From a virus (Duplodnaviria > Caudoviricetes): a stretch of DNA of 58,530 nucleotides. The DNA lies in the IMG/VR virus record IMGVR_UViG_3300015050_000977, positions 1 through 58,530 of that record; one strand, written 5' to 3'. The translations under genes were made by a program, and so were the position numbers. The notes under the pieces were generated by a model, which worked only from the letters and a program-made list of their open reading frames with translations, had not been told where the DNA came from and did no database searches. This document shows, in pieces, positions 1 through 58,530 of this stretch (position 1 is the first letter of the stretch; each line of letters starts with the position of its first letter).

Positions 1-123
1 CTTCAATGCTCGACTTCATCGAGGCAAACGAAGCGTGGATTACATACGCCAGCGACCACGCCAAAACGGACAGGGCGTGGCGATGCCAAGTCGCCGAGCG
101 GCGATTCCCGTCGCCGGACATTC
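1..123. repeat. Terminal direct repeat (circular assembly overlap), copy 1
   Basis: Bases 1-123 are identical to 58408-58530, and an ORF reads in frame through the join. Confidence 0.95.
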
Positions 124-254
124 GTGAGCGAAGCGGGCGCCAAGGATACGGCAAGACCGCACGCAAGGCTATCGCCGAGGCAATGCGCGCGACGACAGTT
201 CCTTTCTTTGCGAACATTCCGAATCACCAACGCGCCGAGAGCGCAGAAGGGTAA
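1..254 (+). CDS. Cassette protein, 3' part; full ORF starts at ATG 58320 and crosses the origin (113 aa, MKTKLKKTPK...MLDFIEANEAW...)
   Basis: 58320-58407 plus 1-254 is 342 nt with an open frame; it starts in the loop of attC 58268-58399 and stops in the loop of attC 209-402. Confidence 0.75.
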   Translation, partial: SMLDFIEANEAWITYASDHAKTDRAWRCQVAERRFPSPDIRERSGRQGYGKTARKAIAEAMRATTVPFFANIPNHQRAESAEG

Positions 255-402
255 AAATGAAAAACCGAAAGAAAATCGAACTTGAAGAGACAGCGGGCGA
301 AAGAGAAATGCGTCTGAGCTGGAAAGCCGACGCGTGGAACGGACGCAGCACTCCCGAAAGCGCGGCTCAGTCCGGCGCGTTGGGTGTGGTCGGTTGTTCG
401 AG
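209..402 (-). repeat. attC-like site (cores TGCGAAC...GTTCGAG)
   Basis: Imperfect inverted repeat CAACGCGCCG/CGGCGCGTTG flanked by AAC and GTT cores. Confidence 0.85.
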
Positions 403-655
403 TCAGGCACCGAGCGCAATCAATCCAATAGACGAATGCGTGCGCCTCGGCACCCAACTGGCCCACCTCCGAAGCGCGCTAGAGGAGATTCAGAGAAGCG
501 CCGATGGCTCTCTAAACAACGACTTCCCCGAAGATGCTCCCGACACCCTGCAACACATCTCTGGAATCGTCGCTCGTGCTCTGGGCTCTGCGACTGAGCG
601 CCAGCCTGACTCGAACGATCCCGATCAGCCACGCGCAGAACGTAAAATCTTATGA
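257..655 (+). CDS. Cassette hypothetical protein (132 aa)
   Basis: ATG lies in the attC loop 2 nt after the upstream stop; its stop overlaps the next start (ATGA). Confidence 0.7.
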   Translation: MKNRKKIELEETAGEREMRLSWKADAWNGRSTPESAAQSGALGVVGCSSQAPSAINPIDECVRLGTQLAHLRSALEEIQRSADGSLNNDFPEDAPDTLQHISGIVARALGSATERQPDSNDPDQPRAERKIL

Positions 656-796
656 TCGAAGACATCGAACATTCGCCGCTCCCCGAGCGTAAAATCATGC
701 GGGCGATACTCGTCCCCGCCGATGGGTCGAGCGCAGAAGCCACATCGGAACCGCAGGCCCACTGTGCGCGTTGCTGCTGTGGCGGGTTGGTTCGGC
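610..796 (-). repeat. attC-like site (CTCGAAC...GTTCGGC)
   Basis: Arms GATCCCGATCAGCCACGCGCA / TGCGCGTTGCTGCTGTGGCGGGTTG. Confidence 0.85.
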
Positions 797-984
797 TCCG
801 CAGCCTCGGCCTCGTCTGCGTGGCTCAGTCGGGCATGGCTCTCGTCATGGCCGCTCTCGGCATCGTAGATCGCTGGACGGTCTATCCCGCCTGCTACTTC
901 TCTCTCACCACATTCGTCGGCGTGTGGCTCATGCGAGATAAGCCGAACGATGCACATCAGCCAACTCGGAGGCCCGACGCGTGA
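652..984 (+). CDS. Cassette hypothetical membrane protein (110 aa, about 2 hydrophobic segments)
   Basis: ATGA-coupled start; hydrophobic stretches in the C-terminal half. Confidence 0.65.
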   Translation: MIEDIEHSPLPERKIMRAILVPADGSSAEATSEPQAHCARCCCGGLVRLRSLGLVCVAQSGMALVMAALGIVDRWTVYPACYFSLTTFVGVWLMRDKPNDAHQPTRRPDA

Positions 985-1049
985 ACACCACTGATCGAAG
1001 CGACCGCTCAGGAGCATCGCCCGAGTTGGCTGTGGGTGCCGGGTTCGGC
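942..1049 (-). repeat. attC-like site (GCCGAAC...GTTCGGC)
   Basis: Perfect inner stem CAGCCAACTCGG/CCGAGTTGGCTG. Confidence 0.9.
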
Positions 1050-1337
1050 AAGGGTGAAATCTCCGCGCCGCTGCCGCTAGAATCATCGGAGACAAGGTCG
1101 GCGAACCACGTAAAAAGCGTGATGGAACAACTGAACCGGGCGCAGGCATTCGCGGGGAGTCCAAAAGCGCGGAAACTATACCGCGACGCCTATGAGATAA
1201 TTAAGGCGGCTCAAATCTCCGGCGGTTTTGTCTTTCCGAAGTCCCATGATTGCCGATTTCACCGAGACCTAACGAACAAGTGCGGGGTTTGCGGATCTTT
1301 TCCGCCGAACGAAAAAGCTCAGACACGCTCGCCATGA
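981..1337 (+). CDS. Cassette hypothetical protein (118 aa, C-terminal Cys/His cluster HDC...CGVC)
   Basis: GTGA-coupled start in the attC loop. Confidence 0.7.
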   Translation: MNTTDRSDRSGASPELAVGAGFGKGEISAPLPLESSETRSANHVKSVMEQLNRAQAFAGSPKARKLYRDAYEIIKAAQISGGFVFPKSHDCRFHRDLTNKCGVCGSFPPNEKAQTRSP

Positions 1338-1419
1338 ATCACCCTCTGCAACCGCTCGTAGGCAAGACGCCCGAACAACCTGCCGCTGGCGAGCGTTGTT
1401 CTGTGGCGCTGGGTTCGGC
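1304..1419 (-). repeat. attC-like site (GCCGAAC...GTTCGGC)
   Basis: Minus strand reads GCCGAAC-CCAGC-GCCACAGA...TCTGAGC-TTTTTC-GTTCGGC, the canonical R''-5-L''(8)...L'(7)-6-R' spacing. Confidence 0.9.
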
Positions 1420-1684
1420 GTGGGCCGCGCTCTGGACGAGCAAGAACAAACTCGACGGCCTAAAGAGACATCTCATCTACGAGAACGGAGTGCCCGCGCT
1501 TTTCTCGAAGCGCCGCTTCGCCCGAAATTTCATCCGCGCTCAATACGGCTACATCGCGACGCGCGCCGATCTTCGCGCTGAACCGCATGGCTGGCGGCTA
1601 CCCGTAGCGGTCAAAGTCACGGTTACTCTTTCTTCGCCGAACCATATAATATCACATCCCCATGAGAATTCACGGCAACCTTGA
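1334..1684 (+). CDS. Cassette hypothetical protein (116 aa, MNHPLQP...)
   Basis: ATG at 1334 overlaps the upstream TGA; preferred over the track start at 1250. Confidence 0.75.
   Translation: MNHPLQPLVGKTPEQPAAGERCSVALGSAWAALWTSKNKLDGLKRHLIYENGVPALFSKRRFARNFIRAQYGYIATRADLRAEPHGWRLPVAVKVTVTLSSPNHIISHPHENSRQP
1636..1660 (-). other. attI-like simple recombination site (half-site with no partner arm)
   Basis: Minus strand reads GGGATGTGATAT-TATATG-GTTCGGC. It is AT-rich, its core matches the previous site, and I found no complementary arm downstream. Confidence 0.6.
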
Positions 1685-1979
1685 CCGAGCAATATCCAAT
1701 CTGCGTGCCGGTCGCGAAGTATCCCGCCAATGTCGCCGCGCCTTCCTCGGCCCACCGCTCCGCGCTCCAGATGCCGGGACTTTGCTCAAAACCATCCGCG
1801 TCACAGACCACGTAAAAAATATCAGCTACGCCATCACAATTCACCAAGGCAACCGCCGCAATGGCATTGAACCACGCCTGTTCGGACAATCGTTCGTCAA
1901 ATCGCGCTACTGCGGTTTTGATCTGCTGTTTCGCGAACTGCGCAAACGGTGGTCATTGCGGTGGCTGGTCCTAAACTAA
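1662..1979 (+). CDS. Hypothetical basic protein (105 aa)
   Basis: ORF directly after the array, co-directional with the operon. Confidence 0.65.
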   Translation: MRIHGNLDRAISNLRAGREVSRQCRRAFLGPPLRAPDAGTLLKTIRVTDHVKNISYAITIHQGNRRNGIEPRLFGQSFVKSRYCGFDLLFRELRKRWSLRWLVLN

Positions 1980-2096
1980 ACATTACCCATGAGAGGCTTC
2001 CTCCTATTCTTCCAAATCATCACGCATCTGGTATTCTGGTGCGCTGTCGGCTACGTCGCCGTCCACTTCATCATTAAATTCTGGTAGCTGATTATT

Positions 2097-2342
2097 ATGA
2101 CCAAACCACCCATCACCGCCGCCGAACTAGACCCCGCATGGCCCGAAGCCGTGCGCTCCGCCACGCCCGCCGTCAAACTGCGCGCTGGCCACGGCCACAC
2201 GATTGAGGCGTGGTCCGAGGCGCGCAACAGGTATATGCCGCTCCAACTGCCCGGTGGCGGCATCGCGTTCACCACCGAGGCGGATCGCGACCTGGTGCTG
2301 GGGGCGATTATGGGGCTCAATATATTGCCTCCCGCTAAGTGA
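2097..2342 (+). CDS. Hypothetical protein (81 aa)
   Basis: ORF coupled (GTGA) to the helicase. Confidence 0.65.
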   Translation: MTKPPITAAELDPAWPEAVRSATPAVKLRAGHGHTIEAWSEARNRYMPLQLPGGGIAFTTEADRDLVLGAIMGLNILPPAK

Positions 2343-4072
2343 GCGCCCTCATCGACATTGACTGGGATGAGGCGCCCGTAGCGGTAGCAACGCCCCATCG
2401 CTTTGCGCTGCGCGGTAAACAGCCACAGTGGCTCGCAACGATCATCTCTGATTTTGCGACCAAATCGCGCCTACTTGTGGTAGCCCCAGGAGGCGTGGGC
2501 AAAACGACCCTCTTCGCCGCGCTCGCAGCCCACTACCACACGCTCGGCATCCGCACGCTGGTCTTGGAGAACCGCGACCGGCTCACGCGCCAGACTGCCG
2601 ACCGTATCCGCATTGAGACCGGCATCGAGGTGGACATTGAAATGGGCGACGAGCACGCCAGTCCGTTCGCGCCCATCGTGGTTGCTAGCGTGCAGACGCT
2701 GGGGCGTGTCAACCGCTTGACCGGCTTTTCGGATTCTCACTTTGGATTGATCGTCGCGGACGAATGCCACTTTTCGCTAGGGCCGCAATTCCAACGCGTC
2801 ATGTGCTATTTCCACTACGGCGCCCACAGCCTAGACCCGGACTGGAAGCGGCCCGAAGATGGCACCTACGAGGTCAAGGCTCGCTGCGCCGGATTCACAG
2901 CCACGCCAGACATCGGCGAGCGCAAGAACCTCGGTCAGTTCTTCCATCACCGCAGCGTCAATTACAGCTACCTAGAAGCCGTGCAGGACGGCTGGCTGGT
3001 CGGCCCGGTTCAGAAGAACATCCCGGTTCGCATCGACCTGTCCAAATACAAGGCCAAGTCCACACCCAACGGAAACGACTTCGCCGCGTCCGATTTGAGC
3101 GCGGCGCTCATCCCGATCATCGAGGAACTGGCCGAGCAAATCCTGATCCATGCCTCGGCCAAGAAGACCATCGCATTTCTGCCTAGCGTGGAGTGTGCCC
3201 GCATGATGACCGACGCTCTGTTGCGGCGCGGGATGCGAGCGATATTCGTGTCCGGCGAGTGTCTTGATGCGTCTGAGAAGACGGACGAGTTCGCCGCGCT
3301 CGGAGCAGGCTCGGTGTTGGTCAATTGCTGCCTCTACGTCTACGGCGTGGATTTCCCTGACGTGGACTGCATCGCGTGGTTCCGCGCTACCATTTCCAAG
3401 GCGTTCTACATCCAAGGAATCTACCGCGGCACTCGCGTATTACCCGGCATCCTGAATGGCCTAAAAACCGCAGAGGGACGTCGCGATGCCATCGCCTGCT
3501 CGCGCAAACCGTTCCTGACAATCCTTGACCCGCTGTTCGTGTCTGACCGCATTGACCTGCTAGATGCCTACGACCTGCTCACCGATGAGCCCGAGGTGAA
3601 GAAGGCCATGAAGGCGTCGGGTGAACTGAGCGTGGAGTCGGCGCAGAAGGCGGAGCGCGATTTTCTGAAGTCGCTAAAGAAGGAGGCGAAGAAGCATGAG
3701 CGGAAAGCGGCCCGCACGATTGACCCGCTCCAGTGGGCGGTATCGCTTGGCGACTCCATGATCAAGTCCTATGCGCCAACCGAGGCGTGGGAATCGCAGC
3801 CGGCGAGCGTCGGTCAACTAGACTTCATCCGCAATCAGGGCATGGAGATTGGCGGGATCACGTCGAAAGGACTGGCCTCGCGTATCATCAGCCGGCTGCG
3901 CGTGCGACAGGACAATAAATTGGCAACGCCTAAACAACTACGCCTCATGCACCAACTCGGCCTAGACGAGCAGACCTGCGCTACGCTGACCCAAGCCGAG
4001 GCCACCGCCACCATCGACCGCATCTTGCAGGGCAAGCGGGAGCGGGGTGGGCTGACGCCGGCCGTGGCGTAG
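2339..4072 (+). CDS. Superfamily 2 (DExH) DNA helicase
   Basis: Walker A PGGVGKT, DECH, FTAT, GVDFP and YIQGIYRGTR motifs. Confidence 0.92.
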   Translation: MSALIDIDWDEAPVAVATPHRFALRGKQPQWLATIISDFATKSRLLVVAPGGVGKTTLFAALAAHYHTLGIRTLVLENRDRLTRQTADRIRIETGIEVDIEMGDEHASPFAPIVVASVQTLGRVNRLTGFSDSHFGLIVADECHFSLGPQFQRVMCYFHYGAHSLDPDWKRPEDGTYEVKARCAGFTATPDIGERKNLGQFFHHRSVNYSYLEAVQDGWLVGPVQKNIPVRIDLSKYKAKSTPNGNDFAASDLSAALIPIIEELAEQILIHASAKKTIAFLPSVECARMMTDALLRRGMRAIFVSGECLDASEKTDEFAALGAGSVLVNCCLYVYGVDFPDVDCIAWFRATISKAFYIQGIYRGTRVLPGILNGLKTAEGRRDAIACSRKPFLTILDPLFVSDRIDLLDAYDLLTDEPEVKKAMKASGELSVESAQKAERDFLKSLKKEAKKHERKAARTIDPLQWAVSLGDSMIKSYAPTEAWESQPASVGQLDFIRNQGMEIGGITSKGLASRIISRLRVRQDNKLATPKQLRLMHQLGLDEQTCATLTQAEATATIDRILQGKRERGGLTPAVA

Positions 4073-4435
4073 TCACTTCAACGTCACCCGATCCAAAATC
4101 ACCTGTTGCCGGCGAATCAACTCCTGCTGATTCTCAATCATCTGCATGAGTCGGGTATCAATCTCGTCCTTCTTCGACCGCCACGTTGCGTAATCGCGCA
4201 ACACGTCCGACCTATCTTGCTTGATGGACGAAATCTCCCTTTGCGTCGTGGCGAGCGCAACGGTCGTGCTGTTGACCCAGACAGCTACGCCACCGAACGC
4301 CACGAGGCACGCCCAGAAGCCGCCCACCAATAGACGCGCCAGACCGAGCAGCGAATGCAGTCGGTCAATGTTCTTGGCCAGCTTGTCTAATTCTTCGGGA
4401 GGCATGTTGAGTAGGTAGTTATGTGCGGCCTCCAT
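4073..4435 (-). CDS. Membrane protein with coiled coil (possible lysis/holin-like)
   Basis: One transmembrane segment; located at the distal end of the late module. Confidence 0.55.
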   Translation of the reverse strand: MEAAHNYLLNMPPEELDKLAKNIDRLHSLLGLARLLVGGFWACLVAFGGVAVWVNSTTVALATTQREISSIKQDRSDVLRDYATWRSKKDEIDTRLMQMIENQQELIRRQQVILDRVTLK

Positions 4436-4516
4436 GCCGCAGATACTTAGGTATTTTTAGCTATTGGCAAAAAGGTATTTTACCCATAGTTTAAGTATTG
4501 GGCTACTGTTTAAACA

Positions 4517-5239
4517 TTAGCCGGCTCCCTTGTCGATGTCCGTCGCCATCTTGGCCGCTGTGTGAATCCGCGAGTGCAGCCACGGTGCCGTCACGCGCTC
4601 AATCGCCGAAATCGGATTCTCGCCCGCCCTGACGCCTGCCATGGCGGCACCGAGCGACGCAGGCGTAATTGAAAAGAATCTGGCATATAGCCACAGACCT
4701 CCAAGCAGCACACATACGCCGATAAGGATAGTGCTCTGGCGCTCTGATGCCAACTGCGCCGCCGCGGCCTCGGAAATAGCCACGTCAGCCGCCCTGCGTG
4801 CTGCCAGCGCCGCATCACGCTCGGTCTGCAACTGTGATGCGCGCTTGGCCTCCGCTTCGTAAAGTCGCGCCGCCTCCGTCAGCCGTCCCTCCATAACCGC
4901 CACACGCCGTTTCTCGGCCTCCAGTAGCGCCAGTGGGTCCGGCGTCGGCAACTTGGCAAGCGCGGTCGGCACCTCGCGGGCAATGAAATCCTTGGACGGG
5001 GACGCTGGCGCCATCGTGTTCGCCTCTCCGATCTTGGCGACCGATGCCGCCGCCGATGCGCCCTGCGCCGTCGTTGCCGCGTCCAGTGCGGCGGTCGCGG
5101 TTTTCGATGTCTCGGCCCGCTTGCTTGCGCCATCCAAGAACTTTGGCTTCAGCACGAACAGGCCACCGCCGATCACGGCGAGGACGATAAGGACGACGGT
5201 GAGGGCTTCAGCACGTTGGTTGGCGTTTGCGGATTTCAT
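4517..5239 (-). CDS. Membrane-anchored coiled-coil protein (possible spanin-like)
   Basis: N-terminal TM segment, Ala-rich coiled coil and a second TM segment. Confidence 0.55.
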   Translation of the reverse strand: MKSANANQRAEALTVVLIVLAVIGGGLFVLKPKFLDGASKRAETSKTATAALDAATTAQGASAAASVAKIGEANTMAPASPSKDFIAREVPTALAKLPTPDPLALLEAEKRRVAVMEGRLTEAARLYEAEAKRASQLQTERDAALAARRAADVAISEAAAAQLASERQSTILIGVCVLLGGLWLYARFFSITPASLGAAMAGVRAGENPISAIERVTAPWLHSRIHTAAKMATDIDKGAG

Positions 5240-8200
5240 TTCTTGTCGCGGCCGATCTCATTCATTATTCGCGCGTCTTGCAAGAGCAGGTAGGCGCGCT
5301 GCGGGGGTAGTTCGGCCAACCCTGCCGCAATGTCGTCACCGTTGCGGTTCAGCGCGTTCAGATAGCCGTCGTCCAGCAGCGCGGCGGAGGCTAGGTTGAA
5401 TCGCTTAGTGCGGATCATATTGATGCCTTGGCGCATCAGGCTTCCAAGCGAGCGGCCGGACTGGATGCTGCCAGATTGCCCGGTGCGCACGAACTCGGCA
5501 GCATTGACAACCTCGGGTGTCATCTTGGCCGAAATCATGGCCTCGCGGCTGGCGTCGTCCATCTTAGCCACGCCCATCGCAAACTTGCGCAACCTTTCAG
5601 CCTTTTCCGGGCCGATAGCAGCGGAGAGCTGGCTGAATCGGGTGTCCGTATCAGCGCCTGGAAGCGACTCAAAGAACGACCTTACTTTTGGCGTATCCAG
5701 ATTTACGATTTGACCCGGAACATTGCGCTCCGTGCGAATCATGCCCTGAAGTGCATTTGCAACCAACCGGCGCTCAACCATCTCAGCCAAGTCTGGCTTC
5801 TGGTCACGCAGCGCGTCCATGAACGAACGCGCCTCGGAGCGGCGCATGTTGGCTACGAGGTCCGTGACCGTGCCGGCGCCGTCGATCTTTTCGGCCTCGT
5901 TAGACAGCCGGTAGCCTCCCTTGCCTTTGAATACGCCCGTGAGCGGATTTTGCTCCGCCGCCTGCATTGCGGCCTGCGCAGCCTGAGCGTCAACGCCTGC
6001 GCGCTTGGCGAGCCCGTTGGCCTCCACGAAAGCCTCGCGAGCCTTTTGCATCAGCCCGGCCTCGCGCAGCGCCACGGCGTCATTGACGCGTTTCGTGAAC
6101 GCGACAGTGGCCATCGCTTTTGCAACCTGCGCAGGGGCGTCTTTTCCGCCCACGTTGAGCACCTGTTGAATCTGTGGCGACTCCATCACGGAGCGGATAG
6201 CGTCCGGCATCAGATCGTGCGGCTTGAACTCTTGCAGCGCCTTCGTCCAGCCCTTGATCGTGGGTGCGTCACCCATGCGGAACAGTTCGACCGGGAATGG
6301 GCTGTCTTTCTTGGCGGCGTAGCGCCCGACCAATTCACCCAGCTTGCGGTAGTCCACGCCGTAAGCATCGGTCGCTTTTTCGAGGAACGAATTGCGGACG
6401 GCGCTGCCCATGGTGGCCATGGCGGCATTCGCCACGTCCGGGTTCATCGGCTTGATCTGGTCAACGAAGGCTTTGAAGTTTTTGATTTCGTCCACATTGC
6501 CGGACGCCAACTTGTCAGCCATGCCTGCAACGGTGGAGTCGGCCACTTCGCCGCGTAGCAGCGCCCGGCCAAAGTCGGAGTCGCGCAGCTTGGACGTGTC
6601 TCTCCAGAACTGACGGAACTTCTGATACGGTTCCACCGCGTCGGGGAACAGGCGCCCGATTTCTTCAACGTGCGTGTCGGACATCGCGTGATACGTCTTG
6701 GCTGCAAGACGCTCCGCGTTGTTCATGTTGTTCGTGTCGATCTTGCCTTGGAAGCCATCGCTGATGGCGTCGCGCAGACGGCGGAAGTCATCGAGGGTTA
6801 GGAACTTTTCCTCCGGCGCGGCGACGGCCGATGCGGATTGCATAGGCTGGCCTGCTACAAGCTTACCGCCAACCGTTTTTATGCCCCCGGGGAACGCGGC
6901 ATTAAATTGAGCCGGGGTCATTTCGGTTCCGGCTAATTGCGCCTTGCGCGCCATCTGCTCCAGCGAAAGCTGCTTGGTCGCTGTTGCGTCGGCGACAGTT
7001 TTGCTTCCCCAATTCTTGATCGTCTCAAGGATGGACTTGCCTGCCACAAGCTCCGCGTCCGAGCCTAGCGCGGCCTTTGCGGCGTTGTAGAGCGCGTCCT
7101 GCCCGATGATAGCGGCATTGTCAGGAATGCCCGTAGCAGCCAGCATTTCGCCTGCCGCCTGCGACCGCGCGCCGAACAGCTTTTTGGTAATGTCCTGCAC
7201 AGCCTCCGCGTGCCCAGTCTGCGTGCCAATGGTGTCGGCGCCAACGGTCAGTGCAATACTGGCCTTGGCTTGGTCGGAGATGGCCCGCATGGTCTCGGCC
7301 TGCGCACCAGCAATAACATCGGCGCGCGTCTTAGGGTCGAGATTGGTCGCCGCCTTGGCTTTGGTCACCATCGCCTGCGCTTCCTCCATGCGCTGTGCCG
7401 CCATTTTATAGGCAGCATCAAGTTCATCCACCTTGCCAAGAATCGGCTGCAACTGCGCCGCAATCTGCTCGTTCTGCGGAGCATCGGTCGCCGTCGCAAA
7501 AATAGCCTTGGCCATCGGCGCACGAGCCGCGTCCTGTTTTGCGCGCATGGTCGGATCAATACTGACCACCTTCTGCTGCATCGCGCCGTAACGCTTCGGA
7601 AGCACGTCGCCCAGCATCGGGTCAGCCATGCCCAGTTCTTCCGCTGCCCGACGGCCCGCGTCGGCCTCAGCCTGGACCTTCTGCATGGATTGCAGCTTGC
7701 CGCCCACGCCGAGCGCGGCGGAACCAATGATCGCCGGAACGATGGCGTCCTTGAGCGAGGTTTTGTATTCGTCCCAATTGGGCGTAAGTGACTGCTCCTC
7801 GATGGATCGCTCCAGCGCATTGCCGACCGCAACGGTGGCACCGGCCGCGCCCGCGCCCTTGGCGATGTTGCCGACCGTCGATGCGCCGGGAAGCGGATTC
7901 GGCGCGCCCGAAAAGAACATCGTCTGCGCGAGCTTCGACAGCTTCGGCGTCTCGCCGTTGTTCACCGCATCCAAAAGATACGCGCCGCCGCCGACCATCG
8001 CGCGGGTCGCCATCGGGATTGCTCCAAAGCCAGGGACGGCCATCGGTGACGCGGCCATGCCGACGCGCCCCATCGTGACCATTTGCTTGTCGAGGCGATT
8101 AGCCATCTCGTCGGGCGTCCCAAATGGGCTCTTGAAAGCGGGTGGCGCATCTGAGCGCTGAACACTGGCAAGTGATGCGGAAGGGTCATGCGCGGGAGCC

Positions 8201-8316
8201 GCCGTGGTCTGCGCCCGCATCTCGCGAATGGCGTCAGCCAATGCCTGCGCTGATGCCGTGTCGCCCGCGGCGTCAGCCTGCGCAAGTGAGTCTTCCAGTT
8301 GTGCGATGGTGGGCAT
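5236..8316 (-). CDS. Large internal virion / DNA ejection protein (1026 aa)
   Basis: Ala-rich helical protein in the last structural-gene position typical of podoviral ejection proteins. Confidence 0.65.
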   Translation of the reverse strand: MPTIAQLEDSLAQADAAGDTASAQALADAIREMRAQTTAAPAHDPSASLASVQRSDAPPAFKSPFGTPDEMANRLDKQMVTMGRVGMAASPMAVPGFGAIPMATRAMVGGGAYLLDAVNNGETPKLSKLAQTMFFSGAPNPLPGASTVGNIAKGAGAAGATVAVGNALERSIEEQSLTPNWDEYKTSLKDAIVPAIIGSAALGVGGKLQSMQKVQAEADAGRRAAEELGMADPMLGDVLPKRYGAMQQKVVSIDPTMRAKQDAARAPMAKAIFATATDAPQNEQIAAQLQPILGKVDELDAAYKMAAQRMEEAQAMVTKAKAATNLDPKTRADVIAGAQAETMRAISDQAKASIALTVGADTIGTQTGHAEAVQDITKKLFGARSQAAGEMLAATGIPDNAAIIGQDALYNAAKAALGSDAELVAGKSILETIKNWGSKTVADATATKQLSLEQMARKAQLAGTEMTPAQFNAAFPGGIKTVGGKLVAGQPMQSASAVAAPEEKFLTLDDFRRLRDAISDGFQGKIDTNNMNNAERLAAKTYHAMSDTHVEEIGRLFPDAVEPYQKFRQFWRDTSKLRDSDFGRALLRGEVADSTVAGMADKLASGNVDEIKNFKAFVDQIKPMNPDVANAAMATMGSAVRNSFLEKATDAYGVDYRKLGELVGRYAAKKDSPFPVELFRMGDAPTIKGWTKALQEFKPHDLMPDAIRSVMESPQIQQVLNVGGKDAPAQVAKAMATVAFTKRVNDAVALREAGLMQKAREAFVEANGLAKRAGVDAQAAQAAMQAAEQNPLTGVFKGKGGYRLSNEAEKIDGAGTVTDLVANMRRSEARSFMDALRDQKPDLAEMVERRLVANALQGMIRTERNVPGQIVNLDTPKVRSFFESLPGADTDTRFSQLSAAIGPEKAERLRKFAMGVAKMDDASREAMISAKMTPEVVNAAEFVRTGQSGSIQSGRSLGSLMRQGINMIRTKRFNLASAALLDDGYLNALNRNGDDIAAGLAELPPQRAYLLLQDARIMNEIGRDKK

Positions 8317-8334
8317 GGTGCGTGATTGGCGCGA

Positions 8335-9762
8335 TTAGCGCGGACCGGAGCCTTGGCGTGGAGGATACTTATTTAGGATGGCGTCGAGCGACGACGTGGC
8401 CGGCGCAGCCTTTGGCGCCACCACAGGCGCCGCTGAGGCATTCGGCGTCCAACTGACATATTCAGGCGGAATCACCTCATCCGGGTCCAGCCCGCGCTTA
8501 TCGGCGATGGCCTTATACTGCTTCGCGTCGCGCATCATATTTTCGTGATGGCGCTTACTTGCGTCATCCAGCGTTTTCAAGAAGTCGGCGCGCATCTTTA
8601 GCGAAAGGGTTTCACCCGACGCAGCCTGATTATATTGCTGCCAGATGCGCTCAGGAATCGAGCCCGTGTTCTTGGCGTCCGCACGCTCACCTTCGCGCAC
8701 CGTGGAGCGCGGATCGTAAGCCTTCATCACCGAGTAGACGAACGCCATGTCGTCGGCCGGCGTGCCGCGAGCCGCGAGGTCTCTGGCCAGATTGTAGGCC
8801 GTCGAAACGATGGCGAAGTTCTTGGCCGAATCCTTGGCGCCAAACTCGTCGCGCAGCTTCTTGGTCTCGTCAAAGACCTGCGCCGAGTCCTTCTTGCCGG
8901 TCTTGAGCGCATCGGCCTCGGCTTTGGCTGCTGCGGCCTCGGCTTTGGCTGTTCCAACCTGCTGACCCATCTCGTTGCGCAAGCCCTGCACCTCAAGCCG
9001 CGACTGCGCCGCAAGCGCTGCACGTTCAGCCGCGCCAGCCCGCGTGCTGTCGGCCTGTTGAAGTGCGACCATCTGAGCGGGCGTCATGCGCACGCCTTGC
9101 GAGGCCAATTGACCGGCGCCAGTCTCCAAGAACCTGCGCGCAGCATCGGACACTTCCGGCCGCACCACGCCGCCACCGTTGAGATTGCCGCTGCGCCCCG
9201 CCAGCGAGTCCGCCCCGCCAAGAGCCATCGGACCATCTGGCGCGCGGCCAAACAGCGCGGATGGACCGCCCGTGGCCGCGGGCTGCATCGGTGTGCCAGC
9301 ATTAAGCCGCTGACCAAGCGCCGCCATCTGCTGCATCTTGGCGTTTGTGGCATCCTCCTCCGTCTGCTGACGCTGCGCCTGTGCCAATTGGAACTGCGCC
9401 TGTTGCATCTGCATCGCCCGCATCTCCGCCATCTGCTTGTCCTCCTTCGCCTTCGTGTAGGTGTCCGCAAACGTGCTCAAAAGCGCCGCGTCCCGCACGC
9501 CCACGGTGCCGTCCCTCTGGAGCTTCATAAACGCCTTCACCGCGTCGGAGGGCGCGTTCGGCGACGGCTCCTCGGGGTTGAGGAATTGCAGCAGATCAGG
9601 GTTGGCCTTCAGTGCTCCCTCAAACTTGCCGAGGGCCTGTGCGGCCATCGTCTTGTTCTGGGCATAGCTTTGCATCCCCTGCTGGATTGAGTTTCCGAGG
9701 TTGCTGATGCCTTGGGCGATGTATTCGCCGCTGCGGTCTTGGATTCCAGGTGAGTAGGCCAT
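8335..9762 (-). CDS. Internal virion / ejection protein (start MAYSPGIQ at 9762)
   Basis: Gln/Ala-rich helical protein; position in the module; ACTACCATG start context. Confidence 0.6.
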   Translation of the reverse strand: MAYSPGIQDRSGEYIAQGISNLGNSIQQGMQSYAQNKTMAAQALGKFEGALKANPDLLQFLNPEEPSPNAPSDAVKAFMKLQRDGTVGVRDAALLSTFADTYTKAKEDKQMAEMRAMQMQQAQFQLAQAQRQQTEEDATNAKMQQMAALGQRLNAGTPMQPAATGGPSALFGRAPDGPMALGGADSLAGRSGNLNGGGVVRPEVSDAARRFLETGAGQLASQGVRMTPAQMVALQQADSTRAGAAERAALAAQSRLEVQGLRNEMGQQVGTAKAEAAAAKAEADALKTGKKDSAQVFDETKKLRDEFGAKDSAKNFAIVSTAYNLARDLAARGTPADDMAFVYSVMKAYDPRSTVREGERADAKNTGSIPERIWQQYNQAASGETLSLKMRADFLKTLDDASKRHHENMMRDAKQYKAIADKRGLDPDEVIPPEYVSWTPNASAAPVVAPKAAPATSSLDAILNKYPPRQGSGPR

Positions 9763-9769
9763 GGTAGTT

Positions 9770-11722
9770 TTAGGTTCCGGGCTTTTTAGCCGTCGATCCC
9801 GCGTAGTTGCCGTAAATGCTCGCCGCATTACCAATCAGCCCCAGCCCCGCGCCCGTCAACGCCGCATTGCTATTTCCCTGAGCGATATTAGCGCCCGCCT
9901 GCGCGTTGTAGTTGGTATTGTTTAGGTCGGACCCGTAACCGAGCAGCGCCGATGCGTAGTCTGGCGTCTGGCCCTGAATCAGCCCGTAATACTGCATCGG
10001 ATTGATCGCCTGCTGGCCTTGGAATTGGCCGTAACCCATCGCCCGGTTCCATGCGTCGGTGTTGTTCTGCGCCTGCAAGCTGGCATTGTAGCGATTGATG
10101 TCGTTCGACGCGCCCGCGTTGAACTGCGCCGCGGCGTTGGTCTGACCAGCGTTGAACTGATTATTCTGCTGCGCCAGATTTGCGTTAAACTGATTCTGCG
10201 TGTTGGTCGCGGTCGTGTTGAACTGACTGCCCTGCTGTTGGCGATTGGCGCCCGCTTGGAACGCGTCGTTGTTGAGACCTGCGTAGCCGAGGCCAAGCTG
10301 GTTATACTGCGTGGCGGCGTTCTGGTTGGCCTGACCAACCTGAAACCGCTGATTGTTCATCGTCAGATCGCGGCCTTGGTTGGCCTGTTGCGCCGTAAGG
10401 CTGTTGCTGGCGTTTGCCATCTGCCCTTGCAGTCCGAGCGCGTTCGCCCGCGCCCGCGCATCCTGATTGCCGAGTTGGCCTTGCAGATTGAGCGCATTGG
10501 ATGCCTGCCGCGCGCCCTGATTGGACTGCTGTGCGGCCAAGTTCTGCGCGTTACCCTGAAGTTGTGCCCCCAAGTTGCTCTGCTGCGCGCTCAAGCCCTG
10601 CGCACCGTAGTTCTGGAACGCGTTGGACACGCCGAGCGCATTGGCGAAACCTTGCTGGCGCTCACCAAAGCCCTTCTGATCCACGGCAGCGGCAAATCCG
10701 CGGCGCTCGTTGAGTCGCGCATTGGAGGCCGCGTCGCGGTTTAGGATTTCCGCCGCCACGGTGCTGTTGCTATTGATGAGTCCGCGAGCCGCGCCGGCTT
10801 CACGCGCCGCCTGCTGCGAGTTGCGGATGCCTTCTTGCGACAGCGCACCACCAAGCGCGAGGTCCGTGCGCGCCTGATCCTCAAGCGACAGTTGAATGTC
10901 AGACGGACCACCAGTGAGCATCCGCTGCGTAGCAGAGCTAAGCCCGATGTCGCCCTGTTGCGCCCGCACGCGGTCAAAGCCCGTGTTGGCCTGAACGCGG
11001 TCAAAGCCAAGATTGCCGTTCACGCGGTCGTAGCCCGTGTCGGCATTGACCATCATGGCGTTCACGTCACGGGCGTTCTGCGGACCGGCGATGTCTGCTG
11101 GTCGTTGCACGTTGGCGCCGTAGTTCGTCGGGCCGAACGGCCCAATCTCAGCCTGCGCAGCCTGCCCTGCGCCATTGGTGTTTCCTGATCCGCTGGCGAA
11201 ATATCCGCTGGCACTTACCGGGCCGGGCGCGTTGGCGTTGAGGCCGGCCATCGTGGAGCCAAGACCTTGCGTGTAGGATGCCAGCGCCGGGTTAGCCGAG
11301 TCGTAGGCACTGCGAAGCTGCTGCCCAAAGCCGGGGCCGTAAGTGAGCGAGCTTTGGTTGTTGCCTGAGTTGGCGAGCGCAAACTGCTCCGGCGTCCAAC
11401 CCTGATTTTCGCCCGACGCTTGCGCCGCCTGATATTGCGCCATGAAACCGGGGTTGGCGGCTTCGTAGGCAGCAACGTCAAAGTTGCCGCGCATCGCGTT
11501 ATTGAAATTGTTCTGGTTAAGCTGCGTGAGCTGGCCGTTGTATTGGGCTTGATTATTGTAGCCAAGCTGCGCGAACGTAGGCACCTGATTGGCGATGGTG
11601 CCGAGTTCGTTTCCGAGGTTGCGCGCGGGCGGAGCGGTGCCCGTGCCGGAGCGCGTGGCGCCGTAGATTGACGTTCCTGCGCCGACTACGGCGCTTCCAA
11701 TTCCGACCCACATCATGCTCAT
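9770..11722 (-). CDS. Gln/Asn/Ala-rich ejection protein (P22 gp7-like position)
   Basis: N-terminal hydrophobic Gly-rich segment, low-complexity QN repeats and a Gly-rich C-terminus. Confidence 0.65.
   Translation of the reverse strand: MSMMWVGIGSAVVGAGTSIYGATRSGTGTAPPARNLGNELGTIANQVPTFAQLGYNNQAQYNGQLTQLNQNNFNNAMRGNFDVAAYEAANPGFMAQYQAAQASGENQGWTPEQFALANSGNNQSSLTYGPGFGQQLRSAYDSANPALASYTQGLGSTMAGLNANAPGPVSASGYFASGSGNTNGAGQAAQAEIGPFGPTNYGANVQRPADIAGPQNARDVNAMMVNADTGYDRVNGNLGFDRVQANTGFDRVRAQQGDIGLSSATQRMLTGGPSDIQLSLEDQARTDLALGGALSQEGIRNSQQAAREAGAARGLINSNSTVAAEILNRDAASNARLNERRGFAAAVDQKGFGERQQGFANALGVSNAFQNYGAQGLSAQQSNLGAQLQGNAQNLAAQQSNQGARQASNALNLQGQLGNQDARARANALGLQGQMANASNSLTAQQANQGRDLTMNNQRFQVGQANQNAATQYNQLGLGYAGLNNDAFQAGANRQQQGSQFNTTATNTQNQFNANLAQQNNQFNAGQTNAAAQFNAGASNDINRYNASLQAQNNTDAWNRAMGYGQFQGQQAINPMQYYGLIQGQTPDYASALLGYGSDLNNTNYNAQAGANIAQGNSNAALTGAGLGLIGNAASIYGNYAGSTAKKPGT
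10968..11048 (-). repeat. Three degenerate 27-nt in-frame repeats (xTG[YF]DRVxx)
   Basis: Protein reads DTGYDRVNG-NLGFDRVQA-NTGFDRVRA. Confidence 0.7.
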
Positions 11723-12231
11723 GTTAGTGCCCTTTCATTAGGCGCGATGCCGCGCTGGTTTTGACGAATCGCAGCCATCTGGTCGTCGGAAAGAAAATCC
11801 ATGTGCCCAAGCGACATATGTGGATACGTCACGGCATCCACGATCTTTTCGGGATCGGTTTCGTCGGTGACGTGGAACGTGCTCCATACCGTGTCCTCTA
11901 ACACGTCAAGAATGCGGCGCGTGCCGGGCTTGGTAACGCCGACATGCGGCGCGTAAAGCGTGACCCAATCGCTGTCGCCGTCACGGACTCGGACGGTGCC
12001 CTTGGAGATTACGAACGGGTGTTCGTAAAGGTGGATGCGGCTGGTCAGCTTGGTCCCGGCTGGCATCAGGATCGTGCGCGTGTAGAGGCCGGACGTGAAC
12101 GTATGCGTCAGTGGGCAAACCTGCTGCGGGAGTTGCGCCATCGCCTGCTCAAGCCGGTTGATCTGTTCCCATGCGGGCGTGCCGATTCGCTCGGTCACTA
12201 TGCTATTCGGGAGTTCGGCTACGGGGAGCAT
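11719..12231 (-). CDS. Cupin-fold phage protein
   Basis: HTFTSGLYTRTILMPAG...SRIH..EHPFVISKG...TKPGTRR pattern, typical of small cupin proteins in podoviral tail regions. Confidence 0.7.
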   Translation of the reverse strand: MLPVAELPNSIVTERIGTPAWEQINRLEQAMAQLPQQVCPLTHTFTSGLYTRTILMPAGTKLTSRIHLYEHPFVISKGTVRVRDGDSDWVTLYAPHVGVTKPGTRRILDVLEDTVWSTFHVTDETDPEKIVDAVTYPHMSLGHMDFLSDDQMAAIRQNQRGIAPNERALT

Positions 12232-12237
12232 GGATGG

Positions 12238-13128
12238 TTAGCTAGCGACCGCCTTGATAACTGCAAAGTTAATCACGATGGAGCCGGTTTCTGCGGTGAC
12301 AGCATCGGCATTGTAGACCGTGATGGTGAAGTTGCCTGCGTTCACGTTGCTGACCTTGACGATGGTCTTCTCGTTCACGGCTCCGCTCTTGATGCTGACT
12401 ACCACGGTGTCGGTAGCAACAACCGTGGAGTTAAGGACCGAGAATGTGGCCGAGGCAAGTGCCGCTAGCGACGTGCTGTTAGTAGTAACGGCGCCACATA
12501 CATTGTCGAGCGTAACGGAGGTTGTGCGGTTGGTGGCTTGCGTAACGGCACCGCCTGCGCCGGTTGTGTAGCCTGAGCCTATGGTTGGGCTGTTTGCCAA
12601 GAAACCCAATCCCGCGATACCGGCACTCGATACCGTCATTGCGATGGAGCGACTAGACGAGCCGTTTCCGATGTAATACTGAAGTGTCCCGCCTGTCCAC
12701 TCGGTTGCTCCATTCGCAAATCCGTTTACTGTAGTGGTGCTGCTTCCAGCAAAAATCTTGTTTGGCGGAGAACCGGCCGAGTTGTATTCAAACGTAAGGT
12801 TTCCCGTGTTACTATTTCCCATCCGAAATTGCAGCGTTCCAGTCGATTTCGCAATGGCCAACGTATCCCCATTATTTGCCCACGTAATGCTTCCATCGTT
12901 GAGCGTGATAAATGATATGTCCCCGAGCGTTGCTGTCGTGCGCCCCAAGAATCCGCCGCCAGTTGCCTGTGCCAGCTTGGAATTAGTCACGGAGTTGTCC
13001 GCGATCATGGCGGTGATGATCTCATTTGTTCCGACCGTGACGGTCGGGCTCCCGAGGAGATTAAGCTTGGAATACGTGATCGGATCAGTTGCGGAAGTGA
13101 AGACGTATCCTGGAGTTGTGTTAGCCAT
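12238..13128 (-). CDS. Tail fibre/spike-like protein
   Basis: Thr/Gly/Ser-rich beta-type sequence; probable start MANTTPGY. Confidence 0.6.
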   Translation of the reverse strand: MANTTPGYVFTSATDPITYSKLNLLGSPTVTVGTNEIITAMIADNSVTNSKLAQATGGGFLGRTTATLGDISFITLNDGSITWANNGDTLAIAKSTGTLQFRMGNSNTGNLTFEYNSAGSPPNKIFAGSSTTTVNGFANGATEWTGGTLQYYIGNGSSSRSIAMTVSSAGIAGLGFLANSPTIGSGYTTGAGGAVTQATNRTTSVTLDNVCGAVTTNSTSLAALASATFSVLNSTVVATDTVVVSIKSGAVNEKTIVKVSNVNAGNFTITVYNADAVTAETGSIVINFAVIKAVAS

Positions 13129-13144
13129 GGTATTTGTTTTTCCG

Positions 13145-15676
13145 TTACCCAACCTGAACTAGACTGTTTCTATCGCCCGCGCGAGCCTCAATGCCAACAC
13201 CCTCGATGTTGCATACGCCAGTCGTGTTCGTGACCCGATACCAACTGAGCCGACCCTTGCGGCGCGAAATGATCGGGAAGCGATACGACTGCCGCATCTC
13301 CGGCTTAATCCCGGTTCCACACTGCACGCTGTCCGGCCCCGATGCGTAGTCCTTTCGGAACGCGCGATTGTAGTCGTCGTTCGCGTTCGACATTACATAA
13401 GCCGCATCGTTGAACAGCCAGCTTTGCGACCGCAGGTAGGTCTGATCCGTCAGAATAAACGACGACTCACTTGCCCCCTCCGCGAACGCCTCAACCGAAA
13501 ATTCAGGCCGGTTCGTGGACACGTCCATATACATCCGGCGAGGGATGTGGCTGTTGTTGTCCAAGCGGTAAGCGCGAGTCGTAAGGCTGTCCGCGATCTC
13601 CGCCACGATGGTTCCGCTGATGTCCACGTTGGACTGGCCGGTGACGAAAATGCGGCCGTCCGATGTGACGACATGAAGCCTTACGGTGCCGTTATAATTG
13701 CCGGTCACGAAGCCTTGAATGTCCATGCCCAGCGCCGAATCAAAACCCCACTCACCCCACCATTGTTTCGTGATAAAGTTGTAGACCAAGATCGCGTTGA
13801 TCGTGGGCGAGTTGTCCAGCGGAAGCGCGACGTAGAGCTTGTTATCCCAGTAGGCCATACTGACGCGATACGCCTGCGGCCAATTCACGCGGTTGATGAT
13901 CGACTTGATGTTGCGCGAAAGGGGCTCAGTCGCGGCCTGAAGGTTGTTCTGGAGGTTGAGCTGAATTGTCGTGATGTCGCGGTCGGTCATGTAGACCAGA
14001 TCAGGACCAACCGCAGTCACGGCATTGATGCCGATGATTCCGAGCTGACGCGTGACCTCGGTCGCCGTCACGTCGTTCAGCGAGCCCTGCACGTTCTGAA
14101 GCATGATGGACGACTTGTATTTGAACACTACCAGACCGTTGTCGCCGAACGGGTAGCTGGTCACGATGTAGTCGCTGCTGCCCGTGTTCAGATTGAAGCT
14201 GTTGGCGATGTCGTCGTAGGCCGTGAAGTCCAGCACGTCGGAAGCCGCCAAGTTATCCTTGCCGTTCACGACCCACATGCGGTTTTGGCAGTAGGTCGCT
14301 TGGTTGCTCTGAGGGATGCTGGCGAAGCCAGGCACGCCGCCCGTGTAGTCCGGCACCTCAATAAACGCACCGTTCCAATTTCCGTCCCAGTAGATCGGCG
14401 TCTGGCCTTCGCCTGCGAAGATGAACAGCAGGTTATTGGCCTGCACAATCGTGGACTGCTGGCTTACGACGTAGCCTGACGGGTAGGCGATGTTGACGCT
14501 ATTCTTCCCGAACGAGTAAAATCCGGCCGACGTAGGCCCTGCGAGCACCTTCCAATCGCTATCTGGCGCGTTGGGATCGGAGTAGGTGCCGCTGGCCCAG
14601 ACGGTGACGCCGTAAGCGGTCATCGCGCGGGTGCCCGTTCCGGTTGCGCCGACCGCAACGAAAATGCCAGCCGCGTAGGTGACGCAGGTCCAGTTCTCGT
14701 CAAGTGCGTTAGACCTGGACGACCACGTTATCCCGTCATACGAAATCATCACCCGGTTATTGGTGCCGGTGCTGGAGACGGCGACAAATCGGTTGTATCC
14801 GAACGCGACTGCTTTCCATACATTTGCCGCGGCGGCGGTTCTCGCTGTCCACGTCACGCCATCTGGCGAGGTCATCACCTGTGATGTCGCCAAACTTGAA
14901 ACGGCTACAAAAATACCGTTCCCGTAGGCGACCGACTGCCACGCGTTGCTATCTGGACTGGTGCGAGCAGTCCACGTAACGCCATCTGGCGAGGTTGCCA
15001 CGGCGCCAGCGGTTCCGACCGCGACAAACGTCCCGTTACCGTAGGTTATGCACTGCGAGTTCTGAGCAATGCCTGTGTTTGCTGCCCACGTAATGCCGTC
15101 CGTGGATGTCATCGCGTAGTTGGGGCCGGTTGAGGCGACTGCAACGAATTTGCCTGCACCGTAAGCGACCGAACGCCAGTTGCTGTCTGCGGCGCTGACC
15201 CGAGTCGTCCACGTCACGCCATCAGGGGAGGTCATTACGCGGTCCCCGGTGCCGGTAAGCGACACGGCCACGAACAGACCTGCGCCAAAGCAAACCTCGC
15301 TCCATATGTTCGCAACAGAGGCCGTGCGCGCCGTCCATGTGATCCCATCCGGCGAGGTCATCACGCGACTGGCGCCATTGGCAGCAACAGCCACAAACAC
15401 TCCGTTCCCGTAGGTGATCGACTCCCACTCGTTATTAGCCGCAGTGGTCCGGGCCGTCCATTCGCTCAGGAACGGCGCGGCGCCCAATTCTGGCAGGCAC
15501 ACGAAACCACCGCGCGTGGCCGCAGAGGAGTTGGTGAAATCCTTGTTTGTGGCTGCCTGCGCGATGCCTTGCGGCAGGTTCTCCGGGTTTGTGAAGTCGT
15601 CTACGCCGATGAACGCGGTATCGCCCTCTTCCATCGGCGGGGCATCTATGGCCCCGTATGACGAGTAACGATTCAC
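13145..15676 (-). CDS. Tail nozzle (tail tubular B / DNA-stabilisation-like) with an inserted beta-propeller repeat domain
   Basis: 843 aa; position after the adaptor; about seven repeats of WTARTxxxxNxWxxVxYGxGxFVAV. Confidence 0.7.
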   Translation of the reverse strand: MNRYSSYGAIDAPPMEEGDTAFIGVDDFTNPENLPQGIAQAATNKDFTNSSAATRGGFVCLPELGAAPFLSEWTARTTAANNEWESITYGNGVFVAVAANGASRVMTSPDGITWTARTASVANIWSEVCFGAGLFVAVSLTGTGDRVMTSPDGVTWTTRVSAADSNWRSVAYGAGKFVAVASTGPNYAMTSTDGITWAANTGIAQNSQCITYGNGTFVAVGTAGAVATSPDGVTWTARTSPDSNAWQSVAYGNGIFVAVSSLATSQVMTSPDGVTWTARTAAAANVWKAVAFGYNRFVAVSSTGTNNRVMISYDGITWSSRSNALDENWTCVTYAAGIFVAVGATGTGTRAMTAYGVTVWASGTYSDPNAPDSDWKVLAGPTSAGFYSFGKNSVNIAYPSGYVVSQQSTIVQANNLLFIFAGEGQTPIYWDGNWNGAFIEVPDYTGGVPGFASIPQSNQATYCQNRMWVVNGKDNLAASDVLDFTAYDDIANSFNLNTGSSDYIVTSYPFGDNGLVVFKYKSSIMLQNVQGSLNDVTATEVTRQLGIIGINAVTAVGPDLVYMTDRDITTIQLNLQNNLQAATEPLSRNIKSIINRVNWPQAYRVSMAYWDNKLYVALPLDNSPTINAILVYNFITKQWWGEWGFDSALGMDIQGFVTGNYNGTVRLHVVTSDGRIFVTGQSNVDISGTIVAEIADSLTTRAYRLDNNSHIPRRMYMDVSTNRPEFSVEAFAEGASESSFILTDQTYLRSQSWLFNDAAYVMSNANDDYNRAFRKDYASGPDSVQCGTGIKPEMRQSYRFPIISRRKGRLSWYRVTNTTGVCNIEGVGIEARAGDRNSLVQVG

Positions 15677-15684
15677 GGACAGAA

Positions 15685-15918
15685 TTAGACCGGCAGCGGG
15701 CCGTCTTGGCGCTTCACGATTTCCGTGATGCGTTTCTCAAGCTCGGAATGGCTAGCCTCAAGCGCGGCATACTTGGCCTTCAGGTCGCCGTGTTCCTTGG
15801 CGAGCGCGTCGGCGGCTTCCTGGTTGACGGAAGCCTGTGCCAGTTGATCGACCAGCGTTGTGACGGCCTGCTGGTTCAGTTTTGATACGATGGATGCCTT
15901 GGCTTCGTTCAGGGTCAT
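15685..15918 (-). CDS. Small coiled-coil protein (possible fibre chaperone)
   Basis: 77 aa helical ORF after the fibre gene. Confidence 0.55.
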   Translation of the reverse strand: MTLNEAKASIVSKLNQQAVTTLVDQLAQASVNQEAADALAKEHGDLKAKYAALEASHSELEKRITEIVKRQDGPLPV

Positions 15919-15936
15919 ATATGGATGCGATTTAAG

Positions 15937-17103
15937 TTAAGCGATAACGCCTCCGAAGCTACCCGTCACGATCCACCCGCGCGTCGTGCGATACACGAGG
16001 GTGATGGACTCCCCTGCGGCGGTGGATGTAAACGTGGACCAGCCGGTTGCCGTGGTCGGCGTGAGCACGAATGAGCCACCGTCAACGTCGTGGAAAATCG
16101 TCTTGGTTTGCCCGTTCGTGCCGTTCGCCAGCGTGATCGCATCCAGTGCGCCCGTGGTGGTGATAGCAGTGACTTGCTCGGTTACATTTGCCGCGCCAGG
16201 ACCGGACAAGGCCTGGATGCTCTCGACGATGAAGCCCGTGAACGTAACCGCCGTCCCGGCCTTGCCCATTGTGACGCCTCCGCCCAAGATGGGGTTAAAC
16301 CGCACGCTACTGCCCTCTAGGTCCAGCGTGGCGAAGGAGCCGGCATCGTTCACGGCCTCGATAGCAATGTTGCCTGTGCCGCGGATGCGGAGGTTCTGGT
16401 TGGTGCTCGCGTAGACGTTCAGATTTCCGGGCGTGAAGGCGGCGGCGTTGGGCTCACCGATCTGCACGGCGGTGCCGAAGACTTTCAGGCCGGTTATTTG
16501 CGCGGTCGTGCCGGTGGCCACCGTCTTAATCGAAACCGAGCTGGCGTGATTCGTGCCGCTCCACAGGCTCTCCGCGGCGAGGATGATTTCCGGGCTGTGG
16601 TTGAGCGAGCCGGTGAGGCCGGTATGATCCAGTCCGAGGCCGACGATGGTGAGAATGTTGCCCGCTTCAGTGGGCGTGGGCGAAGCAAAGGAACCGCTGA
16701 TACGCTCCCCAGCGATGTAGTTTTGCTTGGGCGTTCCGCCATCGACAACGAATAGGCGTTGCGTGGTATTCGCGCCTTCTCGGAAGAGATGCAGTTCCCC
16801 TTGACCGCCGTAGAGCGGGCCGGCCGTCTGGTCGCCAATGCGCATTTGGATAGAATCGGCAGAGAGTCCGATGCGTGTGCTTTGCGTTGAAGCAGAGTCG
16901 GGAAATGATACTACAAAATCCCCGCCTGAACCGCTTGGGGTCAGCGATATGTCCTGATCGGTTCCATTGGCCGCAATCGCCCACGAACCGGCAGCGCCCC
17001 CAGTGATGGTTTGACCGTTGGGGCCAACGAACGGCCCGCCAATGACGGTGCTGGAAACGCCACCGCCGTTGCCGCCCATAATATTCGGGTGATTTGAGAG
17101 CAT
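15937..17103 (-). CDS. Tail fibre-like protein (start MLSNHPNI)
   Basis: Gly/Thr-rich; the longer track start would overlap the upstream gene. Confidence 0.6.
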   Translation of the reverse strand: MLSNHPNIMGGNGGGVSSTVIGGPFVGPNGQTITGGAAGSWAIAANGTDQDISLTPSGSGGDFVVSFPDSASTQSTRIGLSADSIQMRIGDQTAGPLYGGQGELHLFREGANTTQRLFVVDGGTPKQNYIAGERISGSFASPTPTEAGNILTIVGLGLDHTGLTGSLNHSPEIILAAESLWSGTNHASSVSIKTVATGTTAQITGLKVFGTAVQIGEPNAAAFTPGNLNVYASTNQNLRIRGTGNIAIEAVNDAGSFATLDLEGSSVRFNPILGGGVTMGKAGTAVTFTGFIVESIQALSGPGAANVTEQVTAITTTGALDAITLANGTNGQTKTIFHDVDGGSFVLTPTTATGWSTFTSTAAGESITLVYRTTRGWIVTGSFGGVIA

Positions 17104-17116
17104 GTTGGCGGGGGCG

Positions 17117-17458
17117 TTAGATTTGGAACGCGGACGAGAAGATGATGGCGTCGCCGGTCGCCGCCGTGTCGCGGATGAACTTGGCCGCGTTGAACTGATC
17201 CACGTTCCACGTATAAGCCGAGCCAACGTAGAGCAGATGGCCTACGGTGCTGGTCGGGTCCGTGCCATCCCAGCGAACGCGCACGTTGGCGGTCTGCACG
17301 TCGAACGTGACGACGGAGTTGGCACCCACGGCGGACGAGCCCGTGTAGCCGGCCGGCGAGACTGCGGAGGTGCTGACAGTCAGCGATTGGCTGGCGACCG
17401 GCAATGCGCCCAGCATGGCGCGCTTCGGGTAGGAGACGTTCTGGGATGAGTAGGCCAT
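17117..17458 (-). CDS. Small virion structural protein
   Basis: 113 aa beta-rich protein with a VRVRWDGTDPT motif, in the structural block. Confidence 0.6.
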   Translation of the reverse strand: MAYSSQNVSYPKRAMLGALPVASQSLTVSTSAVSPAGYTGSSAVGANSVVTFDVQTANVRVRWDGTDPTSTVGHLLYVGSAYTWNVDQFNAAKFIRDTAATGDAIIFSSAFQI

Positions 17459-17487
17459 GGTGGTAGGTGGTTAAAACAGTAGGTGGC

Positions 17488-18816
17488 TTAGTAGGCTGGG
17501 CGGGAGGTGAGGTGGGTTGCGACCTTCATTGGCGACATCACGTTCATCTGGCGTTCGTTCTTGTCGAGCTGATCGCCCATCTTGTCCTCGGCGATGGCAT
17601 AGACGGCCTGCGCCTTGTCGAACTGGCCGTCGCTGATCAACCAATCGCCGAACGACTGGTAGATGCAGAACTGGAGAAATGTATCATACAGCGTAATCCG
17701 CACCCAGCTATTGGGCGTCGTGGTCGGCGATTGCCCCGCTGACGTTGCCACGATGCACTTATAGAAATCGCCGTAGCCATCTGCGGCAGTGAAGTAAATC
17801 TGCTCATCCACCGCATAGGTCTCCGCCGCGTCGTAAACGTCGCCCGTGTATTGCGGGCAAGTGGTGCGGTAGTAGATGTAGATTGGGTTGTTTGGAGGCG
17901 CCCCGTATAGGTTATTCTGAGCCACGCCGTTCTGATACTGCGTATATTGATATGGCGTGCCGTTAATGACCTGTATCCCCTGCGGCGTGATGTTGTAGCC
18001 GAACTGCGACGGGTAGTTGTTGGCGAATGGGCTGCACGGCCAGATGTTGTAGATCGCGTCTATTTCGTTTTCGCCCAACTGGTCCCATGACAGCACCAAG
18101 TCCTGAACCGGCGTGTATTGCGTCTGCTGGACGAGGGCACCCCACAGATAGCAGCCCTTGGCGGTGTCGCCCGCGTAGGAGAGCGTGCTGCCATCGGTCG
18201 AAAGCTGGAGCGTGTAGCTGCCCGACGTAGTTGCGGCAGCGTTGGCCGTGAATGTTGCTTGGCAGAGCCAGAAGCCGTTCGGCTGTTGCGCGATGGTCGT
18301 GGATGTGAAATTGCTGGCCGTGCCTACGGTGCCGGCCGACGTGTTGAAGAACGCCGTGTAAGTTGTGACGCCATCGAACACGGACAAATACTGCCAGATG
18401 CGGCCATTGGGCCGGGCATAGAACGAGACCGTGTAGCTGGTGCTGGGATAGAACGTGGTGACGTTTTGCGCGACGCTGTGCGCGGAACTCGCACCAGTCT
18501 CCATCATCTTCGTCGCCGTAGTGAAGCCGTCAGCGGGGTTGGAAATGCTGTTTGCGGTCAACGTGGCCGCAGTTGCGGTCCAGTAGGAAGTCTGAGCTTG
18601 GTTGTTCGGATAACTCAGCCGATTGCCAAGGAAACGTGCTTCGCCGTAGGGGCTAATCTCAATCCACGGGGCGTCATCCCACATCTTGGCGATGGCCGTA
18701 TTGAACGTCGCGTTAAGAACGGCCGCAATCTCAGTCGTAATTCTGTCCGCGGGAATCCCAATGAGCGCAGCGATCTGCGTCAGGTAGGTCGAGTAGTGAC
18801 TGGCGAGCCTTGCCAT
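17488..18816 (-). CDS. Head-tail adaptor (tail tubular A-like) with inserted carbohydrate-binding-like domains
   Basis: Helical termini enclose a jelly-roll-like insert and a CBM5/12-like YDAAETY...YKC...P...W segment. Confidence 0.6.
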   Translation of the reverse strand: MARLASHYSTYLTQIAALIGIPADRITTEIAAVLNATFNTAIAKMWDDAPWIEISPYGEARFLGNRLSYPNNQAQTSYWTATAATLTANSISNPADGFTTATKMMETGASSAHSVAQNVTTFYPSTSYTVSFYARPNGRIWQYLSVFDGVTTYTAFFNTSAGTVGTASNFTSTTIAQQPNGFWLCQATFTANAAATTSGSYTLQLSTDGSTLSYAGDTAKGCYLWGALVQQTQYTPVQDLVLSWDQLGENEIDAIYNIWPCSPFANNYPSQFGYNITPQGIQVINGTPYQYTQYQNGVAQNNLYGAPPNNPIYIYYRTTCPQYTGDVYDAAETYAVDEQIYFTAADGYGDFYKCIVATSAGQSPTTTPNSWVRITLYDTFLQFCIYQSFGDWLISDGQFDKAQAVYAIAEDKMGDQLDKNERQMNVMSPMKVATHLTSRPAY

Positions 18817-18817
18817 A

Positions 18818-18988
18818 TTATCGCCCGTTGCAGGTCTTGCGAAGGCTGCTCAGCATCGCCTCTGGCGACTTGTGCTCAGGGCGGGCGCAGTCGCACTTGG
18901 ACGACATGCCCTTGGAGGTGTTGACGGTCGAAGCAGGCGCTTTGATGTCGCCGGGGGCGCAGCAGGTGGTGGGTGGGTTGGTGGCCAT
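18818..18988 (-). CDS. Small Cys-containing protein (56 aa, below the ORF-track cutoff)
   Basis: MATNPPTTCCAPGDIK...TCNGR* fills the gap between two late genes exactly. Confidence 0.6.
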   Translation of the reverse strand: MATNPPTTCCAPGDIKAPASTVNTSKGMSSKCDCARPEHKSPEAMLSSLRKTCNGR

Positions 18989-18991
18989 AAA

Positions 18992-19357
18992 TTAAACAGG
19001 CTTTCCGTTCACAAATGTTTTGCCGTGCCGCAAGTCACCCTTGCGCTTCGGGCGGTAGCCGGGGCAGCAAAGCTCCGGGTTGTCATAAAGGAGGTCTTCC
19101 AACCAACCCTCGTGGTGCCCGAACGAATGCAAAGCCCTGAAGTAGAGACGCGGATCAATGCTCGCCACTTTTTGGCCAAGCGTGTCAATGGTCGTGGAAC
19201 CAGCCTGCCGCGAGATGCGCGCCAGCTTCTCCTGCTTCAGTTGGGCCGCAACCTTCTCGGCCGGCACCCGTCCGCGAATCTCCGCCTCAAATTCATCGAG
19301 GAACTGCTGGGGCAAGCCCGTGATAAGCTCGCCGTCTCCGAGTGCGACCATGGACAT
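18992..19357 (-). CDS. Hypothetical morphogenesis protein
   Basis: ORF in the capsid-adjacent position; probable start MSMVALG. Confidence 0.6.
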   Translation of the reverse strand: MSMVALGDGELITGLPQQFLDEFEAEIRGRVPAEKVAAQLKQEKLARISRQAGSTTIDTLGQKVASIDPRLYFRALHSFGHHEGWLEDLLYDNPELCCPGYRPKRKGDLRHGKTFVNGKPV

Positions 19358-19469
19358 AGGTGTAGCGCCTAACTGTTGCTGTGCTAAAAATTGTGCCCGA
19401 CTACGGGCGTAACGGGATGGCAAAACTGAAGCAGGGCGCGGTCATCACGCGCGCCCTGCGCCCCGTGAA

Positions 19470-19937
19470 TTAGGGCAAATCAGCCGTATTTTGGATTCGC
19501 AGGTAGACGTCCAGCGCGCCCGCAGTGAGCGCAGCGGGACCGCCCGTGCCGGCCGCGGTGAACGTGGCCGTCAGGTTCTTGGCCGCGGTGAACGTCAGGT
19601 TGGTCGAGACTGCCACGCCGCTCGCCTGCGGGAGCCATGCAGCCGTGAGGATGCTGGTGCTCGCAATGAGGGCGTTCGTGGTGGTCGTGGTGCCTACGAT
19701 GACGGTAGCGGCGGTGATGCCGGCGAACGCCGTGTAGATGTTGACGCCAGCCTTGTCGATATACCAAGCGGCCGGGGTCGCGCCGAGCGTCACGGTGACG
19801 GTATCGGATGCGCCAGTGCCGTAGGCGATGTCGGTGCTAAGGATGGTGGCTCTGTAGTTGTAGCCCGTGGCGGCGCGTTCCTGTTCGGAAAGCGGCGAGA
19901 CGCGGGCCGGATTGATCGTGATTGCTGTATCAGCCAT
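19470..19937 (-). CDS. Capsid decoration / minor capsid protein
   Basis: 155 aa Thr/Ala-rich beta-sandwich-like protein directly after the major capsid gene. Confidence 0.6.
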   Translation of the reverse strand: MADTAITINPARVSPLSEQERAATGYNYRATILSTDIAYGTGASDTVTVTLGATPAAWYIDKAGVNIYTAFAGITAATVIVGTTTTTNALIASTSILTAAWLPQASGVAVSTNLTFTAAKNLTATFTAAGTGGPAALTAGALDVYLRIQNTADLP

Positions 19938-19975
19938 GGTAGTGTGCTCCTATTGGTTAATTGTTGGCTGTGAGA

Positions 19976-20983
19976 TTAGCTGGAACCGGCGAACTTGCCG
20001 AGACCGCGAGGATTCTTGACCATGAGGAGGAGCGCAGTCTGGACGAGACCGCGACGGCCACCGCCCTGATTCTCCAGCTCCATGCTGTCAACGCCGAGCA
20101 TCGTACCGATGCCGACAAGGGCGGGGTCGATGACGTAGCCGCGGGCCATCTGCTGACTGGTCGTGGTCGTGACGGCGGAGCCATCGAGAAGACCGTTGAA
20201 CATATCAGGGATGATCGTGACCGTGTGGAAGCTGCCCTTGTAGACCGAGACATCGAGGTCGATGCGGTTCGAGGACGCGTCCTGAGTGACCTGATAGGTC
20301 TTGGTCGTGCCGGAAGCACCTTCAACGCGTTGGAACGTGTTGATCGCGGTGATCAGGTTCGGACCGGCGAACAGCGAGTAGCTGCGGCGACCGCCGTTCT
20401 GTGTGAAGATCGAACGGAACACGCCGTTGAACAGCGCCTCAGTGAGCGAGCTGGTGGCGGTGGTGTCGATGTTGCCAGAGGGAGTGAGGAACAGCGTCGG
20501 GACCGGATTCGTGGTCTGGGCGGTGGATTGAATCCACTTGCCGAGGCCGCGGGTCTTGTAGGGCGCAAGGCCGGTATCGGCCTGCATGTCGTTATCGGAG
20601 CCAACGGCGGCTTCGATGGAGCGTTTAAGCTCACGCATGGCCTTGACCTTGCTGTTCGCAACTTCGCCGTCAGTGCCGGCCGGATCGGACGCTTCTTGGA
20701 GGTCCGAGACCATCCACGGGCGCCAGAACTTCTGGATGTAGTTGCCGAAGCGGGCGCGGTTAGCGGCTTCGTTGTTGAATGCGGCTACGTCGGCGCCTTC
20801 AAGGACGCCGCTGAAGTCAACATTGGCGAGGGTATCGGCCTGCCAAGTTTGGTAGGTGTTCGTGACCTTGGTCGTTTTTGCAAACGTGGAGGTCTTCGGG
20901 GTGTCCTCGGGTTCGAGGATGGTGAGGAAATTGGTGAGCGCTTCGCGGTCACCGGAGACGTTGTATGAGGTGGCTAGAGCCAT
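19976..20983 (-). CDS. Major capsid protein (DUF5309/SU10-like HK97 fold)
   Basis: Start MALATSYNVSGDREALT; motifs WQADTL, EGAD, NYIQKF, ELKRSIE and TRGLGKWI; follows the scaffold gene. Confidence 0.85.
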   Translation of the reverse strand: MALATSYNVSGDREALTNFLTILEPEDTPKTSTFAKTTKVTNTYQTWQADTLANVDFSGVLEGADVAAFNNEAANRARFGNYIQKFWRPWMVSDLQEASDPAGTDGEVANSKVKAMRELKRSIEAAVGSDNDMQADTGLAPYKTRGLGKWIQSTAQTTNPVPTLFLTPSGNIDTTATSSLTEALFNGVFRSIFTQNGGRRSYSLFAGPNLITAINTFQRVEGASGTTKTYQVTQDASSNRIDLDVSVYKGSFHTVTIIPDMFNGLLDGSAVTTTTSQQMARGYVIDPALVGIGTMLGVDSMELENQGGGRRGLVQTALLLMVKNPRGLGKFAGSS

Positions 20984-20987
20984 GGAA

Positions 20988-22181
20988 TTATCGAGATTTG
21001 CGTAACTGTGAGCTTTTGAGAAGAAGCCCAACCGCATCATCCGAAGTAATTCCGCCCTTCGCCGACAATTTCGCTGACTCCGCTGCAATCTGCTGCCGTT
21101 CGGCTGAACCGATAGGCGCCCGTGCCGCTGCACCGCTGGCCGAGACGGCGGTTTGATCCGCTGCTGGCTTTGGCTTGACCACCGGGGCTGGCTTCTTGGC
21201 GGGAGCAGCCTTGGCCGCGTCCTCTGCCTCGACCGCCTTCGCGCCTTTGACCAGCACGCCCAGTATCCATTCCGCATTTGGCATCGCCATAAGGGCGGCA
21301 TACTGCGGGTTGCGACGGCCCTGTTCGGCCATCTGATACTCGGCGCTCTGCTTGTCGGTCAGAAACGGGAAGCGTTCGTGAGCCTGCTTGGTGATCTGCT
21401 GCTTGGCGGCGATGAACTGCGCGCGTTGGGGGATATGATCCTCCAGCGTGCGCCGGGCCTCGCGTAACTTGCGCTTCAGGTCCAGTTCAGTGAACAACGC
21501 CTCGCCGATCTTGTGAACGCGGATTTGCTTATCCTCGTCCTTGGGATCGGTCATCGTTTGCCACTGACCGGCGTCGTCCAGCACGTCCTCGATGTAGCGA
21601 GCGGCCTCCTTGGCGGTGTTCTGGATTTCGCCCAGCTTGGCGATGTCCATTACGTCGCCCAACGGCATGTTGGGTGTAGGGGCTACGACTACGGGAGCTT
21701 GCGGGGTGACGGGAGCGGCGACCTTGGCCTCAAGTTCGGCCAGTTTGGCGGCTTGTTCCGCCATCTTGGCCTCGATTGCCTTGGTTTTAGCCACTTCCTT
21801 GCCGATGCGCTTATTGAGCAGCTTTTGTTGCTCGGGAGTGAATGAAATTGTCTGAGAAGGAACAGAATCGGCCTCTTCCTCGGTTGCCTTGTCCTCGGCC
21901 TCTGTCATCTCGGCGGTGGGCGTGGCTTCTTCGGCGGGGGCGGTCTCTTCGGAAGCTGCTGGAGCTTCTGCTGCCGGAGTTTCGTCAAGGGTAAGGTCCG
22001 GGGCGATTACCTCGGGGGCATTATCTTCCGCAGCTTGGCGGGGCGGCTGTTTCGATGCTTTCTCGGCCGAAGCCATGAGGAGCACCGCTGCCTGACCCGT
22101 CGCGATATTGCCCGACCCTTTTACTGTCGCATCACCTGTTTTTGCGGCCGGCGAAGTGGCCTCGATATTTTCAGTTGGCAT
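20988..22181 (-). CDS. Capsid scaffolding protein
   Basis: Acidic disordered N-terminus, KRIGK coiled coil, directly upstream of the major capsid gene. Confidence 0.75.
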   Translation of the reverse strand: MPTENIEATSPAAKTGDATVKGSGNIATGQAAVLLMASAEKASKQPPRQAAEDNAPEVIAPDLTLDETPAAEAPAASEETAPAEEATPTAEMTEAEDKATEEEADSVPSQTISFTPEQQKLLNKRIGKEVAKTKAIEAKMAEQAAKLAELEAKVAAPVTPQAPVVVAPTPNMPLGDVMDIAKLGEIQNTAKEAARYIEDVLDDAGQWQTMTDPKDEDKQIRVHKIGEALFTELDLKRKLREARRTLEDHIPQRAQFIAAKQQITKQAHERFPFLTDKQSAEYQMAEQGRRNPQYAALMAMPNAEWILGVLVKGAKAVEAEDAAKAAPAKKPAPVVKPKPAADQTAVSASGAAARAPIGSAERQQIAAESAKLSAKGGITSDDAVGLLLKSSQLRKSR

Positions 22182-22543
22182 GAGTTAGAGCCGTCAAGGG
22201 GCTTTTGCTAAATCCTAGCGCGCGGCAGGATTGCCGTGTGGCCAATTGAACTAGTCGTGCAATTTGCAATGTCAATGGTGGAGTCGTGCAAATTGCATGG
22301 TTAATGCAATCAGAGGCAGATCGTGCATTTTGCACGATTTTATGGCATGGAAAAGCCGCGCTGGTGGGCGCGGCGTGAGTTACGGTGTTCGCGTAAACAC
22401 GTATCTGAACCTCGCCCCCGTCTTCGGTGTCTCGTTCTTCAGGAAACGCCAATTGCGCTGGCGAGTTATGCGGCGCACTTCTCCGAGCGCGACGGAAACC
22501 GAGTCGTTGGTTTCAACGCGGCGGTATTCTGGTGTTTTGGGGC

Positions 22544-22813
22544 TCATGCCTTCTCCTCCCTCTGTAACGCCGCCTGCGCCACCGCCTCGTCATACGTGCG
22601 AATCAGCGCCATGTAGGCCGCAATCTCGCCTGTGCAGGCCAGTGAGGCGCGGTCGCTCTGGATCACGGCGCCGTCCACAAGGTTGAGCAGCGCGCCTTCG
22701 CGGCACTCGCGCACGGTCTCCATGAAGTCGCGAAAGCGAACATCGGAGGCGAGTCCGATAAGGGAGGCTTGGATGCGCTTTTGGCGCGCGAGTTGTTGAT
22801 CGGCGAGGGTCAT
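22544..22813 (-). CDS. Small protein between portal and scaffold
   Basis: 89 aa; preceded by TTGACA 34 nt upstream. Confidence 0.65.
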   Translation of the reverse strand: MTLADQQLARQKRIQASLIGLASDVRFRDFMETVRECREGALLNLVDGAVIQSDRASLACTGEIAAYMALIRTYDEAVAQAALQREEKA

Positions 22814-22850
22814 GCCCTATGTGGGCACTCGCCAAGCGGGGTGTCAAGCA

Positions 22851-24971
22851 CTACGCAGCGCCGTAGACCCCAATCTTCTTATTCAAATTCTGAGAAATTT
22901 GCATCCGGGTCTGCTTTACGATCTTGTCCAGTCGGCCACGGAACGCTTCATCCTGCTGATACCGCTGCTGCACATCCGGCTGCTGACCGTAGTTCTCAAT
23001 CGTCTGCATCACGAGGTCAGGTGGCGCGTTCAAATCAATGTCGCGGTCCACGCCGGAGAATACCTGCGCCAGCATCGTGTGCGTCTCGTTGACGGTCTTC
23101 TGTGAGCCCGTCTCCTTCGGCAGCACCACGAGTTCAGCCCAATTCGGGTCGATGGTCTGCACCGCAAGCTGGATGACCTCGCCGTAGTCGATTTGTCCAT
23201 ACTTGTCGAACATGCCGGCGACCTCAGCGAGTGCCTTCAGCTTTTGCTGCTGCACCTCGGGATTCATGCTCTGGATGTCAAACGTGAGACGGAAATCAAA
23301 CTCCTCGTCGTCCTGGCCCTTGTTGAACTCAACCGGATCGGCCTGCTTCAAGCCAACGACGCGGAAGTAAACGGCCTCGCTGCCATACTGCTTGTAGCGG
23401 CTCCAGACCTTTGCGAAAACTTTGCTGAATCCGGCCATGAAGCTCTCTGCCTCCTTCTGGTTTTTATACCCAGCGAAAACGGGGTCTGTCTCCGCCGATA
23501 CAAAACCGAGATACTGGTTGAAGTCGGCGCGCAGGCTGGCCTCGCTCTTCTCCGTGCTAGGGTCGTAGGCCGGTCTGTCGGCAAAGTGATACTCGCCCGG
23601 CCGGCGCTCTGGCACGCGTGCGCCTGCGCCCCACCGTAGCGGAGGACGGCCCTGCGGATACATCATGGGCGGGCAAATGGCCAGCGACGCAGCGTCGATC
23701 AGGCTGTCCTTATGGACCTTGATCTGCTGCTGGAGGGGCTTGCCCGGCTCAGGAATGCCGCGCGTGTCATGCAGCTTGCGGGACAGGTGCTCGCGGCGGA
23801 AGATAACGAACGGGTAGGCGCCGTCCGCGTAGCCGAGCAGGCCAAACTTGGCGTAACCGTCCTGCTCGCCATCGGGCGGAAGCATCGGGTTGAAGATCGT
23901 GAGGTAGAGCCCCGTGTATCTGTCCTCATCGGACAGGCGCTGGTAGGCGTAGACGACACCGATCAGGTCGGTGAAGTTCTCCTGCTGATACATGAACGAG
24001 CGCGAAATCGGCTGGTTGTATTCGTTCTGCGTCTGCGTAATCTGCGTGCCCTTGCAGGTCTTGATTGCGGCCTCAACCCACGCGTTGTCCCAGCCCGCCG
24101 TGTTCACGAATGCGCGGAGCTGCTCTGCGGTGTAATACTCAACGCGAAACATGGCCGATGCGGTTTCGGCGTCGGTCGTGTAGTTCGGGATGAAAAGGTT
24201 CTGGTTTAGGTTGAACGCGCGCAGGACGGGGTAGCTTTTCTTGCGGCCCAACGTCGGAACGGTCGTTTCCTGCTTCGCGCGCAATTCCTTTACCATCTTG
24301 CGGGCCTTGCTCGCAGTGCAGCCGTAAATCTCAGTGAAGATCGCCACCGCGTCGTCCATCAGGTCGTCGCTGTAAAGGAGCGCCTGCATGTCCAGCGTCG
24401 GGAACTGCTCTTGAAGCATCTCCAGCGTGACGTTCTGCAAAATCTTTTCCTGCGTCTCTTCCCAAAAGACGCCCATGGCGCCGACACCCATTTCCTGAAT
24501 GTAGTTTGCGAGCAACTCCACCTCGCGGTTCACCTCGGGGATTTGCGTCTGGACTAGCCAGCGCATGAAGCTGGAAACAGTCTTGGCGCGTTTGGTGTCG
24601 TTACCCTCGACTGGCGTCGCGGTGATGCCGGCGCGAAGAAACGCGATCCAGAGCATCGCCACCTTTGAGATAATGGCTTCGTCAGTGAGGAAAACCTGAA
24701 GGTCCGATGCGCCGTCCCACGGCGTCGGGTCAATCTTCTGTCCTTCGCGGGCGTGTTTTTTCCCATCCGCTGACTGCCCGGACCAGAGGGCGTAACGCGT
24801 GTTGTAGTTCTCGGTGCATTGGTCCGTGAAGCCCTGGAGGTTGGCAATCGTGGTGTTAAGCGTGCGCGAAAGGAGGGCGTGATCTGGACCGTCGTTGCCC
24901 TCGGGCGCCAGTTGCAGGCCGGCGTCGGAGTTTTGTCCGTTGACTTGGGTTGTGCCCGCGAAGGATGACAT
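22851..24971 (-). CDS. Portal protein
   Basis: About 706 aa; PWDGASD N-terminal motif and RGIPE motif; lies between terminase and scaffold. Confidence 0.85.
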   Translation of the reverse strand: MSSFAGTTQVNGQNSDAGLQLAPEGNDGPDHALLSRTLNTTIANLQGFTDQCTENYNTRYALWSGQSADGKKHAREGQKIDPTPWDGASDLQVFLTDEAIISKVAMLWIAFLRAGITATPVEGNDTKRAKTVSSFMRWLVQTQIPEVNREVELLANYIQEMGVGAMGVFWEETQEKILQNVTLEMLQEQFPTLDMQALLYSDDLMDDAVAIFTEIYGCTASKARKMVKELRAKQETTVPTLGRKKSYPVLRAFNLNQNLFIPNYTTDAETASAMFRVEYYTAEQLRAFVNTAGWDNAWVEAAIKTCKGTQITQTQNEYNQPISRSFMYQQENFTDLIGVVYAYQRLSDEDRYTGLYLTIFNPMLPPDGEQDGYAKFGLLGYADGAYPFVIFRREHLSRKLHDTRGIPEPGKPLQQQIKVHKDSLIDAASLAICPPMMYPQGRPPLRWGAGARVPERRPGEYHFADRPAYDPSTEKSEASLRADFNQYLGFVSAETDPVFAGYKNQKEAESFMAGFSKVFAKVWSRYKQYGSEAVYFRVVGLKQADPVEFNKGQDDEEFDFRLTFDIQSMNPEVQQQKLKALAEVAGMFDKYGQIDYGEVIQLAVQTIDPNWAELVVLPKETGSQKTVNETHTMLAQVFSGVDRDIDLNAPPDLVMQTIENYGQQPDVQQRYQQDEAFRGRLDKIVKQTRMQISQNLNKKIGVYGAA

Positions 24972-25173
24972 CTTGACAGCCACGCGTAATGCAGCGCGGG
25001 GCGTTGGCAAGATGCAAGTGATGGGCTAGGCCCACCTACGCAGCGCAAGCTCTGCCGCCATGGCATCGGCTATGGCCAAGAAACGATGCCAGTTTCGGCG
25101 GTTGCCGAATGTGCGCTTTATCTCGGGGATCGTGTCAAAGGCGCAGGTGGATATGCCAGACATGGCCATGCTT

Positions 25174-25365
25174 TCATTCCCCGACAGAAAGCCTGTATTT
25201 GACCCATAAATAAATGCCAGAAAACGGAATGTAATGCCTCATGTTTTTGCTCGGCATTTTCCACCTTCTGAACCAGAATGGCGTTTTCGCGTAAAGCGCG
25301 CAGTCTAAAATCGCGGCCGCGAAAAATGCGATGGCAGCCGCAAGGCATATATTTTCGTTGCTCAT
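25174..25365 (-). CDS. Small membrane protein (63 aa)
   Basis: ATGA-coupled to the upstream ORF; hydrophobic. Confidence 0.45.
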   Translation of the reverse strand: MSNENICLAAAIAFFAAAILDCALYAKTPFWFRRWKMPSKNMRHYIPFSGIYLWVKYRLSVGE

Positions 25366-25637
25366 AAATGAGCCCCCTGTCTCGCCGCCCGAAACGCCGC
25401 AAACCGCTCCTTGAGCGACTCCAACGCCTCAGCCTTGGCCGGCGCAGGCTTAGCCGCCCTCGCCACGCGCGCCGGTCGCGGTCCACGCGTAACGCTGCCG
25501 TGCTCGGCGCGGTATTCGCGGGCGTAAGCGGCGATCTTGGCTTTGTTGCGCAGGCGCCATGCGGCTTTGATGGCCTTGCGTTTTTCAGAGTTGGCGCGGG
25601 CGTAGTTGCGCCAGTATTCGGTGCGGTCTTTTTCCAT
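25362..25637 (-). CDS. Basic Arg/Ala-rich protein (start MEKDRTEY)
   Basis: Start lies 35 nt downstream of the TTGACG motif. Confidence 0.55.
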   Translation of the reverse strand: MEKDRTEYWRNYARANSEKRKAIKAAWRLRNKAKIAAYAREYRAEHGSVTRGPRPARVARAAKPAPAKAEALESLKERFAAFRAARQGAHL

Positions 25638-25664
25638 GCCACAACCCACGCACATCGGCGCTTT

Positions 25665-25677
25665 CTCGTCAAGCGAG
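25665..25677 (-). promoter_or_regulatory. 13-bp motif CTCGCTTGACGAG, copy 1
   Basis: Four exact copies in the genome; contains a -35-like TTGACG. Confidence 0.7.
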
Positions 25678-25689
25678 TAAATGGATATT

Positions 25690-28422
25690 TTAATATACTC
25701 CGGTCCGACTGCCGTTATCATTCACGAAAGGCACGAACTCGCAATTGGCCTTGCGGAGGTAGCGGAGGCAGTTGCCCGCAACTAGCGGCCTGCGATTGCG
25801 GCGAACCAGCACTGTCTCGTTCGGCACCGAGACGCAGTAAACGCGGCCATCGTAATCACGCTGCTCAATCAGGAACTCTTTGTCGCAGTTCGTGATCGAC
25901 GCAACGCGCAGGCGCTTCTCGCCCATCATCATTAGCGGCATCGTAGACCTTACCGACCGGCCGCGAATTTCAGACTCCCAATCCATGCTGCGCACGTAGG
26001 TGCATCCATACGGTTTTCCGAGTTTTGAAAGTAGTTCGGTAACGTCGTCAATTAGGCGCGTGGATACGCTTGCATACTTGCGCTCTGTCTTGTCCTCGCC
26101 CGACATCCATCCATCGCCCAGCACCATCGCCTCCCACATCGCCTGAAGGCAGTGGCGTGGAAGCGCCATAACATCGCGCGGGATGTATCGCTCGCTCTGC
26201 GATCCGAGCGGCGAGACGATGGACCACAAATCCTTGGACGAGATACTGAAGCTCTTGCTGTAATACCTGAAGCAGAAATCAAGGCGCGTGAGTAACGCTG
26301 CGATACGGGCGTGCTTCTCGGCGTTGACCTCACTGCATTGCGAGATGTAAACGGAATACCCGCGACCCGGAATCTGGATTTTGCCGCCGTCCGTCCCGGT
26401 TGCTGAACCCTCAGCGACATACCAACCAATGAACTCAGCCCAGTCTTTCGCGGCCACGACCTTGCCTGTCCAAATCTCAATCATGCGCTCCGGCTCGTCG
26501 GCGATGCCGTTAGTTGTGATCGGGAACGTGTCCTGACGCTTGATGTCCTTGGCGAGCCTGATCTTCAATGGGGGGCGCTGCGGATAAACAAGCATCCGAT
26601 GATTTGGCGTCACGCAGAAGTTGAGCGCGTTCTGTTCGCACGCAATCATGGGGCCGGTGTAATGCCGGTCGTGATACTCAGTCGGAACCTGATACTCCAG
26701 CGCGCCGTCCTTCGCCATCGTGGCCACCGCCACGCCACGAGGTAGCGACGGGAACGGCACCCAGCCATCAGTCGTCAAGATTTCGGTCTCGGCGTCGTAG
26801 CAATCAATCGGGTCTTTCGTAGCCTCCGTCGCCCCCAATTTACCCGTATATTCCTGCAATGCGTAGATCAAGTTCTGGCACCTGTCGCTGACGTATAACC
26901 TAGGCCGGTTCAGTGCATCAATCGGCTGGTCCGTTTTGTAGGCCAGCAGGTTATTGATAAGTTGGATACCGTCCTCAATTTCACCCTTGTTTGCCTCCGA
27001 CGACGCGGCTGGAGCCGGGATAAATGTTAGCCCGGCGTCGTCCAGCTCACTGATGATGGTCGTAGCCCCGTCCTGTGACTGGCGCTCCGCGGCGCCCATG
27101 CGCGGGTCGATGATGCGTTCGTAAATGTTGCGGTCGCCGTCCGGGCCGCTCTCGGCGGTCGTGATGTGTTCGACGTAGGCTTTGATGCCGTGAATGCGCG
27201 GCGTTGTCGCCGGGCCGGGCTTGTTGCCGGGCAAGGCCCATTCCTCGTTCTCGGGTGACTCGCGGTAGACCCACCACGTATTCGCGGCGTCGATGGCGAC
27301 CCAGACCATGAACCATGCCTTGGAGCCGGCGGGGTCGAGCGCCATGTAGAACGTGACGGGATAGGGCACGTCTTGACCCTTGGCGTTCTTGCGGGTTTTG
27401 AGCCATGGGAGGTCTTCGTGTTTGACCACGTTGCCGCCGTCTTTGACGTATTCTTTGCTGAAGAGGGGGAAGGCGGAAGTCGTGGATTTCGTGGGGACTC
27501 CGAAGGCGCGGGCTAGGATTACTTCGCGGGATTCACTACCGTAGAGCTTAAGAAATTCGCGGTAGTCGGCGAATGGGTTGTCTTGCGTCCAGCAATATAT
27601 GATGCAGCACGATCCAACAGAAAGACTCTCTTGGAGGATCGGGAGATTTGCCTGAATCTTAGGGTGGTCGCAGTAGCGCGTCTGAAGCGTTTTTGTGCGT
27701 GCTAAAATTTTGGATACTAGATCGTTCCAGCCATCGACCACGGTGTAGGTCAGCAGCAGGCGTCCATGGTAAGTGCCGAGACGGCCCATGCGGAACGTCT
27801 CAAACAAATCGGTCGGGCATTTTTCGTCCATCCATGCGAAATGCGCCTTAACTCCTTCTATTATCTGTGAGTTAGAAATATACTGCTGATAATTATGAAA
27901 CTTGATTGAGCCACCGCGTCGATAGCCTTTAACGGGCGGCATGATGGCGATTCCGTCCGTAAATCCGTTCTTCTGGTTGTATTGCAGGCTGTGGGCGATG
28001 CCCTTCTTGGTTGGCATGTCCCTCAACCAACTCGGAAGCTCTTCGTAAATAAAACGCTGCTGGTCGGCAATCGAACGCTGCTCGTTGATGTGAAAATTGT
28101 AGACCTCGGCCTCGGGGATTTCGCAAGCGGCCCAGACGGACATACGGGCGCCGAGTTTCGTTTTGCCGCTTTGGTTCCCGCCAAGCAGGATCGTCACGTT
28201 ATACTTCTTCCAGCAATCCATGACCATTTCCCATGATGGAAGCGTCCATCCCCATCCAACCGGATTCTTAGCGCTCTCGGTCTCGATGAGCTGCCGACTG
28301 TGCATGTATTCCCGCAACCTCTCCTCGCTTAGCCCAGCAAGTTCTTCGGGCGTTAGCGGAGCGCGGTATGGGATTCCGAATCGAGGCTGGAACGTGTCGG
28401 CGTATTGAATCTTTTTAGCCAT
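25690..28422 (-). CDS. terL: Terminase large subunit containing an intein
   Basis: Walker A GGNQSGKT, Walker B AWMDE, nuclease LDP motif; the C-terminal KDPID|CLRY motif is split by the intein. Confidence 0.92.
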   Translation of the reverse strand: MAKKIQYADTFQPRFGIPYRAPLTPEELAGLSEERLREYMHSRQLIETESAKNPVGWGWTLPSWEMVMDCWKKYNVTILLGGNQSGKTKLGARMSVWAACEIPEAEVYNFHINEQRSIADQQRFIYEELPSWLRDMPTKKGIAHSLQYNQKNGFTDGIAIMPPVKGYRRGGSIKFHNYQQYISNSQIIEGVKAHFAWMDEKCPTDLFETFRMGRLGTYHGRLLLTYTVVDGWNDLVSKILARTKTLQTRYCDHPKIQANLPILQESLSVGSCCIIYCWTQDNPFADYREFLKLYGSESREVILARAFGVPTKSTTSAFPLFSKEYVKDGGNVVKHEDLPWLKTRKNAKGQDVPYPVTFYMALDPAGSKAWFMVWVAIDAANTWWVYRESPENEEWALPGNKPGPATTPRIHGIKAYVEHITTAESGPDGDRNIYERIIDPRMGAAERQSQDGATTIISELDDAGLTFIPAPAASSEANKGEIEDGIQLINNLLAYKTDQPIDALNRPRLYVSDRCQNLIYALQEYTGKLGATEATKDPIDCYDAETEILTTDGWVPFPSLPRGVAVATMAKDGALEYQVPTEYHDRHYTGPMIACEQNALNFCVTPNHRMLVYPQRPPLKIRLAKDIKRQDTFPITTNGIADEPERMIEIWTGKVVAAKDWAEFIGWYVAEGSATGTDGGKIQIPGRGYSVYISQCSEVNAEKHARIAALLTRLDFCFRYYSKSFSISSKDLWSIVSPLGSQSERYIPRDVMALPRHCLQAMWEAMVLGDGWMSGEDKTERKYASVSTRLIDDVTELLSKLGKPYGCTYVRSMDWESEIRGRSVRSTMPLMMMGEKRLRVASITNCDKEFLIEQRDYDGRVYCVSVPNETVLVRRNRRPLVAGNCLRYLRKANCEFVPFVNDNGSRTGVY
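25771..26802 (-). mobile_element. Intein (344 aa) with a LAGLIDADG-type homing endonuclease domain
   Basis: Begins CYDAETEILT, block B VTPNHRM, endonuclease helices FIGWYVAEG and AMVLGDG, ends VYCVSVP...AGN followed by Cys+1. Confidence 0.92.
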
Positions 28423-28989
28423 TTAGATGTGTTTCCAATGACGCTTCGTGATGGCGCGATAGATCGTATTTTCGTTAAGCCCAAATTTCTCTGCAATGAT
28501 CCGGTATGCGTATCCAGTCTCCTCGCGCATCTTTCTCATTTCCATGACGGTTTCGTTCGTCATCTTTGCTCCGTAATTCTTATCGCCGATATTTTTACGT
28601 AGAACCGCGTTTCGATGCAGCGAATTTTCCTGATGAGTCATCCACTCAAGATTATTTACCGAGTTGTCGTTTTTATTTCCATCCTTGTGGTTAACCTCTG
28701 CTTTTCCGTCCGGGTTTGGTATGAATGTTTCTGCTACAAGTCTAGATATCAGCGTCATGCGCTGGACCGAACCCCTGCACATCATAACAGCCCAATACCC
28801 CTTGTCGCTCACGCCCCCAGTGAGTATCTTGGATCGGTAGCGCCGTGCGCGGCCAAGCCCGTCGATAAGCGTTCTCGGGACGGACCTAATGCGACCTAAA
28901 TTACTCGCCTCATAAAGCCCCTCGTATCCGGCGACCTCTTTCCAGATTTCGCCTGGCAAATTCAGATTGTCGTATCCGGTCCAGCTCAT
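28423..28989 (-). CDS. NUMOD4-HNH homing endonuclease
   Basis: EIWKEVAGYEGLYEASNLGRIRS plus VNHKDGNKNDNSVNNLEW. Confidence 0.92.
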   Translation of the reverse strand: MSWTGYDNLNLPGEIWKEVAGYEGLYEASNLGRIRSVPRTLIDGLGRARRYRSKILTGGVSDKGYWAVMMCRGSVQRMTLISRLVAETFIPNPDGKAEVNHKDGNKNDNSVNNLEWMTHQENSLHRNAVLRKNIGDKNYGAKMTNETVMEMRKMREETGYAYRIIAEKFGLNENTIYRAITKRHWKHI

Positions 28990-29543
28990 TTCTTCCCCTC
29001 CCCATAAATCTCACCCCAAATCCCGACTGCCAATTCCTCCGCGATCATTCCAACAAACTCACGCGGGTATCGGCATGACTTCATCGCCGTGTGCGTCACG
29101 CCATAGGCAAACATGAAGTCGCCGCGCTGGCCGGGCACGTTGGTAATGCGGAAGTGCATTCGGCGAGTCATGTCCTCGCGTAGTGCTGGTTCGCTCTGCA
29201 AAATCATCATCAGTTCCTCAGTGGGCACCGACCTGAACGACTCGCTCAAATCACTCTCCCATGCGCGCATCAGGTCACTCCGGTCAGGTGGTGGCATCAC
29301 CCGCATGTGCGGATTCATGTATTTCAATTTGTCCTTCACCGGAAGCAACGTGCTGCTGCAAAACCGCGCCACGTCATCGTGCCAGCGTTGCAGCTTTCGC
29401 TCGGCGTATTCGGCGCGCTCCGTCATATTGGCGAGAGCGCGTTCATGGTAGGCCGCGACGGACCCGACGTGAGCCTTAGCTTGAGCGAGTTCCTCGCGGA
29501 GCTTGCGGTTTACGGTGCGTTGGCGTTTGGATAGTTTGCCCAT
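28986..29543 (-). CDS. Hypothetical protein (185 aa)
   Basis: Coupled ORF in the minus-strand operon. Confidence 0.65.
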   Translation of the reverse strand: MGKLSKRQRTVNRKLREELAQAKAHVGSVAAYHERALANMTERAEYAERKLQRWHDDVARFCSSTLLPVKDKLKYMNPHMRVMPPPDRSDLMRAWESDLSESFRSVPTEELMMILQSEPALREDMTRRMHFRITNVPGQRGDFMFAYGVTHTAMKSCRYPREFVGMIAEELAVGIWGEIYGEGKK

Positions 29544-29544
29544 G

Positions 29545-29880
29545 TTATTTCGGTGGTTGAGTTTTGAATACTAGCGCCCGCATATCCGCCAAATGCCGCT
29601 CCGTCGCAGCCAGCGAGCCGGCGCTGCCAGAACCTTCGGACGGACGAAAACCGACGCGCCATAGTTCATCCATGAACTGCTGGGCCTGTTCATCCTGCAT
29701 GGCGAACGCGGGCGGCAACTCGGTGCCATCCTCTTCGGCTGTCAGCACCTTAAACTCTAGGGGCTGCGCGAATGCCGAGCGCGTTCCGTCACTCGTGCGC
29801 TTCTTAACCCAGAACTTGACGCCGTGCCAGAGCGGATCGCGCTGGCAGAATACTTCTGTTTTTTTGCCGTTGGTGTTCAT
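29545..29880 (-). CDS. Hypothetical phage protein (111 aa)
   Basis: Coupled ORF containing AQQFMDELWRVGFRP...ATERHLADMR. Confidence 0.7.
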   Translation of the reverse strand: MNTNGKKTEVFCQRDPLWHGVKFWVKKRTSDGTRSAFAQPLEFKVLTAEEDGTELPPAFAMQDEQAQQFMDELWRVGFRPSEGSGSAGSLAATERHLADMRALVFKTQPPK

Positions 29881-30176
29881 TGGTAATCCTCCCCAAAAAT
29901 CTCAGGATGCCGCCGCGCATACCAGTTACGCAGCCACGCGCAGAACGGGCCGCGCAGATACCATGGCCAGAGGTTGGCGCCGTAGTAGCGCTCGGGCGGA
30001 GTGAGGGTCTGGACGTAGTCGCGGCATGACTCGCGATCTGATGCGGGCGAAATCTTCTTTTCGTGCCACGTCATGTCAGAGCATTCGGCTTCACGCATCA
30101 GCGCAGCAAGTTGCTGCTGCGTCTTGGCTGGATTTTTGCTGGGCGGATTCATTTGCGCCCTCCCATATATTTCCAC
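29877..30176 (-). CDS. Hypothetical protein
   Basis: Coupled ORF; the start may be 30152. Confidence 0.55.
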   Translation of the reverse strand: MEIYGRAQMNPPSKNPAKTQQQLAALMREAECSDMTWHEKKISPASDRESCRDYVQTLTPPERYYGANLWPWYLRGPFCAWLRNWYARRHPEIFGEDYQ

Positions 30177-30574
30177 TCATCCTTCAGCCCCTCAATGCAC
30201 AGCTTCGTCGCGATCACCGTCGCCAGTTCATCGCGAATCTTGCGAGCCAGCGCGGGCGCATCGTCGCGGCGGTCGTCCAGCTTAATTTCAGCATCGTGCT
30301 TCTCGCCGTTGAGCGTGAACTGGACGCGCAGCGTCTCGCTGAACGCGGCGAAGTTCTGCTCCACCACGGCCCGGCAACTGAACTTGTTGTCGCGGCATTC
30401 CAATGTCGCAATCACGCTGTCGCGCGCCTCGGCTTGCAATTCTCGGAGCAGTTGCGCGCTGGCATCTGTCGGCGCGCGGTGCTCATGGACGGTGCTGTTG
30501 CTGGACGTGTGCTGCGTGACGGTCTTTTCGTATGGGATGTATTTTGTGAAGAGGGCCATAATTCTGTTTGACAT
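30149..30574 (-). CDS. Hypothetical protein
   Basis: First ORF of the minus-strand block. Confidence 0.6.
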   Translation of the reverse strand: MSNRIMALFTKYIPYEKTVTQHTSSNSTVHEHRAPTDASAQLLRELQAEARDSVIATLECRDNKFSCRAVVEQNFAAFSETLRVQFTLNGEKHDAEIKLDDRRDDAPALARKIRDELATVIATKLCIEGLKDEWKYMGGRK

Positions 30575-30607
30575 TGCTCGCCACTTGTAACCACGCTGTC
30601 AATTCAA

Positions 30608-30841
30608 ATGGCAGCGAAAACGAAGAAATCTAAGCCCGATGGCCGCAAGCCCCGCACGGCGGTCCAAGGCTACATTATGACCCGTATTGAGCCTGACGTG
30701 GCCAAGGACGTGCGCATTGAGCGGAAGCGCAACGGCCGCACCGTGCAGGGCGAGGTAAACTCAGTCTTGCGCGACCATTATTCATCCAAATGGGACGTGC
30801 CGCCTGTCGCGGCGGGTGCGGATGCGTTAAGGAGATTTTAA
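30608..30841 (+). CDS. Small Arc/ribbon-helix-helix-like DNA-binding protein
   Basis: Basic 77 aa with an IMTRIEPDV...NGRTVQGEVNSVL pattern; TTGACA upstream. Confidence 0.6.
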   Translation: MAAKTKKSKPDGRKPRTAVQGYIMTRIEPDVAKDVRIERKRNGRTVQGEVNSVLRDHYSSKWDVPPVAAGADALRRF

Positions 30842-30842
30842 C

Positions 30843-31538
30843 ATGACCAAGCCATTCTCCATCCTCCACCCCAACCAAGCCGCGTGGCCCAAATCCTACG
30901 GGCTGCATCCGAATCACTGTCGGGATGTTTTGGAAGGCTCCTACAACGTGCCCTATGATCCCGCGACGCCGCCAACCGTAATCGACCTCGGGGCGAACGT
31001 CGGGGCGTTTACGCGCTGGGCGGTGGAGCGGTGGCCTCGATGCACTGTCCATGCTTACGAGCCGTGCCCGGCTAATTTCAAACTCCTTCAGGAGACGGTC
31101 AGTGACTTTGACCAAAATGACGAAGACATTGACGTGCATCTACACAACGTCGCCGTCGCAGGTCACGCCTGCCGCGCCACGTTGCAGGCCGGCGAGTTCA
31201 ACTGCGGCGAGTGGTCGCTGATGATGCCGCCTGTCGAGGGGCGCGAAAAGGTGGAGGTGGACGTGATAAGCGCATTGGAACTTCCGAAGGCCGACGTGCT
31301 AAAAATTGATACCGAGGGCTGTGAACTTTTAATTTTGGCTACGCTGGACTACGACAAGCGCCTGCCGGAATTTTCAGCGATCATGCTCGAAACTCACTCG
31401 GATGAGTATGTGCCGATTGTTAAGGCGAACCTTGCTCGCGCTGGCTTCACCCTAACCGGCGAGGCCCGCCCGCATCTGAACCGCGGCGAACTCAAGTTTG
31501 TGCGCACCGATCTGCTGCCTGCCGACTTTAAGCCATGA
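30843..31538 (+). CDS. FkbM-family SAM-dependent methyltransferase
   Basis: VIDLGANVG, AYEP and LKIDTEGCE motifs. Confidence 0.9.
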   Translation: MTKPFSILHPNQAAWPKSYGLHPNHCRDVLEGSYNVPYDPATPPTVIDLGANVGAFTRWAVERWPRCTVHAYEPCPANFKLLQETVSDFDQNDEDIDVHLHNVAVAGHACRATLQAGEFNCGEWSLMMPPVEGREKVEVDVISALELPKADVLKIDTEGCELLILATLDYDKRLPEFSAIMLETHSDEYVPIVKANLARAGFTLTGEARPHLNRGELKFVRTDLLPADFKP

Positions 31539-31726
31539 CCTACATCCTGCCGCACCAGTATAAGTGCGATAAGTGCGGGCACGAGCAATCGTGCAGCCCG
31601 CATCATCCGCACGGCGCACCTTGGATAGAACTTGAAACGGGCGCGCAGGTTCCGGTCTGTCCGGTTTGCTTCGGCAACTTTTTAGCCGCTAACATTGGGC
31701 TGATGCAGCCCGTCAAATCTCCATGA
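31535..31726 (+). CDS. Small zinc-finger protein
   Basis: CDKC...CPVC; ATGA-coupled on both sides. Confidence 0.6.
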   Translation: MTYILPHQYKCDKCGHEQSCSPHHPHGAPWIELETGAQVPVCPVCFGNFLAANIGLMQPVKSP

Positions 31727-32100
31727 AAATCACCGCCCATTCCCTCGACATCCTGCCCACGCAAAAGCTGAGCCTGCCTACGGGCGCGAAGCTGCTGACC
31801 GTCAATGTCGATCACCGATTCAACAAGTGCCTGCTCTGGACCTTTCAGGACGATAACGCGCCGGAGGAGGAACTGACCTTTACGATGGCCAAGCTCGGTG
31901 ACGAGGTGCTGGGCAGCAACTACGTCGGCACGTTCAAGGACAACTCGGGATATGTGCATGTGTTTGCGGAGAGACCTAAGCTGGTGCCAATCATGTCCAA
32001 CGCCCATGAGGCGCTTGCTGGGGCCGTAATCAGCAGGACCGTATCTTCGGTGCCGACTGTTGTGCCGACCGATCCTATGCTTAAGGAGGCCCACGCATGA
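31723..32100 (+). CDS. Hypothetical protein (125 aa)
   Basis: Coupled ORF containing LPTGAKLLTV...YVGT...VHVF. Confidence 0.65.
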   Translation: MKITAHSLDILPTQKLSLPTGAKLLTVNVDHRFNKCLLWTFQDDNAPEEELTFTMAKLGDEVLGSNYVGTFKDNSGYVHVFAERPKLVPIMSNAHEALAGAVISRTVSSVPTVVPTDPMLKEAHA

Positions 32101-32930
32101 GCAAGCGCCGCGTCGTAATCTGCACCTCCGCCAAGGGCGGCTTGCCGTTCTGGTGGTTCGACGCCTACGCGAAGCTGCTGGCGCTGAACCGTCCCGACTA
32201 CACGTTTGAACTGTCCGTTGAGGCCGGCAACTCCGCCATCAACATCAGCCGAAACATCATGGCCGACCATGCCATTCGCACCGAGGCGGACATCATGGCG
32301 CAAATTGACACGGACATGAAGTGGACGCCCGAAGGGCTGATTCAGATGCTGGCTCATAACGAGCCCATCGTGTGCGCTCCCTACGTCAAAAAGCAGTCCG
32401 GCCCCATTCGCTGGCTCGTGGTGCGCAAGAAGGGCGCGTTTCCTGACGAGCGTGGGCTGTGCGACATGGACTTTTTTGGGACCGGAATGTTTCTGGTTAG
32501 CGTCCCGGCTCTGCGAGCCATGTGCGATGCATTCCCCGAGCGACGGTTCACCTACGAGGACGACGACGCGCATGGCGGCATAACGAGCCGGACCATGACG
32601 GAACTGTTTCCGATTGGGCTCGTGGGGCCGAATACGCCGGAGGGTAGGCTAGCGCGCATACGCAAAACGATTGAAAGCTGCATGGGCGATGCGTCTGACT
32701 GCCTAGACGACATTGAGGCAATTCTAAACACCGTGCACGAGGGCGAATCCCGCTTCCTCGGCGAAGACTTTTTCTTTTCGCACCTTGCCCGCAAAGCAGG
32801 CTTCAAAATCTGGTGCGACTCGCGGCTGCTGATCCGGCACATCGGGCCAGCTCCGTATCCGATCTTGGAGGAGCAGCTTTCTACTGTTACGCCGTTGCCG
32901 GAGAGCAATCTGAATTTAGATGCCTACTAA
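32097..32930 (+). CDS. GT-A-fold glycosyltransferase-like protein
   Basis: SRN, QIDTD (DxD), GTGMFLV, GEDFFF and H-I-G motifs. Confidence 0.75.
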   Translation: MSKRRVVICTSAKGGLPFWWFDAYAKLLALNRPDYTFELSVEAGNSAINISRNIMADHAIRTEADIMAQIDTDMKWTPEGLIQMLAHNEPIVCAPYVKKQSGPIRWLVVRKKGAFPDERGLCDMDFFGTGMFLVSVPALRAMCDAFPERRFTYEDDDAHGGITSRTMTELFPIGLVGPNTPEGRLARIRKTIESCMGDASDCLDDIEAILNTVHEGESRFLGEDFFFSHLARKAGFKIWCDSRLLIRHIGPAPYPILEEQLSTVTPLPESNLNLDAY

Positions 32931-32953
32931 GGCACCAACGCCCACCAACTACC

Positions 32954-33499
32954 ATGCCCACCAAAGAAGAAAAAGTAGCCAAGCAAAAAGCCGCCAACGA
33001 CAAAGCCCGGGTCCGCACGCTGCTGATCGCGGGTAAGGTCGCAGAGGCCGAAAGATTCGCCGCGGAGCGCGGTTTTGACGTGTTCGCAGCCCGACTGGCG
33101 CCGGAGTATCAGAACGCTGCCGAACCGGCCTTTATCGCGCTGGAACTGGCGCGGGCGAAGCCCGCAGTCATAACCGAAGTAACGCCGGGCGAGCCAAAGG
33201 ACATGACGGGCATCGTTGCGATCATGGACGTTGGCGACGAAGCCGTGGAGGCGGAGGCGCTGGTTGCGGCTCCACCTGAGTCGATCAACGGCTGGCCCGT
33301 GCTGACCGATGCCGTCGTGTGGGGAATGCCACCCAACAAGAGCATGGTCATCATTGAACTACCTGACCGGCGCCGCGTGTCCCTGTGGCGGACCCGCAAC
33401 ATGCGGTATCGCATCTTTGACAAGCTGCGGGCGCGGATCGTCAAGACTGAGGGCGACCCGATCTACGAGGAAGTGATGCGACCTCGGACGGCGTTCTAA
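32954..33499 (+). CDS. Hypothetical protein (start MPTKEEK)
   Basis: ACTACCATG start context; ends before the terminator. Confidence 0.65.
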   Translation: MPTKEEKVAKQKAANDKARVRTLLIAGKVAEAERFAAERGFDVFAARLAPEYQNAAEPAFIALELARAKPAVITEVTPGEPKDMTGIVAIMDVGDEAVEAEALVAAPPESINGWPVLTDAVVWGMPPNKSMVIIELPDRRRVSLWRTRNMRYRIFDKLRARIVKTEGDPIYEEVMRPRTAF

Positions 33500-33512
33500 G
33501 CCGCTGCTAATT

Positions 33513-33553
33513 AAAAGCAAAACGCCCCGACGTAAATCGGGGCGTTGTTGTTT
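33513..33553. terminator. Probable bidirectional intrinsic terminator
   Basis: Stem AACGCCCCGA/TCGGGGCGTT flanked by A-rich and T-rich tracts. Confidence 0.8.
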
Positions 33554-34261
33554 ACCGCCAGTCCTATTCAGCCTGCGAGGCGGTGTCCTTTGGTCAACGA
33601 CCGAACCGCAGCGGGAAATTGATTCACCACGGCAACTTTCGCTCACTCCAGATGCCGTTGGTTTATGATGAGACGGTGAAAATAATCCTCCTTACCGAGC
33701 TTTCTATGGACGGTCTCTCCGCCTCCGCACGGCGAGGATCGGCCGGTGCGTGTTCACGCATGATGATGAAACCCAGCTCGGTTCGCTCGGTATATGAAGC
33801 CCGCATCAACTCGGGAAGATGGTGCAGCAATCAGGAGTTTAACCTGCTATGAGACTTGAAGCCGGTAAGGGCGTGGCTCTCCAGAATGACCATTCTAGCT
33901 TTGCTGCGTTATCCCCTCCGCCGCCCGCTAACGCGCTTGTTGGAGAACTTGGCGGGAGACTGGACGCGGCTGGCGGTGGAGGGAAAGGGTGCTCGTTCGC
34001 GTATCCCTGACGGGTGTGTAAGGCACTTATCATCCGACCCCATTTCTGGGTCCGGCGATCCGTTGCCGGCAAGTAACCTTGCGGTCTCTTCTTAATCCAG
34101 CTTCCAATCATCCCCGTCACCGCCATGTGTTGCGGCCAACGGTTAGGGCGCTTCCGAGCGTAAATGTGAAAGAACTTTGGCCGGATCGCGCTGGTCGGCC
34201 CCCTTAGACCGACCAGCGGATTCCAGCTTCAACTATGGGTGCCAAGCTAGGCTTGGTTCAC
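33515..34261 (-). ncRNA. Candidate ~750-nt structured non-coding RNA
   Basis: No credible ORF; bounded by the promoter motif at 34289-34301 and the terminator; contains many hairpins. Confidence 0.55.
33820..33907 (-). tRNA. Non-canonical tRNA-like cloverleaf ending in CCA
   Basis: Acceptor stem GCAGCAA/TTGCTGC-A-CCA, 7-bp D-like stem, GAGCC/GGCTT stem with an 11-nt loop, and a CAGG-TTAAACT-CCTG T-arm. Confidence 0.55.
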
Positions 34262-34288
34262 TGCCCGACGCAATCACGCGTTTACGTG

Positions 34289-34301
34289 CTCGTCAAGCGA
34301 G
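34289..34301 (-). promoter_or_regulatory. 13-bp motif CTCGCTTGACGAG, copy 2
   Basis: Exact copy upstream of the non-coding region. Confidence 0.7.
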
Positions 34302-34303
34302 AA

Positions 34304-34822
34304 TTAATCCTCAAGGTCGAGAATTGTGATTTTCTTTTGTTCAGCCAACTGGGCTCGCTTTTGCCTTCTTATTTCTATGTGGCGCTGCGCGTGGTGCTCG
34401 GTGCAAAACCAAATTACCGCAAGTGGCTTTGAGTAATCCTCATGGTGCGCCTCAGAATCCCATGATCCGCATCTCGCGCACGGCTGCTTAAGCACTTCTC
34501 CTGATGCCACGGCCCTAAGCAACTTTCTGTTTGCTGTATTTTTCTCTGGGTATTTGCTCCTCGATCTACGCTGGGCCTCACGTCTATGCTCTTGGGTTTG
34601 AATAAATGCGCGACCGCTCTCCCTTCTCTGTCTTTCCTTAATTCTCTGGCGCTCGGTCTCCATCTCAACCCATTCGGGGTTAAGCATCATCTTTTCGATG
34701 TGTTTCTTCGTGTCGTTTTTAGAGCAATCCTTGCATTTATTTAGATGCCCATCCGCCATTCTTGGATGGGCATAAAATTCTGACAGTGGCTTTACGGTTT
34801 CGCATTTGAAGCATTTTTTCAT
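34304..34822 (-). CDS. HNH-like endonuclease with an N-terminal zinc finger
   Basis: CFKC...CKDC and CARCG...AHHEDYSKPL.V.W.C..HH motifs. Confidence 0.8.
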   Translation of the reverse strand: MKKCFKCETVKPLSEFYAHPRMADGHLNKCKDCSKNDTKKHIEKMMLNPEWVEMETERQRIKERQRRESGRAFIQTQEHRREAQRRSRSKYPEKNTANRKLLRAVASGEVLKQPCARCGSWDSEAHHEDYSKPLAVIWFCTEHHAQRHIEIRRQKRAQLAEQKKITILDLED

Positions 34823-34857
34823 CAGCTAAACCGAATCAGAATGGCATTATTTGTAAA

Positions 34858-35292
34858 TCAATAAGGTATGGAATCTCCATCGTCATCCACGACCTCGGTC
34901 GCCGCGCCAGCGGATGGCAACGGCGGCGTGCCAGTCGTGAGTGTCCCCTTCTGTTGATGCCAGAGCGTGCGGGCGGCGTTACGCAGCAGGATTTCCTGCG
35001 GGCGCGGCGGATACGGCTTGCCGCTGCTGTCCAAGCGCGCGGGCTGCTCGGCGGCATACCAGCTAAGGCTGCGTTCAGACAGTGCGCCGAGGGCGACGCC
35101 GTTATTTTTTCCGAAGTGGACTTGGACCTGCGCGGCGTTTTCGATCACGCTATCCGGCTGCGGGGGCGGGCCGTCAGGGGCCGGCGCTTGCGATGGAGGA
35201 TTGGCCGTGGCGGCAGCAGGTTTGGCGCCGCCCGCGAGCAGGGCGCGGATGGCTTTGAGTTCATCAAGGATGGCTTGATTTAGGTCGGGCAT
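34858..35292 (-). CDS. Protein with an FGKxxG (DUF3820/ExoX C-terminal-like) domain and an SSB-like acidic tail
   Basis: VHFGKNNGVALGAL...LSWY; ends DDDGDSIPY. Confidence 0.6.
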   Translation of the reverse strand: MPDLNQAILDELKAIRALLAGGAKPAAATANPPSQAPAPDGPPPQPDSVIENAAQVQVHFGKNNGVALGALSERSLSWYAAEQPARLDSSGKPYPPRPQEILLRNAARTLWHQQKGTLTTGTPPLPSAGAATEVVDDDGDSIPY

Positions 35293-35442
35293 AGGTTTAT
35301 TTCGGCGTGCAAACGCGGTTAATCGTATCGGAAATTACAAGACGCAAAAAGCGCAGGCTGCGCCAGTGGCCGCGCCTGATGCGGCGCATGAAATTGCGGC
35401 GGCAGGCGGCGTGGAAGAGGTCGTAGGCTTCGCGGGAGGCGT

Positions 35443-35742
35443 TCATGGGGTGGTAGCTGGGCGAAACAGCTCAGGGTCAGGCAACCCAAGTGTCCGCGAA
35501 ATCTTGAGAAATACCGGCGTGGACGGCCACCCGTTCATCGCGCAGCTTTCGATGTTCACAATCGTGCGGAACGAGACGCCTGCGGACTGCGCCAGCGAGG
35601 CTTGCGTGATTTCCAGCGCAAGGCGGCGGCGCTGGATATTTTCACCCAGCACGCGCAGATCGTCAGGCATTAGAATTGGATTCTTGGATACACCCTTGAT
35701 CCACTTGCGGGTGTGGCCCATCATTTTCATTGGCTTCGGCAT
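35443..35742 (-). CDS. XRE-family HTH regulator (start MPKPMK)
   Basis: LGENIQRRRLALEITQASLAQSAGVSFRTIVNIE. Confidence 0.8.
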   Translation of the reverse strand: MPKPMKMMGHTRKWIKGVSKNPILMPDDLRVLGENIQRRRLALEITQASLAQSAGVSFRTIVNIESCAMNGWPSTPVFLKISRTLGLPDPELFRPATTP

Positions 35743-35769
35743 GAGCGCCACCGTCCGGCAACTATTTTT

Positions 35770-35782
35770 CTCGTCAAGCGAG
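35770..35782 (-). promoter_or_regulatory. 13-bp motif CTCGCTTGACGAG, copy 3
   Basis: Exact copy; TTGACG lies 35 nt before the HTH gene ATG. Confidence 0.7.
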
Positions 35783-35832
35783 ATTTTGCTTGCGGCAGAG
35801 AAATAATCGGAACACGCATGGGCCATCAGCCA

Positions 35833-36150
35833 ATGACTCCAGCTCAAACAGTCAGCCAGCCCAAGATGGTTCAGTGTCCACGGTGCAACCGCGAATACGT
35901 GCTGTGGACGCCAGCGCCAGACCAACGCGAGAACGAAGATTCAACTGGGCCTCATGCGTGTGTGCCTGATTGGTGTGACGCGAGCAAAACACGATTGTCG
36001 CCAGCGGATGCCAGCGGAAAGCGGTATCTCTTGCACGTTCGCGCAAAGGGCCGGGAGCCGAGCTATTGGCCTGCTGAACTGAGTTGTCCCCGATGCGTGC
36101 CCGAAGGCCGCGCTGCCGCCGCTGCATGGAATGCGTTTATGGGTAGATAA
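35833..36150 (+). CDS. Cys-rich hypothetical protein
   Basis: Two CPRC motifs; first gene of the plus-strand block. Confidence 0.55.
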   Translation: MTPAQTVSQPKMVQCPRCNREYVLWTPAPDQRENEDSTGPHACVPDWCDASKTRLSPADASGKRYLLHVRAKGREPSYWPAELSCPRCVPEGRAAAAAWNAFMGR

Positions 36151-36151
36151 C

Positions 36152-36354
36152 ATGTCCGACCTCTTTCCAGACCTTCAACCATCGCTCTCCCCGCGCCTCG
36201 CGTGGCTGGAGCGGTATGGGCTGGTAATTACCAAGCTGGAGAGCGGGCGATATGAGTGCGCGCTGGATGATGAAAACGCGGCACGGGCGAGGATGAGGAG
36301 GCGGCTATCGTGGCTTTCTGCGTCAAAACCGGCATTGCGCATTACAGCCAATGA
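36152..36354 (+). pseudogene. Small ORF with a probable frameshift near 36276
   Basis: Starts MSDLFPD; an alternative frame GTGEDEEAAIVAF...YSQ* ends in an ATGA overlap with the next gene. Confidence 0.4.
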
Positions 36355-36641
36355 CTACGCCCGCCATCTTCTCCCTCTACGACGCTGACTCTGACGAGCA
36401 CGTTATTATGTGCCACAGCTTCCAGCGCACCGAGCCGTTCGGGCCGCGCATTTTCAGGGCGCCGCCGCATCCCGTGGTAAAAACAAGGCACGCCACGGAG
36501 GAAAGCGCCGCGACCGATGTCATCAAAATCAACGCCTATTTTGCGGACCTTCCGAAGCGGCGCAAGGCGGCTTACAAGGAGCCGGTCTATGCGGGGAACG
36601 GGCTGGGCGGGATTGAGGATTGTCCGCTGTTTCAAGCCTAA
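36351..36641 (+). CDS. Hypothetical protein (96 aa)
   Basis: ORF in the operon. Confidence 0.6.
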   Translation: MTTPAIFSLYDADSDEHVIMCHSFQRTEPFGPRIFRAPPHPVVKTRHATEESAATDVIKINAYFADLPKRRKAAYKEPVYAGNGLGGIEDCPLFQA

Positions 36642-36654
36642 CGTTGTCTCAATC

Positions 36655-36858
36655 ATGAAATCCAACCACGAAAAAGTGTTTCGCGCCGCCTACCCAAAGG
36701 CCACCATTGAAGGCTTCAGGACGCATGGTGGAGAGCACTGCTTCGTGGTCCGCAAGACAGCCAAGGCGACGCCAATATCGGGCGTAGGGTCAACACGCAT
36801 CGCGGCGTGGCGGGAAGCGGCTTCTTCAATCGCGCTAGCAAAAACAGTCCAGCAATAA
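36655..36858 (+). CDS. Hypothetical protein (MKSNHEK)
   Basis: ORF in the operon. Confidence 0.55.
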   Translation: MKSNHEKVFRAAYPKATIEGFRTHGGEHCFVVRKTAKATPISGVGSTRIAAWREAASSIALAKTVQQ

Positions 36859-36862
36859 CACT

Positions 36863-37066
36863 ATGCCCACCCCAACAATAAAAACCTGCAAACTGAGCGC
36901 CAACGCTATCATCGGCCGCAACATCCGCCCCGGCATGACGCCAGGCGGCATGATGACCAGCGCCCCGGCCAGCAACAACGACCGCAGTCGCGTGCACCGC
37001 CGCAAGTGCATGGAAGTGCAGCAGGCCGCGATGGCGTTTTTGGAGAATCGCGTAGTGCGGACGTGA
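36863..37066 (+). CDS. Hypothetical protein (67 aa)
   Basis: Tightly packed ORF. Confidence 0.5.
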   Translation: MPTPTIKTCKLSANAIIGRNIRPGMTPGGMMTSAPASNNDRSRVHRRKCMEVQQAAMAFLENRVVRT

Positions 37067-37068
37067 AC

Positions 37069-37383
37069 ATGGCTGGATTACAGATCATGCTTGCCGAGCT
37101 GGAGGCCCACCGCCTTGAGGTGGTGCTGGTGCCACTCAACCCCAACCGGCGCGGGTGGAATGAGGGCGGGATGAAACGGGTCTGCGCCGACGTTCCGCCA
37201 CGCTGGTATCGAGCCCTGTGCCGGGATTATCCGAGCAGTCGCGGTGTGCGGCGCGGGAAGCCGGATACGCGCATCCGCCGTGCTAATGTGCTGCGCGCCT
37301 TGGAGCGCCTTGTGGACGGGCGCGGCTACGCGGGCAAGTATCGTGAGGAGTTTTTGCGGGTGGCGGAGGGGCTTGCGAAATGA
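37069..37383 (+). CDS. Hypothetical basic protein (MAGLQIML)
   Basis: ATGA-coupled to the methyltransferase. Confidence 0.6.
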   Translation: MAGLQIMLAELEAHRLEVVLVPLNPNRRGWNEGGMKRVCADVPPRWYRALCRDYPSSRGVRRGKPDTRIRRANVLRALERLVDGRGYAGKYREEFLRVAEGLAK

Positions 37384-38462
37384 CCGCCTACTACAACGAA
37401 AACAACCCTGACTGCGTGGCGTGGCTGCGCGAACTGATTAAACAAAAACTGATTCCAGATGGCGTGGTCGATGACCGCAGCATTGTGGACGTAATGCCTG
37501 AAGACTTACATGGATTCACTCAAAAACATTTCTTCGCCGGAGTCGGCGGATGGGCCCTTGGATGCCGCCTCGCCGGATGGCCAGACAGCCGACCCGTTGA
37601 AACCGTCAGTTGCCCCTGCCAACCGCTTTCGTGCGCCGGCGCCCAACAAGGGGAACTCGACATCCGGCACCTGTGGCCGGAATACCATCGTATCAAGCGG
37701 CAGCTTGAGCCTTGCGAAACTTTTGGAGAGCAGGTTGCGAGCCCGCTTGGCATTGAGTGGTGCGACGGAATATCGCTTGATTTGGAAGAACTCGGTTACG
37801 ATGTCGCAGCGTTTGATTTGCCGGCTGCGAGCGTCGGCGCTCCGCATATCAGACAGCGACTCTACTGGATGGCCAACCCCGATCACGAACGATGCGCTCG
37901 GGTCAACCCACTGCTACGGAGCGAAGCAACCGGACGGTTCGCGGGCGATCTGCTTGAAACTTCCCGGCGCGGCGAAGCTGGTGGGTTGGCCGACGCCGGT
38001 TGCGAGGGACCACATGCCGGCGCATACGCCGGAGTATATCGCGGAGAAGAAGGCGCAGGGTCACGGCATGGCGAACTTGAACGATGTGGTTCAACTGGCC
38101 GGCTGGGCCACCCCCACGACCAGGGATCACAAGGACGGGGACTGCGATCTGTCGGTGACACCGGACAATGGTCTGCTTGGTCGCCAAGTCCTTCATTCGT
38201 CTCATGCGCCGACGGGAAAACGCGGCGTGTTGAACCCAGCGCATTCCCGCTGGTTGATGGGATACCCAGTCGAGTGGGACCGCTGCTCACCGCACTTCGC
38301 GGAGTGGGAAAAGGTGCAGTCAAAGCTGCACGACTTAATCGCATCGCCCGACTGCACGCCTACGGAAACGCCATCGTCCCTGAACTCGCCGCCCAGTTCA
38401 TCGGAAGCTACCTCGATCTTGGACTTGGAGGACTGACGGCGGTCATGGACATCGAAGATTAA
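37380..38462 (+). CDS. C5-cytosine DNA methyltransferase, alpha polypeptide (circularly arranged motifs I-VIII and X)
   Basis: HFFAGVGG, CPCQPLS, EQV, APHIRQRLYW and AYGNAIV motifs. Confidence 0.88.
   Translation: MTAYYNENNPDCVAWLRELIKQKLIPDGVVDDRSIVDVMPEDLHGFTQKHFFAGVGGWALGCRLAGWPDSRPVETVSCPCQPLSCAGAQQGELDIRHLWPEYHRIKRQLEPCETFGEQVASPLGIEWCDGISLDLEELGYDVAAFDLPAASVGAPHIRQRLYWMANPDHERCARVNPLLRSEATGRFAGDLLETSRRGEAGGLADAGCEGPHAGAYAGVYRGEEGAGSRHGELERCGSTGRLGHPHDQGSQGRGLRSVGDTGQWSAWSPSPSFVSCADGKTRRVEPSAFPLVDGIPSRVGPLLTALRGVGKGAVKAARLNRIARLHAYGNAIVPELAAQFIGSYLDLGLGGLTAVMDIED
37510..38436 (+). CDS. Nested alternative-frame methyltransferase beta polypeptide (TRD and motif IX)
   Basis: 308-codon open +1 frame with WPTP repeats and LNPAHSRWLMGYPVEW. 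Confidence 0.75.
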   Translation: MDSLKNISSPESADGPLDAASPDGQTADPLKPSVAPANRFRAPAPNKGNSTSGTCGRNTIVSSGSLSLAKLLESRLRARLALSGATEYRLIWKNSVTMSQRLICRLRASALRISDSDSTGWPTPITNDALGSTHCYGAKQPDGSRAICLKLPGAAKLVGWPTPVARDHMPAHTPEYIAEKKAQGHGMANLNDVVQLAGWATPTTRDHKDGDCDLSVTPDNGLLGRQVLHSSHAPTGKRGVLNPAHSRWLMGYPVEWDRCSPHFAEWEKVQSKLHDLIASPDCTPTETPSSLNSPPSSSEATSILDLED

Positions 38463-38466
38463 CTTT

Positions 38467-38946
38467 ATGGATACACCCAAACGCACCATCACGATAAAAC
38501 CACCGGAGGACCGCGCCAAGAGCGCCGAATTTTGGAGCGCCATGGCCACGCCCCGCACCGACGCCATCCTGCTCCCGATCAATTCGCACACGCTGCCCGA
38601 CGACGTGGTTTACGCCGACGAGATGCGGTTGCTGGAGCGCGAGCTAAGCCTAGCCACCGATTTCCTCGACCTGATGCGCGACGAGTTCCAGCGCATCAAG
38701 TCGTGCCCCGGCTGCGATAGCGAAATAGCGCAGCTTTGCGACCGCGCGCAGTCTAATTTGCTTCAGCGCGTGCCGGTAATTGCGCAGCGTGACTTGGCTG
38801 AGAACCGGCTGGGCGTGGCCAAGACCGCGCTGCATACCATCGCCCATATCTGGCAAACGCAGTCCGAAGCCTGCGCCGACAATTCGCGGGCCGGCGAACT
38901 GATGATGGAGAAGGCGCGGGACGCGATTACGAGGCTTGCGACATGA
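38467..38946 (+). CDS. Hypothetical coiled-coil protein
   Basis: TPRTDA...RLLEREL motif. Confidence 0.65.
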   Translation: MDTPKRTITIKPPEDRAKSAEFWSAMATPRTDAILLPINSHTLPDDVVYADEMRLLERELSLATDFLDLMRDEFQRIKSCPGCDSEIAQLCDRAQSNLLQRVPVIAQRDLAENRLGVAKTALHTIAHIWQTQSEACADNSRAGELMMEKARDAITRLAT

Positions 38947-39142
38947 GTGCGCCAACCATATAACTTGACCCGACCGCCGTCGCCCCCTAGCAACAAACCC
39001 AGTCGCCGAAACACGACATGACTACCTCTATCCCCTTGGTGCCGCAAGGCACCCGCCTCCGCGTCTTCCAATTGCCGGCTATGCCGGGCGTTTCCTTTGG
39101 TGGAGCGGGGGCGATAATTTTTGGTGGCGAGAAAGGCCGACC

Positions 39143-40774
39143 ATGAGCCGCCTGCTGGACCTTGATGATGACGGCGTGGCCAGTGCCAGTGCCAGTGCCG
39201 ATGCCGAGCGCAACGGCACACATCCCAACCGCTTCACGCCACCACCCAACTCATTCGAGTCCGCCCGCCCGGCCCGCATCGGCGAAACGGTGCTGTCCCG
39301 TGAACTGCCATCCGACGCCGACGCGGAGGAAAACCTGATTGCCGCACTGTTTGTGGACAGCGCCGAAGTGCTGTCAAAGTGCGCCGATGCCGGCCTGACC
39401 ACATCCAGCTTTACGTCCCCAAGGCTGGCGGCTGTTTTTGGTGCCGCCTGCGAGCTTAACGATGAACGCGAGCCGGTCAGCACCATCAGCCTGATCCATC
39501 GGCTAAAGGGCCACGAGGCGTTTGATGGCCTGCCGATCATGCCGGAAATACTGGCGCTTGAGAAGCAATCCGCCACGACGGCACACGTAAAAATGCTGGT
39601 CCGGTCGATCCGGGGAGCCGAATTGCTGCGCCGGGCGCACGGGGCTGCGTTACAGGCGATGGAGGAGGTGTTCAAATGTTCGGCCGACGACGCCGAGCGG
39701 ATGCTGGAAGGTCAGCAGGCACGCCTGAAGCACATCACTGACAGCGCCTCATCCCCGTCCGACCTGATGGATCGGGTGTTTGACCCCAAAAAACTGCTGC
39801 CAAGACCGCCCGCCATCTATACCATCGCCGACATCGGCATTTGCACGCGCGGCAACCTGACCACGATCTACGCCCAGTCCAAGGCAGGCAAAAGCAGCTT
39901 TATCGCCGCCATGATCGCGGCCACGATGCTGCCCGGCACCAGTAGCGCCGACACGTTGGGCGTTAAAGGCCCTAACTATGGCCACGCCGCCGTCCTGCAC
40001 TTTGACACCGAGCAGAGCACCTACGACTGGCAGGCGCTGGTGCTGTCCATCCTGCGCCGGGCCGGTCTGCAAGCGCCGCCCAAGTGGTTCCTGAGCTTTA
40101 GCCTGGCCGGCATGGAGGCCGCAAAAGCCGAGCGCTTTGTTCACGCCGCCCTGCGCCATGCCAAAAAGCAGTGCGGTGCCGTGCATAGCGTGTTTGTTGA
40201 CGGCGTGGCTGACCTTGTTTCCAGCCCCAACAACGAGGATGACAGCAACGCGCTGGTGGCCCGCCTGCATGGCGCCGCCATTGAGCATGACTGCGCCATC
40301 GTGAACATTTTGCACCTGAATCCGGCCTCCAAGGACAAGACCGACAAGGGCCGCGGGCATCTAGGCAGCCAACTGGAGCGCAAAAGTGAGTCCAATCTTA
40401 CGCTGAAGAAGGAGGGGGACGTTACGATGGTGGTCGCGGAGGGAAGGCAGCGCGGGAAACCAATTCCCGAGAAAAAGCAGCCGTGTTTCAAGTGGTCGGA
40501 CGAGCATGAAATGCACCGATCCTGCGCGCTGCCAGAGGACGAGACAAAATCTGTCGGCCGCCCAGAGTCGTGGGTATTTTCCACCTTCAAGTCCGTCTTC
40601 CCCTCAAAAGCCGAGAACCCGCTTCCGTTGACCCAGCTCGTTCCACGTCTGTCAGCCAACAAGCCAATCAGCGCCAAGCAGCTATATCCGGCGCTGAAAC
40701 GATGGGAAGAAGAGGGCTGCATCGAATCGTTCCAGATTCAGGGTCAGCCCCGTAAGTATCGCTGCGTAGTTTAG
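39143..40774 (+). CDS. Replicative helicase: DnaB-like N-terminal domain fused to an AAA_25/RepA-like ATPase
   Basis: LPSDADAEENLIAALF; Walker A AQSKAGKS, FDTEQ, FVDGVAD and RGHLGS motifs. Confidence 0.85.
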   Translation: MSRLLDLDDDGVASASASADAERNGTHPNRFTPPPNSFESARPARIGETVLSRELPSDADAEENLIAALFVDSAEVLSKCADAGLTTSSFTSPRLAAVFGAACELNDEREPVSTISLIHRLKGHEAFDGLPIMPEILALEKQSATTAHVKMLVRSIRGAELLRRAHGAALQAMEEVFKCSADDAERMLEGQQARLKHITDSASSPSDLMDRVFDPKKLLPRPPAIYTIADIGICTRGNLTTIYAQSKAGKSSFIAAMIAATMLPGTSSADTLGVKGPNYGHAAVLHFDTEQSTYDWQALVLSILRRAGLQAPPKWFLSFSLAGMEAAKAERFVHAALRHAKKQCGAVHSVFVDGVADLVSSPNNEDDSNALVARLHGAAIEHDCAIVNILHLNPASKDKTDKGRGHLGSQLERKSESNLTLKKEGDVTMVVAEGRQRGKPIPEKKQPCFKWSDEHEMHRSCALPEDETKSVGRPESWVFSTFKSVFPSKAENPLPLTQLVPRLSANKPISAKQLYPALKRWEEEGCIESFQIQGQPRKYRCVV

Positions 40775-41448
40775 GGCTTAAGCTCCTTGATCGGCAGGTC
40801 GGGTATCATCTCGTTGGCGATTAGGTCGCGTAGTTTCTTTGTGCACCACTCGTCCGTCCTTGATTCATCCGCGTCAAATCGCTCGTCCAGCATGGACAGA
40901 ACCTTTGACGGATAGTAGTTCCTAAGTCCGGGGGCCTCGCACATTTCGCAAATTGCTCCGATAATGCGATCTTCTTCGGATTCCTCATCGTCAACGTCGA
41001 TCACCGTGCCCCCCGTGGATGAGATCGCGACATACTCCTTCCCGCACTTTTTGGCCAATCCGCGCTTTTCAAGCGACCACAGCGCGTGCAGGCAGAACCA
41101 GTGCCCGGAAGCGTGCCCGTCCGCCTCAAGCGCTTCCTGAATCTCCCTGAACCGGCATGGGTGCTTGATAGCCGCCAGTAGCGCCTCCTCCGGTGGCCAT
41201 GTCGATTTCCAGTCCGTCGAGATGTTTGGCCGCTTGTTTCCGGCCCGCGTTTTGGGGTCATTTGCAACCCCTGCGACCGAGCCATCCGGCAGCACGGAAA
41301 GCACCCCGATTTCACAGAGGTGATCTATGATGTAATCGGCGAGCATGGGGCTGGAGACGACCGATTTTCTGGCAGCGTCCAAAGACGCGAACTTGCTGGA
41401 GCGCATGGCGCCCTCGAATGCGAATTTTGTTTTCACGGAAATGAGCAA
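40771..41448 (-). CDS. Hypothetical protein (winged-helix-like segments)
   Basis: ORF of about 212-225 aa convergent on the helicase. Confidence 0.55.
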   Translation of the reverse strand: MLISVKTKFAFEGAMRSSKFASLDAARKSVVSSPMLADYIIDHLCEIGVLSVLPDGSVAGVANDPKTRAGNKRPNISTDWKSTWPPEEALLAAIKHPCRFREIQEALEADGHASGHWFCLHALWSLEKRGLAKKCGKEYVAISSTGGTVIDVDDEESEEDRIIGAICEMCEAPGLRNYYPSKVLSMLDERFDADESRTDEWCTKKLRDLIANEMIPDLPIKELKP

Positions 41449-41454
41449 AAACTG

Positions 41455-41660
41455 GATTCTATTAATTCGGCAATGAATTAATAGACTTAAAATTAAAAAG
41501 TGCTTACCCTGCGCCTTTTAAGTCTATAAATTGATATATCCAATTAATAATTTCTAGAATCGCCTCCTCCGTGCCTGTCGGATGCCCACCCGGAAGGCAT
41601 GTATTAATCGGGCGTGCCTTCCCGCCTCTAACGGCGGGTCGGCAGCCCGATTATACATGT
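41455..41660. other. AT-rich tract plus a long hairpin (candidate replication origin or regulatory element)
   Basis: AT-rich 41455-41560; hairpin CATGTATTAATCGGGC...GCCCGATTATACATG at 41598-41659. Confidence 0.4.
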
Positions 41661-42341
41661 CGCTGGGCAGCCGTCAACGGAAAAGGTTGAGATAATTGAA
41701 AAAAGTTTTCACCCAGCAGGAGAAATCCGGGGCTTCGGAAGTGGGCTGTGGGTCGATTTCTAGCCCAAATTTTTTAAAATGAGACCCGATTGCGGAACTG
41801 CGCCGAAAGTGCACGGATTTGGACGCAACGGCCCTCATGGCCAACGAGGCGAACTACTGCAAAATTTTTATTATATGGGCGGATGTATTGGCGTTTCTGT
41901 CTTTGCCAGGAATCGAGGCCCCCGCCCCCGCCCCCGCCCTCCGCCAGCTCGGCCCGAAAGTAAGGATCGGCGCAAAGTTGCAACCTAGCCAACTACCCAA
42001 AAGTAGCGCGCAAAACTTTCGCAAGTAAGTAACTAGCAATCTATTACGTATGGTTTGACGCCAATAGTTTACATAATACGTATTGTGCGTGCACCTCTGA
42101 GCGTGCGACTAGTTTGGAGCCTAGATGCAAACAGAACGGACAATTGCGGAAAACCCCTAGTGGATTCCTTCCGATTTACGGCAGTTTCGGCACTCCACTA
42201 CCTACGAGCCGTCAAATCGCCTAAAAAGGGCATAGGACGGCGCGCCTTGGCGTGCGTGGACACAAGACACGGGGCGCGGAGACTGGGGAAATCTCCACAC
42301 GGCGAGGAACCCATTAAGCCGCCACTTAATTAAGTCGCCGT

Positions 42342-42878
42342 TTAAACAATCGGCGTCACGTTCCGCTCCTCCTTATGCAAGCTGGCCAATATCTGCTCCC
42401 TGCTCATCGCCCCGTAATTGTTGACCGTGACGGAAACATTACCCGATTGTGCGCTTCGCCCCGAAACGGCCGCGTGTTTGTCAACGGCGATTGCCAACGT
42501 CATGTTAAGGTCACTCAACTTCTGATTCCCTTCCTCCAGCTTTTCCATGATCCGCTGGCCAGTCGCGCGAGCAATGGTTCGCAGCGTCAGTGTCAGCTCG
42601 TTGGAAAACTCCTCCGCGCTACTTTCCGTTATGCGGGCGATTGTTCGTTTGTCGTGATCCGTGACGGCGCCAACTCTCGGCAGCGTAAGCGGACTTCGCT
42701 TGCCCGCTAGGATAGCGTCAGCCGTTGCGTCAATTAACTTGTCTCTTGGGTAGGTTCGCTTGTTGGCCAGTTCTGTCCCCTTGGCAATACCTCCCTTGTT
42801 GCCGTTCTCCGCGTTGGCCCTTGCTTTGCGGTCCCTTTCCGGCATCGGCGCGTCCTCGTTCAATTCTAGAATGTCCAT
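42342..42878 (-). CDS. Possible terminase small subunit
   Basis: 178 aa, helical, with a C-terminal beta-strand tail VSVTVNN; lies next to a long non-coding region. Confidence 0.4.
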   Translation of the reverse strand: MDILELNEDAPMPERDRKARANAENGNKGGIAKGTELANKRTYPRDKLIDATADAILAGKRSPLTLPRVGAVTDHDKRTIARITESSAEEFSNELTLTLRTIARATGQRIMEKLEEGNQKLSDLNMTLAIAVDKHAAVSGRSAQSGNVSVTVNNYGAMSREQILASLHKEERNVTPIV

Positions 42879-43128
42879 GCCCCTTACCTAATCCGCTCGC
42901 CCCGCGAGGCAAGCCTTTGCCTGTTTGCGCGGTCTGCCAATAGCGCCCCAATAGCGTATCCATTTTTCCACTATCACCCAAAAGGCCAAAAAATAGTGCG
43001 TTGCAAACTTGTTGGCACTAATGGCTTGCGTCTCTTTAGTGTTAAAACGAAAACTTTTGCTCGCCAAACGAGAGGCAATTTCGCAACCTTTGCGCATCGG
43101 CCAATTCCGGCCCTTATTTTTCACCCTA

Positions 43129-43347
43129 ATGCAAACCTCCGCTCCCCAAAAATCCTGGTTCCGCGTCTCCACCCTTTGCGCCAATTTGCGCGAGCCGTTC
43201 ATTGACTTCTATCCGGCCGCTAGCGTGGCCGATGCGTTGGCCATGGCGCGAGCGGATGCGGATGCGTTTGGCTTGCCCGCTTCTGCTGTGCAAACAGCTC
43301 GGCTCGCGACGGGCTTGGAAGCGGCCGTTTGCGCTAGCTTGGCTTAA
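43129..43347 (+). CDS. Early-region hypothetical protein (MQTSAPQK)
   Basis: First ORF of the small-gene cluster. Confidence 0.5.
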   Translation: MQTSAPQKSWFRVSTLCANLREPFIDFYPAASVADALAMARADADAFGLPASAVQTARLATGLEAAVCASLA

Positions 43348-43358
43348 CTTTTCTCAAC

Positions 43359-43878
43359 TAACCGCAACCCTCATTCCCCATAATCCAAACATGAAAACCA
43401 ACCAACCTGTCTGGCAATTTATCGCAAACCTAGGTGACGCAAACCCAATGGCGCACGGCGGGTTTTTCGTCTATCAGGATAGGACTGGCGTCTATTCCCC
43501 TAAATGCGTCTTGCTCCAACCCAAAAACGACGAAGACGACATTCGTGACAAAGACATGCACTGGACTGCATGGCGCTTCAGTGCCGACAAGTGCTCCTAC
43601 GTCAACGGCGTTTTGTCTGACAACAAATTCCACCCCGAGCTCCCTGCATGGTTTGCTGAACGAATCGGCGCACTGGCCGATTGCTACGGCCAAACGGAGA
43701 AGTCTGTAATTGCGCTTCTGTGCTCGGATGATGCGTGCGAACGTGCGCACGGCTGGCGAATGATTGGCGAATACTTTGGCTGGGACAATCTGGACAGTTA
43801 CCCTGACCGCCTCACGCGTCGCGACGTTTACAATCGTTTTCGCGTGGAGTGTTACAAGTAACCGCAACCCTCATTCCC
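43359..43878 (+). repeat. 20-bp direct repeat TAACCGCAACCCTCATTCCC at 43359 and 43859
   Basis: Exact copies 500 bp apart, flanking one gene. Confidence 0.85.
43391..43861 (+). CDS. Early hypothetical protein (156 aa, MKTNQPVW)
   Basis: GDANPMAHGGFFV motif; acidic and aromatic composition. Confidence 0.7.
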   Translation: MKTNQPVWQFIANLGDANPMAHGGFFVYQDRTGVYSPKCVLLQPKNDEDDIRDKDMHWTAWRFSADKCSYVNGVLSDNKFHPELPAWFAERIGALADCYGQTEKSVIALLCSDDACERAHGWRMIGEYFGWDNLDSYPDRLTRRDVYNRFRVECYK

Positions 43879-43887
43879 TCGCAAATC

Positions 43888-44139
43888 ATGAAGCTAATTG
43901 CCTCCCTCAGCTACTCCGGCCCGGATTCGTCTGGCGCCCGCGTTCACTCTGTTTCTCGCCGCAAAGCGTTTCGGTCTCGCGTCGCAGCAATGCGCCAGTG
44001 CGAAAAGTGGGCGCGCAAGTCACTGCGCCGTTTTGCCAATGCGTCGCAGCGAATCGAAACGCAAAACTGGGGTGTGCGCTCCGGCGCATTCCCGTTCGCC
44101 TACGTGCAGACCACGGTAACGTGGGTGCCCCATTTCTAA
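43888..44139 (+). CDS. Early hypothetical protein (MKLIASL)
   Basis: Starts after repeat copy 2. Confidence 0.55.
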   Translation: MKLIASLSYSGPDSSGARVHSVSRRKAFRSRVAAMRQCEKWARKSLRRFANASQRIETQNWGVRSGAFPFAYVQTTVTWVPHF

Positions 44140-44166
44140 CCCTTTCCCGTAACCATTCCCGATCCA

Positions 44167-44525
44167 TGAAAACTCCACGCTCCGTCCTAGAGTCTCAAAA
44201 CAAGCGCCAAGGCGAAGAAATCGACTGCCTTTCAATCGCCTTGCACGACACGCTCTGCGGAGTCGTGAAATGGTTTGGCAGTAGTCGCACGTATTCCATC
44301 GGCATAACTCGCCCTTGCGCAGCGTCTGGCGGATTCGCCATTGTCCGCAGTGGTGGCGCCGAATCTCGCGCGGTCTACTGGGAAAAGTTCGCACGCAACG
44401 AAGCCGAAACGATTGCCGCATGTATTACTGGCGAAGATACGGAATACAATCGCGAGCTATTGCGTAGGCGCAGCGTGTTGGAAGCTGCGCAAGCTTACGT
44501 GACTGAATGCCAGCGATCCGCCTAA
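44167..44525 (+). CDS. Early hypothetical protein (MKTPRSV; start approximate)
   Basis: ORF after an AC-rich leader. Confidence 0.55.
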
Positions 44526-44557
44526 TTTCCACTAGCAACACCTAACAATTCACGGTC

Positions 44558-44785
44558 ATGAAAACAGCCTTTCGCATTATCCGCGTTATTCACTGCGCCA
44601 AAGTCCACGCATTGCACGCGCGCGGTCTCTACGGTTTCCACGATTCGCCTAGTTGCGCCGATTGTCAGAAAATCCCGCACGAAACGCGCGTGCATGACGG
44701 CGATAGTATATTTGCGCCTTTTGTTGGCTATCGCGTTGACGCTGAAACCGTCGTTTCGCCGCATCCTGTTTATGTAACCTTTTAA
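44558..44785 (+). CDS. Early hypothetical protein
   Basis: ORF track. Confidence 0.5.
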   Translation: MKTAFRIIRVIHCAKVHALHARGLYGFHDSPSCADCQKIPHETRVHDGDSIFAPFVGYRVDAETVVSPHPVYVTF

Positions 44786-44808
44786 CCCTAGCTAAAATCT
44801 TTCAACGC

Positions 44809-45108
44809 ATGAAAACGCATTCCGCTAAATTTATCGACGCGTGCCACTACCGCATTTCGGATCGTGCCGCGGCCGCTCTTTGCAAACTCGCAGGCAAACC
44901 GTTGCCGCGGCCGGGTTATGAGATGTCCGTCTTTCTCACGAAGGACGTAACCGGCCCTAGCTTTGCCAACGCGTGGGTTAATCGCACGCCTTACAGTGTC
45001 CGGCTGGATGCGCCGAAACGCGGCTGGGTTTGGTGCGTCCATTCCGTCTCGCATCCTGACACGCGCGAGGGTTTGCGCCTTGGCAAATCCTTTTCCTTTG
45101 TCGCATGA
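44809..45108 (+). CDS. Early hypothetical protein
   Basis: ORF track; ATGA-coupled to the next gene. Confidence 0.55.
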   Translation: MKTHSAKFIDACHYRISDRAAAALCKLAGKPLPRPGYEMSVFLTKDVTGPSFANAWVNRTPYSVRLDAPKRGWVWCVHSVSHPDTREGLRLGKSFSFVA

Positions 45109-45416
45109 CTCCCATGCCAACGCCCATGCAAACCCGTTTCCACGTTCGCCCCTACCTTGACGCGTGCCAAGTAATTGACTTGGCGCCTACGCATCGGCGC
45201 GCCGATACGCGTGTCTATTGTCTTGCGCCACTCCTCACAGCCGAACGCGTTGCGCGCACCTGGCCAACCTGTAACGCATCGGAAATCGCCAGCCATGCCG
45301 AGGAAAGGGCCAAACAGGCGCGGCGCCTATGGGCAAAGATTAGGTTGCGAGATGCGCGCACGCGCGAAGCCGATCTGTGCTTTTACTATCAGGAGATGCA
45401 CGATGCCAAGAAATAA
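45105..45416 (+). CDS. Early hypothetical protein
   Basis: ORF track. Confidence 0.5.
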   Translation: MTPMPTPMQTRFHVRPYLDACQVIDLAPTHRRADTRVYCLAPLLTAERVARTWPTCNASEIASHAEERAKQARRLWAKIRLRDARTREADLCFYYQEMHDAKK

Positions 45417-45530
45417 CCCGCCCGCGCACAGCACAATTTACCCGCCACAATAAACACAGCACAGCGCGGAAACCGTTGAGCGCGCCTACTGGGAAGCGCG
45501 TGACACTGTGACCGCATAACATTTCCACCC

Positions 45531-45767
45531 ATGACCACTCCACAAGCACAGCCAGCACACAAGCCAATCGGCCGCGCCCTCCCTTCAATGCGCATCCTTT
45601 GGGGCCGCAAAACAGACGCGCCCGAATGGGCCGAGGATATACTTTGCACAAACCCGGCCCGCTTTGCCGAGGTCCGCAAACTCGCCGCGGCCGATGGGTT
45701 CGCGCATTTTCGCGAATCCGTTGACGATGGATCAGCGCCGTATTTTGCCCGCACCATTCGCGCATGA
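45531..45767 (+). CDS. Early hypothetical protein
   Basis: ILWG...PEWAEDIL pattern. Confidence 0.6.
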   Translation: MTTPQAQPAHKPIGRALPSMRILWGRKTDAPEWAEDILCTNPARFAEVRKLAAADGFAHFRESVDDGSAPYFARTIRA

Positions 45768-45940
45768 CCCCACAAAACCGCGCCGAAATTCTCGGCTCTT
45801 TGGCCCTGCTGGCCCTGCTGGCCGTCTTAGTAATTCTCTGCCTTGCCATGTAAAGGCCCCACTGGGCGCAACCTGTTAGCACAATCCGTTAGCCAACCAA
45901 AAACAACACAGCCGGATCAGGCTTAAAACGATAAAAAAAT

Positions 45941-46426
45941 ATGAGCACACAGAAACGCAAGTTTGAACTATTCGCCCGGCTCGCACGCCTCGGCTTCACC
46001 TACGACGAATCGGCCGCACTGCGCCGTATTGAAATGACCCTTCAGCGCTGGGCCGAAGCCGAGTGCGGCAATGGCAATGACCACGGATCATGGGCCATTG
46101 AGCGCGACGAAACCAGCGGTAAGCCCTACATGGTTCATCACCACTACATGCACGGGCGCGGCAAGGACTACACGACACGGCGCCCCATTGCGGACCGCGA
46201 GGCGGGCGCGCTGCGCCGGCTGGCCGCAATTGTCAGCGCACGCAATGCGCGCGGAAACGCACACGATATTAACATGACCCCATACACGCCAAACAGCCCC
46301 ACGTTTGTCGTCCACTATCACCAAACAGACCCGCGCGGCTGTGCTCTCTACCTGCTCACGCGTGAGCAACTTGGCGCGGATGAAATCAGTTCAATCTACA
46401 CCCGCGGTCTCGCCGTTTGCGCTTAA
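45941..46426 (+). CDS. Early hypothetical protein (161 aa)
   Basis: LRRIEMTLQRWAEAECG...QTDPRGCALY. Confidence 0.7.
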   Translation: MSTQKRKFELFARLARLGFTYDESAALRRIEMTLQRWAEAECGNGNDHGSWAIERDETSGKPYMVHHHYMHGRGKDYTTRRPIADREAGALRRLAAIVSARNARGNAHDINMTPYTPNSPTFVVHYHQTDPRGCALYLLTREQLGADEISSIYTRGLAVCA

Positions 46427-46430
46427 TCCC

Positions 46431-46634
46431 ATGAACCGCTCATCCGCCACCCACCTCGCCGCAGTCTACAATATCCCGCTCGGCCGCGACTTTTGCACGC
46501 TGCGCAGTTCCGAAGTCGAGCGCGTTTTGGACGCTGCCGATTCGGTTAAGTATCGCCGGCCCAAAAACGCCAACGGATCACGCGGCCGCTACTTTTATGC
46601 GCGCCTCACGCGCGCCATTAACCGAAAGGACTAA
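46431..46634 (+). CDS. Early hypothetical protein (MNRSSAT)
   Basis: YRRPKNANGSRGRYF motif. Confidence 0.6.
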   Translation: MNRSSATHLAAVYNIPLGRDFCTLRSSEVERVLDAADSVKYRRPKNANGSRGRYFYARLTRAINRKD

Positions 46635-46644
46635 TCCGCACGCC

Positions 46645-46947
46645 ATGAAACCCACCTCCGTAATTTTCCGCACTTGGCCAACCGGCCCGCGCTCCGCCGT
46701 CATCGCCCTATTCCCCTGCGAAGCCGCATCCGTTGGCCAAGCCTGGCTCTGCTCATCATATGAGCACATCGGGCAACACGGCGCGGCCGATCCGCACCGC
46801 GTAGTCGCCGGCACCCGTCCGGCCACGCGTGCCGAGTGGCAACCGCTGGCTCGTGAATTGCGGCGCCTCGGCTACCGTCTCCGCATCACGCGTCGCATCC
46901 CCCGCAACGCTTACGACGTGAGGCGGGCGCAGCTTAACACGCCATGA
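46645..46947 (+). CDS. Early hypothetical protein (MKPTSVIFR)
   Basis: VIALFP...SYEHIGQHG...LARELRRLGY. Confidence 0.65.
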   Translation: MKPTSVIFRTWPTGPRSAVIALFPCEAASVGQAWLCSSYEHIGQHGAADPHRVVAGTRPATRAEWQPLARELRRLGYRLRITRRIPRNAYDVRRAQLNTP

Positions 46948-46971
46948 CTACGCACACAAAAACACCCACCT

Positions 46972-47262
46972 ATGAAATTCTTCAATAACTGCGTAAATTG
47001 GGACCGCGCCGACGTTCACGCTTCGGGCGGTCTCTGCGACATGATTGACGCCTGCCGCTCTATCACGCGGAAAACCTTTCTGCGTCACGTTGACACCAAT
47101 TCGCGGGCGGAGGTCGAGCGCGCCCTTGGCTACGCTCCGCATGATCCCGGCGCCGTGCTCACGATGAAGCGGGATTTTCACGTCAGCTATCACCGTTCAA
47201 AGCTCCACGGGCGCACCGTGTATCTCTTCAAGCACTCGGCAATTGAATACGTTTTTGCATGA
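46972..47262 (+). CDS. Early hypothetical protein
   Basis: DFHVSYHRS...HSAIEYVF. Confidence 0.65.
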   Translation: MKFFNNCVNWDRADVHASGGLCDMIDACRSITRKTFLRHVDTNSRAEVERALGYAPHDPGAVLTMKRDFHVSYHRSKLHGRTVYLFKHSAIEYVFA

Positions 47263-47447
47263 CCCCGCACCAACTCCATGACAGAGCCCGCGCCCTGGCC
47301 CTGCGCCAAGGCATCACGCACGGCGCTGCCTGCTCTATTCTAGCCAAGCGGCGCCGCAAGGCGCGCAAACCCTCCACGGCACAGAAACAACCCGCCGCCT
47401 ATTGGTGGCAAAACGATAACTAACCGGCCGCATTGGCCACAAAATAT

Positions 47448-47798
47448 ATGAACACATCACACGCGAGCGCGCCCGCTTTGGCCGCACAGCACACGCCCGG
47501 ACCTTGGCTGTTCATTGAAACAGGAACTGAAGACGCGTCAGTCGAAATCTCGTGCGACTGCATGGTTTCCGGTTCGTATCGAGGTTGCGATTCAGACCGG
47601 CTATCGCACGTAGACGCACGCTTAATTGCGTCGGCACCCGATCTGCTCGCCGCCCTAGAGGCCGCGCACCGCTCCCTAGTAACGTGCAACAGTTGCCACG
47701 GCATCGGCACAATTCCAACCGCATCAGAGCGCGCAGAAATCGAGTCGGCAACCCTGCTTGCCCGCGCCGCCATCGTCAAAGCTACCGCCTCCACATGA
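47448..47798 (+). CDS. Phage hypothetical protein (HTPGPW...ARLIASAPDLLAAL family)
   Basis: Common phage motif. Confidence 0.7.
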   Translation: MNTSHASAPALAAQHTPGPWLFIETGTEDASVEISCDCMVSGSYRGCDSDRLSHVDARLIASAPDLLAALEAAHRSLVTCNSCHGIGTIPTASERAEIESATLLARAAIVKATAST

Positions 47799-48067
47799 AA
47801 ACCGCCCACCCATGCCCCACGCTCTGCCGCTCTCTCGGCCTAGCCCTGAAGGCCACACGTAAAGCGCATCCCATCTCAATCGACCGCCTCTCCGCCTCCA
47901 GTGGCGTTGCCATGAGCTGCATAAGCCTAATCGAGCGCGGCGACAGCAACCCCACAATCGACACCATTAACCGGCTCGCCGTCGCACTCAACACGACGCC
48001 GGCCAACGTGCTCCGTTATGCGGAGCATTTGCAGACACCGGCAGCAGTAAAAACAGCCACCACATGA
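47795..48067 (+). CDS. XRE-family HTH protein
   Basis: SIDRLSASSGVAMSCISLIERGDSNPTIDTINRLAVAL. Confidence 0.85.
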   Translation: MKTAHPCPTLCRSLGLALKATRKAHPISIDRLSASSGVAMSCISLIERGDSNPTIDTINRLAVALNTTPANVLRYAEHLQTPAAVKTATT

Positions 48068-48333
48068 GCACACCCACCATCACCCTGTCACAGCTCCATT
48101 CCGACCTCCTGCGCATCTACGCGCACCCGCTGTCGTCCACCAACATTACCAACATCCAGCACACCGCGGGCGGTGCCGTCTTTTTTGAGACAGACACGAG
48201 CGAACTGGAGGCCAACTTGGCGCAGGCTGAAGCCAAGCGGGCCGCGGCAGAACGCGCACTGGCCACAGCCAAAGCCCGCATTGAAACGCTGGAGGAATAT
48301 ATTCACGACCTGGAACAAAAGCCCACCAAATGA
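48064..48333 (+). CDS. Hypothetical coiled-coil protein
   Basis: Coupled ORF. Confidence 0.6.
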   Translation: MSTPTITLSQLHSDLLRIYAHPLSSTNITNIQHTAGGAVFFETDTSELEANLAQAEAKRAAAERALATAKARIETLEEYIHDLEQKPTK

Positions 48334-48515
48334 AAACTGAAAACATCACCAAGGCGGCGCGCAGCATCGGCTTAGCCGTCAGCGAACTGCGGGCCGCGCT
48401 TAACGACGCCAACCGCGCCAATAACCAATTTGCTTGGCTCGTGCTGGAGCAGGCGCTTGGCGAGGCTGTGGTATTGCAGACAAAGATTATGCGCATCGAG
48501 GAGGCGGCAACATGA
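48330..48515 (+). CDS. Hypothetical protein
   Basis: Coupled ORF. Confidence 0.55.
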   Translation: MKTENITKAARSIGLAVSELRAALNDANRANNQFAWLVLEQALGEAVVLQTKIMRIEEAAT

Positions 48516-48947
48516 ATGTCCATTTTTCATCCGCCTCCGACGAGTGGGCCACGCCGCCCGACTTCTTCGCCAAGTGCGCCGAGGAGTTCGGTTCGTTTGA
48601 CTTGGACGTATGCGCATCTGCCGAAAACCACAAGGCGCCGCGCTTTTTCACCAAAGAGCACGACGGCCTTACGCAAGACTGGCGAGGGCGCGTCTGGATG
48701 AATCCGCCCTATGGTCGCACGATTGCGACATGGATGCGCAAAGCCTACGAGTCGGCACAGGCGGGTGCGCTCGTGGTCTGCCTCGTGCCGTCTCGCACAG
48801 ACACATCATGGTGGCACGACTACGCAGCCAAGGGCGAAGTGCGCTTCATTCGCGGGCGCCTTAAATTCGGGGGGGCATCACAACTCGGCACCGTTCCCGA
48901 GCGCACTCGTCATCTTTCACCCGCAAATCATGGAGGTTGAATCATGA
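48512..48947 (+). CDS. Phage N6-adenine DNA methyltransferase (Dam-like), frameshifted at a G7 run
   Basis: WATP, DLDVCAS, NPPY and PSRTDT motifs; the conserved NSAPFPS tail lies in another frame after 48869-48875. Confidence 0.85.
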
Positions 48948-49342
48948 TCACCACCCTAATCGCCGCCGCCCACGCTCCGCTGGACGCCTTCGACAACGAC
49001 CGCTTTTTACAAGCCATCATCCAAGTCGAGGGCCACAAGTGGAGCGATCCAGGTGGCGCCTACGCCATCCAACCCGGCACATGGCGCGACCACAGCAAGC
49101 GCACCTACGCCCTTGCCAGTATCCCGATCTACGCCCGCGACGTGGCCGACAGGCACATCGCTTGGCTAAGCCGCACCATGCGCGCCCACGGCTACCCGGT
49201 CAACGCCTACACGCTGGCCGTCTGCTGGCGCTTTGGCTTCGTCGGGTTCACGCAACGCGCCCGAAGCGGTGGCGGGGCCATTGAGTATGGGGAGCGGGTT
49301 TGGAATTTGTATCACGATAACAACAACGCGAAAACACCATGA
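48944..49342 (+). CDS. Lysozyme/lytic-transglycosylase-like protein
   Basis: FLQAIIQVE (candidate catalytic Glu), GAYAIQPGTW and Y..RVWNLY. Confidence 0.55.
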   Translation: MITTLIAAAHAPLDAFDNDRFLQAIIQVEGHKWSDPGGAYAIQPGTWRDHSKRTYALASIPIYARDVADRHIAWLSRTMRAHGYPVNAYTLAVCWRFGFVGFTQRARSGGGAIEYGERVWNLYHDNNNAKTP

Positions 49343-49605
49343 AAACACTTCACAAAATAGTTCTTAAAATCGCCTACGCTTGGCACACCAAGCGCGCATT
49401 GAAACTGGCGCGCAAGTTGGAGGTTAAGACCGCTGAATGCTCCATGCTTAGGGTGTCTGAACGCGATTACAGGGACAGTTATTACGGCGACCTTCATCGC
49501 TGGGCTGTCTGCGAGCGCATCGAAATCGAATCAAAGAAGAAATATCACGAAGACCGAGCGGCCCTGCTGCAACCAATCGCAACAACCAACCATCACCCGC
49601 TATGA
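49339..49605 (+). CDS. Hypothetical protein
   Basis: Coupled ORF. Confidence 0.55.
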   Translation: MKTLHKIVLKIAYAWHTKRALKLARKLEVKTAECSMLRVSERDYRDSYYGDLHRWAVCERIEIESKKKYHEDRAALLQPIATTNHHPL

Positions 49606-49723
49606 TCCTCCTCCTCTCCATCACCATCGCCATCCTCTACCTCTGCCTCAGTGCCGCCTGCTCGCGGTGCGGACCGAAATAAGCCAACCGTTTAAGCCAA
49701 CTATTTTAAGATTATTGCAAATC

Positions 49724-49736
49724 CTCGCTTGACGAG
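49724..49736 (+). promoter_or_regulatory. 13-bp motif CTCGCTTGACGAG, copy 4
   Basis: Exact copy; TTGACG lies 36 nt before ATG 49765, heading the operon that leads to the cassette array. Confidence 0.7.
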
Positions 49737-49764
49737 AACAAGGCAACCGCTCAACTATTGCAAC

Positions 49765-49953
49765 ATGCCAGCCAAACCAAAGCCCTCTGCGGCTAAAAAG
49801 CACACCAATCCCAAAGGCCGTGTGGCCTTTTTCTGCTACGTCGGAACCAAAACGCTCAAGCTCATTAAATCCGCCGTCAAGTCCGGCGCCCAATCGCAAG
49901 GTCACGTCGTAGATGCTGCGGTGCATGGCGCTTACAAGCGGCCAATCGCATGA
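49765..49953 (+). CDS. Small basic RHH-like protein
   Basis: 62 aa; basic N-terminus, a beta strand and two helices. Confidence 0.55.
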   Translation: MPAKPKPSAAKKHTNPKGRVAFFCYVGTKTLKLIKSAVKSGAQSQGHVVDAAVHGAYKRPIA

Positions 49954-50606
49954 TCATGGCCCCATCATCTGCCCACGCCGGCCCATGGCTGTTCGTGGAC
50001 ACCGGGACCACGGGCAAGGCGCTGCACAAGTGCCCGCCCGACCATCCCGACCAGCCGCGCATCGTGCAACTGGCCGCGATCCTTTACGACATGCAGCGCA
50101 AAGTGGTCGCCGAGTTCAACTGCCTCATCAAGCCGGAAGGCTGGACGATTCCAGCCGATGCCACCGCAGTCCACGGCATCAGCACAGAGCAGGCCGACAC
50201 CTACGGTCTCAAGATCGGCACGGCGCTGGGCGTGCTATGCCAGCTCGTAAAACGCGCCAAGTTGCTCGTGGCCCACAATGCCGCGTTTGACTGCCTCGTG
50301 ATCCACAGCGAACTGTGCCGACTCAAAAACGCTGACTTCCTGTTCCTGTTTATGAACTGCGAGCGCCACTGCACGATGGAGGCCAGCACCAACGTGCTGC
50401 GCATTCCCAGTCCCTATCGCGCGGGCGAGTTTAAGTGGCTGAAGCTGTCTGAAGCGTATGCCCATTTTACAGGCCGTGAGCTGGAAAATGCCCACGACGC
50501 CAGCGCCGACACCAAGGGGTGTGCGGCTGTTTACTTTGCCATGAACCCGCTGCCAACTTCCAGCCCTGATGCAGCGCAGGGCACAATGTTAGACGTAGAA
50601 GAATAA
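49950..50606 (+). CDS. DEDDh 3'-5' exonuclease (DnaQ-like)
   Basis: VDTGTTG, VHGI, AHNAAFD and AHDASAD motifs. Confidence 0.85.
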   Translation: MIMAPSSAHAGPWLFVDTGTTGKALHKCPPDHPDQPRIVQLAAILYDMQRKVVAEFNCLIKPEGWTIPADATAVHGISTEQADTYGLKIGTALGVLCQLVKRAKLLVAHNAAFDCLVIHSELCRLKNADFLFLFMNCERHCTMEASTNVLRIPSPYRAGEFKWLKLSEAYAHFTGRELENAHDASADTKGCAAVYFAMNPLPTSSPDAAQGTMLDVEE

Positions 50607-50628
50607 CTGCCATCCAACTAATATCACC

Positions 50629-51804
50629 ATGTCCGAAAATAACCAAATCGCCATCCGTCAGGAACCCTCCCTGTTCAACATCGCCACGCTCATCGAAGCG
50701 AACGATTTCAGTCTCCAAATGTCCAAGGCCAAGCTGATCCCGGCCCACCTCCAAGGCTCGCCGTCCGACTGCCTGCGCGTCGTGATGCAGGCCGCAAAGT
50801 GGGGCATGGACCCTTTCGCCGTTGCCGACAAAACCAGCGTAATCAGCGGCAAGCTGATGTATGAGGGCCAACTGGTCGCCGCCGTAATCAATACCCGCGC
50901 CAACCTGAGCAAGCGCCTGAGCTACACGTTCAGCGGAACCGGCGCCCAGCGCTCCCTCGTGGTCTCCGGCACGCTGCGCGGCGAGACGGAGCCGCTGACC
51001 ATTGACCTCAGCTATTCACAAGCCTGCGCCATTAACAAAAACGGCCAGATGCAGAAAAATCCCGATCAGCAAATGTGCTACATCGGCGCCCGCATCTGGG
51101 CTCGCCGGCACATGCCTGAACTAATGCTGGGCGTCACGAGCGCGGATGAAATTCCCGAGGACTTGCCCATGGAAAACGTGACCGGCACTGGTGACGCTCC
51201 CGCCACTGCGCCCGTCGCCGATCCGGTGCCCCAACGCCAGGCTCCGCCGCCGCGCGCCAAGAAGGGCGCCGCTGCCGTGGTTGAAAACAAAGCACCCGCA
51301 ATCGAGGTGCCGGCGACCGTGGTGCCGGAGCCTGCGCCTGATCCTGTGAAGCAAGCGGCGCCTGCGCCCGAGCCGGTAAAGGCTGCGCCCGTGGTTGCGC
51401 CAGAGCCCGCTGCTGCTGCGCCTGCCGCTGCTGCTGCCACGCCCCGCGTCTTCCTCAAGGCCGATGAAGAACTTACGGCCAACTGCACCATCGTAAAGTT
51501 TGAACCCTGCCGGATGTTGCGCGGTGGCGTGCAAAAGGCCAGTGTTGCTGCGACCGTCAAAGGTGACTTCAACGGCCAAATCTGGCACTTCGGTGGCGCC
51601 GACTCGCCGGACATCACGGCGGCACAGCCCACGATCACCATTCCCGAGGTGTGGAAGGTCGGTGCCAACGTGGTCATCAAACTGCGCGGCCGGCTGGTTA
51701 TCCCGAAGGGCGCGGACGGTAAGCCTGACCCGACGAAGCAGAGCATTAAGTCGGACGTGATCAGCATTGAGGCCGCGGCGGCTGACTTGGAGGTTGTGGA
51801 CTAA
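50629..51804 (+). CDS. recT: RecT-family ssDNA-annealing recombinase
   Basis: IPAHLQGSPSDC...WGMDPFAVA...YEGQLVAAVI...PDQQMCY...WARR...LLGV-like pattern. Confidence 0.85.
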   Translation: MSENNQIAIRQEPSLFNIATLIEANDFSLQMSKAKLIPAHLQGSPSDCLRVVMQAAKWGMDPFAVADKTSVISGKLMYEGQLVAAVINTRANLSKRLSYTFSGTGAQRSLVVSGTLRGETEPLTIDLSYSQACAINKNGQMQKNPDQQMCYIGARIWARRHMPELMLGVTSADEIPEDLPMENVTGTGDAPATAPVADPVPQRQAPPPRAKKGAAAVVENKAPAIEVPATVVPEPAPDPVKQAAPAPEPVKAAPVVAPEPAAAAPAAAAATPRVFLKADEELTANCTIVKFEPCRMLRGGVQKASVAATVKGDFNGQIWHFGGADSPDITAAQPTITIPEVWKVGANVVIKLRGRLVIPKGADGKPDPTKQSIKSDVISIEAAAADLEVVD

Positions 51805-51805
51805 C

Positions 51806-52072
51806 ATGGGCGCGCCAATTAACGATGGGGGACCGGCGTTTCCTTTCCAGAGCCCTACGAATTATTGCGCCAATGAAGGAATCACGGCGCGCGACTACTT
51901 CGCGGCGCTGGCCAACGAAAATGACATCGAATCAAGTCGTCCCGTTACCTACGGAGAGGCCACTGACTTTAGAAAAGAAAAGGGCTTCTCGTGGAGCCGC
52001 CAATGGGCGCGCTACCAGCACGCCGACGCCATGCTAACCGCCCGCAAAAACGAAGGAGGAACCATCCGATGA
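51806..52072 (+). CDS. Phage hypothetical protein (DGGPAFP...RDYFAA family)
   Basis: Common phage motif. Confidence 0.75.
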   Translation: MGAPINDGGPAFPFQSPTNYCANEGITARDYFAALANENDIESSRPVTYGEATDFRKEKGFSWSRQWARYQHADAMLTARKNEGGTIR

Positions 52073-52290
52073 TCCGCCTCATCCAAGACCGTCGCCCGCA
52101 TCACGGCCACACGGACGTTTACGTGAACCCGAATGATGTCATGTCTATCAACGACATTATTGGCGAGCGTAGCACTGAAAACCGTTCCCGCATCACGCTT
52201 CGTAACGGCGACACCTACGATGTCACTGAATACGCGAGCGTGGTGGCGGAGAAGATTAACTCGGCGATTAAGCCACTAACATCCAACTAA
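52069..52290 (+). CDS. Small FlbD-like protein
   Basis: YVNP..V.SI...ITLRNG..Y.V.E....V..KI pattern. Confidence 0.5.
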   Translation: MIRLIQDRRPHHGHTDVYVNPNDVMSINDIIGERSTENRSRITLRNGDTYDVTEYASVVAEKINSAIKPLTSN

Positions 52291-52291
52291 C

Positions 52292-52930
52292 ATGGGCTGT
52301 GACATTCATCTTTACCAAGAGCAAAAGATCGACGGTCAGTGGAAGTCCACCGATGTCTGGTCTGACAAATACAAGGAAGGTCGTCTGTCGGTCGCTTATG
52401 ATGACATGGCCTATCACGACCGCAACTACAACCTATTCGCGATTCTTGCGGACGTGCGCAATGGGCGCGGCTTTGCTGGCGTAAATACCGGCACGGGATT
52501 CAACCCCATCGCGCAACCAAAGGGATTGCCCGATGACATTTCCGAGCAGGTCCACGCTGAGGCTGTCTATTGGCATGGCGACGGCCACTCGCATTCGTGG
52601 CTTACGATGCGCGAGATTCTGGACTACGACTGGAATCAGAAAACGATGCTGAGCGGTTTGGTAGATGCGGAGAACTACGAGACATGGAAGCGTCGCGGTT
52701 ATCCCGAATCGTGGTGCAGGGCAGTCTTTGGCGCCAAAACTCGCCACGTCACTCACGCCGAAATGCAGGCCGCGATTGACTCAAAAGCCGACACGTCGGA
52801 TATGCACTGTGAGGTTGAGTGGGCGCGCTATTATCACCAACAGGCAGGCTCGTTCTGGAAGGCTGTTTGCATGGCGCTCCACAAGGCATCTCCCGATGAT
52901 GTTCGTTTTGTGTTCTGGTTTGATAACTAA
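52292..52930 (+). CDS. Conserved phage protein (MGCDIH...RNYNLFAILADVRN...VFWFDN)
   Basis: Recognisable phage family motifs; function unknown. Confidence 0.8.
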   Translation: MGCDIHLYQEQKIDGQWKSTDVWSDKYKEGRLSVAYDDMAYHDRNYNLFAILADVRNGRGFAGVNTGTGFNPIAQPKGLPDDISEQVHAEAVYWHGDGHSHSWLTMREILDYDWNQKTMLSGLVDAENYETWKRRGYPESWCRAVFGAKTRHVTHAEMQAAIDSKADTSDMHCEVEWARYYHQQAGSFWKAVCMALHKASPDDVRFVFWFDN

Positions 52931-52934
52931 TTCT

Positions 52935-53780
52935 ATGACCACCGACCTAGAACTAATCCTGCCGGCCATCACGCCCGCGTTGCCCCTTGTCCTAGCCGAC
53001 CGCAAATTCCTCTCCACGCTCGCCACAGTCGAAACCCAAGTAGCCGCGCTGCGCGTCATCGACGCCGCCACCCAGCAGCTTGCCGCCGATCTACAAATCC
53101 GGCTGACCACTGCGGGCGGTGCGCTGGAAAAGGAGCGCAAGGCCATTAAGCAGCCGTTCCTCGACAAATGCACCGAAATCGACACCGCGGCCCGGCCCGT
53201 GATGCTGCGCATCGACACCGCCAAGGCTGTGCTCAAAAAGGCACTGACTGACTTTGCGCTGGAACAGGCACGCATCGCGGCCAAGGCGGAAGCTGACCGC
53301 CAAGCCGAATTGCGGCGACTTGAGGCGCTCCGGGTAGCAGAGGAGCGGGCGCGTCAAGAAAAGGCCGCAGCGTTGGCTAAACAGGCGGCGTTGGCACAGG
53401 CGGAACGTGAGCGTGTGGCGGAAGCTGCGCGCATTGCAGGGATGCCGGCGCCGGTCGCGCTGATGGATGTGGAGGACGATTGCCCTGATGACGCGCAGGC
53501 CGCTAAGACGGAGACGGAGCGCCAGATTGAGGCGGTCAAGTATGCGGCGCCTGTGGTCGTGGCTAAACCCGTTGGCGTTGCAATGAGAACAACTCTTATT
53601 ATGCGCGTCACTGACGCGGCAAAGGTGCCTGACGTTTTTGTAAAACGAATCGTCAACGAGGCTGCAATCCGAGCCACGTATTGCTCAGGGTGGCGAGTTG
53701 GGATGCCCGTGCCGGAAGTTCCGGGCGTGCATTTCGATGTTGAGACCACAGCCGTGAGCACGGGACGCGGGGGATTTTAA
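52935..53780 (+). CDS. Coiled-coil recombination-associated protein (Gp157/Gam-like C-terminus)
   Basis: Start MTTDLEL; C-terminal VTDAAKVP...PGV. Confidence 0.6.
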   Translation: MTTDLELILPAITPALPLVLADRKFLSTLATVETQVAALRVIDAATQQLAADLQIRLTTAGGALEKERKAIKQPFLDKCTEIDTAARPVMLRIDTAKAVLKKALTDFALEQARIAAKAEADRQAELRRLEALRVAEERARQEKAAALAKQAALAQAERERVAEAARIAGMPAPVALMDVEDDCPDDAQAAKTETERQIEAVKYAAPVVVAKPVGVAMRTTLIMRVTDAAKVPDVFVKRIVNEAAIRATYCSGWRVGMPVPEVPGVHFDVETTAVSTGRGGF

Positions 53781-53781
53781 C

Positions 53782-55005
53782 ATGATCCCCACGATCCGCG
53801 CATCATCGCTCGATAGGGTGCTCTCCTGCCCCGGCTCACTCACCGTCAATGCCATCGTCGCACCCCGCGACGGTGACGACGGCGAAGAAGGCACGGCGCT
53901 ACACCACCTGTCAGCCGCCCGCATCAAAGCCGAGATGGGCGCCATTGGCGAAATCGGTCCGCAGCCTCCGGGCCAATATCCTCACTCAACCTGGATTAGT
54001 GACTACTACGTGCGCCACGTCATGGAGTCTACCCCAGCCAGTTACAGCCTAGAGTGTGAGGCGGCGCTGGCCTACTTCTTTGAACCCGAAGAACCGCGCG
54101 TTATCACGCAGGTCATGTGGGAGGACGGTCGCCCCGTGCTGCGCCAGGTGCCTTACAACGGCTTCATCCTCTCCGGCCACATTGACTGCCTCGCCCTGTC
54201 ACCGGACGCCACACACGCCATCGGCTGGGACTTGAAGACCGGCTACGACCCCGTGGACTGCGCCGATAGCAACTGGCAAATCCTCGGTTACTGCGTGCTG
54301 CTGAAGCGGGCCTACCCCACGTTGCAGTCGGTCACGTTCTACATCGTGCAGCCGCGTAACGATGAGGACGGCGACGCCGTAAACGAAGGCCATCCGCGCG
54401 TATCCTGCGTCACGATCACCGACCTTGACGCCGCGGTTGCCACGCTAGCAGTCCGCATTGCCGACGCCATTTCAAGGCCCCTCGAACTCAACACCACCAT
54501 CAAAGGCTGCAAATTCTGCGTGGGCTGCTCGTGCCCCGCGATTCGCGCCAAACAAAAACTTATGAGACTAACCATGACAGAGGAATCGCTGGCCTCGCTT
54601 AAGGCCCAGCCGGACGACGCCACGCTGGCGGAGTTCATTATCGGTGCCAAGGAACTGGCCAAGCCAACCGAGGACGCCAAGGCTATGCTGAACGACCGGC
54701 TGGATCGTAACCCGCAACTGGTGGCCGCAGACGGCACCGTGATCACGCGGGTGACTCAACGAGGCGCATGGAGCGTAAACGACCCGCAGGCGTTCTTCCG
54801 CGCCATGCGCGAACTGCTTCCGGCCGACGAACAGATTGCCCGCGTCACGAAGCCGAGCATGACGGCACTCAAGGATGAGATTGCCACGAGCATGAAGGTG
54901 CCGAAGACGAGCAAGGCAGGTGTCAGCGCCGCCAGCATTTTCGACAGCACGTTTGCGCCGCTGGCCACGCAAGGGGAACGGAAAATGATTCAATTTTCGC
55001 AATGA
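53782..55005 (+). CDS. PD-(D/E)XK exonuclease (Cas4/DUF2800-like)
   Basis: CPGS, EGTALH, GHID, DLKTG, QILGY and CKFC motifs. Confidence 0.85.
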   Translation: MIPTIRASSLDRVLSCPGSLTVNAIVAPRDGDDGEEGTALHHLSAARIKAEMGAIGEIGPQPPGQYPHSTWISDYYVRHVMESTPASYSLECEAALAYFFEPEEPRVITQVMWEDGRPVLRQVPYNGFILSGHIDCLALSPDATHAIGWDLKTGYDPVDCADSNWQILGYCVLLKRAYPTLQSVTFYIVQPRNDEDGDAVNEGHPRVSCVTITDLDAAVATLAVRIADAISRPLELNTTIKGCKFCVGCSCPAIRAKQKLMRLTMTEESLASLKAQPDDATLAEFIIGAKELAKPTEDAKAMLNDRLDRNPQLVAADGTVITRVTQRGAWSVNDPQAFFRAMRELLPADEQIARVTKPSMTALKDEIATSMKVPKTSKAGVSAASIFDSTFAPLATQGERKMIQFSQ

Positions 55006-55164
55006 CCAACCACCAACTCCTCACCATCGTTATCGTCGCAATTTGGCTGTGCTCAACGATTGGCGCGTGCGTCACAAAGCGCGCTGAAATATACCAAGCT
55101 CCGGCCATCCTCACTGTGCTCATATGCATCGGCTACTTTTTAATCAAAACAAGAGGCTAATCCC

Positions 55165-55635
55165 ATGCCCCGCTACACCACCGAGAGAGAATTGGCCATC
55201 GCACGCCGTAGCATGGGCGAGCCCAACGTCGTGATCCCGCCCGCGCCAAAGAAGCGCAAGAACGAGGAAAGCGCCGCCCAGTGCGAAGTCATCAAGTGGT
55301 GGGCGACTGCGTGCAAGGCTTATGACATTCCTGAAATTCTGCTGTTCAGCATCCCGAACGGAGGCCGGCGCGATCCACTGGCCATGATTTTTCTCAAACG
55401 AGAGGGGCTGCGCAATGGCGTTCCCGATTTGTTTCTGAGCGTCCCGCGCGGACACTGGCATGGTCTTTACGTCGAAATGAAGACAGCGACGGGACGCGTC
55501 AGGGATGAGCAGCATGAATTTATTGAGTCTGCGCGCGTGAATAACTACGTCGCATTTGTGTGCCGCAGCGCAGAGGACGCGAAGGCCATTATTGAACGGT
55601 ATCTAACTAATCCAAGCCAACTGCATTCGGCCTAA
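55165..55635 (+). CDS. VRR-NUC domain nuclease
   Basis: IPNGG, GVPDL and YVEMK motifs. Confidence 0.9.
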   Translation: MPRYTTERELAIARRSMGEPNVVIPPAPKKRKNEESAAQCEVIKWWATACKAYDIPEILLFSIPNGGRRDPLAMIFLKREGLRNGVPDLFLSVPRGHWHGLYVEMKTATGRVRDEQHEFIESARVNNYVAFVCRSAEDAKAIIERYLTNPSQLHSA

Positions 55636-55729
55636 CATCAAGACCCGACAACCCAGCCCCGAATACTACGGCGGTCACTTCAAGCCCTGCCAAATCTGCG
55701 GGGATAGCGGCTGGATAGAGGCTCAACCT

Positions 55730-56089
55730 ATGAACCCGAAAAAGACCGAAACGCTCACCCTCGCCGACGCAATGGATGCGCTCGCACGCGACATCCAATC
55801 TGGCGACGGGATCGCCAACGCAGCTATCGCGGAAGCGGCCGACCGCCTGCGCGAAACGCTAAAGGAAAACAATCGCCTCGACGGACTAATGGCGCAGCGT
55901 GACGAGCGAATCGTTGCGCTCCTACAAGAAGTGGACGAGCGCCGCCGCGACGCACAGAAAGACGCGGCGCTCGTGGGGCGGCTTCGCCGGGCGCTGGCAG
56001 ATGCGATAACCACCTACGACCCGACGCGGAAAGAGACTCTCGTGACTGCCGAGCGGCAAGAAGCGTGGGCCGCGGCATTGGCGTCATGA
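55730..56089 (+). CDS. Hypothetical coiled-coil protein
   Basis: Last fixed gene before the array. Confidence 0.7.
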   Translation: MNPKKTETLTLADAMDALARDIQSGDGIANAAIAEAADRLRETLKENNRLDGLMAQRDERIVALLQEVDERRRDAQKDAALVGRLRRALADAITTYDPTRKETLVTAERQEAWAAALAS

Positions 56090-56133
56090 CTTCGCCCAAC
56101 ATACCGGTGAGCAACACCGACACGAACACCTAA
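56086..56133 (+). CDS. Leader mini-ORF MTSPNIPVSNTDTNT crossing the first crossover
   Basis: ATG overlaps the upstream TGA; reads the core AAC as Asn, like every cassette gene. Confidence 0.5.
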   Translation: MTSPNIPVSNTDTNT

Positions 56134-56223
56134 AAACTTTACGACCATGACAAAACATAATCCTACTCAAAACATCCGCCGAAGCCTGAAGCTGTCGGTG
56201 TTGGCTCTAGTGGCTGGTTCGGC
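56094..56223 (-). repeat. attC-like site (GCCCAAC...GTTCGGC)
   Basis: Stem CAACACCGACA/TGTCGGTGTTG. Confidence 0.85.
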
Positions 56224-56431
56224 TCCGTTCTTGCTGTGCTCAAGCTACCGCACGAAGGCCGGCCAGTGGGTCCGCATCGTCGATGAATCCACGCTCAAAG
56301 GCTACGAATGCGTGAAGGGCGACGACGGAATCTGGCGCTACAACCGCGAGAGCGACCGAGGACGAGTGACCGGCTCAGCCTTCGACATGAGCGACCCCAG
56401 AAATCTTCTGCCGAACGCCCGAGGTGACTGA
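56147..56431 (+). CDS. Cassette hypothetical protein (94 aa)
   Basis: Starts in the attC loop; contains YRTKAG..VRIV...GRVTG. Confidence 0.7.
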   Translation: MTKHNPTQNIRRSLKLSVLALVAGSAPFLLCSSYRTKAGQWVRIVDESTLKGYECVKGDDGIWRYNRESDRGRVTGSAFDMSDPRNLLPNARGD

Positions 56432-56604
56432 CCAACGCCCCGCGAGCGCAGATCAACCCAACCAACTCTAGCCATGCTCTCCGATACTCTCGCAAAAGGA
56501 ATCGCTCAACCGCCGGACGTGCGGACCAAAGACGGTGCGCGCGTAGATGGCACTCACGAACAACAGCCCCGTGCAGGGGCGTTGGGTCTAGCGACTGGTT
56601 CTCC
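56410..56604 (-). repeat. attC-like site (GCCGAAC...GTTCTCC)
   Basis: Stem ACCAACGCCCC/GGGGCGTTGGGT; TGAC duplication in the left arm. Confidence 0.8.
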
Positions 56605-56612
56605 CTCTTTTT

Positions 56613-56858
56613 ATGACGATCAAACAACTCAAGGCGACAATCGCCAACATGCCCGACGAATGGCCGGTATACTTCCGGCGGATCGCGCCGCTCTGCGGCA
56701 ACGTGGAAGAAGCCGGAACGATCAACGCCGACAAATACAGCTCTTTTGGGACGCTCTATCCATGCGCCATCATCGAACCCGTGAAGGACGATGAGGAGAA
56801 CACCCACGCTGAGACAGGACCACGGCAGGACGCGGCACCGAAACGCCCTATCGCGTGA
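56613..56858 (+). CDS. Cassette hypothetical protein (81 aa, MTIKQLK...MPD)
   Basis: Typical phage MT.xxL...LPD start; stops in the next attC loop. Confidence 0.7.
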   Translation: MTIKQLKATIANMPDEWPVYFRRIAPLCGNVEEAGTINADKYSSFGTLYPCAIIEPVKDDEENTHAETGPRQDAAPKRPIA

Positions 56859-56892
56859 AGCCGTGGGCCTTGTCTCTGGCAAATGGTTAGGC
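56795..56892 (-). repeat. attC-like site (GGAGAAC...GTTAGGC)
   Basis: Arms GAGACAGGACCACGGC / GCCGTGGGCCTTGTCTC. Confidence 0.85.
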
Positions 56893-56902
56893 TCTTCTTA
56901 AA

Positions 56903-57142
56903 ATGCAAAATATACCTTACGACGACTGGCGCTCCAAAGCCGCCCGCGAAATTGCAGACGCTCTCCGCGAAGAAAACCAGCGCGTGGCCTACTATGCGTC
57001 TGGGCAGGGCGACGGCTGGGCGCGCTCCTACGGTGCAGGCAACTTCAGGAGCCCCGACTACGCCTCGATAATCGACCGGCACTATCAGGCTTCGCTCGCC
57101 AAGCCTAACGCGGAGATGAGGGACGAGCCCGAACGTAAATAA
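56903..57142 (+). CDS. Cassette hypothetical protein (79 aa)
   Basis: Ends KPNAEMRDEPERK inside the next attC. Confidence 0.65.
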   Translation: MQNIPYDDWRSKAAREIADALREENQRVAYYASGQGDGWARSYGAGNFRSPDYASIIDRHYQASLAKPNAEMRDEPERK

Positions 57143-57290
57143 ACAACATGGATACACCCACAAAAGACCTCGCCGCTGCTCAAGTGCGCGGCCACGACAC
57201 CGGCCCCGTTGGCGCTCATGCGTCGAGCGCACTCCCTCCGTCCGAATCGCAGGGCCAGTCGGCTCGTTCCTCTCGGGCGACTGGTTCTCT
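57103..57290 (-). repeat. attC-like site (GCCTAAC...GTTCTCT)
   Basis: Arms GAGGGACGAGCC / GGCTCGTTCCTC. Confidence 0.8.
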
Positions 57291-57447
57291 TCCGGGGTGG
57301 GCCGTCGATACTCTAGCGGAAAGCTGGCACGTCTCCGCAATCTTCGACGGAAATAAACACGTCCGCGCGACACTCGACCGATGCCTCAAAGAACTGCGAG
57401 CGGCGCAGGCCCGTGCGAATAAGCGCCAGCCTGAAGAGAACGACTGA
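57148..57447 (+). CDS. Cassette hypothetical protein (99 aa)
   Basis: Starts in the attC loop. Confidence 0.65.
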   Translation: MDTPTKDLAAAQVRGHDTGPVGAHASSALPPSESQGQSARSSRATGSLPGWAVDTLAESWHVSAIFDGNKHVRATLDRCLKELRAAQARANKRQPEEND

Positions 57448-57628
57448 GATGTGCCACGAGCCCGCTGAACGGAGAAAAACAATATGCAAATCAGAACGAA
57501 ACTTGGACTAGTAGATATACCGAACGAAGTCATCATGGCTGCCGCGCGGGACATAGCGGGGAGCGCAGACAGCACTCCCGAAATCGCGGCCCCATCGGGC
57601 TCGTTGTGCACTGGCGATTTGGTTCACC
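57435..57628 (-). repeat. attC-like site (AGAGAAC...GTTCACC)
   Basis: Arms GTGCCACGAGCCCG / CGGGCTCGTTGTGCAC. Confidence 0.85.
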
Positions 57629-58005
57629 GTCTGGGGGAAATCGCTGCCGCTGCGCCATTCGGTGATGCGGAATGGAATCGGACGCTCCAAGACGCGACAA
57701 TGGCGCTGCGCGAAATAGAGGAGGGCGCGAGCGACATGCACGAAGCACACGACAATCTCGCGCTCCTGCTGCGTCGCGCGGCGCGCAAGATAGACCCGCG
57801 CGACCCGCTGCGGACTGAGTGCGTGGCCTACCTCAAGCGCATCGGGCAGGCGGGAAATCCACTGCGCGGCGTGACTGCCGCACAAGATGCGGAGCCGCTC
57901 CCGGCTTCAGACCTCACCGACATGCGCGAAGCCGGAGTTTTATCTTCGGTGAACGTCCCTGATGAGCCGACGCGCGGAGCGTCGGACAAACTGAATACAA
58001 AATGA
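57484..58005 (+). CDS. Cassette hypothetical helical protein (173 aa)
   Basis: Starts in the attC loop; ATGA-coupled to the next gene. Confidence 0.7.
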   Translation: MQIRTKLGLVDIPNEVIMAAARDIAGSADSTPEIAAPSGSLCTGDLVHRLGEIAAAAPFGDAEWNRTLQDATMALREIEEGASDMHEAHDNLALLLRRAARKIDPRDPLRTECVAYLKRIGQAGNPLRGVTAAQDAEPLPASDLTDMREAGVLSSVNVPDEPTRGASDKLNTK

Positions 58006-58080
58006 AAAAGACACGAGCGGAGAAGGCACTCCCGAAAAACAGCCCCCGTAAGCGCGTTGGCTCTGGCAGGCTGGTTCGGC
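57948..58080 (-). repeat. attC-like site (GGTGAAC...GTTCGGC)
   Basis: Stem GAGCCGACGCGC / GCGCGTTGGCTC. Confidence 0.88.
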
Positions 58081-58310
58081 CTCTGGGGCTCTGGGCGGTG
58101 ATAATCTACACGCCCCAGACAGAGTGGATAAACCACTGGACGATAGCACGAACACGCACCGAAGCGCGTAAGCTATACTTTTCGCTTTGGACTGAGGCAA
58201 AACACCCCAAGAGGCACATTCGCAACGGCAGCGCCGCCCTTGTTCGGGTGACGCTTTCTTTGGCCGGGCCGAACCGGCGCATATCAGCCGCGCCCGTCGA
58301 ACTCCTCTAA
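58002..58310 (+). CDS. Cassette hypothetical basic protein (102 aa)
   Basis: Starts in one attC loop and stops in the next. Confidence 0.7.
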   Translation: MKKTRAEKALPKNSPRKRVGSGRLVRPLGLWAVIIYTPQTEWINHWTIARTRTEARKLYFSLWTEAKHPKRHIRNGSAALVRVTLSLAGPNRRISAAPVELL

Positions 58311-58399
58311 ATCCTCTCCATGAAAACCAAACTCAAGAAAACCCCGAAACGTAAGCCAGCCGGACAGACAAGGGCGTTGGCTGTGGATGCTGGTTCGCA
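58268..58399 (-). repeat. attC-like site (GCCGAAC...GTTCGCA)
   Basis: Arms CAGCCGCGCCC / GGGCGTTGGCTG. Confidence 0.8.
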
Positions 58400-58530
58400 A
58401 TCCGATTCTTCAATGCTCGACTTCATCGAGGCAAACGAAGCGTGGATTACATACGCCAGCGACCACGCCAAAACGGACAGGGCGTGGCGATGCCAAGTCG
58501 CCGAGCGGCGATTCCCGTCGCCGGACATTC
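58320..58530 (+). CDS. 5' part of the origin-spanning cassette gene
   Basis: ATG at 58320 is in frame with ORF 6..254. Confidence 0.75.
   Translation, partial: MKTKLKKTPKRKPAGQTRALAVDAGSQSDSSMLDFIEANEAWITYASDHAKTDRAWRCQVAERRFPSPDI
58408..58530. repeat. Terminal direct repeat, copy 2
   Basis: Identical to bases 1-123. Confidence 0.95.

Follow-up and report, generated by a model that had tools for sequence, protein, structure and literature searches.

The question raised by this locus is whether a phage that carries an array of integron attC sites also encodes an enzyme to recombine them. The window, which is the whole stretch of 58,530 nucleotides analysed here, is a complete tailed-phage genome with a unique unit of 58,407 nt and a direct terminal repeat of 123 nt. 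The record falls in the direct-terminal-repeat class and has a CheckV completeness of 100, and the completeness claimed for it in the earlier note was thereby borne out. The terminal repeat lies within the unique part of cassette 7, outside the attC repeats; therefore, its closure is not an artefact of those repeats. The array itself contains 11 attC sites and one half-site and runs for 3,956 bp across the record ends, from 56094 to 1642, with all of the sites on the + strand (Table 1). The sites bound 11 cassettes of 283–513 bp. Each cassette contains a single small gene that shares its strand with the adjacent phage genes, and the long attC loops hold start codons of these small genes. The protein of cassette 1 has a lipoprotein-like N-terminus, the ORF of cassette 7 is 53% identical to an ORF of another phage record (G001), and a partial copy of cassette 5 with 88% identity is present in L184.

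Table 1. Features of the array and its surroundings in the window
Feature	Position	Strand	Sequence (boxes) or basis
VRR-NUC nuclease gene	55165..55635	+	Pfam PF08774 E 8e-11; last replication-module gene before array
Flanking ORF, 119 aa	55730..56089	+	stop 5 nt before first attC box
attC1	56094..56223	+	bottom strand on +: GCCCAAC ... GTTCGGC; R2 28.1 bits, E 3e-6
Cassette 1 ORF, 94 aa	56147..56431	+	start within attC1 loop; phrog_9244 E 2e-5
attC2	56512..56604	+	degenerate 5' arm; R2 E 0.03; R1 45 bits
Cassette 2 ORF, 81 aa	56613..56858	+	start 9 nt past attC2; GC3 phase, translation
attC3	56795..56892	+	GGAGAAC ... GTTAGGC; R2 E 3.6e-6
Cassette 3 ORF, 79 aa	56903..57142	+	translation
attC4, 188 nt	57103..57290	+	GCCTAAC GCGGAGAT GAGGGACG ... 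CGTTCCTC ... GTTCTCT; R1 33 bits, boxes, fold
Cassette 4 ORF, 99 aa	57148..57447	+	translation
attC5, 194 nt	57435..57628	+	AGAGAAC GACTGAGAT GTGCCACG ... CGTTGTGCAC ... GTTCACC; R1 47.6 bits; not in R2
Cassette 5 ORF, 173 aa	57484..58005	+	translation
attC6	57948..58080	+	GGTGAAC ... GTTCGGC; R2 E 8e-7
Cassette 6 ORF, 102 aa	58002..58310	+	start codon in attC6 loop
attC7	58268..58399	+	GCCGAAC ... GTTCGCA; R2 E 0.009
Cassette 7 ORF	58320..58530, across record end to 254	+	alternative start 58413 = position 6
Direct terminal repeat	1..123 = 58408-58530		identical sequence
Cassette 8 ORF, 132 aa	257..655	+	in-frame alternative start at 308
attC8	275..402	+	ATCGAAC ... GTTCGAG; R1 41.8 bits; missed by R2
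attC9, 187 nt	610..796	+	CTCGAAC GATCCCGAT CAGCCACG ... GTTCGGC; R1 49.8 bits; missed by R2
Cassette 9 ORF, 110 aa	652..984	+	translation
attC10	942..1049	+	GCCGAAC GATGCACAT CAGCCAAC ... GTTGGCTG ... GTTCGGC; R2 E 1e-6; fold z -3.2
Cassette 10 ORF, 118 aa	981..1337	+	translation
attC11	1304..1419	+	GCCGAAC GAAAAAGCT CAGACACG ... CGTTGTTCTG ... GTTCGGC; R2 32.2 bits, E 1.6e-7
Cassette 11 ORF, 116 aa	1334..1684	+	start codon in attC11 loop; GC3 phase
Terminal half-site GCCGAAC	1636..1642	+	closes cassette 11; in place of attI, no intI beside
Flanking ORF, 105 aa	1662..1979	+	no family
SF2 DNA helicase	2339..4072	+	Pfam ResIII/DEAD; first replication gene after array

The array was placed in its phage context by comparison with four other phage records (G001–G004). 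The replication genes on both of its flanks are co-linear with those of G002, and the replication module is common to both phages; the helicases are 46% identical, and in G002 the VRR-NUC homologue lies directly against the helicase, without an intervening array. Removal of the array in silico restored an uninterrupted junction, ...GCCCAA|CCATATAAT..., and the letters of the original phage target site are present in the 5' box of attC1. The earlier note had proposed examining whether the two flanking ORFs co-occur with arrays; they do not, because neither has a homologue in G001–G004. The 161-aa ORF at 45941-46426 is the only window protein shared with more than one of G001, G002, and G004, and it is absent from G004. 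Most of the small early phage proteins had no family match in Pfam or PHROG.

Recombinase genes were sought by several routes. When the whole record was searched in six frames at E<=10, there were no candidates for PF00589 Phage_integrase or TIGR02249 integron integrase (each matching 14/14 known control genomes), for PF00239 Resolvase (13/14), or for PF00665 rve (11/14). Of the 153 ORFs of at least 104 aa in all six frames, 150 were scanned with Pfam (all but 3010-3321 (−), 5396-5710 (+), and 8142-8453 (+)), and none of these matched an integrase, resolvase, or transposase family at E<=0.01; a PHROG scan of the 95 called proteins revealed no integrase, excisionase, or transposase; and two unannotated early proteins examined with a protein atlas gave no recombinase lead. 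Thus scanned, the phage yielded no homologue of tyrosine or serine recombinases or of DDE transposases. These searches, including the HMM search for Phage_integrase and IntI that the earlier note had proposed, upheld its claim that no phage ORF is a recognizable recombinase.

The window repeats are genuine attC sites. A repeat model (R1) gave 11 matches, all on the + strand and all within 56170 to 1421 across the record ends, with none elsewhere in the window at E<=1; nhmmer agreed. A covariance model (R2), trained solely on 37 chromosomal attC sites from genomes of the Opitutaceae type, gave full-length matches at 7 of the 11 sites, all on the + strand, with E values from 1.6e-7 to 0.03; its next-best match in the window had an E value of 0.045. 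Visual inspection and the sequence-only model served to delimit the remaining sites (attC4, 5, 8, and 9), three of which, at 187–194 nt, are longer than the 57–141 bp range given for attC sites in the available text of PMC5027507. The R and L boxes are 9 nt apart here, compared with the usual 5–6 given there. attC4, attC5, and attC9, the last belonging to repeat family D1, were also supported by their boxes and folds.

The boundaries of the cassettes carry a signature that was equalled in only 2 of 200,000 permutations: the reverse complement of a 3' box matches the next 5' box in its outer four letters at 10 of the 11 junctions and in all seven letters at 9, whereas it agrees with the 5' box of its own site in only 2 of 11. 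Unconstrained minimum free energy (MFE) folds showed arm-to-arm pairing in 9 of the 11 full sites, attC1 among them, with a mean z of −1.7. At attC2, where GAC replaces AAC, the arms were unpaired, and at attC8, which has a weak L box, only the R box was paired. Covariation was determined for a set of 42 viral attC sites that included 5 window sites. All eight L-box pairs varied on both sides, with 97.6% of cells paired, and the covariation score was 0.321, compared with 0.107 for shuffled alignments (none of 500 shuffles reached the observed score) and at most 0.048 for slid ones. Compensatory changes were also found in the L box of attC4. Such maintenance of pairing argues for selection on the fold.

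This type of attC site was then followed into chromosomes and other viruses. A pattern scan of genome contigs gave at least 139 stretches; among the 63 distinct contigs listed, 42 had Verrucomicrobiota or Opitut- titles, and among the matches listed, the 10 contigs with at least two matches per locus comprised 8 with Opitut- titles and 2 from one 'Paceibacterota' MAG. One genome (G007) contains a canonical integron with an intI scoring 347 bits against a cut-off of 265; its three attC sites lie upstream of intI on the intI strand, with the cassette genes on the opposite strand, and its hairpins have the textbook form GCCTAAC-9 nt-GAGCCACG-loop-CGTTGGCTC-9 nt-GTTAGGC. We assign Opitutaceae-like Verrucomicrobiota as the putative host class by attC type alone. 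The search for intI and similar attC sites in the predicted host clade, as advised in the earlier note, was positive: integron integrases above the curated cut-off were present in 49 of 151 genomes of the class to which G007 belongs and in 0 of 14 controls, and attC sites adjoined intI, upstream and on the same strand, in 5 of the 7 chromosomal IntI loci examined. Among 22 viral records (IMG/VR) with the same attC type, 8 have an IntI-like gene (6 above the curated cut-off and 2 at 212 bits); G002 aside, there were matches in 7 of 17 further viral records, 5 of them above the cut-off. The IntI of G002 is intact (318 aa, 313 bits) and 39–46% identical to chromosomal IntI. In chromosomal arrays, the attC top strand carries the cassette genes (13 of the 14 ORFs that have a Pfam match); the location of phage cassette genes on the bottom strand, opposite to that in chromosomal arrays, is apparently new.

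Cassettes of this array were also found in other contexts. Cassette 3 (56799-57111) occurs with no differences in a Logan contig in which both flanks are unlike those in the window. Cassette 5 (57439-57954) occurs with 11 differences; it was found in Logan contigs from four runs of four studies, with unlike flanks beginning at 57438 and 57954. The left break excludes the four letters of the neighbour and the right break includes the cassette's own seven letters, exactly as a crossover at AA|C predicts. Because the Logan contigs are short, these contexts cannot be assigned to phages or to bacteria; the timing of the exchanges is only loosely constrained by the differences between samples. Individual sites also have relatives, with unrelated flanks: attC6 matches an attC of G003 at 93.6% identity over 78 nt, and attC11 matches one of G001 at 74%.

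Taking the identity of the attC sites together with the mobile cassettes and the presence of IntI in the host class and related phages, we conclude that the borrowing of IntI in trans is the best reading. We put at roughly three in four the probability that the array is a phage CALIN of 11 cassettes without a recombinase (a CALIN being a cluster of attC sites lacking an integron integrase, already published in phages by Qi, Rajabal, Ghaly, Tetu & Gillings 2023, Front Microbiol, PMC9892861), and that its reshuffling needs IntI in trans from the host or a co-resident phage, the phage having no such enzyme of its own. This CALIN, placed between the VRR-NUC nuclease and helicase genes, has the attC type of the chromosomal integrons of Opitutaceae-like Verrucomicrobiota, and its + strand is the bottom strand of the sites, which is the strand that recombines. 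In single-stranded form, a site would form a hairpin of R box, spacer, L box, and variable loop; cleavage by an integron integrase would fall between the A and the C of the left-hand 5'-AAC-3' box, so that whole cassettes could be released or inserted, and replication would finish the exchange. The enzyme, we infer, would act on the array after being supplied during infection by a host chromosomal integron or a co-resident IntI-encoding phage. Expression of the cassette genes, we also infer, would occur by read-through of the phage operon, as presumed here, rather than from an integron Pc promoter. The earlier note had held that the array probably depends on a host IntI; the lack of a phage recombinase and the IntI of the host clade agree with this, but the donor may be a phage (for example, one like G002) rather than the host. 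Its suggestion that cassettes may be exchanged with co-infecting phages or host integrons held in part: cassettes do occur elsewhere with unlike flanks, but no exchange with host integrons was seen, a search of 401 genomes of the candidate host class having failed to find the cassette-5 protein and the gene strand being opposite in chromosomes.

Another possibility, which we consider unlikely, is that IntI assembled the array in the past, whether in this lineage or in a donor, and that its decaying sites are now inherited as phage DNA, with turnover by homologous recombination. Decay would be consistent with R2 scores of 15–32 bits for the window sites compared with 88–98 for chromosomal sites (the training set included two of the three chromosomal sites that gave these scores), with the 4 of 11 sites that R2 misses, with the degenerate attC2 and attC8, and with ORFs that extend 9–58 nt beyond the cassette boundary into the next site. 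The phage also has RecT and exonuclease genes (Pfam, PHROG), and three similarities confined to attC stop at the conserved 3' arm, a possible spot for homologous exchange. However, boundary complementarity is intact at 10 of 11 junctions, L-box pairing is maintained by compensatory changes, and cassettes 3 and 5 are found elsewhere at 98–100% identity with breaks at AA|C, outside the conserved arm. It is very doubtful that a phage protein with a fold outside present families recombines the sites and no enzyme is borrowed. The earlier note had raised this possibility, and most of the small early proteins lack a family; attC recombination, though, is not known from enzymes other than IntI-type tyrosine recombinases, ordinary IntI genes adjoin the arrays in related viral records with the same sites, only the protein of ORF 45941-46426 is common to the window and more than one of G001, G002, and G004, and the two unannotated proteins gave no lead.

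It is highly improbable that the repeats serve in regulation at the 5' ends of small early genes, as promoters, translational operators, or RNA elements, rather than as recombination sites. The repeats do lie at or just upstream of gene starts and in the same direction as the genes, and their GAAC-N16-19-CGTT spacing presumably resembles that of ECF-type promoters; but the spacing ranges from 16 to 22, the chromosomal copies of the element follow genes, on the opposite strand and beside intI, and form canonical attC hairpins there, and neither the boundary signature nor the mobile units can be explained by regulation. The repeats may nevertheless have a secondary role in phage gene regulation. 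Least credible of all is that the record is a chimera in which a phage was joined to part of a bacterial integron during assembly. Although repeats can mislead assemblers and the array spans the record ends, the terminal repeat is within unique cassette sequence, phage replication genes co-linear with G002 flank the array on both sides, GC content is even over the junctions, and gene orientation relative to attC is of the phage type, not the chromosomal.

The borrowed-IntI reading can be set beside known systems. Opitutaceae-like integrons (G007:C10 and six other arrays) share the form NCCNAAC-9 nt-GAGCCACG-loop-CGTTGGCTC-9 nt-GTTNGGC with a bulged T, and their attC polarity relative to intI is that of the IntI-bearing phages. 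Their sites are more uniform than the phage sites, mostly 61 or 99 nt, and their cargo is typical of integrons (toxin-antitoxin, GNAT, glyoxalase, and SnoaL). Promoter-early stem-loops (PeSL), which flank small genes in the hyperplastic regions of T4-type phages, are likewise repeated structured elements between small accessory phage genes proposed for modular gene shuffling. PeSL shuffling is thought to use homologous recombination between regulatory repeats; in contrast, the repeats here are integron attC sites with a site-specific crossover signature.

A further parallel is with the phage CALINs, which are also attC and cassette arrays in phage genomes without intI. In the available text of PMC9892861, a survey of 10,705 NCBI phage genomes found 17 CALINs (at least two attC sites each), 3 complete integrons, and 1 In0, and phage attC sites were recombined in trans by bacterial IntI1. 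DNA methyltransferases are among the phage cassettes both there and in the related viral records here. The present case differs in having 11 sites and a half-site in one uncultured phage and a host-specific attC type in 22 IMG/VR records, 8 with their own IntI-like gene. It also differs in having cassette genes on the attC bottom strand; the same text calls two phage arrays bacteria-typical in orientation and makes no mention of a reversed gene strand. Finally, the available text of a preprint (10.1101/2022.09.11.507474) describes the insertion of cassettes by IntI at non-classical genomic sites (attG). The genomes in that work are bacterial, whereas the site here is in a phage. The window array resembles such insertions in that it occupies one GTT-containing site that lacks an adjacent attI or intI, and its removal restores an uninterrupted junction, as insertion at a secondary site would leave.

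The window contains 11 copies of a repeat of about 70 nt, all on the + strand, which lie from 56170 to 1421 across the ends of the record and nowhere else in the genome. Because its copies are read in different frames of small ORFs, the repeat is an element at the DNA level. It is also the sole DNA that the window shares with four other IMG/VR phage records (G001 to G004). A search of genome contigs with its core pattern gave at least 139 stretches, and 42 of the 63 distinct contigs listed had titles of the Verrucomicrobiota/Opitutaceae kind; in contigs of the Opitutaceae kind the element forms long arrays. A first DNA pattern, B1-N-CGTTGG, gave four viral matches, all due to chance. G007, an Opitutaceae-titled genome with a canonical integron, has an integron integrase gene (intI) scoring 347 bits against a curated cut-off of 265. 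Three copies of the element closely precede intI on its strand, and the cassette genes, one of them SnoaL-like, are on the other strand. After each cassette gene stands a textbook attC hairpin consisting of GCCTAAC, 9 nt, GAGCCACG, a long loop, CGTTGGCTC, 9 nt, and GTTAGGC.

An alternative reading, that the repeat is promoter-like (an ECF promoter) or an RNA operator, was dropped once these chromosomal hairpins were seen. Pieces of 70–86 nt folded no better than shuffled sequences (z −0.57 to +1.47) and gave no consensus structure, but they covered only the 3' arm and part of the loop, and full sites do fold. An Rfam scan at gathering thresholds gave no matches. The spacing between boxes varies from 16 to 22 nt, which is not the behavior of a regulatory repeat.

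We aligned 37 of the 49 chromosomal sites that had been delimited, with no phage sites among them. RNAalifold recovered from this alignment both stems, R and L, and a bulged T, and the alignment was made into a structured covariance model (R2). R2 places attC upstream of intI and on the same strand in five of seven intI loci of the class to which G007 belongs, the other two loci being without upstream sequence. A MAG titled Candidatus Paceibacterota (contigs DASZTF010000128.1 and DASZTF010000135.1; loci L037–L041 and L082–L084) has more than 20 Opitutaceae-type attC sites in 9 kb, mostly of a 99-nt form; these sites probably stem from an error in binning, the alternative being a cassette array from an unexpected source.

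With filters off, R2 matched 7 of the 11 window sites (attC1 to attC11, numbered along the + strand) at full length on that strand, with E values from 1.6e-7 to 0.03; the next best match in the window had an E value of 0.045. Sites attC4, attC5, attC8, and attC9 have very long loops and were delimited from their boxes, partly by eye.

Coordinates of phage genes and of the attC sites matched by the covariance model R2
Feature	Position	Strand	Evidence
Major capsid protein, SU10-type	19976-21298	minus	Pfam and PHROG scans
Large terminase with inserted LAGLIDADG-like segment	25690-28419	minus	Pfam and PHROG scans
HNH/NUMOD4 endonuclease	28423-28986	minus	
FkbM-type methyltransferase	30843-31535	plus	
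HTH_3 regulator	35443-35922	minus	
C-5 cytosine methyltransferase	37380-38459	plus	
161-aa protein	45941-46423	plus	
HTH_3 regulator	47552-48064	plus	
Dam-like methyltransferase	48434-48937	plus	
attC site	56094-56223	plus	R2
attC site	56512-56604	plus	R2
attC site	56795-56892	plus	R2
attC site	57948-58080	plus	R2
attC site	58268-58399	plus	R2
attC site	942-1049	plus	R2
attC site	1304-1419	plus	R2

According to PMC5027507, the core boxes of the attC bottom strand are 5'-RYYYAAC-3' in R' and 5'-GTTRRRY-3' in R''. In the window GTT is present in all 11 of the 3' boxes and AAC in 10 of the 11 5' boxes and in the terminal half-site, attC2 having GAC; the purine/pyrimidine pattern is kept only in part, and the common box is GCCGAAC/GTTCGGC. 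Unconstrained folding paired 9 of the 11 full sites arm to arm (mean z −1.7), with attC2 and attC8 folding poorly. For the L'/L'' stem we used 42 viral sites, five of them from the window. All eight pairs had changed on both sides, and 97.6% of cells were paired; the covariation score was 0.321 versus 0.107 for shuffled alignments (0 of 500 reached it) and at most 0.048 for slid partners, the alignment having been fitted to the model, which favors the score. The extrahelical base is the bulged T of CGT(T)GGCTC in the 3' arm of the + strand, found in the consensus and in the window matches, while attC10 has none. The sites depart from the usual form in having only one clear bulge instead of two or three, an R–L spacer of 9 nt on each arm instead of 5–6, and, for attC4, attC5, and attC9, lengths of 187–194 nt, beyond the usual 57–141 bp; the other eight are 93–133 nt long. 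In cassette 1 a lipoprotein-like signal peptide has its hydrophobic core (LSVLALVAGSAPFLLC) encoded by the conserved 3' arm of attC1 (56147–56240), and this arm DNA is read in other frames in other cassettes.

As expected for letters that are part of the neighboring cassette, the outer letters of the R boxes show poor pairing within their own site. At 10 of 11 junctions the reverse complement of the 3' box of a site is the 5' box of the site that follows, and at only 2 of 11 is it the 5' box of the site itself; only 2 of 200,000 permutations did as well. Five distinct boxes are among the matching ones (GGAG, GCCT, AGAG, GGTG, and CTCG). Complementarity between the first six letters of a cassette and its own R'' is the trace of a circular cassette cut between G and TT. 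In other phages, the box matched the next box in 15 of 29 successive detected pairs versus 4 of 29 for the own box. A bare half-site, GCCGAAC (1636–1642), terminates the final cassette. Removing the array in silico restores GCCCAA joined directly to CCATATAAT; therefore, the array occupies one GTT-containing site between the ORF at 55730–56089 and that at 1662–1979. The replication module of G002 is 40–47% identical to that of the window, and there the VRR-NUC gene is directly adjacent to the helicase gene, without an intervening array. A perfect TATAAT hexamer directly follows the terminal half-site (GCCGAAC CATATAATATC, 1643–1660), just upstream of ORF 1662–1979.

Two of the cassettes defined by these boundaries, cassettes 3 and 5, occur as units elsewhere. 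Among the sequencing runs listed, 20 of 24, from 11 studies, contain 12–17% of the sampled words of 55000–58530. We compared Logan contigs from four runs of four studies (two wastewater, one unlabeled metagenome, and one riverine), in which uncovered parts of the compared stretch carry no meaning. A 778-nt contig is identical to 56799–57111 with no differences and is unlike the window on both sides; a 747-nt contig matches 57439–57954 with 11 differences. Cassette 5 was found in all four runs, the unlike flanks beginning at 57438 and 57954. For both cassettes, left breaks exclude the four letters of the neighbor and right breaks include the seven of the cassette itself, as predicted if AAC is cut between A and C. 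Three sites of this type are also present in a metagenome contig of 1,161 nt, together with a recombinant cassette 5 gene that is 88% identical over 57726–57958 and whose similarity stops at the boundary. The Logan contigs are short, so these other contexts are not assignable to phage or bacteria. Several candidate joints were set aside: 56888 to 57438, with 31 letters only on one side; 57954 to 58275 after 203 other letters, with 28 letters on the right side, fewer than the caution threshold of the comparison; and a loose end after 56100 of 10 letters, which is too short. A homolog of cassette 7 in G001 was rejected as a case of cassette transfer, since no recognizable attC flanks it. In two wastewater runs the summed contig depth was far greater at cassette 5 (57360–57950) than anywhere else in the stretch, and several variants of the cassette were present; this hints that the cassette is widespread, contig depth being a poor measure.

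Because the boundary signature is symmetric, it is silent on which strand recombines. The extra T is found on the arm that faces the AAC triplet of the + strand, and an extra base opposite that triplet defines the attC bottom strand (PMC5027507). The direction of attC relative to intI is the same in chromosomal integrons and in IntI-bearing phages. From the arm with the extra T, this polarity relative to intI, and the breaks at AAC boxes, we conclude that the + strand is the bottom strand.

The cassette genes of the window are likewise on the + strand, with one ORF per cassette. Four cassette ORFs have ATGA or GTGA start–stop overlaps, and GC content by codon position fits this assignment, which is also backed by a PHROG match for cassette 1 and the homolog of cassette 7 in G001; start codons lie within the attC loop or 9–14 nt past the site. 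Scoring of the coding strand by GC3 alone was too noisy to decide, and family matches were used instead. In seven chromosomal arrays 13 of 14 family-matched ORFs were on the top strand (126 ORFs scanned: 84 top, 42 bottom), whereas in 16 viral loci all 15 were on the bottom strand (first 150 of 222 ORFs: 85 bottom, 65 top), about 10 of these 15 lying between two sites. The contrast is 15 bottom to 0 top in viruses versus 1 to 13 in chromosomes (Fisher P = 2e-7). As judged from these family matches, the gene strand of phage cassettes is the reverse of that in chromosomal arrays. The viral matches include DNA methyltransferases, PAPS-reductase-like proteins, and small regulators.

The window has an identical 123 nt at both ends of its 58,530 nt, and the record carries a virus classification, of the kind with direct terminal repeats, at a CheckV completeness of 100. 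In addition to the capsid and terminase genes, Pfam and PHROG scans identified a head–tail adaptor-like protein and a tail fiber, and on the + strand lies a replication/recombination module (DnaB-like helicase, RNase T-type exonuclease, RecT, DUF2800 exonuclease, VRR-NUC nuclease, and SF2 helicase); because these genes are present, the window is a tailed phage. Cultured and GenBank phages are only distant kin (helicase about 31% identical, capsid 40% at best), a search of IMG/VR with the helicase found no relatives, and a tRNA scan of the window found none. The 11 cassettes make up 6.8% of the genome of this uncultured phage.

Several other genes were noted outside the array. The terminase is 909 aa long, with a weak LAGLIDADG_3 match at about residues 759–802 and a PHROG stretch labeled thymidylate synthase at 538–612, pointing to an intein or to the insertion of a homing-endonuclease domain; the HNH/NUMOD4 gene is directly upstream of it. 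Three backbone DNA methyltransferase genes are present, and homologs of the C-5 cytosine and Dam-like enzymes sit within the cassette array of G002. The 161-aa protein, which has no Pfam or PHROG family, is the sole protein common to the window, G001, and G002 (47% identity); its conserved motifs are RRIEM...ECG(D/N)G...DPRGC...YTRG, and it is absent from G004. Two HTH_3 (Cro/CI-type) regulators have N-terminal extensions of about 90 aa, in a genome without an integrase; the candidate lifestyles are lytic and non-integrating temperate.

The earlier note had stated that this complete genome has no recognizable integrase, and sequence-profile searches bore this out. Six-frame searches of the whole record at E ≤ 10 with PF00589 (Phage_integrase), TIGR02249, PF00239 (Resolvase), and PF00665 (rve) gave no candidates, so that the proposed profile check for Phage_integrase and IntI was negative; the same four profile searches were positive in 11 to 14 of 14 control genomes. 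Neither a Pfam scan covering 150 of 153 ORFs (at least 104 aa, all frames) nor a PHROG scan of the 95 called proteins found a recombinase, and a protein atlas gave no recombinase lead for two unannotated early proteins. A complete integron, with intI and attI beside the array, is present in the related record G002; in the window the array instead closes with the bare half-site. With 11 sites in 3,956 bp and no intI anywhere in the record, the array is a CALIN (a cluster of attC sites lacking an integron integrase), for which PMC9892861 requires at least two consecutive attC sites and no neighboring intI.

Two kinds of source for IntI can be named. IntI scored above the cut-off in 49 of 151 sampled genomes of the class of G007, which is the putative host class on the basis of attC type alone, versus 0 of 14 control genomes. 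The earlier note had proposed looking for intI and similar attC sites in predicted hosts, and this class has both, with attC of the same type upstream of intI. A search for the capsid protein in 301 genomes of the class gave no match, a result uninformative on the host either way. No link to host integrons was seen with the cassette 5 protein, which was not found in 401 genomes of the class or in IMG/VR and was found in one short metagenome contig. The second source is other phages. G002 encodes an intact IntI of 318 aa (313 bits), 39–46% identical to chromosomal IntI, and its array ends with a half-site, GCCTAAC, followed 35 nt later by the intI start codon (L022:12401–12445). The cassette genes of G002 point toward intI, and read-through of the array could drive it. 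G001 retains an N-terminal remnant of intI beside its sites. A wider pattern scan gave 21 more viral loci, with at least one R2 site in 17 and at least two in 14; 7 of these 17 records have an IntI-like gene, five above the cut-off. Eight of the records reach 90% completeness or more: IntI is encoded by three of them and survives as a remnant in one, and the remaining four, among them the window, have none. In all, the attC type was seen in at least 22 viral records.

The window thus holds recombination sites with defined boundaries and mobile units, and lacks the enzyme; we infer exchange by IntI in trans and expression by read-through. During infection, replication or recombination intermediates would expose the + strand, allowing the sites to fold. 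IntI from a host integron or from a co-resident IntI-bearing phage would cut between AA and C and swap cassettes between sites, and replication would resolve the resulting junction. The cassette genes would be expressed by read-through from phage genes upstream on the same strand.

A broader reading, which we hold at even odds (probability about 0.5), is that phages of Opitutaceae-like hosts keep an integron system of their own, in which a reversed-strand cassette pool is read through from phage operons and circulates among phages. It draws on the 15:0 versus 1:13 strand split, the common intI–attC geometry, the 22 viral records, and the failure to find the cassette 5 protein in the 401 genomes. 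Since the genes are on the bottom strand, their transcription would come from phage operons by read-through and not from a Pc promoter; in members with IntI it would continue into intI. The cassettes would carry phage accessory genes (DNA methyltransferases, PAPS-reductase-like enzymes, and small regulators) and pass among otherwise unrelated phages, and integrase-less genomes would use the IntI of integrase-bearing phages or of the host.

Integrons are known chiefly as devices for gene capture by bacteria. It can be tested whether phages trade accessory or anti-defense genes by site-specific cassette exchange besides homologous mosaicism, and whether a phage without the enzyme can join such exchange through a borrowed one. 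The reversed gene strand, if true, would mark a cassette pool adapted to phage transcription and would provide a simple criterion for separating phage from bacterial cassettes in metagenomes. For phages of a clade that has few members in culture, the attC type provides a way to predict the host. In the literature, as judged from titles and the openings of abstracts, we found no account of this attC type, of its recurrence in many records within one host clade, or of the reversed gene strand. The array itself is known as a kind, because phage CALINs and their recombination in trans by bacterial IntI have been published, the reports of phage-borne pieces of integrons being recent and such pieces rare, in 21 of 10,705 genomes (PMC9892861). 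The dependence on a borrowed IntI proposed in the earlier note, which is also the reading favored here, is the accepted view for such arrays.

Follow-up and report, generated by a model that had tools for sequence, protein, structure and literature searches.

A probable attI-like site at the end of an integrase-less attC cassette array in a phage genome

The segment from 1636 to about 1672 of the window (by which we mean the whole stretch of DNA analyzed, 58,530 nucleotides of the IMG/VR record IMGVR_UViG_3300015050_000977) is probably an attI-like recombination site that belongs to a cassette array borne by an integrase-less phage. The array-end observation itself holds true and goes far beyond what chance would produce, and the comparison with related and unrelated phages supports the attI-like reading. 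On the evidence of sequence, the case is to be classed as a phage-borne CALIN that is equipped with a dedicated array-end site and with phage-adapted cassettes.

The window as a whole represents a complete phage genome (58.4 kb; the IMG/VR record has direct terminal repeats and is rated complete; the 123 bases at the window start are identical to the 123 bases at its end). Structural genes, including those of an SU10-type capsid protein and the large terminase, are located on the minus strand (4.1-30.5 kb); the replication and recombination genes (DnaB, RecT, exonuclease, DUF2800, VRR-NUC and ResIII helicase) are located on the plus strand and extend from 30.6 kb across the origin to 4.07 kb. 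About twelve small plus-strand ORFs are situated between the VRR-NUC and the helicase gene (see Table 1). A six-frame search of the phage genome for tyrosine recombinases (PF00589) gave 0 matches, with the positive control matched in 14 of 14 genomes, and no integrase was found among the 63 window ORFs scanned with Pfam; an intI gene beside the array, as in a complete integron, is thus missing from the window. Blastn revealed no close kin among isolated phages, all matches of the window helicase were below 60% identity, and an exact-peptide scan of viral contigs for relatives of the window returned none.

The small ORFs share a 25-nt motif (GCGTTGGCTNTGG and, separated by 3-5 nt, CTGGTTCGGC) that is positioned 44-131 nt past the ORF start, while a complementary arm opening with an RYYYAAC box is present at the end of each upstream ORF. 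Together, these arms delimit eleven proposed attCs from 56094 to 1419 (wrapping the origin), the canonical orientation of which corresponds to the minus strand. The window contains 27 copies of the heptamer GCCGAAC versus 15.6 expected; ten of them fall inside the 4.2-kb array, on alternating strands. On the minus strand, the R'' boxes read GCCGAAC and variants thereof and the R' boxes GTTCGGC, GTTAGGC or GTTGGGC, i.e. the R boxes are inverted as in attC sites; position 4 of the R box is often C instead of R, likewise in the attCs of the host. The flanks of the paired boxes (L boxes) covary between the elements, and in the folds of most elements both box pairs are closed; those of 942-1049 and 56795-56892 display the paired R boxes, bulged spacers and paired L boxes of the attC architecture, and in GTTGG one T is bulged or wobble-paired. 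A covariance model (R1) built exclusively from 16 host attCs and applied to the entire window without filters recovered 3 of the 11 proposed attCs at E≤1e-5 (27.6-34.4 bits). The other eight have long loops (130-199 nt) and for this reason gave at best partial matches of 11-12 bits; they are probable attCs by virtue of their arms and folds. At least two attCs in a row with no intI nearby, the arrangement that defines a CALIN, are accordingly present.

Table 1. Coordinates of the array elements, the array-end site and the flanking genes in the window.
Feature	Position	Strand	Remarks
RecT gene	50629-51804		
VRR-NUC nuclease gene, conserved left flank	55165-55635	+	Pfam PF08774, E 8e-11; 77% identity in L160
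R-box-like GCCTAAC with VRR-NUC stop codon	55630-55636	-	similarity to L160 ends here
attC E1	56094-56223	-	arms pair; partial match 11.5 bits; outer R box GCCCAAC at 56094-56100
probable attC E2, long loop	56410-56608	-	L boxes pair; partial match 12.3 bits; MFE leaves R boxes unclosed
attC E2b	56795-56892	-	best match of host-attC model: 34.4 bits, E 8e-8; ssDNA fold z -2.6
probable attC E3, long loop	57103-57291	-	R box is GCCTAAC
probable attC E4, long loop	57435-57627	-	arms and fold
probable attC E5	57948-58080	-	partial model match 11.1 bits
probable attC E6	58268-58398	-	arms and fold; loop holds start codon of ORF 58320
probable attC E7, long loop	209-400	-	arms and fold
probable attC E8, long loop	610-796	-	arms; MFE closes R and L boxes; model score not significant
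attC E9	942-1049	-	model 27.6 bits, E 1e-5; ssDNA fold z -3.5, R and L boxes paired
attC E10	1304-1419	-	host-attC model 33.7 bits, E 1.4e-7
orphan R box	1636-1642	-	GTTCGGC on minus strand (canonical), GCCGAAC on plus strand
conserved attI-like flank	1643-1672	-	plus strand in relatives: C-MATRTRWTATCC...TCTCATGAGAATTT; overlaps start of ORF 1662
gene of conserved 105-aa protein	1662-1979	+	adjoins the site, with transcription leading away from the array; the place of intI in an integron
ResIII/DEAD helicase gene	2339-4072	+	directly 3' of VRR-NUC in three relatives

ORFs traverse the motif of the 3' arm in at least three frames, and its boxes stand 10 to 13 nt apart; for both reasons, the repeats constitute a nucleic-acid element, and a protein motif was ruled out. 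A known RNA family was likewise rejected (in 4.5 kb of array sequence, Rfam with an E-value threshold returned two snoRNA matches, both due to chance), and an mRNA hairpin for translational coupling or RNase processing, a sigma-54 or ECF promoter and a tRNA-like element, all considered by eye, were dropped on finding integron arrays of the host. Indeed, a pattern scan for the motif in one genome per prokaryote species yielded 90 stretches, about half of which belong to Opitutaceae or other Verrucomicrobia, with up to 15 motif copies per 8 kb in the contigs of these groups. An integron integrase above the TIGR02249 cut-off is encoded in 4 of 5 array-bearing genomes, the first attC follows within approximately 1 kb of intI in 3 of 5 intI loci in a divergent layout as in the classical integron, and intI is present in 37 of the 81 genomes sampled from the host family. 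The host attCs are mostly 98-99 nt long (R'', spacer, L'', stem-loop, L', spacer, R') and exhibit compensatory changes in 14 of 23 stem pairs. By sequence and fold, the repeats of the window are to be regarded as true integron attC sites of the same family as those of the Opitutaceae chromosomal arrays, and this common attC family assigns the uncultured phage to an Opitutaceae host. The host-attC model also gave 35 matches in other phage contigs that carry the motif; attCs 942-1049 and 1304-1419 were each seen alone with other flanks in contigs of another metagenome. Loop and arm of E5 share 94% identity with an attC of another phage contig and 84% with a host attC (57985-58080 versus host locus L075, loop included); the phage copy contains an additional A-rich stretch with the ATG of ORF 58002, which suggests that this start codon was added on the phage side to an attC of the host type. 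No credible homologues of the window cassette proteins were found in the 90 host loci.

At its right end, the array terminates with an orphan R box, at which the conserved flank meets the first cassette. The AT-rich sequence CATATAATATCAC follows directly after GCCGAAC, and the ATG of the next ORF is positioned at 1662; on the minus strand the order is conserved flank, G/TT CGGC of the R box, first cassette, which corresponds to the layout of attI. The first-pass annotation had described this last core as one with an AT-rich L-like box and without partner arm, and both analyses that bear on the missing arm agree with it: the host-attC model (filters off) gave no match overlapping 1636-2100 at E≤10, and the ssDNA fold of 1630-1720 equals that of shuffles (z -0.5, versus z -3.5 and -2.6 for the attCs 942-1049 and 56795-56892). 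The site thus resembles an attI in being double-stranded, in having its R box where the first cassette is joined, and in lacking an attC-type arm, as well as in the occurrence of different first cassettes at one junction (11 contigs, 11 different upstream sequences). An adjoining cognate integrase gene with L box and direct repeats is missing, and neither an L box nor direct-repeat integrase-binding sites were identified at the array-end site. The G/TT at 1640-1642 (minus strand) also corresponds to the G/WT core in ordinary double-stranded DNA that characterizes attG sites. The start codon of gene 1662 is covered in most relatives by the perfect 10-bp palindrome TCTCATGAGA, for which the window has CCCCATGAGA (1653-1672), and a TATAAT is found at 1646-1651; judged by sequence, both may be binding or promoter elements within the site. 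A scan of 1200-2400 for promoters and terminators yielded none, including no sigma-70-like consensus promoter.

The comparison was extended to ten further contigs that encode gene 1662 (n=11 with the window). In all eleven, similarity starts at AAC and proceeds rightwards only, the upstream sequences being unrelated; the AAC is invariant, and the preceding four bases vary. The mean column conservation is 0.79 over the approximately 20 bases after AAC versus 0.48 (background) over the 26 bases upstream. According to BLAST, similarity to six relatives begins at 1626-1640, and in the contig of one relative at 1629. Matches to the attC model were detected upstream of the site in 8 of the 9 relatives searched, all on the minus strand and with a maximum of six (L170); L168 is devoid of a match, but just 610 nt are available upstream of its site. 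The closest relative, L160, shares 96% amino-acid identity in RecT and 93% in the product of gene 1662, and its array is wholly different (2.8 kb, about five attCs). No cassette common to any two arrays was found at 1e-8, and no shared cassette at different positions. The sequencing runs searched for the window stretch did not contain it (best share 0.07), and recombination joints were absent from the contigs of 4 runs.

The array-end motif is not restricted to phages that possess gene 1662. A weight matrix was derived from the 12 bases after AAC; in a leave-out version that omits the window and its two nearest relatives, position 1642 ranks 1st of 1705 AAC sites in the window, with a score of 16.2 versus 8.8 for the next. 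When the matrix of the gene-1662 type was applied to three complete phages that have almost no proteins in common with the window and differ in the genes flanking the site, the array-terminal site ranked 1st of 952 (G005), 1892 (G004) and 2121 (G001) AAC sites; in G001, the site at the array end had been unnoticed before the matrix test. In G004 and G005, the first 12 nt of the motif precede a non-homologous gene (hhalign probability 1% versus the 105-aa protein), and in G001 about 31 nt of the motif are kept and the ORF is reduced to three codons. With a different gene in G004 and G005 and a gene remnant in G001, the motif therefore travels with attC arrays and not with one gene.

The relationship to the attI sites of the host lies in position more than in sequence. 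Like the Opitutaceae attI (consensus GCNAATAACACT/GTTNGGC, 16 intI loci), the phage site has a conserved flank followed by the G/TT of the R box and the first cassette, an AT-rich flank, no hairpin partner, an adjoining gene transcribed away from the array, variable cassettes beyond, and a partial sequence likeness. It differs in sequence, in the absence of an integrase gene, in having the 105-aa protein as neighbor, and in its placement at the transcription-distal end with the cassette ORFs running towards the site. With the matrix of the phage site, the host attI cores ranked third or better in 12 of 17 intI loci, each with 61-114 AAC sites; this likeness may in part reflect shared AT-richness in GC-rich DNA. 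In the reverse direction, the window site scored negatively with the host-attI matrix and came 101st among 1705 GTT sites. This rank and blastn-short against the intI loci (one 16-nt match, E 0.85) led to the rejection of a copied host attI. The attI proposed by the first-pass annotation is hence retained as regards position and recurrent junction (11 contigs, three unrelated phages), and given up as regards a copy of the host sequence; judged from these comparisons, the site is attI-like in position and behavior and not a member of the host attI family.

At the opposite end of the array, the earlier annotation does not agree with the present results. It had taken the core GCCCAAC at 56094 for the first one and stated that it matches no cassette; instead, it belongs, as outer R box, to a complete attC with paired arms (56094-56223), and comparison with L160 places the left limit of the variable region 460 bases further left, at GCCTAAC 55630-55636. 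ORF 55730-56089 is consequently part of the variable region, because the similarity to L160 stops at the VRR-NUC stop codon. A decayed attC at this boundary (55626-55722) was rejected, as the sequence is unfoldable (z +0.38) and has no model match. In L158, L159 and G004, the VRR-NUC gene abuts the helicase gene without such a locus. Joining 56099 to 1642 does yield the peptide that had been put forward, in a frame the ATG of which (56086) overlaps the TGA of ORF 55730-56089 and the TGA of which (1682-1684) lies inside ORF 1662-1979; its interpretation as a reconstructed empty locus with a linker mini-ORF is, however, unsupported, because the left boundary is at 55630-55636 and no relative with an empty site carrying this junction was found among 10 metagenome or viral loci.

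Since the canonical attC top strand corresponds to the minus strand of the window, the plus-strand genes of the phage are inverted relative to their attCs. These plus-strand ORFs are real genes according to their GC3 pattern, which is like that of the known genes of the phage and unlike that of the minus-strand ORFs; in addition, ORF 56147, which begins just after an attC arm, has a PHROG match, and the body of ORF 58320 has a protein homologue in phage G001. Most cassette start codons are located inside attC loops and often overlap the previous stop codon. All ORFs of the window that cross an R box (12 of 12) read AAC as in-frame Asn, followed by a tail of 1-18 residues and a stop codon; among the corresponding ORFs of the relatives, 13 of 18 are in the Asn phase, and another 3 have the TAA of CTAAC as their stop codon. 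The stop codon of VRR-NUC is likewise the TAA of GCCTAAC. As AAC is in frame in all of them, any neighbor supplies a short in-frame tail with a stop codon, and the site does so for the last cassette; the Asn phase would thereby keep the ORFs translatable whatever cassette, or the site itself, comes next. ORF 56474-56794 starts in the loop of E2, has an atypical GC3 of 0.45 and overlaps a better ORF (56613-56858) that starts 5 nt past the attC; it is probably not a gene, and hence not every loop ATG is used.

In the proposed mechanism, a host integron integrase would act during infection; the enzyme is assumed to be that of the host because the phage encodes no tyrosine recombinase. The folded bottom strands of the attCs (phage plus strand) would recombine with the site, with the result that cassettes are inserted or deleted next to gene 1662, i.e. 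at the transcription-distal array end. The cassettes appear to be phage-adapted, with the ORF on the attC bottom strand and most starts inside the attC loop. A wider reading is more tentative, and we would rate it somewhat below an even chance: a phage-adapted integron without integrase, in which an attI-like site of approximately 30 nt at the array ends of at least four unrelated Opitutaceae-phage lineages would enable the phages to acquire, lose and rearrange a gene pool of their own by means of the host IntI. If so, the cassettes would be small early-gene cassettes, possibly including counter-defence genes, and every ORF would traverse the crossover point between bases 2 and 3 of the Asn codon, making any order translatable.

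Among the alternatives, exchange by homology is the one to be considered most seriously, albeit still as an unlikely one. According to this explanation, the site is the fixed edge of a hypervariable region, and the arrays are swapped by homologous recombination between co-infecting phages, with RecT and exonuclease as enzymes and the conserved flanks plus the attC arms as homology, no site-specific reaction taking place at 1636-1642. Indeed, RecT and an exonuclease are encoded and an integrase is not, the attC pieces of 30-80 nt that are common to phages could serve as homology, and the separate occurrence of attCs 942-1049 and 1304-1419 with other flanks would be equally expected. However, homology exchange leaves unexplained that conservation is limited at the same AAC in 11 of 11 relatives and that the 12-nt motif is top genome-wide at the array ends of three phages with different flanking genes; furthermore, at least ten different first cassettes abut the site, each of which requires an event at that very point.

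The site could also represent a truncated attC, i.e. an R'-side half whose other arm was lost and which has no function of its own; such half-sites are expected at array ends after deletions, and ATC(A/C) is indeed found 8-9 nt past the R box, at the spacing where the 5' arms of attCs carry ATCAGCC or ATGAGCC. A decayed partner arm downstream in relatives, named by the first-pass annotation as the finding that would speak for truncation, was sought; neither a partner arm nor a match of the attC model was detected downstream of the site in the window or in any relative, where the region is instead occupied by a conserved protein gene. The AT-rich flank, conserved in 11 relatives and recurrent in 3 unrelated phages, is moreover unlike a decaying remnant, which makes truncation a rather improbable origin. 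To a similarly low degree, it is conceivable that the 20-30 conserved bases are the promoter, operator or translation start of gene 1662 and that deeper insertions would kill the gene. The TATAAT, the palindrome over the start codon and the continuation of conservation into the ORF agree with this assumption, in contrast to the missing sigma-70-like promoter, to the whole motif in G001 despite an ORF of three codons, and to the retention of the first 12 nt before a non-homologous gene in G004 and G005. Integron attI regions also overlap promoters, and a promoter role would be compatible with that of an attI.

Full-text literature searches for integron parts in phages retrieved a single paper. 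Qi et al. 2023 (PMC9892861) report 17 phage CALINs without intI that comprise as few as two attCs, with GTTRRRY motifs at the array boundaries and methyltransferase cassettes; phage attCs recombined with attI1 under IntI1, and off-target or illegitimate recombination was suggested as CALIN origin. A conserved array-end site, complete cassette turnover, inverted ORFs with loop starts and a codon-phase rule, which distinguish the present array, are not described in the text considered. Cassette insertion outside the integron at double-stranded attG sites with a G/WT core has been reported by Loot et al. (bioRxiv 10.1101/2022.09.11.507474); according to the preprint, nearby promoters drive the expression of such cassettes, which form isolated attC clusters, and attG sites are numerous and loosely defined (3-nt core, 18-nt minimum). 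Unlike attG as portrayed there, the phage site consists of one specific motif of approximately 12-30 nt that is reused across lineages and is always the array end, which is attI-like. The PeSL cassettes of T4-type phages, as reported (PMC2839356, PMC4122927), are similar in that a repeated structured motif borders small accessory genes, which are shuffled between related phages in hyperplastic regions; in contrast to PeSLs (promoter-terminator motifs exchanged by homology), the repeats of the present phage are integron attCs shared with host integrons.

Integrons are seen as bacterial devices, and attC clusters of phages have so far been reported as small, probably accidental gains. Here, a phage lineage possesses a dedicated, sequence-specific array end, its close relatives replace every cassette, and the cassettes have a coding layout that suits the recombination site. 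Provided that the host integrase acts on the site, phages would use the integron machinery of the host as a gene-shuffling service, and a two-way road between the accessory genes of phages and bacterial cassette pools would result.

The 105-aa protein encoded next to the site could be an accessory factor for recombination. Its family comprises 29 metagenomic homologues (59-93% identity) and has no Pfam or PHROG assignment; the AF2 model has a mean pLDDT of 77.9 and gave no Foldseek match in the PDB at E≤0.001, with a best Z of 4.2 in the VIA-align wide search. In L166 (2584-5485), the gene, the site and the array are located upstream of VRR-NUC, unlike in the window; site and gene therefore form a module that changes its place with respect to the replication genes.

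Some further observations concern the other attC-bearing phages. G001 contains two separate attC arrays on opposite strands, both of which end in the motif (ranks 1 and 3 of 2121; L020, approximately 995 on the minus strand, and L019/G001 21990-22030), and at 21996 the motif is followed by the three-codon remnant of the start of gene 1662. One array cassette of G005 (L016, approximately 5500-5660, minus strand; 8440-8980 in the orientation of G005) resembles by eye the N-terminus of a C-5 cytosine methyltransferase. A 161-aa protein without family match (45941-46426) is the sole protein common to the window, G004 and G001 (approximately 47% identity), i.e. to three of four otherwise unrelated attC-bearing phages. 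Outside the array, the window encodes three DNA methyltransferase-type genes (30843-31538, 37380-38462 and 48434-48940; FkbM-type, C-5 cytosine and Dam-like). The large terminase ORF (25690-28989 region) has a length of 910 aa and may contain an intein or an inserted homing endonuclease, to judge from a weak match to LAGLIDADG around residues 760-803; the gene directly after it (28423-28989) encodes an HNH/NUMOD4 endonuclease.

Follow-up and report, generated by a model that had tools for sequence, protein, structure and literature searches.

Our results indicate that the 58,530-nt stretch of viral DNA analyzed here (hereafter, the window), a complete circular podophage genome of 58.4 kb, probably carries a cassette array of the integron type with no phage-encoded integrase (CALIN), whose sites would belong to the attC family of Opitutaceae chromosomal integrons. 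This reading was built on direct observations, namely the sites themselves and their covariation, a reading-phase rule at one of the two cores, the adjacency of integrases to related arrays, and the occurrence of modules in other contexts.

The window ends overlap by 123 nt, so the array is uninterrupted on a circle of 58,407 bp, starting at 55636, crossing the joined ends and finishing at 1642. It is located between the VRR-NUC and helicase genes, with RecT and an exonuclease encoded just upstream, and comprises 11 small + strand ORFs and, between them, 11 hairpin sites that share a conserved arm of 26 nt. When compared with the closest relative, L001, the flanks were 75-90% identical and the array between two terminal cores was replaced, with nucleotide homology stopping at 55636 and restarting at 1630. 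These terminal cores are:

55630..55636, + strand, terminal half-site GCCTAAC at one array end; the VRR-NUC gene (55165-55635) stops at its TAA
1636..1642, + strand, terminal half-site GCCGAAC at the other array end; the conserved phage backbone restarts here

The boundary core at 55630-55636 was absent from the preliminary description of this DNA; the TAA stop of the VRR-NUC gene lies in the frame next to the one reading AAC as a codon. The small ORFs found between both ends are the following, with the residues read up to the AAC core given before the remaining tail:

55730..56089, + strand, first small ORF, 119 aa, own TGA at 56087-89, 9 nt 5' of the core at 56098-56100
56147..56431, + strand, ORF of 94 aa ending LPN, then ARGD and stop
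56613..56858, + strand, ORF of 81 aa ending EEN plus 18 aa; start 15 nt past the GTT of site b
56903..57142, + strand, ORF of 79 aa ending KPN plus 10 aa
57148..57447, + strand, ORF of 99 aa ending EEN, then D and stop
57484..58005, + strand, ORF of 173 aa ending SVN plus 16 aa; stop and next start overlap as ATGA (58002)
58002..58310, + strand, ORF of 102 aa ending GPN plus 11 aa
58320..58530, then 124-254 across the circle closure, + strand, ORF ending FAN plus 12 aa
257..655, + strand, ORF of 132 aa ending DSN plus 12 aa; ATGA overlap (652)
652..984, + strand, ORF of 110 aa ending KPN plus 11 aa; GTGA overlap (981)
981..1337, + strand, ORF of 118 aa ending PPN plus 8 aa; ATGA overlap (1334)
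1334..1684, + strand, last cassette ORF, ending SPN plus 13 aa

Scans of 10 cassette proteins against Pfam and PHROGs gave one PHROG match and only sub-threshold Pfam matches; residues 25-86 of ORF 56147-56431 match phrog_9244 (E 2e-5). No match was obtained by tblastn of 12 window cassette proteins against 745 kb of bacterial loci. A cassette related to that of ORF 57148-57447, with the same core extension, is present in L001, and the body of ORF 257-655 is flanked by a perfect 13-bp inverted repeat (396-408 / 604-616).

The hairpin sites, with the conserved arm (X) of each, are:

site a, 56098..56223, + strand, AAC triplet to GTTCGGC; arm X 56192-56229; R1 26.0 bits; hairpin fold
site b, 56414..56604, + strand, arm X 56574-56611
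site c, 56799..56892, + strand, canonical GTTAGGC core; arm X 56860-56898; inner stem 16-17 bp
site d, 57107..57290, + strand, arm X 57259-57297
site e, 57439..57628, + strand, arm X 57595-57635
site f, 57952..58080, + strand, arm X 58049-58086; best R1 match, 28.9 bits; fold
site g, 58272..58399, + strand, arm X 58368-58405; fold
site h, 213..402, + strand, arm X 371-400; fold z = -3.1
site i, 614..796, + strand, arm X 762-801; fold
site j, 946..1049, + strand, arm X 1017-1055; z = -3.2; 12-bp inner inverted repeat 958-969 / 1021-1032
site k, 1308..1419, + strand, arm X 1389-1424; homologous to a site in contig G001

R1 is a sequence-only model of the 26-nt arm trained on these 11 sites, and in the window it recovers exactly them, all on the + strand and all within the array, the next best match scoring 8.1 bits (E 0.2); the site upstream of ORF 55730-56089 is decayed and has no R1 match. 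The ends of attC sites are an inverse core RYYYAAC and a core GTTRRRY. Both AAC and GTT are invariant (11/11), and full GTTRRRY was found in a single core (GTTAGGC, 56886), the other 10 being GTTC.... Complementarity of the AAC-side core with the GTT core on the far side of its own gene body is perfect over 7-13 bp in all 11 window units, and extends over only 3-8 bp with the GTT core of the same hairpin; among the units of the phage arrays, 44/52 have a stem of at least 7 bp and a unique best partner. In integron cassettes, the classical signature is such pairing with the far end of the same cassette. An attC site is an imperfect palindrome whose two paired boxes are set apart by an unpaired spacer and capped by a variable terminal loop. 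In minimum-energy folds, whose architecture was read by eye from dot-bracket structures, 9/11 window junctions display an AAC/GTT stem on the outside and, beyond an internal loop, an inner stem of 10-17 bp, with asymmetric spacers and z-scores from -0.2 to -3.2 against mononucleotide shuffles. Triplet-to-triplet spans are 85-182 nt, 6/11 being longer than 141 nt, the upper end of the 57-141 bp size range given for attC (PMC3053210).

Other identities were considered for these repeats. An Rfam scan of 55400-58530 gave a single sub-threshold, snoRNA-like match. Sigma-54 promoters, tRNA T-arms, MITEs with target duplications, shufflon-type inversion sites and IS200/IS605-like ends were unfit in spacing or flank relations, and the integrase link described below explains the sites. 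An argument against attC from the orientation of the inner box, made by comparison with attC sequences, was dropped after arrays beside IntI were found.

The same arm forms large arrays in chromosomes of Opitutaceae (Verrucomicrobiota). Searching bacteria with R1 gave 149 matches in 38 loci (35 labelled Verrucomicrobiota, plus L087, L098 and L135), and one Horticoccus genome gave at least 82 matches. Arrays were also found in 5 other viral contigs; further viral loci from a pattern scan were mostly single matches, probably due to chance. Against the integron integrase model TIGR02249 (cut-off 265), scores of 370 bits for the ORF beside the first site in Horticoccus and of 308 bits for a recombinase adjoining the array in viral contig G003 were obtained, and a recombinase fragment follows the array of G012. 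Since arrays of the arm abut a TIGR02249 integron integrase in both Horticoccus and a related viral contig, we read the window sites as attC. The Horticoccus sites span 130-132 nt and display own-core complementarity in 27/27 cases, with cores of 7-9 bp (GTTGGGC 11, GTTAGGC 8, GTTCGGC 4, GTTAGCC 4). Searches for PF00589 and PF00239 revealed no integrase in the window genome, nor was one found in two other complete relatives; with 11 sites and no integrase in 58.4 kb, the array would be a CALIN, provided that the sites are attC. Given the lack of an integrase in these three genomes, the action of a host or phage IntI on the window's own sites is inferred indirectly, from module breaks at AAC in other samples and from integrases adjoining the related arrays.

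In Horticoccus, the integrase diverges from ORFs located on the strand opposite to the conserved arm, an orientation that makes the window's AAC the crossover core. By analogy with this bacterial integron, the window + strand would correspond to the attC bottom strand, AAC to the cleavage triplet AA/C (the slash marking the cut), and the phage ORFs would be antisense to the usual cassette orientation. The AAC core, named the left core in the preliminary description, is therefore better regarded as the recombination core R' (G/TT), seen on the bottom strand as AA/C, than as the inverse core R''.

The central claim of that description was that every upstream ORF reads the core AAC as Asn, at 12 of 12 junctions. 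All 12 tripeptides are indeed present, and the lock holds at 11/12 junctions, each in a real small ORF in which AAC encodes Asn and a stop follows 2-19 codons further on; it fails at the first junction, where SPN (56092-56100) occurs only in a 15-codon mini-ORF from ATG 56086, the upstream 119-aa ORF stopping before the core. The ATGA and GTGA overlaps at 58002, 652, 981 and 1334 were likewise confirmed, and the chance estimate of (1/3)^11 is correct for 11/11 (5.6e-6). As had been proposed, the stop is borrowed from the neighbouring site, a frame-0 stop lying 6-66 nt past AAC in 41/44 junctions; the next frame is open for more than 200 nt in 4/10 window junctions. When six phage contigs were tallied, 33 of 41 confident cassettes read AAC as Asn, 8 used the next frame and none the third; 7 of the 8 have a TAA stop inside a TAAC core, and one reads CAA. 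Frame conservation in the related phage arrays (23/8/0 among 31 confident cassettes) is thus non-random (P of at least 23 of 31 at 1/3, 3.9e-6) but not universal, the TAA stop inside the core being a second permitted state in relatives. As a control, a chromosomal array of these sites from a bacterium, processed with the same script and read on the same strand, gave 10/17/23 of 50. At the GTT core the frame is not locked (11/10/3 among 24 cassettes with an ORF start upstream of that core).

A phase rule could also arise passively on genuine attC sites, either by descent from one duplicated junction or from a preference for the codons CCG-AAC within GCCGAAC. Many cores are GCCGAAC, which reads Pro-Asn with G/C-ending codons, and some junctions are clearly related. 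Nevertheless, we consider this explanation unlikely: the gene bodies are unrelated and their lengths differ modulo 3, which makes the joins independent of one another; no preference is seen for these cores in the bacterial array; and the third frame is missing in 41/41 cassettes, the only common alternative being the frame that makes a stop. We infer instead that the phase is kept by selection for correct termination or coupling, and shared descent of junctions could account for part of the rule.

The coding strand itself requires consideration, as the real genes might be those of the - strand, oriented as in canonical cassettes, with the + strand ORFs and the Asn frame being shadows of GC-rich coding sequence. 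Both strands are similarly open in the phage arrays, so that ORF length is uninformative, the opposite-strand ORF overlapping more in 25/42 intervals; besides, the Horticoccus integron ORFs lie opposite to the conserved arm. These observations notwithstanding, ORFs of the - strand run across whole sites and several cassettes, while those of the + strand start with ATG, overlap as ATGA and are oriented like the flanking operon, and the phrog_9244 match is to a + strand body. GC3-GC1 points to the + strand in 31/42 intervals; GC by codon position weakly favors + strand coding of the bodies, and leaders and tails are unlike typical coding sequence. Among 17 listed differences in 57441-57954, counted manually, 10 fall at third positions of the + strand and 4 at those of the - strand ORF. 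No frame preference appeared on this strand in the bacterial control. Altogether, genes on the - strand seem very improbable, and we retain the + strand ORFs as the cassette genes.

Evidence for the mobility of these cassettes came from contigs of four additional samples of wastewater or sludge (4 runs, 4 studies), which break at the cores and carry AAC-to-AAC units in surroundings unlike those of the window. A contig of run X5 contains the unit 56798-57110 at 100% identity, both flanks being unlike; a 514-nt contig corresponds exactly to 57441-57954, position 57954 is followed by at least 4 different continuations, and a contig of another sample covers exactly 56098-56219. These findings support the AAC core as a real module breakpoint in nature. 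The evidence covers the contig-matched parts of the window; the sequencing runs contain 12-17% of its sampled words, and this phage was present in none of them. C-terminal tail swapping, which the preliminary description had predicted, was also observed, as homologues share a sequence ending in N followed by unrelated short tails; those of ORF 57484-58005 end SSVN, VSPN or FPPN before their unrelated tails. Modules break at the GTT core as well, with body-only and hairpin-only matches found, and these breaks are not explained by crossover at a single core.

Breakpoints at both cores would fit a different origin, in which the hairpins are regulatory RNA structures or homologous-recombination linkers of a hyperplastic region, unrelated to integrons and exchanged by RecT-type swaps within the conserved arm. 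In T4-type phages, PeSL motifs flank small variable genes of hyperplastic regions and mediate modular shuffling; they are promoter/terminator motifs between genes, acting by homologous recombination (PMC2839356). The RecT and exonuclease genes just upstream of the array, the lack of an integrase in the window, and the stop and start codons enclosed by the hairpins are all compatible with such linkers. On the other hand, arrays of the same arm directly abut integron integrases in three records, the 7-bp core complementarity is to the cassette's own far end, and different units share only 4-7 bp at the AAC side, which is too short for homologous recombination. Moreover, unlike PeSLs, the window sites are attC-type sequences located within ORFs, with a link to integron integrases. 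A PeSL-like origin is therefore improbable, and integron-type cassettes remain our preferred reading.

The array resembles integron cassettes and attC sites, including those of CALINs, in its imperfect hairpin sites ending in ...AAC and GTT..., in the 7-bp core complementary across the cassette, and in relatives whose arrays abut IntI (TIGR02249). It differs in that the phage genes occupy the bottom strand and extend over the sites, with the start in the loop, the arm translated and the end past the crossover, in that most window cores are GTTC..., and in that some sites reach 182 nt between triplets. Sedentary chromosomal integrons, such as that of Vibrio cholerae with its repeats, have homogeneous attC sites; the Horticoccus array is similar, its sites (at least 82, each of 130-132 nt) being near-identical and its small cassettes numerous, with ORFs in canonical orientation, whereas the phage arrays have diverged sites and the inverse orientation. 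CALINs have been described in virulent and temperate phages, and IntI1 recombined 5/6 of the phage attC sites tested (Qi et al., 2023; PMC9892861); a CALIN there required at least two sites, and no reading-frame rule is described in the part of that report drawn on here. In mRNA, attC stem-loops impede ribosomes, and translation into the site with termination-reinitiation relieves the block (PMC8876359). The part of that account considered here concerns ORF-11 coupling and short ORFs within attC, whereas in the phage the upstream gene itself would run into every site, in fixed phase.

Integrating these findings, we propose the following organization. On the + strand, each cassette would start with the C of the core, followed by a first hairpin arm providing an in-frame stop for any upstream gene, a hairpin loop that in most cassettes would hold the cassette's own start codon, a conserved second arm translated as part of the leader, and a gene body ending ...AA at the crossover without a stop of its own. 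Two endings would be allowed: AAC read as Asn, with a stop a few codons into the neighbour's arm, or TAAC with a TAA stop. The bottom strand (window +) would be the one that folds and is cut, and, because every cassette obeys the phase rule, integrase-mediated exchange would alter only the short C-terminal tail, the stop staying near the next start. The preliminary description also proposed that ribosomes might melt each mRNA hairpin and re-initiate; what is shown in this respect is the stop/start geometry. It seems quite possible, if short of probable, that Opitutaceae phages hold a cassette pool of their own, encoded by the bottom strand and following a codon-phase convention at AA/C by which any integrase-mediated reordering would give a gap-free, translationally coupled operon with translated sites. 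This convention resembles, by analogy, the intron-phase rule that permits exon shuffling.

In the usual description of an integron cassette, a gene precedes a recombination site that does not code for protein, and to our knowledge phage-borne attC clusters have been reported only recently. Here, coding sequence would run through the sites, on the strand opposite to that normally used, and the reading-frame rule at the cut point would allow genes to be exchanged with their termination preserved. Should an integrase of host or phage truly shuffle these units, they would constitute a site-specific route to the mosaicism of phage early genes, and phage gene pools would be linked to the very large chromosomal integrons of Verrucomicrobiota.

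A 123-nt repeat common to both window ends indicates that the record represents a closed 58,407-bp circle, and IMG/VR classes it as a complete virus with direct terminal repeats. The - strand carries the genes for the large terminase and an SU10-type major capsid protein, and the + strand those for DnaB, RecT, an exonuclease, a DUF2800 nuclease, VRR-NUC and a helicase, the last two of which flank the cassette array:

55165-55635, + strand: VRR-NUC gene, one flank of the array
55636 to 1642, across the window ends, + strand: cassette array, between VRR-NUC and helicase
2339-4072, + strand: helicase gene, other flank of the array

Separately, the large terminase ORF (25690-28422, - strand, 910 aa) matches LAGLIDADG weakly over residues 760-803, a feature that may correspond to an intein or a homing-endonuclease insertion.

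Each junction of the array contains a conserved 26-nt arm, GCGTTGGCTsTGG-nnn-CTG-GTTCggc, preceded at the end of the upstream ORF by a looser inverted copy that begins with AAC; the AAC and GTT cores mark the two ends of each hairpin site on the + strand. When junctions were folded singly, 9 of 11, by visual reading of the dot-bracket structures, displayed an AAC/GTT outer stem and, beyond an internal loop, a 10-17-bp inner stem ending in a large loop. The arm falls in differing frames from ORF to ORF, and is therefore conserved as nucleic acid rather than as protein. A sequence-only model of the arm recovered 11 window sites, the same ones on which it was trained, all on the + strand and within the array, with no match above 8.1 bits in the rest of the genome. 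Further, the bases before each AAC pair perfectly, over 7-13 bp, with those after the previous GTT in all 11 units, a pairing that reaches across the gene body, whereas the AAC side pairs with the GTT of its own hairpin over only 3-8 bp.

Comparison with the locus of the closest phage relative (L001; 89% identity in DUF2800) revealed that both flanks are shared at 75-90% nucleotide identity, while the array enclosed by the two terminal cores has been replaced; what likeness remains consists of brief motif matches and a single distantly related cassette. The pattern scan and the arm model identified arrays in four further viral contigs, of which one has five separate arrays; other viral loci from the scan mostly had single matches. 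The contig with five site clusters, which lie on both strands, is a complete 69.9-kb phage genome (G001, loci L048-L052). In bacterial genomes the scan yielded 100 stretches, and among the 80 listed, 35 were labelled Verrucomicrobiota, mostly Opitutaceae, a family that includes Horticoccus, Lacunisphaera, Didemnitutus and Ereboglobus. The arm model gave 149 matches (E <= 0.01) in 38 bacterial loci, namely the 35 Verrucomicrobiota-labelled loci plus L087, L098 and L135. Applied to a single Horticoccus genome, with 150 of 2,499 candidates scored, the model gave at least 82 matches, all on one strand, some at a contig end and the others on numerous small contigs. These sites are near-identical, 130-132 nt long, with cores GTTGGGC, GTTAGGC, GTTCGGC and GTTAGCC, and they also pair with the far core of their own cassette (7-9 bp). 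Adjoining the first of them is a 456-aa ORF that matches the integron integrase family TIGR02249 at 370 bits (cut-off 265); the neighbour of the array in the viral contig G003 is a recombinase scoring 308 bits on the same model, and a recombinase fragment follows the array in a third genome. Since arrays with this arm adjoin integron integrases in the relatives, we conclude from sequence comparison that the window sites are attC sites belonging to an integron lineage of Verrucomicrobiota. No tyrosine recombinase was found in the window, in two other complete relatives or in one partial relative (G002), nor any serine recombinase in the window genome; the window array is thus an attC cluster lacking integrase (CALIN). 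As judged from the site family, the phage host is probably a member of Opitutaceae.

Several other elements were also recorded. The Horticoccus isolate genome G011 (L156, i.e., G011:C8:116500-135490, L157 and further contigs) harbors a very large chromosomal integron, with 27 sites in 15 kb beside the integrase, many small contigs consisting purely of cassettes, and one cassette with a 308-309-bp body repeated many times. Viral contig G003 contains a complete integron (IntI at L054 506-1732, - strand; array at 1854-6730, at least 9 sites) whose cassette ORFs face the integrase, and the closest relative of the window phage encodes a serine recombinase (resolvase; G004:C1:36797-37225) absent from the window.

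The Horticoccus integrase lies on the same strand as the conserved arm, and the cassette ORFs on the opposite one, heading away from the integrase. As this layout is canonical, the strand without the conserved arm is the canonical top strand; consequently, the window + strand corresponds to the attC bottom strand, its conserved arm to the complement of the R''-L'' arm, and its AAC to the recombination core G|TT, here in the form AA|C. Published work places the attC cut at G|TT (PMC9892861) and has the bottom strand bound by the integrase (PMC3053210). The phage ORFs are therefore antisense to the usual cassette orientation. That they are real genes is supported by several lines: they share the direction of the flanking operon, with ATG starts and ATGA overlaps; a phrog_9244 match covers the body of ORF 56147-56431; GC3-GC1 is higher on the + strand in 31 of 42 intervals; and 10 of the 17 differences listed for 57441-57954 occupy + strand third codon positions (hand count). 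ORF length by itself gave no verdict on the coding strand. In L156, two neighbouring bacterial cassette ORFs (4022-4588 and 4675-5307, + strand) open with a shared peptide, …HASRRPL(S/A)WLIFDV…, suggesting that attC is partly translated there too, in canonical orientation. Phage-borne attC clusters are already described (PMC9892861); a limited literature search did not find described the combination of bottom-strand genes, sites within coding sequence and a rule of codon phase at the cleavage point.

The preliminary description had every upstream ORF read AAC as Asn and end within the next site. All 12 of its Asn tripeptides are present, and 11 belong to real small + strand ORFs (79-173 aa) in which AAC is an Asn codon and the stop comes 2-19 codons past it; the exception is the first junction, SPN at 56092-56100, where the upstream 119-aa ORF has already stopped at 56087-89, before the core, and the only reader is a 15-codon mini-ORF. 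The four ATGA or GTGA stop-start overlaps were all confirmed. A boundary core at 55630-55636 (GCCTAAC) had been missed; its TAA is the VRR-NUC stop, in the next frame. Within ORF 981-1337, a second AAC-type motif (1097-1131), read as SAN and then ...GTG ATG, looks like a decayed junction, as though two cassettes had fused.

For the phase tally, 52 units from six phage contigs were examined; 44 of them had a single best partner, paired over 7 bp or more, and three of these were removed by hand (a wrong distant partner, an AAC inside a long ORF, and only 20 open codons). Among the 41 kept cassettes, 33 read AAC as a codon (phase 0), 8 use the next frame (7 TAA stops in a TAAC core and 1 CAA) and none the third. 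The window contributed 10 of 10 in the Asn frame, its eleventh unit being lost to a tie and Asn-phased by reading. The eight units failing the filter were phased by script:

Asn frame (5): the tied eleventh unit of the window, G001a 1452, two tied units, G005 6321
Next frame (2): a TAA-stop unit with one G·T pair, G004 2101
Third frame (1): G002 5135, stem 5

The same script, applied to the same strand of 50 Horticoccus cassettes as a control, returned 10/17/23. The frame at AAC in related phage arrays is non-random, although not universal. A frame-0 stop lies 6-66 nt past AAC in 41 of 44 junctions, including those where a TAA of its own ends the upstream gene; the next frame, followed at 10 window junctions, stays open beyond 200 nt at 4 of them. 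No such lock applies to the frame at the GTT core (11/10/3 among 24 cassettes with an ORF start upstream of GTT). The anticipated swapping of short C-terminal tails was borne out by homologues of ORF 57484-58005 from other assemblies, which keep the body to SSVN, VSPN or FPPN and then carry unrelated tails of 1-17 residues; some retain the leader and early body with another C-terminal half, indicating exchange inside bodies as well.

Parts of the array recur, at 88-100% likeness and with breaks at cores, in contigs from four sequencing runs that belong to four studies (wastewater and activated sludge). The unit 56798-57110 (AAC to AAC) is 100% identical within a 1,588-nt contig, with dissimilar sequence on either side; 57441-57954 is matched exactly by a 514-nt contig, and after 57954 at least four different continuations were observed. 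Breaks also occur at the GTT core, where the body alone (56884-57110, about 92%) or the hairpin alone (56803-56882) is joined to different partners, and viral contig pairs provided three junction-only homologies whose limits are exactly AAC and GTT. Such body-only, hairpin-only and junction-only pieces are not accounted for by crossover at a single core. Site homogeneity or conversion is known in chromosomal integrons, and the GTT-core breaks may reflect such a process.

A + strand cassette would consist, in order, of an initial C, the first hairpin arm bearing the phase-0 stop, the hairpin loop, the translated conserved arm and a body ending in AA. The loop contains the start codon of the cassette itself in 24 of 41 cases, and in 11 others the start necessarily follows GTT. 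Several phage cassettes display a T-rich run and then ATG 13-17 nt past the GTT core, for example:

Window 56598 and 56886
L048 2494
L050 oriented 1513

By their layout, these are a second type, with the gene start after the site instead of in the loop. With the proposed arrangement, stop and start would travel as a pair within the downstream cassette, and the upstream gene would need only to reach AAC in phase 0, or to have the core TAA as its stop. Cleavage of the folded + strand at AA|C would fall to an integron integrase, supplied by the host or by a phage like G003, and we infer such cleavage at the window's own sites. In class 1 integrons there is precedent for translation into an attC site opening the hairpin ahead of the next gene (PMC8876359); by analogy, ribosomes reading into the phage sites could open each hairpin for the gene that follows.

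Follow-up and report, generated by a model that had tools for sequence, protein, structure and literature searches.

What are the long hairpins that alternate with small genes in the genome of the phage IMGVR_UViG_3300015050_000977, and how could the genes lying between them be exchanged? The initial annotation of the window, by which we mean the whole 58,530-nt stretch of DNA analysed here, had proposed an integron-like array, in which eleven attC-type sites bound eleven units of a shufflable accessory-gene slot.

A cassette array without an integrase in a circular phage genome

The two window ends share 123 bases (1-123 are the same as 58408-58530), which makes the genome circular, with a length of 58,407 bp, and leaves the array, as the annotation had proposed, unbroken across the window ends; the IMG/VR class of the record is direct terminal repeats, 100% complete. 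This circle contains eleven long imperfect hairpins, all on the + strand and none elsewhere, with lengths of 102-199 nt (including about 2-3 flanking bases per side) and successive starts 308-513 bp apart. These are the hairpins of the initial annotation, whose starts agree with ours within 2 bases and whose unit spacing is reproduced by the site starts, and the observation of an eleven-site array is thereby confirmed. Its count of eleven units holds for the full sites, but the array comprises 12 cassettes and 13 AAC boxes, that is, 11 full sites plus two half-sites at the array ends (GCCTAAC at 55630-55636 and GCCGAAC at 1636-1642).

The array lies in the early/replication region, between a nuclease gene ending at 55635 and an ORF starting at 1662, with a RecT-like annealing protein and two exonucleases encoded just upstream. 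The phage is probably virulent. A six-frame search of the complete genome gave no PF00589 match at E <= 1, and the window encodes no tyrosine recombinase, serine recombinase, or Y1 transposase. By definition, a CALIN comprises at least two attC sites that share a strand, are separated by less than 4 kb, and lack an integron integrase in their vicinity (PMC4889954, PMC9892861), whereas in a complete integron intI adjoins the array. Because the window contains no tyrosine or serine recombinase, the eleven + strand sites constitute a CALIN and not an integron; "integron-like" stands for the sites, but neither for an integrase nor for the strand of the genes, which is the bottom strand (see below).

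The sites match an attC family found in bacteria

Covariance model R2 was built from A4 only (39 short sites in bacterial contigs, of which 32 carry the label Verrucomicrobiota) and model R3 from 68 phage sites, including 5 window sites. The sites and their scores are as follows.

attC u1, 56092..56225, + strand: AAC 56098-56100, GTT 56217-56219; R3 63.0 bits; R2 15.6 bits, partial
attC u2, 56408..56606, + strand: AAC 56414-56416, GTT 56598-56600; R3 46.0 bits
attC u3, 56793..56894, + strand: AAC 56799-56801, GTT 56886-56888; R3 54.0 bits; R2 25.4 bits, E 3.9e-5
attC u4, 57101..57292, + strand: AAC 57107-57109, GTT 57284-57286; R3 38.6 bits
attC u5, 57433..57630, + strand: AAC 57439-57441, GTT 57622-57624; R3 43.8 bits
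attC u6, 57946..58082, + strand: AAC 57952-57954, GTT 58074-58076; R3 71.2 bits; R2 13.6 bits (window), 36.1 bits (13-locus scan)
attC u7, 58266..58401, + strand: AAC 58272-58274, GTT 58393-58395; R3 49.1 bits; R2 16.7 bits, E 0.015
attC u8, 207..404, + strand: AAC 213-215, GTT 396-398; R3 44.3 bits
attC u9, 608..798, + strand: AAC 614-616, GTT 790-792; R3 57.4 bits; R2 17.1 bits (13-locus scan)
attC u10, 940..1051, + strand: AAC 946-948, GTT 1043-1045; R3 60.5 bits; R2 28.2 bits, E 6e-6; DNA fold z -4.29
attC u11, 1302..1421, + strand: AAC 1308-1310, GTT 1413-1415; R3 73.6 bits; R2 38.5 bits, E 5.1e-9

Model R3, with its five window sites, recovers all eleven at full length on the + strand (38.6-73.6 bits), against 14 bits (E 0.12) for the best unrelated match in the genome. 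The bacterial-only model R2, which provides the covariance-model check that the annotation had proposed, places its top six matches in the window inside the array, three of them at E <= 4e-5, and the best match outside reaches 12.2 bits (E 0.33); at E <= 0.05 it reaches just 5 of the 11 sites. Over 13 phage loci (237 kb), the same model returns 68 matches at E <= 0.05.

The attC site has been defined by an R' AAC and an R'' GTT, an R box, a spacer of about 5-6 nt, and an L box within 57-141 bp (Nivina et al. 2016, NAR, PMC5027507). Compared with the classical sites as outlined there, the window sites likewise carry AAC in the bottom-strand R' and GTT in R'', form an imperfect R/spacer/L hairpin, and have L''-arm extra bases a 6-bp stem apart and a variable terminal loop. 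Neither the AAC of the 5' arm nor the GTT of the 3' arm varies among the 11 sites, and their three pairs are kept in 65, 65, and 66 of the 67 phage sites scored. Contrary to the initial annotation, which had seen conservation of structure only, the sequence of the site arms is conserved too, as is that of the approximately 40 nt leading up to the 3' arm.

Two departures from the classical description (PMC5027507) concern the fourth RYYYAAC base, which is usually G here, and length. Strict RYYYAAC fits two of the eleven sites (u1, GCCCAAC; u4, GCCTAAC) and the end box GCCTAAC, most window sites read GCCGAAC, and the extended consensus RYYYAAC/GTTRRRY does not describe them. Bacterial sites of the same family depart likewise, with a consensus of GCCnAAC and a fourth pair that is unpaired in the model; hence the departure characterizes the family rather than the phage. 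Six sites measure 102-137 nt, and the other five, at 191-199 nt, exceed the published range.

A4 has spacers of 6 nt and 4-5 nt; its 3' arm contains an unpaired T (column 58), a 6-bp stem (columns 59-64), and then a 2x3 internal loop, with 3 unpaired nt opposite 2 nt. The window sites align at full length to the model structure of R box, unpaired spacer, and L box, and the 3'-arm layout recurs in the alignments of u11, u10, and u3. In A4, 91.8% of cells pair, compared with 86.1% in shuffles and 14-45% when partners are slid. The 68-site phage alignment pairs in 93.5% of cells versus 73.2% in shuffles, with changes on both sides in 200 cells versus 58.8.

Pairing between arms is specific to each site, whereas folding energy by itself is not distinctive. 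Cognate arms form duplexes with a mean of -37.4 kcal/mol, as against -27.2 (sd 5.8) with the 3' arms of other units, and the observed sum was not attained in any of 20,000 permutations; arm profiles have no other match in the window bar one at E 4.9. A blind duplex-energy scan of this GC-rich region gave noise throughout. RNA folding of the sites yields long hairpins, and G-T pairs mildly favor the + strand (20 vs 9; -411 vs -379 kcal/mol with RNA parameters). With DNA parameters, six + strand sites have z-scores of -0.61, -2.20, +0.12, +0.03, -4.29, and -1.13, and only u3 and u10 beat at least 97% of shuffles. The - strand does no worse in these six, without any strand preference, and folding energy alone does not distinguish the sites; the long-range hairpin is not the minimum-energy structure of u6 or u7 on either strand.

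The arms, being inverted repeats, could just as well be taken to flank the gene bodies, with a 3' arm on the left and a 5' arm on the right, which would make each body a small transposon-like unit moved by a transposase. We regard this reading as scarcely credible: the arms co-vary with their partner across the junction, there is a single orientation with exactly one site per gene junction, the array terminates in a lone 5' arm, and neither a Y1 transposase nor a serine or tyrosine recombinase is found in the window.

Cassettes differ between relatives at the AAC boxes

With the cut placed between A and C of each AAC, the array and its flanks divide as follows.

Left flank gene, 55165..55635, + strand: conserved ORF labelled "VRR-NUC-like", a label that family searches do not support (no NCBIfam match); homologs 77% identical in L020 and 63% in L030
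GCCTAAC, 55630..55636, + strand: bottom-strand R' box at the far array end, left edge of the variable region; cut AA|C at 55635|55636
Cassette 1, 55636..56099, + strand: ORF 55730-56089, 119 aa; ends short of the next AAC; L020 and L030 lack a homolog
Cassette 2, 56100..56415, + strand: ORF 56147-56431, 94 aa; start in the u1 loop; weak match to phrog_9244
Cassette 3, 56416..56800, + strand: ORF 56613-56858, 81 aa; start 7 nt past u2
Cassette 4, 56801..57108, + strand: ORF 56903-57142, 79 aa
Cassette 5, 57109..57440, + strand: ORF 57148-57447, 99 aa
Cassette 6, 57441..57953, + strand: ORF 57484-58005, 173 aa; 18 database homologs
Cassette 7, 57954..58273, + strand: ORF 58002-58310, 102 aa
Cassette 8, 58274..58530, continuing 124-214 (1-123 repeats 58408-58530), + strand: ORF 58320 to 254, 113 aa; 53% identity over 64 aa with an ORF of phage record G004
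Cassette 9, 215..615, + strand: ORF 257-655, 132 aa; 56.5% identity over 46 aa with an ORF of the L053 array
Cassette 10, 616..947, + strand: ORF 652-984, 110 aa; start overlaps the preceding stop (ATGA)
Cassette 11, 948..1309, + strand: ORF 981-1337, 118 aa; GTG start overlaps the preceding stop
Cassette 12, 1310..1641, + strand: ORF 1334-1684, 116 aa; crosses the last AAC into the flank
GCCGAAC, 1636..1642, + strand: lone box without a 3' partner, right array boundary; L020 homology resumes at TTCTTCGCCGAAC
Right flank ORF, 1662..1979, + strand: 105 aa, no family match; 93% identical in L020, absent from L030

The stop codon of the left flank gene (TAA, 55633-55635) sits inside the first AAC box, which is followed only by a decayed 3' partner, as read by eye.

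The closest relative in this region, L020, shares the flanks with the window at 89% (exonuclease), 77% (nuclease), and 93% (ORF 1662) amino acid identity, but carries a different set of genes from one AAC end box to the other, and BLASTP gives no match in L020 to any of the 12 cassette ORFs of the window. Homology breaks just past GCC(T/C)AAC on the left and restarts at the right-hand sequence given above. The arms of u8 are closely similar to those of the first L020 site. L030, a relative whose helicase is 84% identical at the amino acid level, has no array at all. ORF 55730-56089, which the initial annotation had taken for a flanking gene, falls inside the variable region in the L020 comparison.

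Lone AAC-bounded cassettes also occur in metagenomes. In four runs from four studies (wastewater or unspecified metagenomes), the flank 55000-55589 has a depth of 0 and cassettes 4 and 6 are covered. A 778-nt contig from run X4 equals window 56799-57111 (cassette 4) with 0 differences and has foreign DNA on both sides; contigs from X3 and X4 span 57438/57439 to 57954/57956 (cassette 6) and diverge after; and in a further X4 contig the 320 bases of cassette 7, from the AAC of u6 to the AAC of u7, are swapped for 203 other letters. Break points 0-2 nt from AAC lie at 56798/56799 in three runs and at 57954-57956 in X1-X3, and the X4 joint leaves at 57954. Other contigs break at the 3' arm and not at AAC (56882-56890, 56225, 57606, and 58386-58397). 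In these sequence comparisons, the AAC boxes are precisely where relatives come to differ in their cassettes, which supports the proposal that attC-like sites would define a shufflable accessory-gene slot in the phage.

Exchange of this kind could also proceed without IntI, the sites being attC by descent and the 30-70-nt junctions serving ordinary or RecT-type homologous recombination. The RecT-like protein and exonucleases encoded just upstream, in a phage without an integrase, are consistent with this, as are the sequence conservation of the arms and the roughly 40 nt before the 3' arm, the 78-86% identity of whole sites across unrelated phage records, and the contig break points at 3' arm ends. 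Promoter/stem-loop junctions (PeSLs) in the hyperplastic regions of T4-type phages have been proposed to promote accessory-gene shuffling by homologous recombination, and the window resembles these, as it does the RNase III sites between early genes in T7 early transcripts, in having repeated structured junctions between small early genes; we know of no integron integrase link, AAC/GTT core, or matching host-integron sites in either. Homologous recombination is nevertheless the unlikelier account, if one to be taken seriously, given break points 0-2 nt from AAC in several independent cases (the L020 ends, runs X1-X4, and cassette 7), a constant codon phase of AAC as a fixed cut site would select (see below), and IntI encoded beside such arrays in relatives.

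Integron integrases adjoin the same site family

The site family is present in at least ten IMG/VR records, two of which encode IntI. One of them, G002, has portal and major head protein matches and an IntI of 312.4 bits, above the NCBIfam cut-off; the IntI-like protein of the other, G003, scores 212.7 bits versus 85 bits for XerC. In both, intI comes directly after the last cassette, on the strand of the ORFs, and a lone GCC(G/T)AAC precedes the intI start by 38 nt (G002) and 65 nt (G003), as counted from the sequence. The lone GCCGAAC at 1636..1642 occupies the place of attI in the IntI-bearing phage records.

Verrucomicrobiota are listed among the integron-carrying phyla (Cury et al. 2016, PMC4889954). 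TIGR02249 integron integrases are encoded in Horticoccus and Oleiharenicola genomes (371 and 379 bits; cut-off 265), and the order in Horticoccus, with intI (-), a + strand ORF, and then a site with model strand "-", is the classical layout. A scan of species genomes with a 3'-arm pattern gave 120 loci, 38 of them with at least three arm matches; among the listed loci of that kind, 20 of 24 are from Verrucomicrobiota, mostly Opitutales. The window sites share consensus, spacers, extra bases, and site polarity relative to intI with the sedentary chromosomal integrons of Horticoccus sp. and Oleiharenicola sp. Vm1. We assign them, as far as sequence can tell, to the attC family carried by chromosomal integrons of Opitutaceae (Verrucomicrobiota), and Opitutaceae are likely hosts of the phage. 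The attC-like architecture that had been proposed is thus upheld by the match of the bacterial-only model and by integrases adjoining the family in Horticoccus and in a phage record.

Genes lie on the opposite strand from classical cassettes

The coding layout of the array is tied to its sites at both ends of the genes. Of the 11 ORFs preceded by a full site, ten begin within the attC loop of their own cassette, the exception being the ORF of cassette 3, which starts 7 nt past its site; cassette 1 has only the decayed end site. At the other end, 10 of the 12 ORFs cross the AAC of the next full site in frame (Asn), an eleventh, that of cassette 12, crosses the lone end box (by hand, (1640-1334) mod 3 = 0), and the AAC-crossing ORFs end a few codons later, inside the neighboring cassette. 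Because AAC is crossed in frame and the stop is supplied by the neighbor, any cassette order keeps the reading frames whole.

The same tendency is seen across phage arrays, and bacterial arrays differ. AAC is in phase 0 in 47 of 59 phage cases, with 10 in phase 1, 0 in phase 2, and 2 without an open frame, whereas the bacterial phases number 24, 24, and 32, with no open frame in 69 of 149. An ORF starts inside 52 of 67 phage sites versus 40 of 149 bacterial ones. In phages, the model strand codes for 20 cassette bodies, the other strand for 6, and neither strand for 5, as against 16, 75, and 12 in bacteria; the orientation rule is not absolute, since 6 of 31 phage bodies are antisense and 16 of 103 bacterial bodies are sense. 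Some of the "bacterial" MAG contigs may be phage. Within cassette 6, among the 26 population differences listed, 17 are at codon position 3 of the + strand ORF (p 8e-4). The genes lie on what would be the recombining bottom strand, opposite to classical cassettes and to the bacterial arrays.

With genes and sites on one strand, the hairpins might act mainly in the early-operon mRNA, through RNase III-type processing or start codons in open loops, their likeness to attC being secondary. All sites are on the sense strand of one operon, 10 of 11 have an A-rich stretch and a start codon in the loop, and the long hairpins given by RNA folding, with a mild sense-strand excess of G-U pairs, would suit such a role. 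We hold it to be very improbable as the main function. The same site family occurs in bacterial arrays with the genes on the other strand, so that sense RNA in the bacteria does not carry this strand; the sites adjoin integron integrases; cleavage in both arms would interrupt two genes within their coding regions; and no Rfam family, at gathering score across the whole window, matches the sites, Rfam being without such a family. An additional RNA effect on translation could accompany the recombination role.

Discussion

The evidence above makes us confident that the array is an integron attC cluster without an integrase (CALIN), with sites of the Opitutaceae family and bottom-strand genes. In the window, it is the + strand that corresponds to the integron bottom strand, each site reading 5'-GCCNAAC (R'), spacer, L', variable loop, L'' with extra bases, spacer, GTTNGGC (R'')-3', and the expected action of an integron integrase is to fold this strand and cleave each AAC between A and C. 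This enzyme may be supplied in trans, by a host integron or by a co-infecting IntI-encoding relative, and would excise and insert units from one AA|C to the next; this presumed turnover, which may still be continuing in this phage, would account for the different array contents of near-identical backbones. The array would be read as a single operon from an upstream phage promoter, towards the attI end, to yield proteins of putative accessory function; a cassette in G002 has a Methyltransf_11 match (23.4 bits).

The integrons of Verrucomicrobiota have sites of mostly 54-140 nt and top-strand genes pointing away from intI, whereas the window has sites of 102-199 nt, a start codon and leader in the loop, and genes running towards the attI end. 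For expression from Pc, cassettes must face away from the platform, as stated for classical integrons (PMC5027507); unlike the sites outlined there, those of the window code for protein N-termini in their loops, and the cassettes face the platform.

Whether such an array had been described, a question raised with the initial annotation, is answered by a report of integrons and CALINs in phage genomes (Qi et al. 2023, Front Microbiol, PMC9892861). That survey gives integron components in 21 of 10,705 NCBI phage genomes, including 17 CALINs of at least 2 sites each; IntI1 recombined 5 of the 6 phage attC sites tested, and methyltransferase cassettes are noted in phage arrays. Our array, with 11 full sites and 12 cassettes, resembles the CALINs reported there in combining attC sites and small cassettes in a phage genome without IntI, and differs from the arrays of phages TJE1 and PH101, whose orientation is given as typical of bacterial arrays, in having its genes on the bottom strand. 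Phage CALINs as such were therefore already described in 2023 (PMC9892861), and, measured against the arrays of TJE1 and PH101, it is the coding layout that is the new part.

A complete circular phage genome with an array of small genes

The first 123 bases of the window are identical to its last 123 in a direct sequence comparison, so the window is a 58,407-bp circle and a complete viral record, with a G+C content of 59%; the initial annotation had described the array as split by the window ends, and it is this repeat that joins the two parts. The genome encodes a terminase, an adaptor, a helicase, a DnaB-like helicase, a RecT-like protein, and two exonucleases, while no tRNA was found in it and no Rfam family matched. 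Its genes are preceded by A-rich stretches, with no Shine-Dalgarno motif. Between a nuclease-like gene (55165-55635) and ORF 1662-1979, twelve small ORFs of 79-173 aa lie closely spaced on the + strand, with four stop/start overlaps of the form ATGA or GTGA.

Apart from the array, the window terminase (25690-28422, - strand, 910 aa) aligns to the 580-aa terminase frame of L020, the locus of a complete 58.3-kb relative, only at residues 1-541 and 884-910, and its residues 539-613 match a PHROG named "thymidylate synthase." Taken together, the split match and the PHROG match make ~340 residues resemble an insertion, possibly an intein. Several helicase homologs likewise carry Pfam domains of inteins or homing endonucleases.

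Eleven hairpins with a common arm consensus

Eleven ORF junctions (u1-u11) hold a long imperfect inverted repeat of 102-199 nt. The 5' arm approximates GCCGAAC, followed after ~9 nt by CAGCCAACGCGC, and the 3' arm approximates GCGCGTTGGCTCTGG, followed after a few nucleotides by CTGGTTCGGC; every one of the eleven has the same AAC and GTT. The coordinates, number (eleven), and unit sizes in the initial annotation were correct, but its statement that the arms keep structure and not sequence is wrong, since they have a clear common consensus.

Matches to an arm profile fall inside the array only, all on the + strand. Pairing between the 5' and 3' arms of the same site reaches -37.4 kcal/mol, against -27.2 kcal/mol with the arms of other units, and the own-arm sum was equaled in none of 20,000 permutations. 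A covariance model built from 68 phage sites (R3) recovers 11 of 11 window sites, six of which lie outside its training set, at 38.6-73.6 bits, the next unrelated match scoring 14 bits. A blind scan for long-range duplexes by energy was useless, as values of -25 to -40 kcal/mol occur nearly throughout the GC-rich region, and folding six of the sites with DNA parameters yielded z-scores between +0.12 and -4.29 that favored neither strand. Energy alone discriminates poorly, and the attC case rests on covariation instead.

A strong local inverted repeat at 57701-57790, within the ORF of cassette 6 (duplex energy -46.3 kcal/mol), bears no relation to the attC arms. Reading the conserved 3' arm as a promoter, sigma-54-like or other, was discarded, the -12 GC being out of register by eye.

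The hairpins match a bacterial attC family

Thirty-nine short (~64-nt) sites from bacterial contigs, 32 labelled Verrucomicrobiota and the other seven known by contig only, align cleanly. On the strand matching the window + strand (hereafter the model strand), they consist of GCCnAAC, a 6-nt spacer, a stem region, a short loop, a 4-5-nt spacer, and GTTnGGC, the stem comprising eight pairs broken by one unpaired T on the 3' side, then six pairs and a 2x3 internal loop. An RNAalifold consensus of this alignment (model R1) contained just eight pairs and was replaced by a hand-set 18-pair structure, in which 91.8% of alignment cells pair, compared with 14-45% when the partners are slid. These sites agree with the account of the attC bottom strand in Nivina et al. 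2016 (PMC5027507), where R' holds RYYYAAC with the cut falling between A and C, the spacers are five to six bases long, and a six-pair stem sets off extra bases near L''.

The initial annotation had proposed that the window hairpins are attC sites. A covariance model built from the 39 bacterial-contig sites alone (R2) bears this out, matching u11, u10, and u3 at E-values of 5e-9 to 4e-5 and, more weakly, u7, u1, and u6, all on the + strand; its best match outside the array is no better than E 0.33. The scoring of R2 penalizes the five longest window sites for loop length. Across 13 phage loci, R2 gave 68 matches, with both-side changes in 200 cells compared with 58.8 in shuffles, in an alignment that is fitted to R2 and thereby biased toward the modelled structure.

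A six-frame search of the window for a tyrosine recombinase, a serine recombinase, or a Y1 transposase found none. A Y1 transposase or serine recombinase as the partner enzyme of the array was accordingly set aside, neither being present in the window. A transposon reading is contradicted by orientation, by position, and by the absence of any transposase. Because the window carries no integron integrase (IntI), its array is a CALIN, an attC cluster without one.

Related phages carry integrases, and the site family points to Opitutaceae

The window helicase has hundreds of relatives, and loci reached through the helicase and the 3'-arm pattern show the same arms, arrayed, in at least 10 other IMG/VR records. 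In two of these, G002 and G003, a tyrosine recombinase lies directly after the array on the strand of the cassette ORFs. The G002 integrase scores 312.4 bits on the NCBIfam integron-integrase model (cut-off 265); the G003 recombinase, at 212.7 bits, is below this cut-off but far above its own XerC score of 85 bits. Portal and major-head matches in G002 and tail-protein matches in G003 indicate that both are phages or prophages; the terminase family phrog_2, taken as a phage marker, matched nothing in the records G002-G005. By its predicted gene content, G002 holds a complete integron inside a phage genome:

L115:9477-19187 and L116:3442-4398 (loci of G002; 66,085 bp, CheckV 100% complete): at least 17 attC matches, then an integron integrase, on the same strand

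In G004 (69,916 bp, with direct terminal repeats; loci L119 and L120), attC clusters lie on both strands, at ~1.3-2.8, 13-15, 21, 32, and 37-40 kb, and no tyrosine recombinase was found in the genome. At L012:5400-9040, the locus of another related phage, the attC array is upstream and not downstream of the nuclease gene, so the place of the array in the early region varies among phages. Other routes to relatives gave little: blastn of the array against GenBank phages and alignment of the helicase against species genomes found no relatives, and locus searches with single proteins (helicase, exonuclease) returned nothing or the L020 contig only.

When the 3'-arm pattern was run against prokaryotes, each species represented by one genome, it gave at least 120 loci. 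Among the matches listed, 38 loci have at least three arm matches, with up to 18 sites in 8 kb; of the 24 of these 38 with a title, 20 are Verrucomicrobiota, mostly Opitutales or Opitutaceae, the other four being MAG contigs labelled otherwise. One of the latter, L122 (9 kb, labelled Candidatus Paceibacterota), has eighteen sites of the window attC family within 8 kb; its label and those of the other three may reflect mis-binning. Verrucomicrobia are among the integron carriers listed by Cury et al. 2016. The integron integrases of Horticoccus and Oleiharenicola score 371 and 379 bits, and the Horticoccus layout is textbook: intI, a divergent ORF, and a site. From these sequence comparisons, we conclude that the window hairpins are attC sites of the Opitutaceae integron family.

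Cassette genes are coded on the bottom strand, in phase with the cut

By convention, the bottom strand of an integron is the intI strand. The model strand is the intI strand in Horticoccus, where the cassette genes lie on the opposite strand, and also in G002 and G003, where they lie on the same strand and point toward intI. The window shows the same relation of site to gene as these two phages; a lone GCCGAAC ends its array, in the position taken in G002 and G003 by the lone box that stands 38 and 65 nt, respectively, before the intI start. Cassette bodies are on the model, other, or neither strand in 20, 6, and 5 cases in phages versus 16, 75, and 12 in bacteria. That bacterial arrays use the same sites with genes on the other strand led us to reject a purely RNA-level role of the hairpins.

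The coding sequence runs into the sites themselves. The frame that reads AAC as a codon is the open upstream frame in 47 of 59 phage sites, with no preference in the bacterial sites; an ORF starts within the site in 52/67 phage versus 40/149 bacterial cases, and an in-phase stop follows AAC within the site in 64/67 versus 102/149. In the window, AAC is an Asn codon of the upstream ORF at u2-u11 as well as at the lone box, with a stop 2-19 codons on. The constant phase of a cut between A and C of this Asn codon means that cassettes can be joined in any order. Only the last few residues of the upstream protein would change, its stop codon coming from the neighbor, and the neighboring cassette would bring, in its attC loop, an A-rich start region of its own.

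Two further observations support the + strand ORFs as probable real genes. G+C by codon position fits these ORFs, although weakly and with the mirror frame similar; and among population variants of cassette 6, 17 of the 26 listed differences fall at the third codon position of the + strand ORF (p 8e-4), compared with just 5 of 25 for the antisense ORF.

Cassette content differs between AAC boxes

The backbone of L020 around the array is nearly the same as that of the window, with amino acid identities of 89% for the exonuclease, 77% for the nuclease, 93% for ORF 1662, and 86% for ORF 2097, but BLASTP matched none of the twelve window cassette ORFs in L020, whose shorter array has its own ORFs with the same kind of site between them. 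Homology ends directly after the GCC(T/C)AAC in which the nuclease gene terminates (window 55630-55636), and it restarts at TTCTTCGCCGAAC (window 1630-1642). In L030, a related phage locus with 84% helicase identity, the array, ORF 1662, and the AAC box at that place are all absent.

Just past the lone AAC box, window 1643-1661 reads CATATAATATCAC, with a TATAAT-like hexamer directly before ORF 1662. This flank is also kept in L020 and could be a candidate promoter of the genes downstream. L030 has a 361-aa ORF (8904-9989), located between its ORF 2097 homolog and its helicase, that is absent from the window; in this ORF a 14-residue repeat (NRQLPHLGDAGTGI-like) recurs about four times in tandem, and judged by eye the ORF is a possible DNA methyltransferase.

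Contigs from four public runs (X1-X4) of four studies, three labelled wastewater metagenome and one metagenome, leave the flank 55000-55589 uncovered and cover cassettes 4 and 6; the sequencing runs listed for the window include no RNA dataset. Window 56799-57111, which begins at the AAC of u3 and extends two bases beyond that of u4, recurs with 0 differences in a 778-nt contig whose sequence on either side of this stretch does not resemble the window. A second contig follows the window from the u5 AAC to the u6 AAC (57439-57954), continues with 203 different letters, and rejoins it at 58275, such that cassette 7 has been replaced exactly between two AAC boxes. Loose contig ends concentrate in two places, 56798/56799 (three runs) and 57954-57956 (X1-X3), and a joint in X4 leaves the window at 57954 as well. 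Distant homologs of two window cassettes occur in other phage arrays.

Some contig ends lie at 3' arms instead of AAC. We read these as related sites on other cassettes; some homologous exchange fits them too, and the RecT and exonuclease of the phage may exchange cassettes through the conserved junctions, perhaps alongside IntI. The exactness of the joints and the locked phase favor a fixed cut over such exchange.

Discussion

Integrons are bacterial gene-capture devices. Beyond the site family, structure, boundaries, turnover, and orientation, which are observed, we propose a route based on IntI cutting. The enzyme would come from a chromosomal integron of the host or from a co-infecting, IntI-bearing relative; it would fold the + strand of two sites, cut at AA|C, and excise or insert cassettes. 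For the first insertion, the GCCTAA|C in which the nuclease gene ends would have served as a secondary site, because joining both array ends restores a plausible ancestral junction. The array would be transcribed with the early operon.

Searches of Pfam and PHROGs with 11 of the 12 cassette ORFs (all but ORF 58320 to 254) gave nothing above curated cut-offs, the lone PHROG match being phrog_9244 (unknown function), and a protein atlas search of the cassette proteins gave no usable lead. One G002 cassette has a methyltransferase domain, resembling the methyltransferase cassettes recorded in phage arrays in PMC9892861. A role of the cassette proteins in anti-defence or host takeover is our guess.

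Phage integrons and CALINs are already known: Qi et al. 2023 (PMC9892861) count 21 phages with components, and 17 CALINs, among 10,705 genomes, and phage carriage as reported in that survey is rare and of small clusters only. By comparison, the window is a complete phage genome with 12 cassettes, and related phage records hold full integrons. The new part is the inverted coding layout. In the integron model outlined in PMC5027507, cassettes must face away from the integrase for expression from the platform promoter; the window cassettes are reversed, being coded on the cut strand, with a start codon inside attC and a reading frame tied to the point of cutting. Keyword searches of the literature, which are no proof of absence, returned no report of arrays wholly coded on the bottom strand with starts inside attC, nor of an integron-bearing phage lineage of Verrucomicrobiota.

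On balance, we lean toward the view that a phage lineage of Opitutaceae has co-opted the integron, some members carrying IntI last, behind arrays of at least 17 sites, and all drawing on a phage-specific pool of "inverted" cassettes. Their bottom-strand genes would mostly start in the attC loop and be completed in frame across AA|C, so that any order yields intact proteins from the early promoter, and single cassettes, probably with host-takeover or anti-defence functions, would circulate in wastewater communities independently of any one backbone.

If this is true, phages own a separate cassette economy, and recombination sites can be overprinted by coding and translation signals. A unit of exchange would become traceable for the many small, unknown early genes of phages, and with it a route to mine anti-defence genes would open. 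For this uncultured phage group, the predicted host is Opitutaceae.
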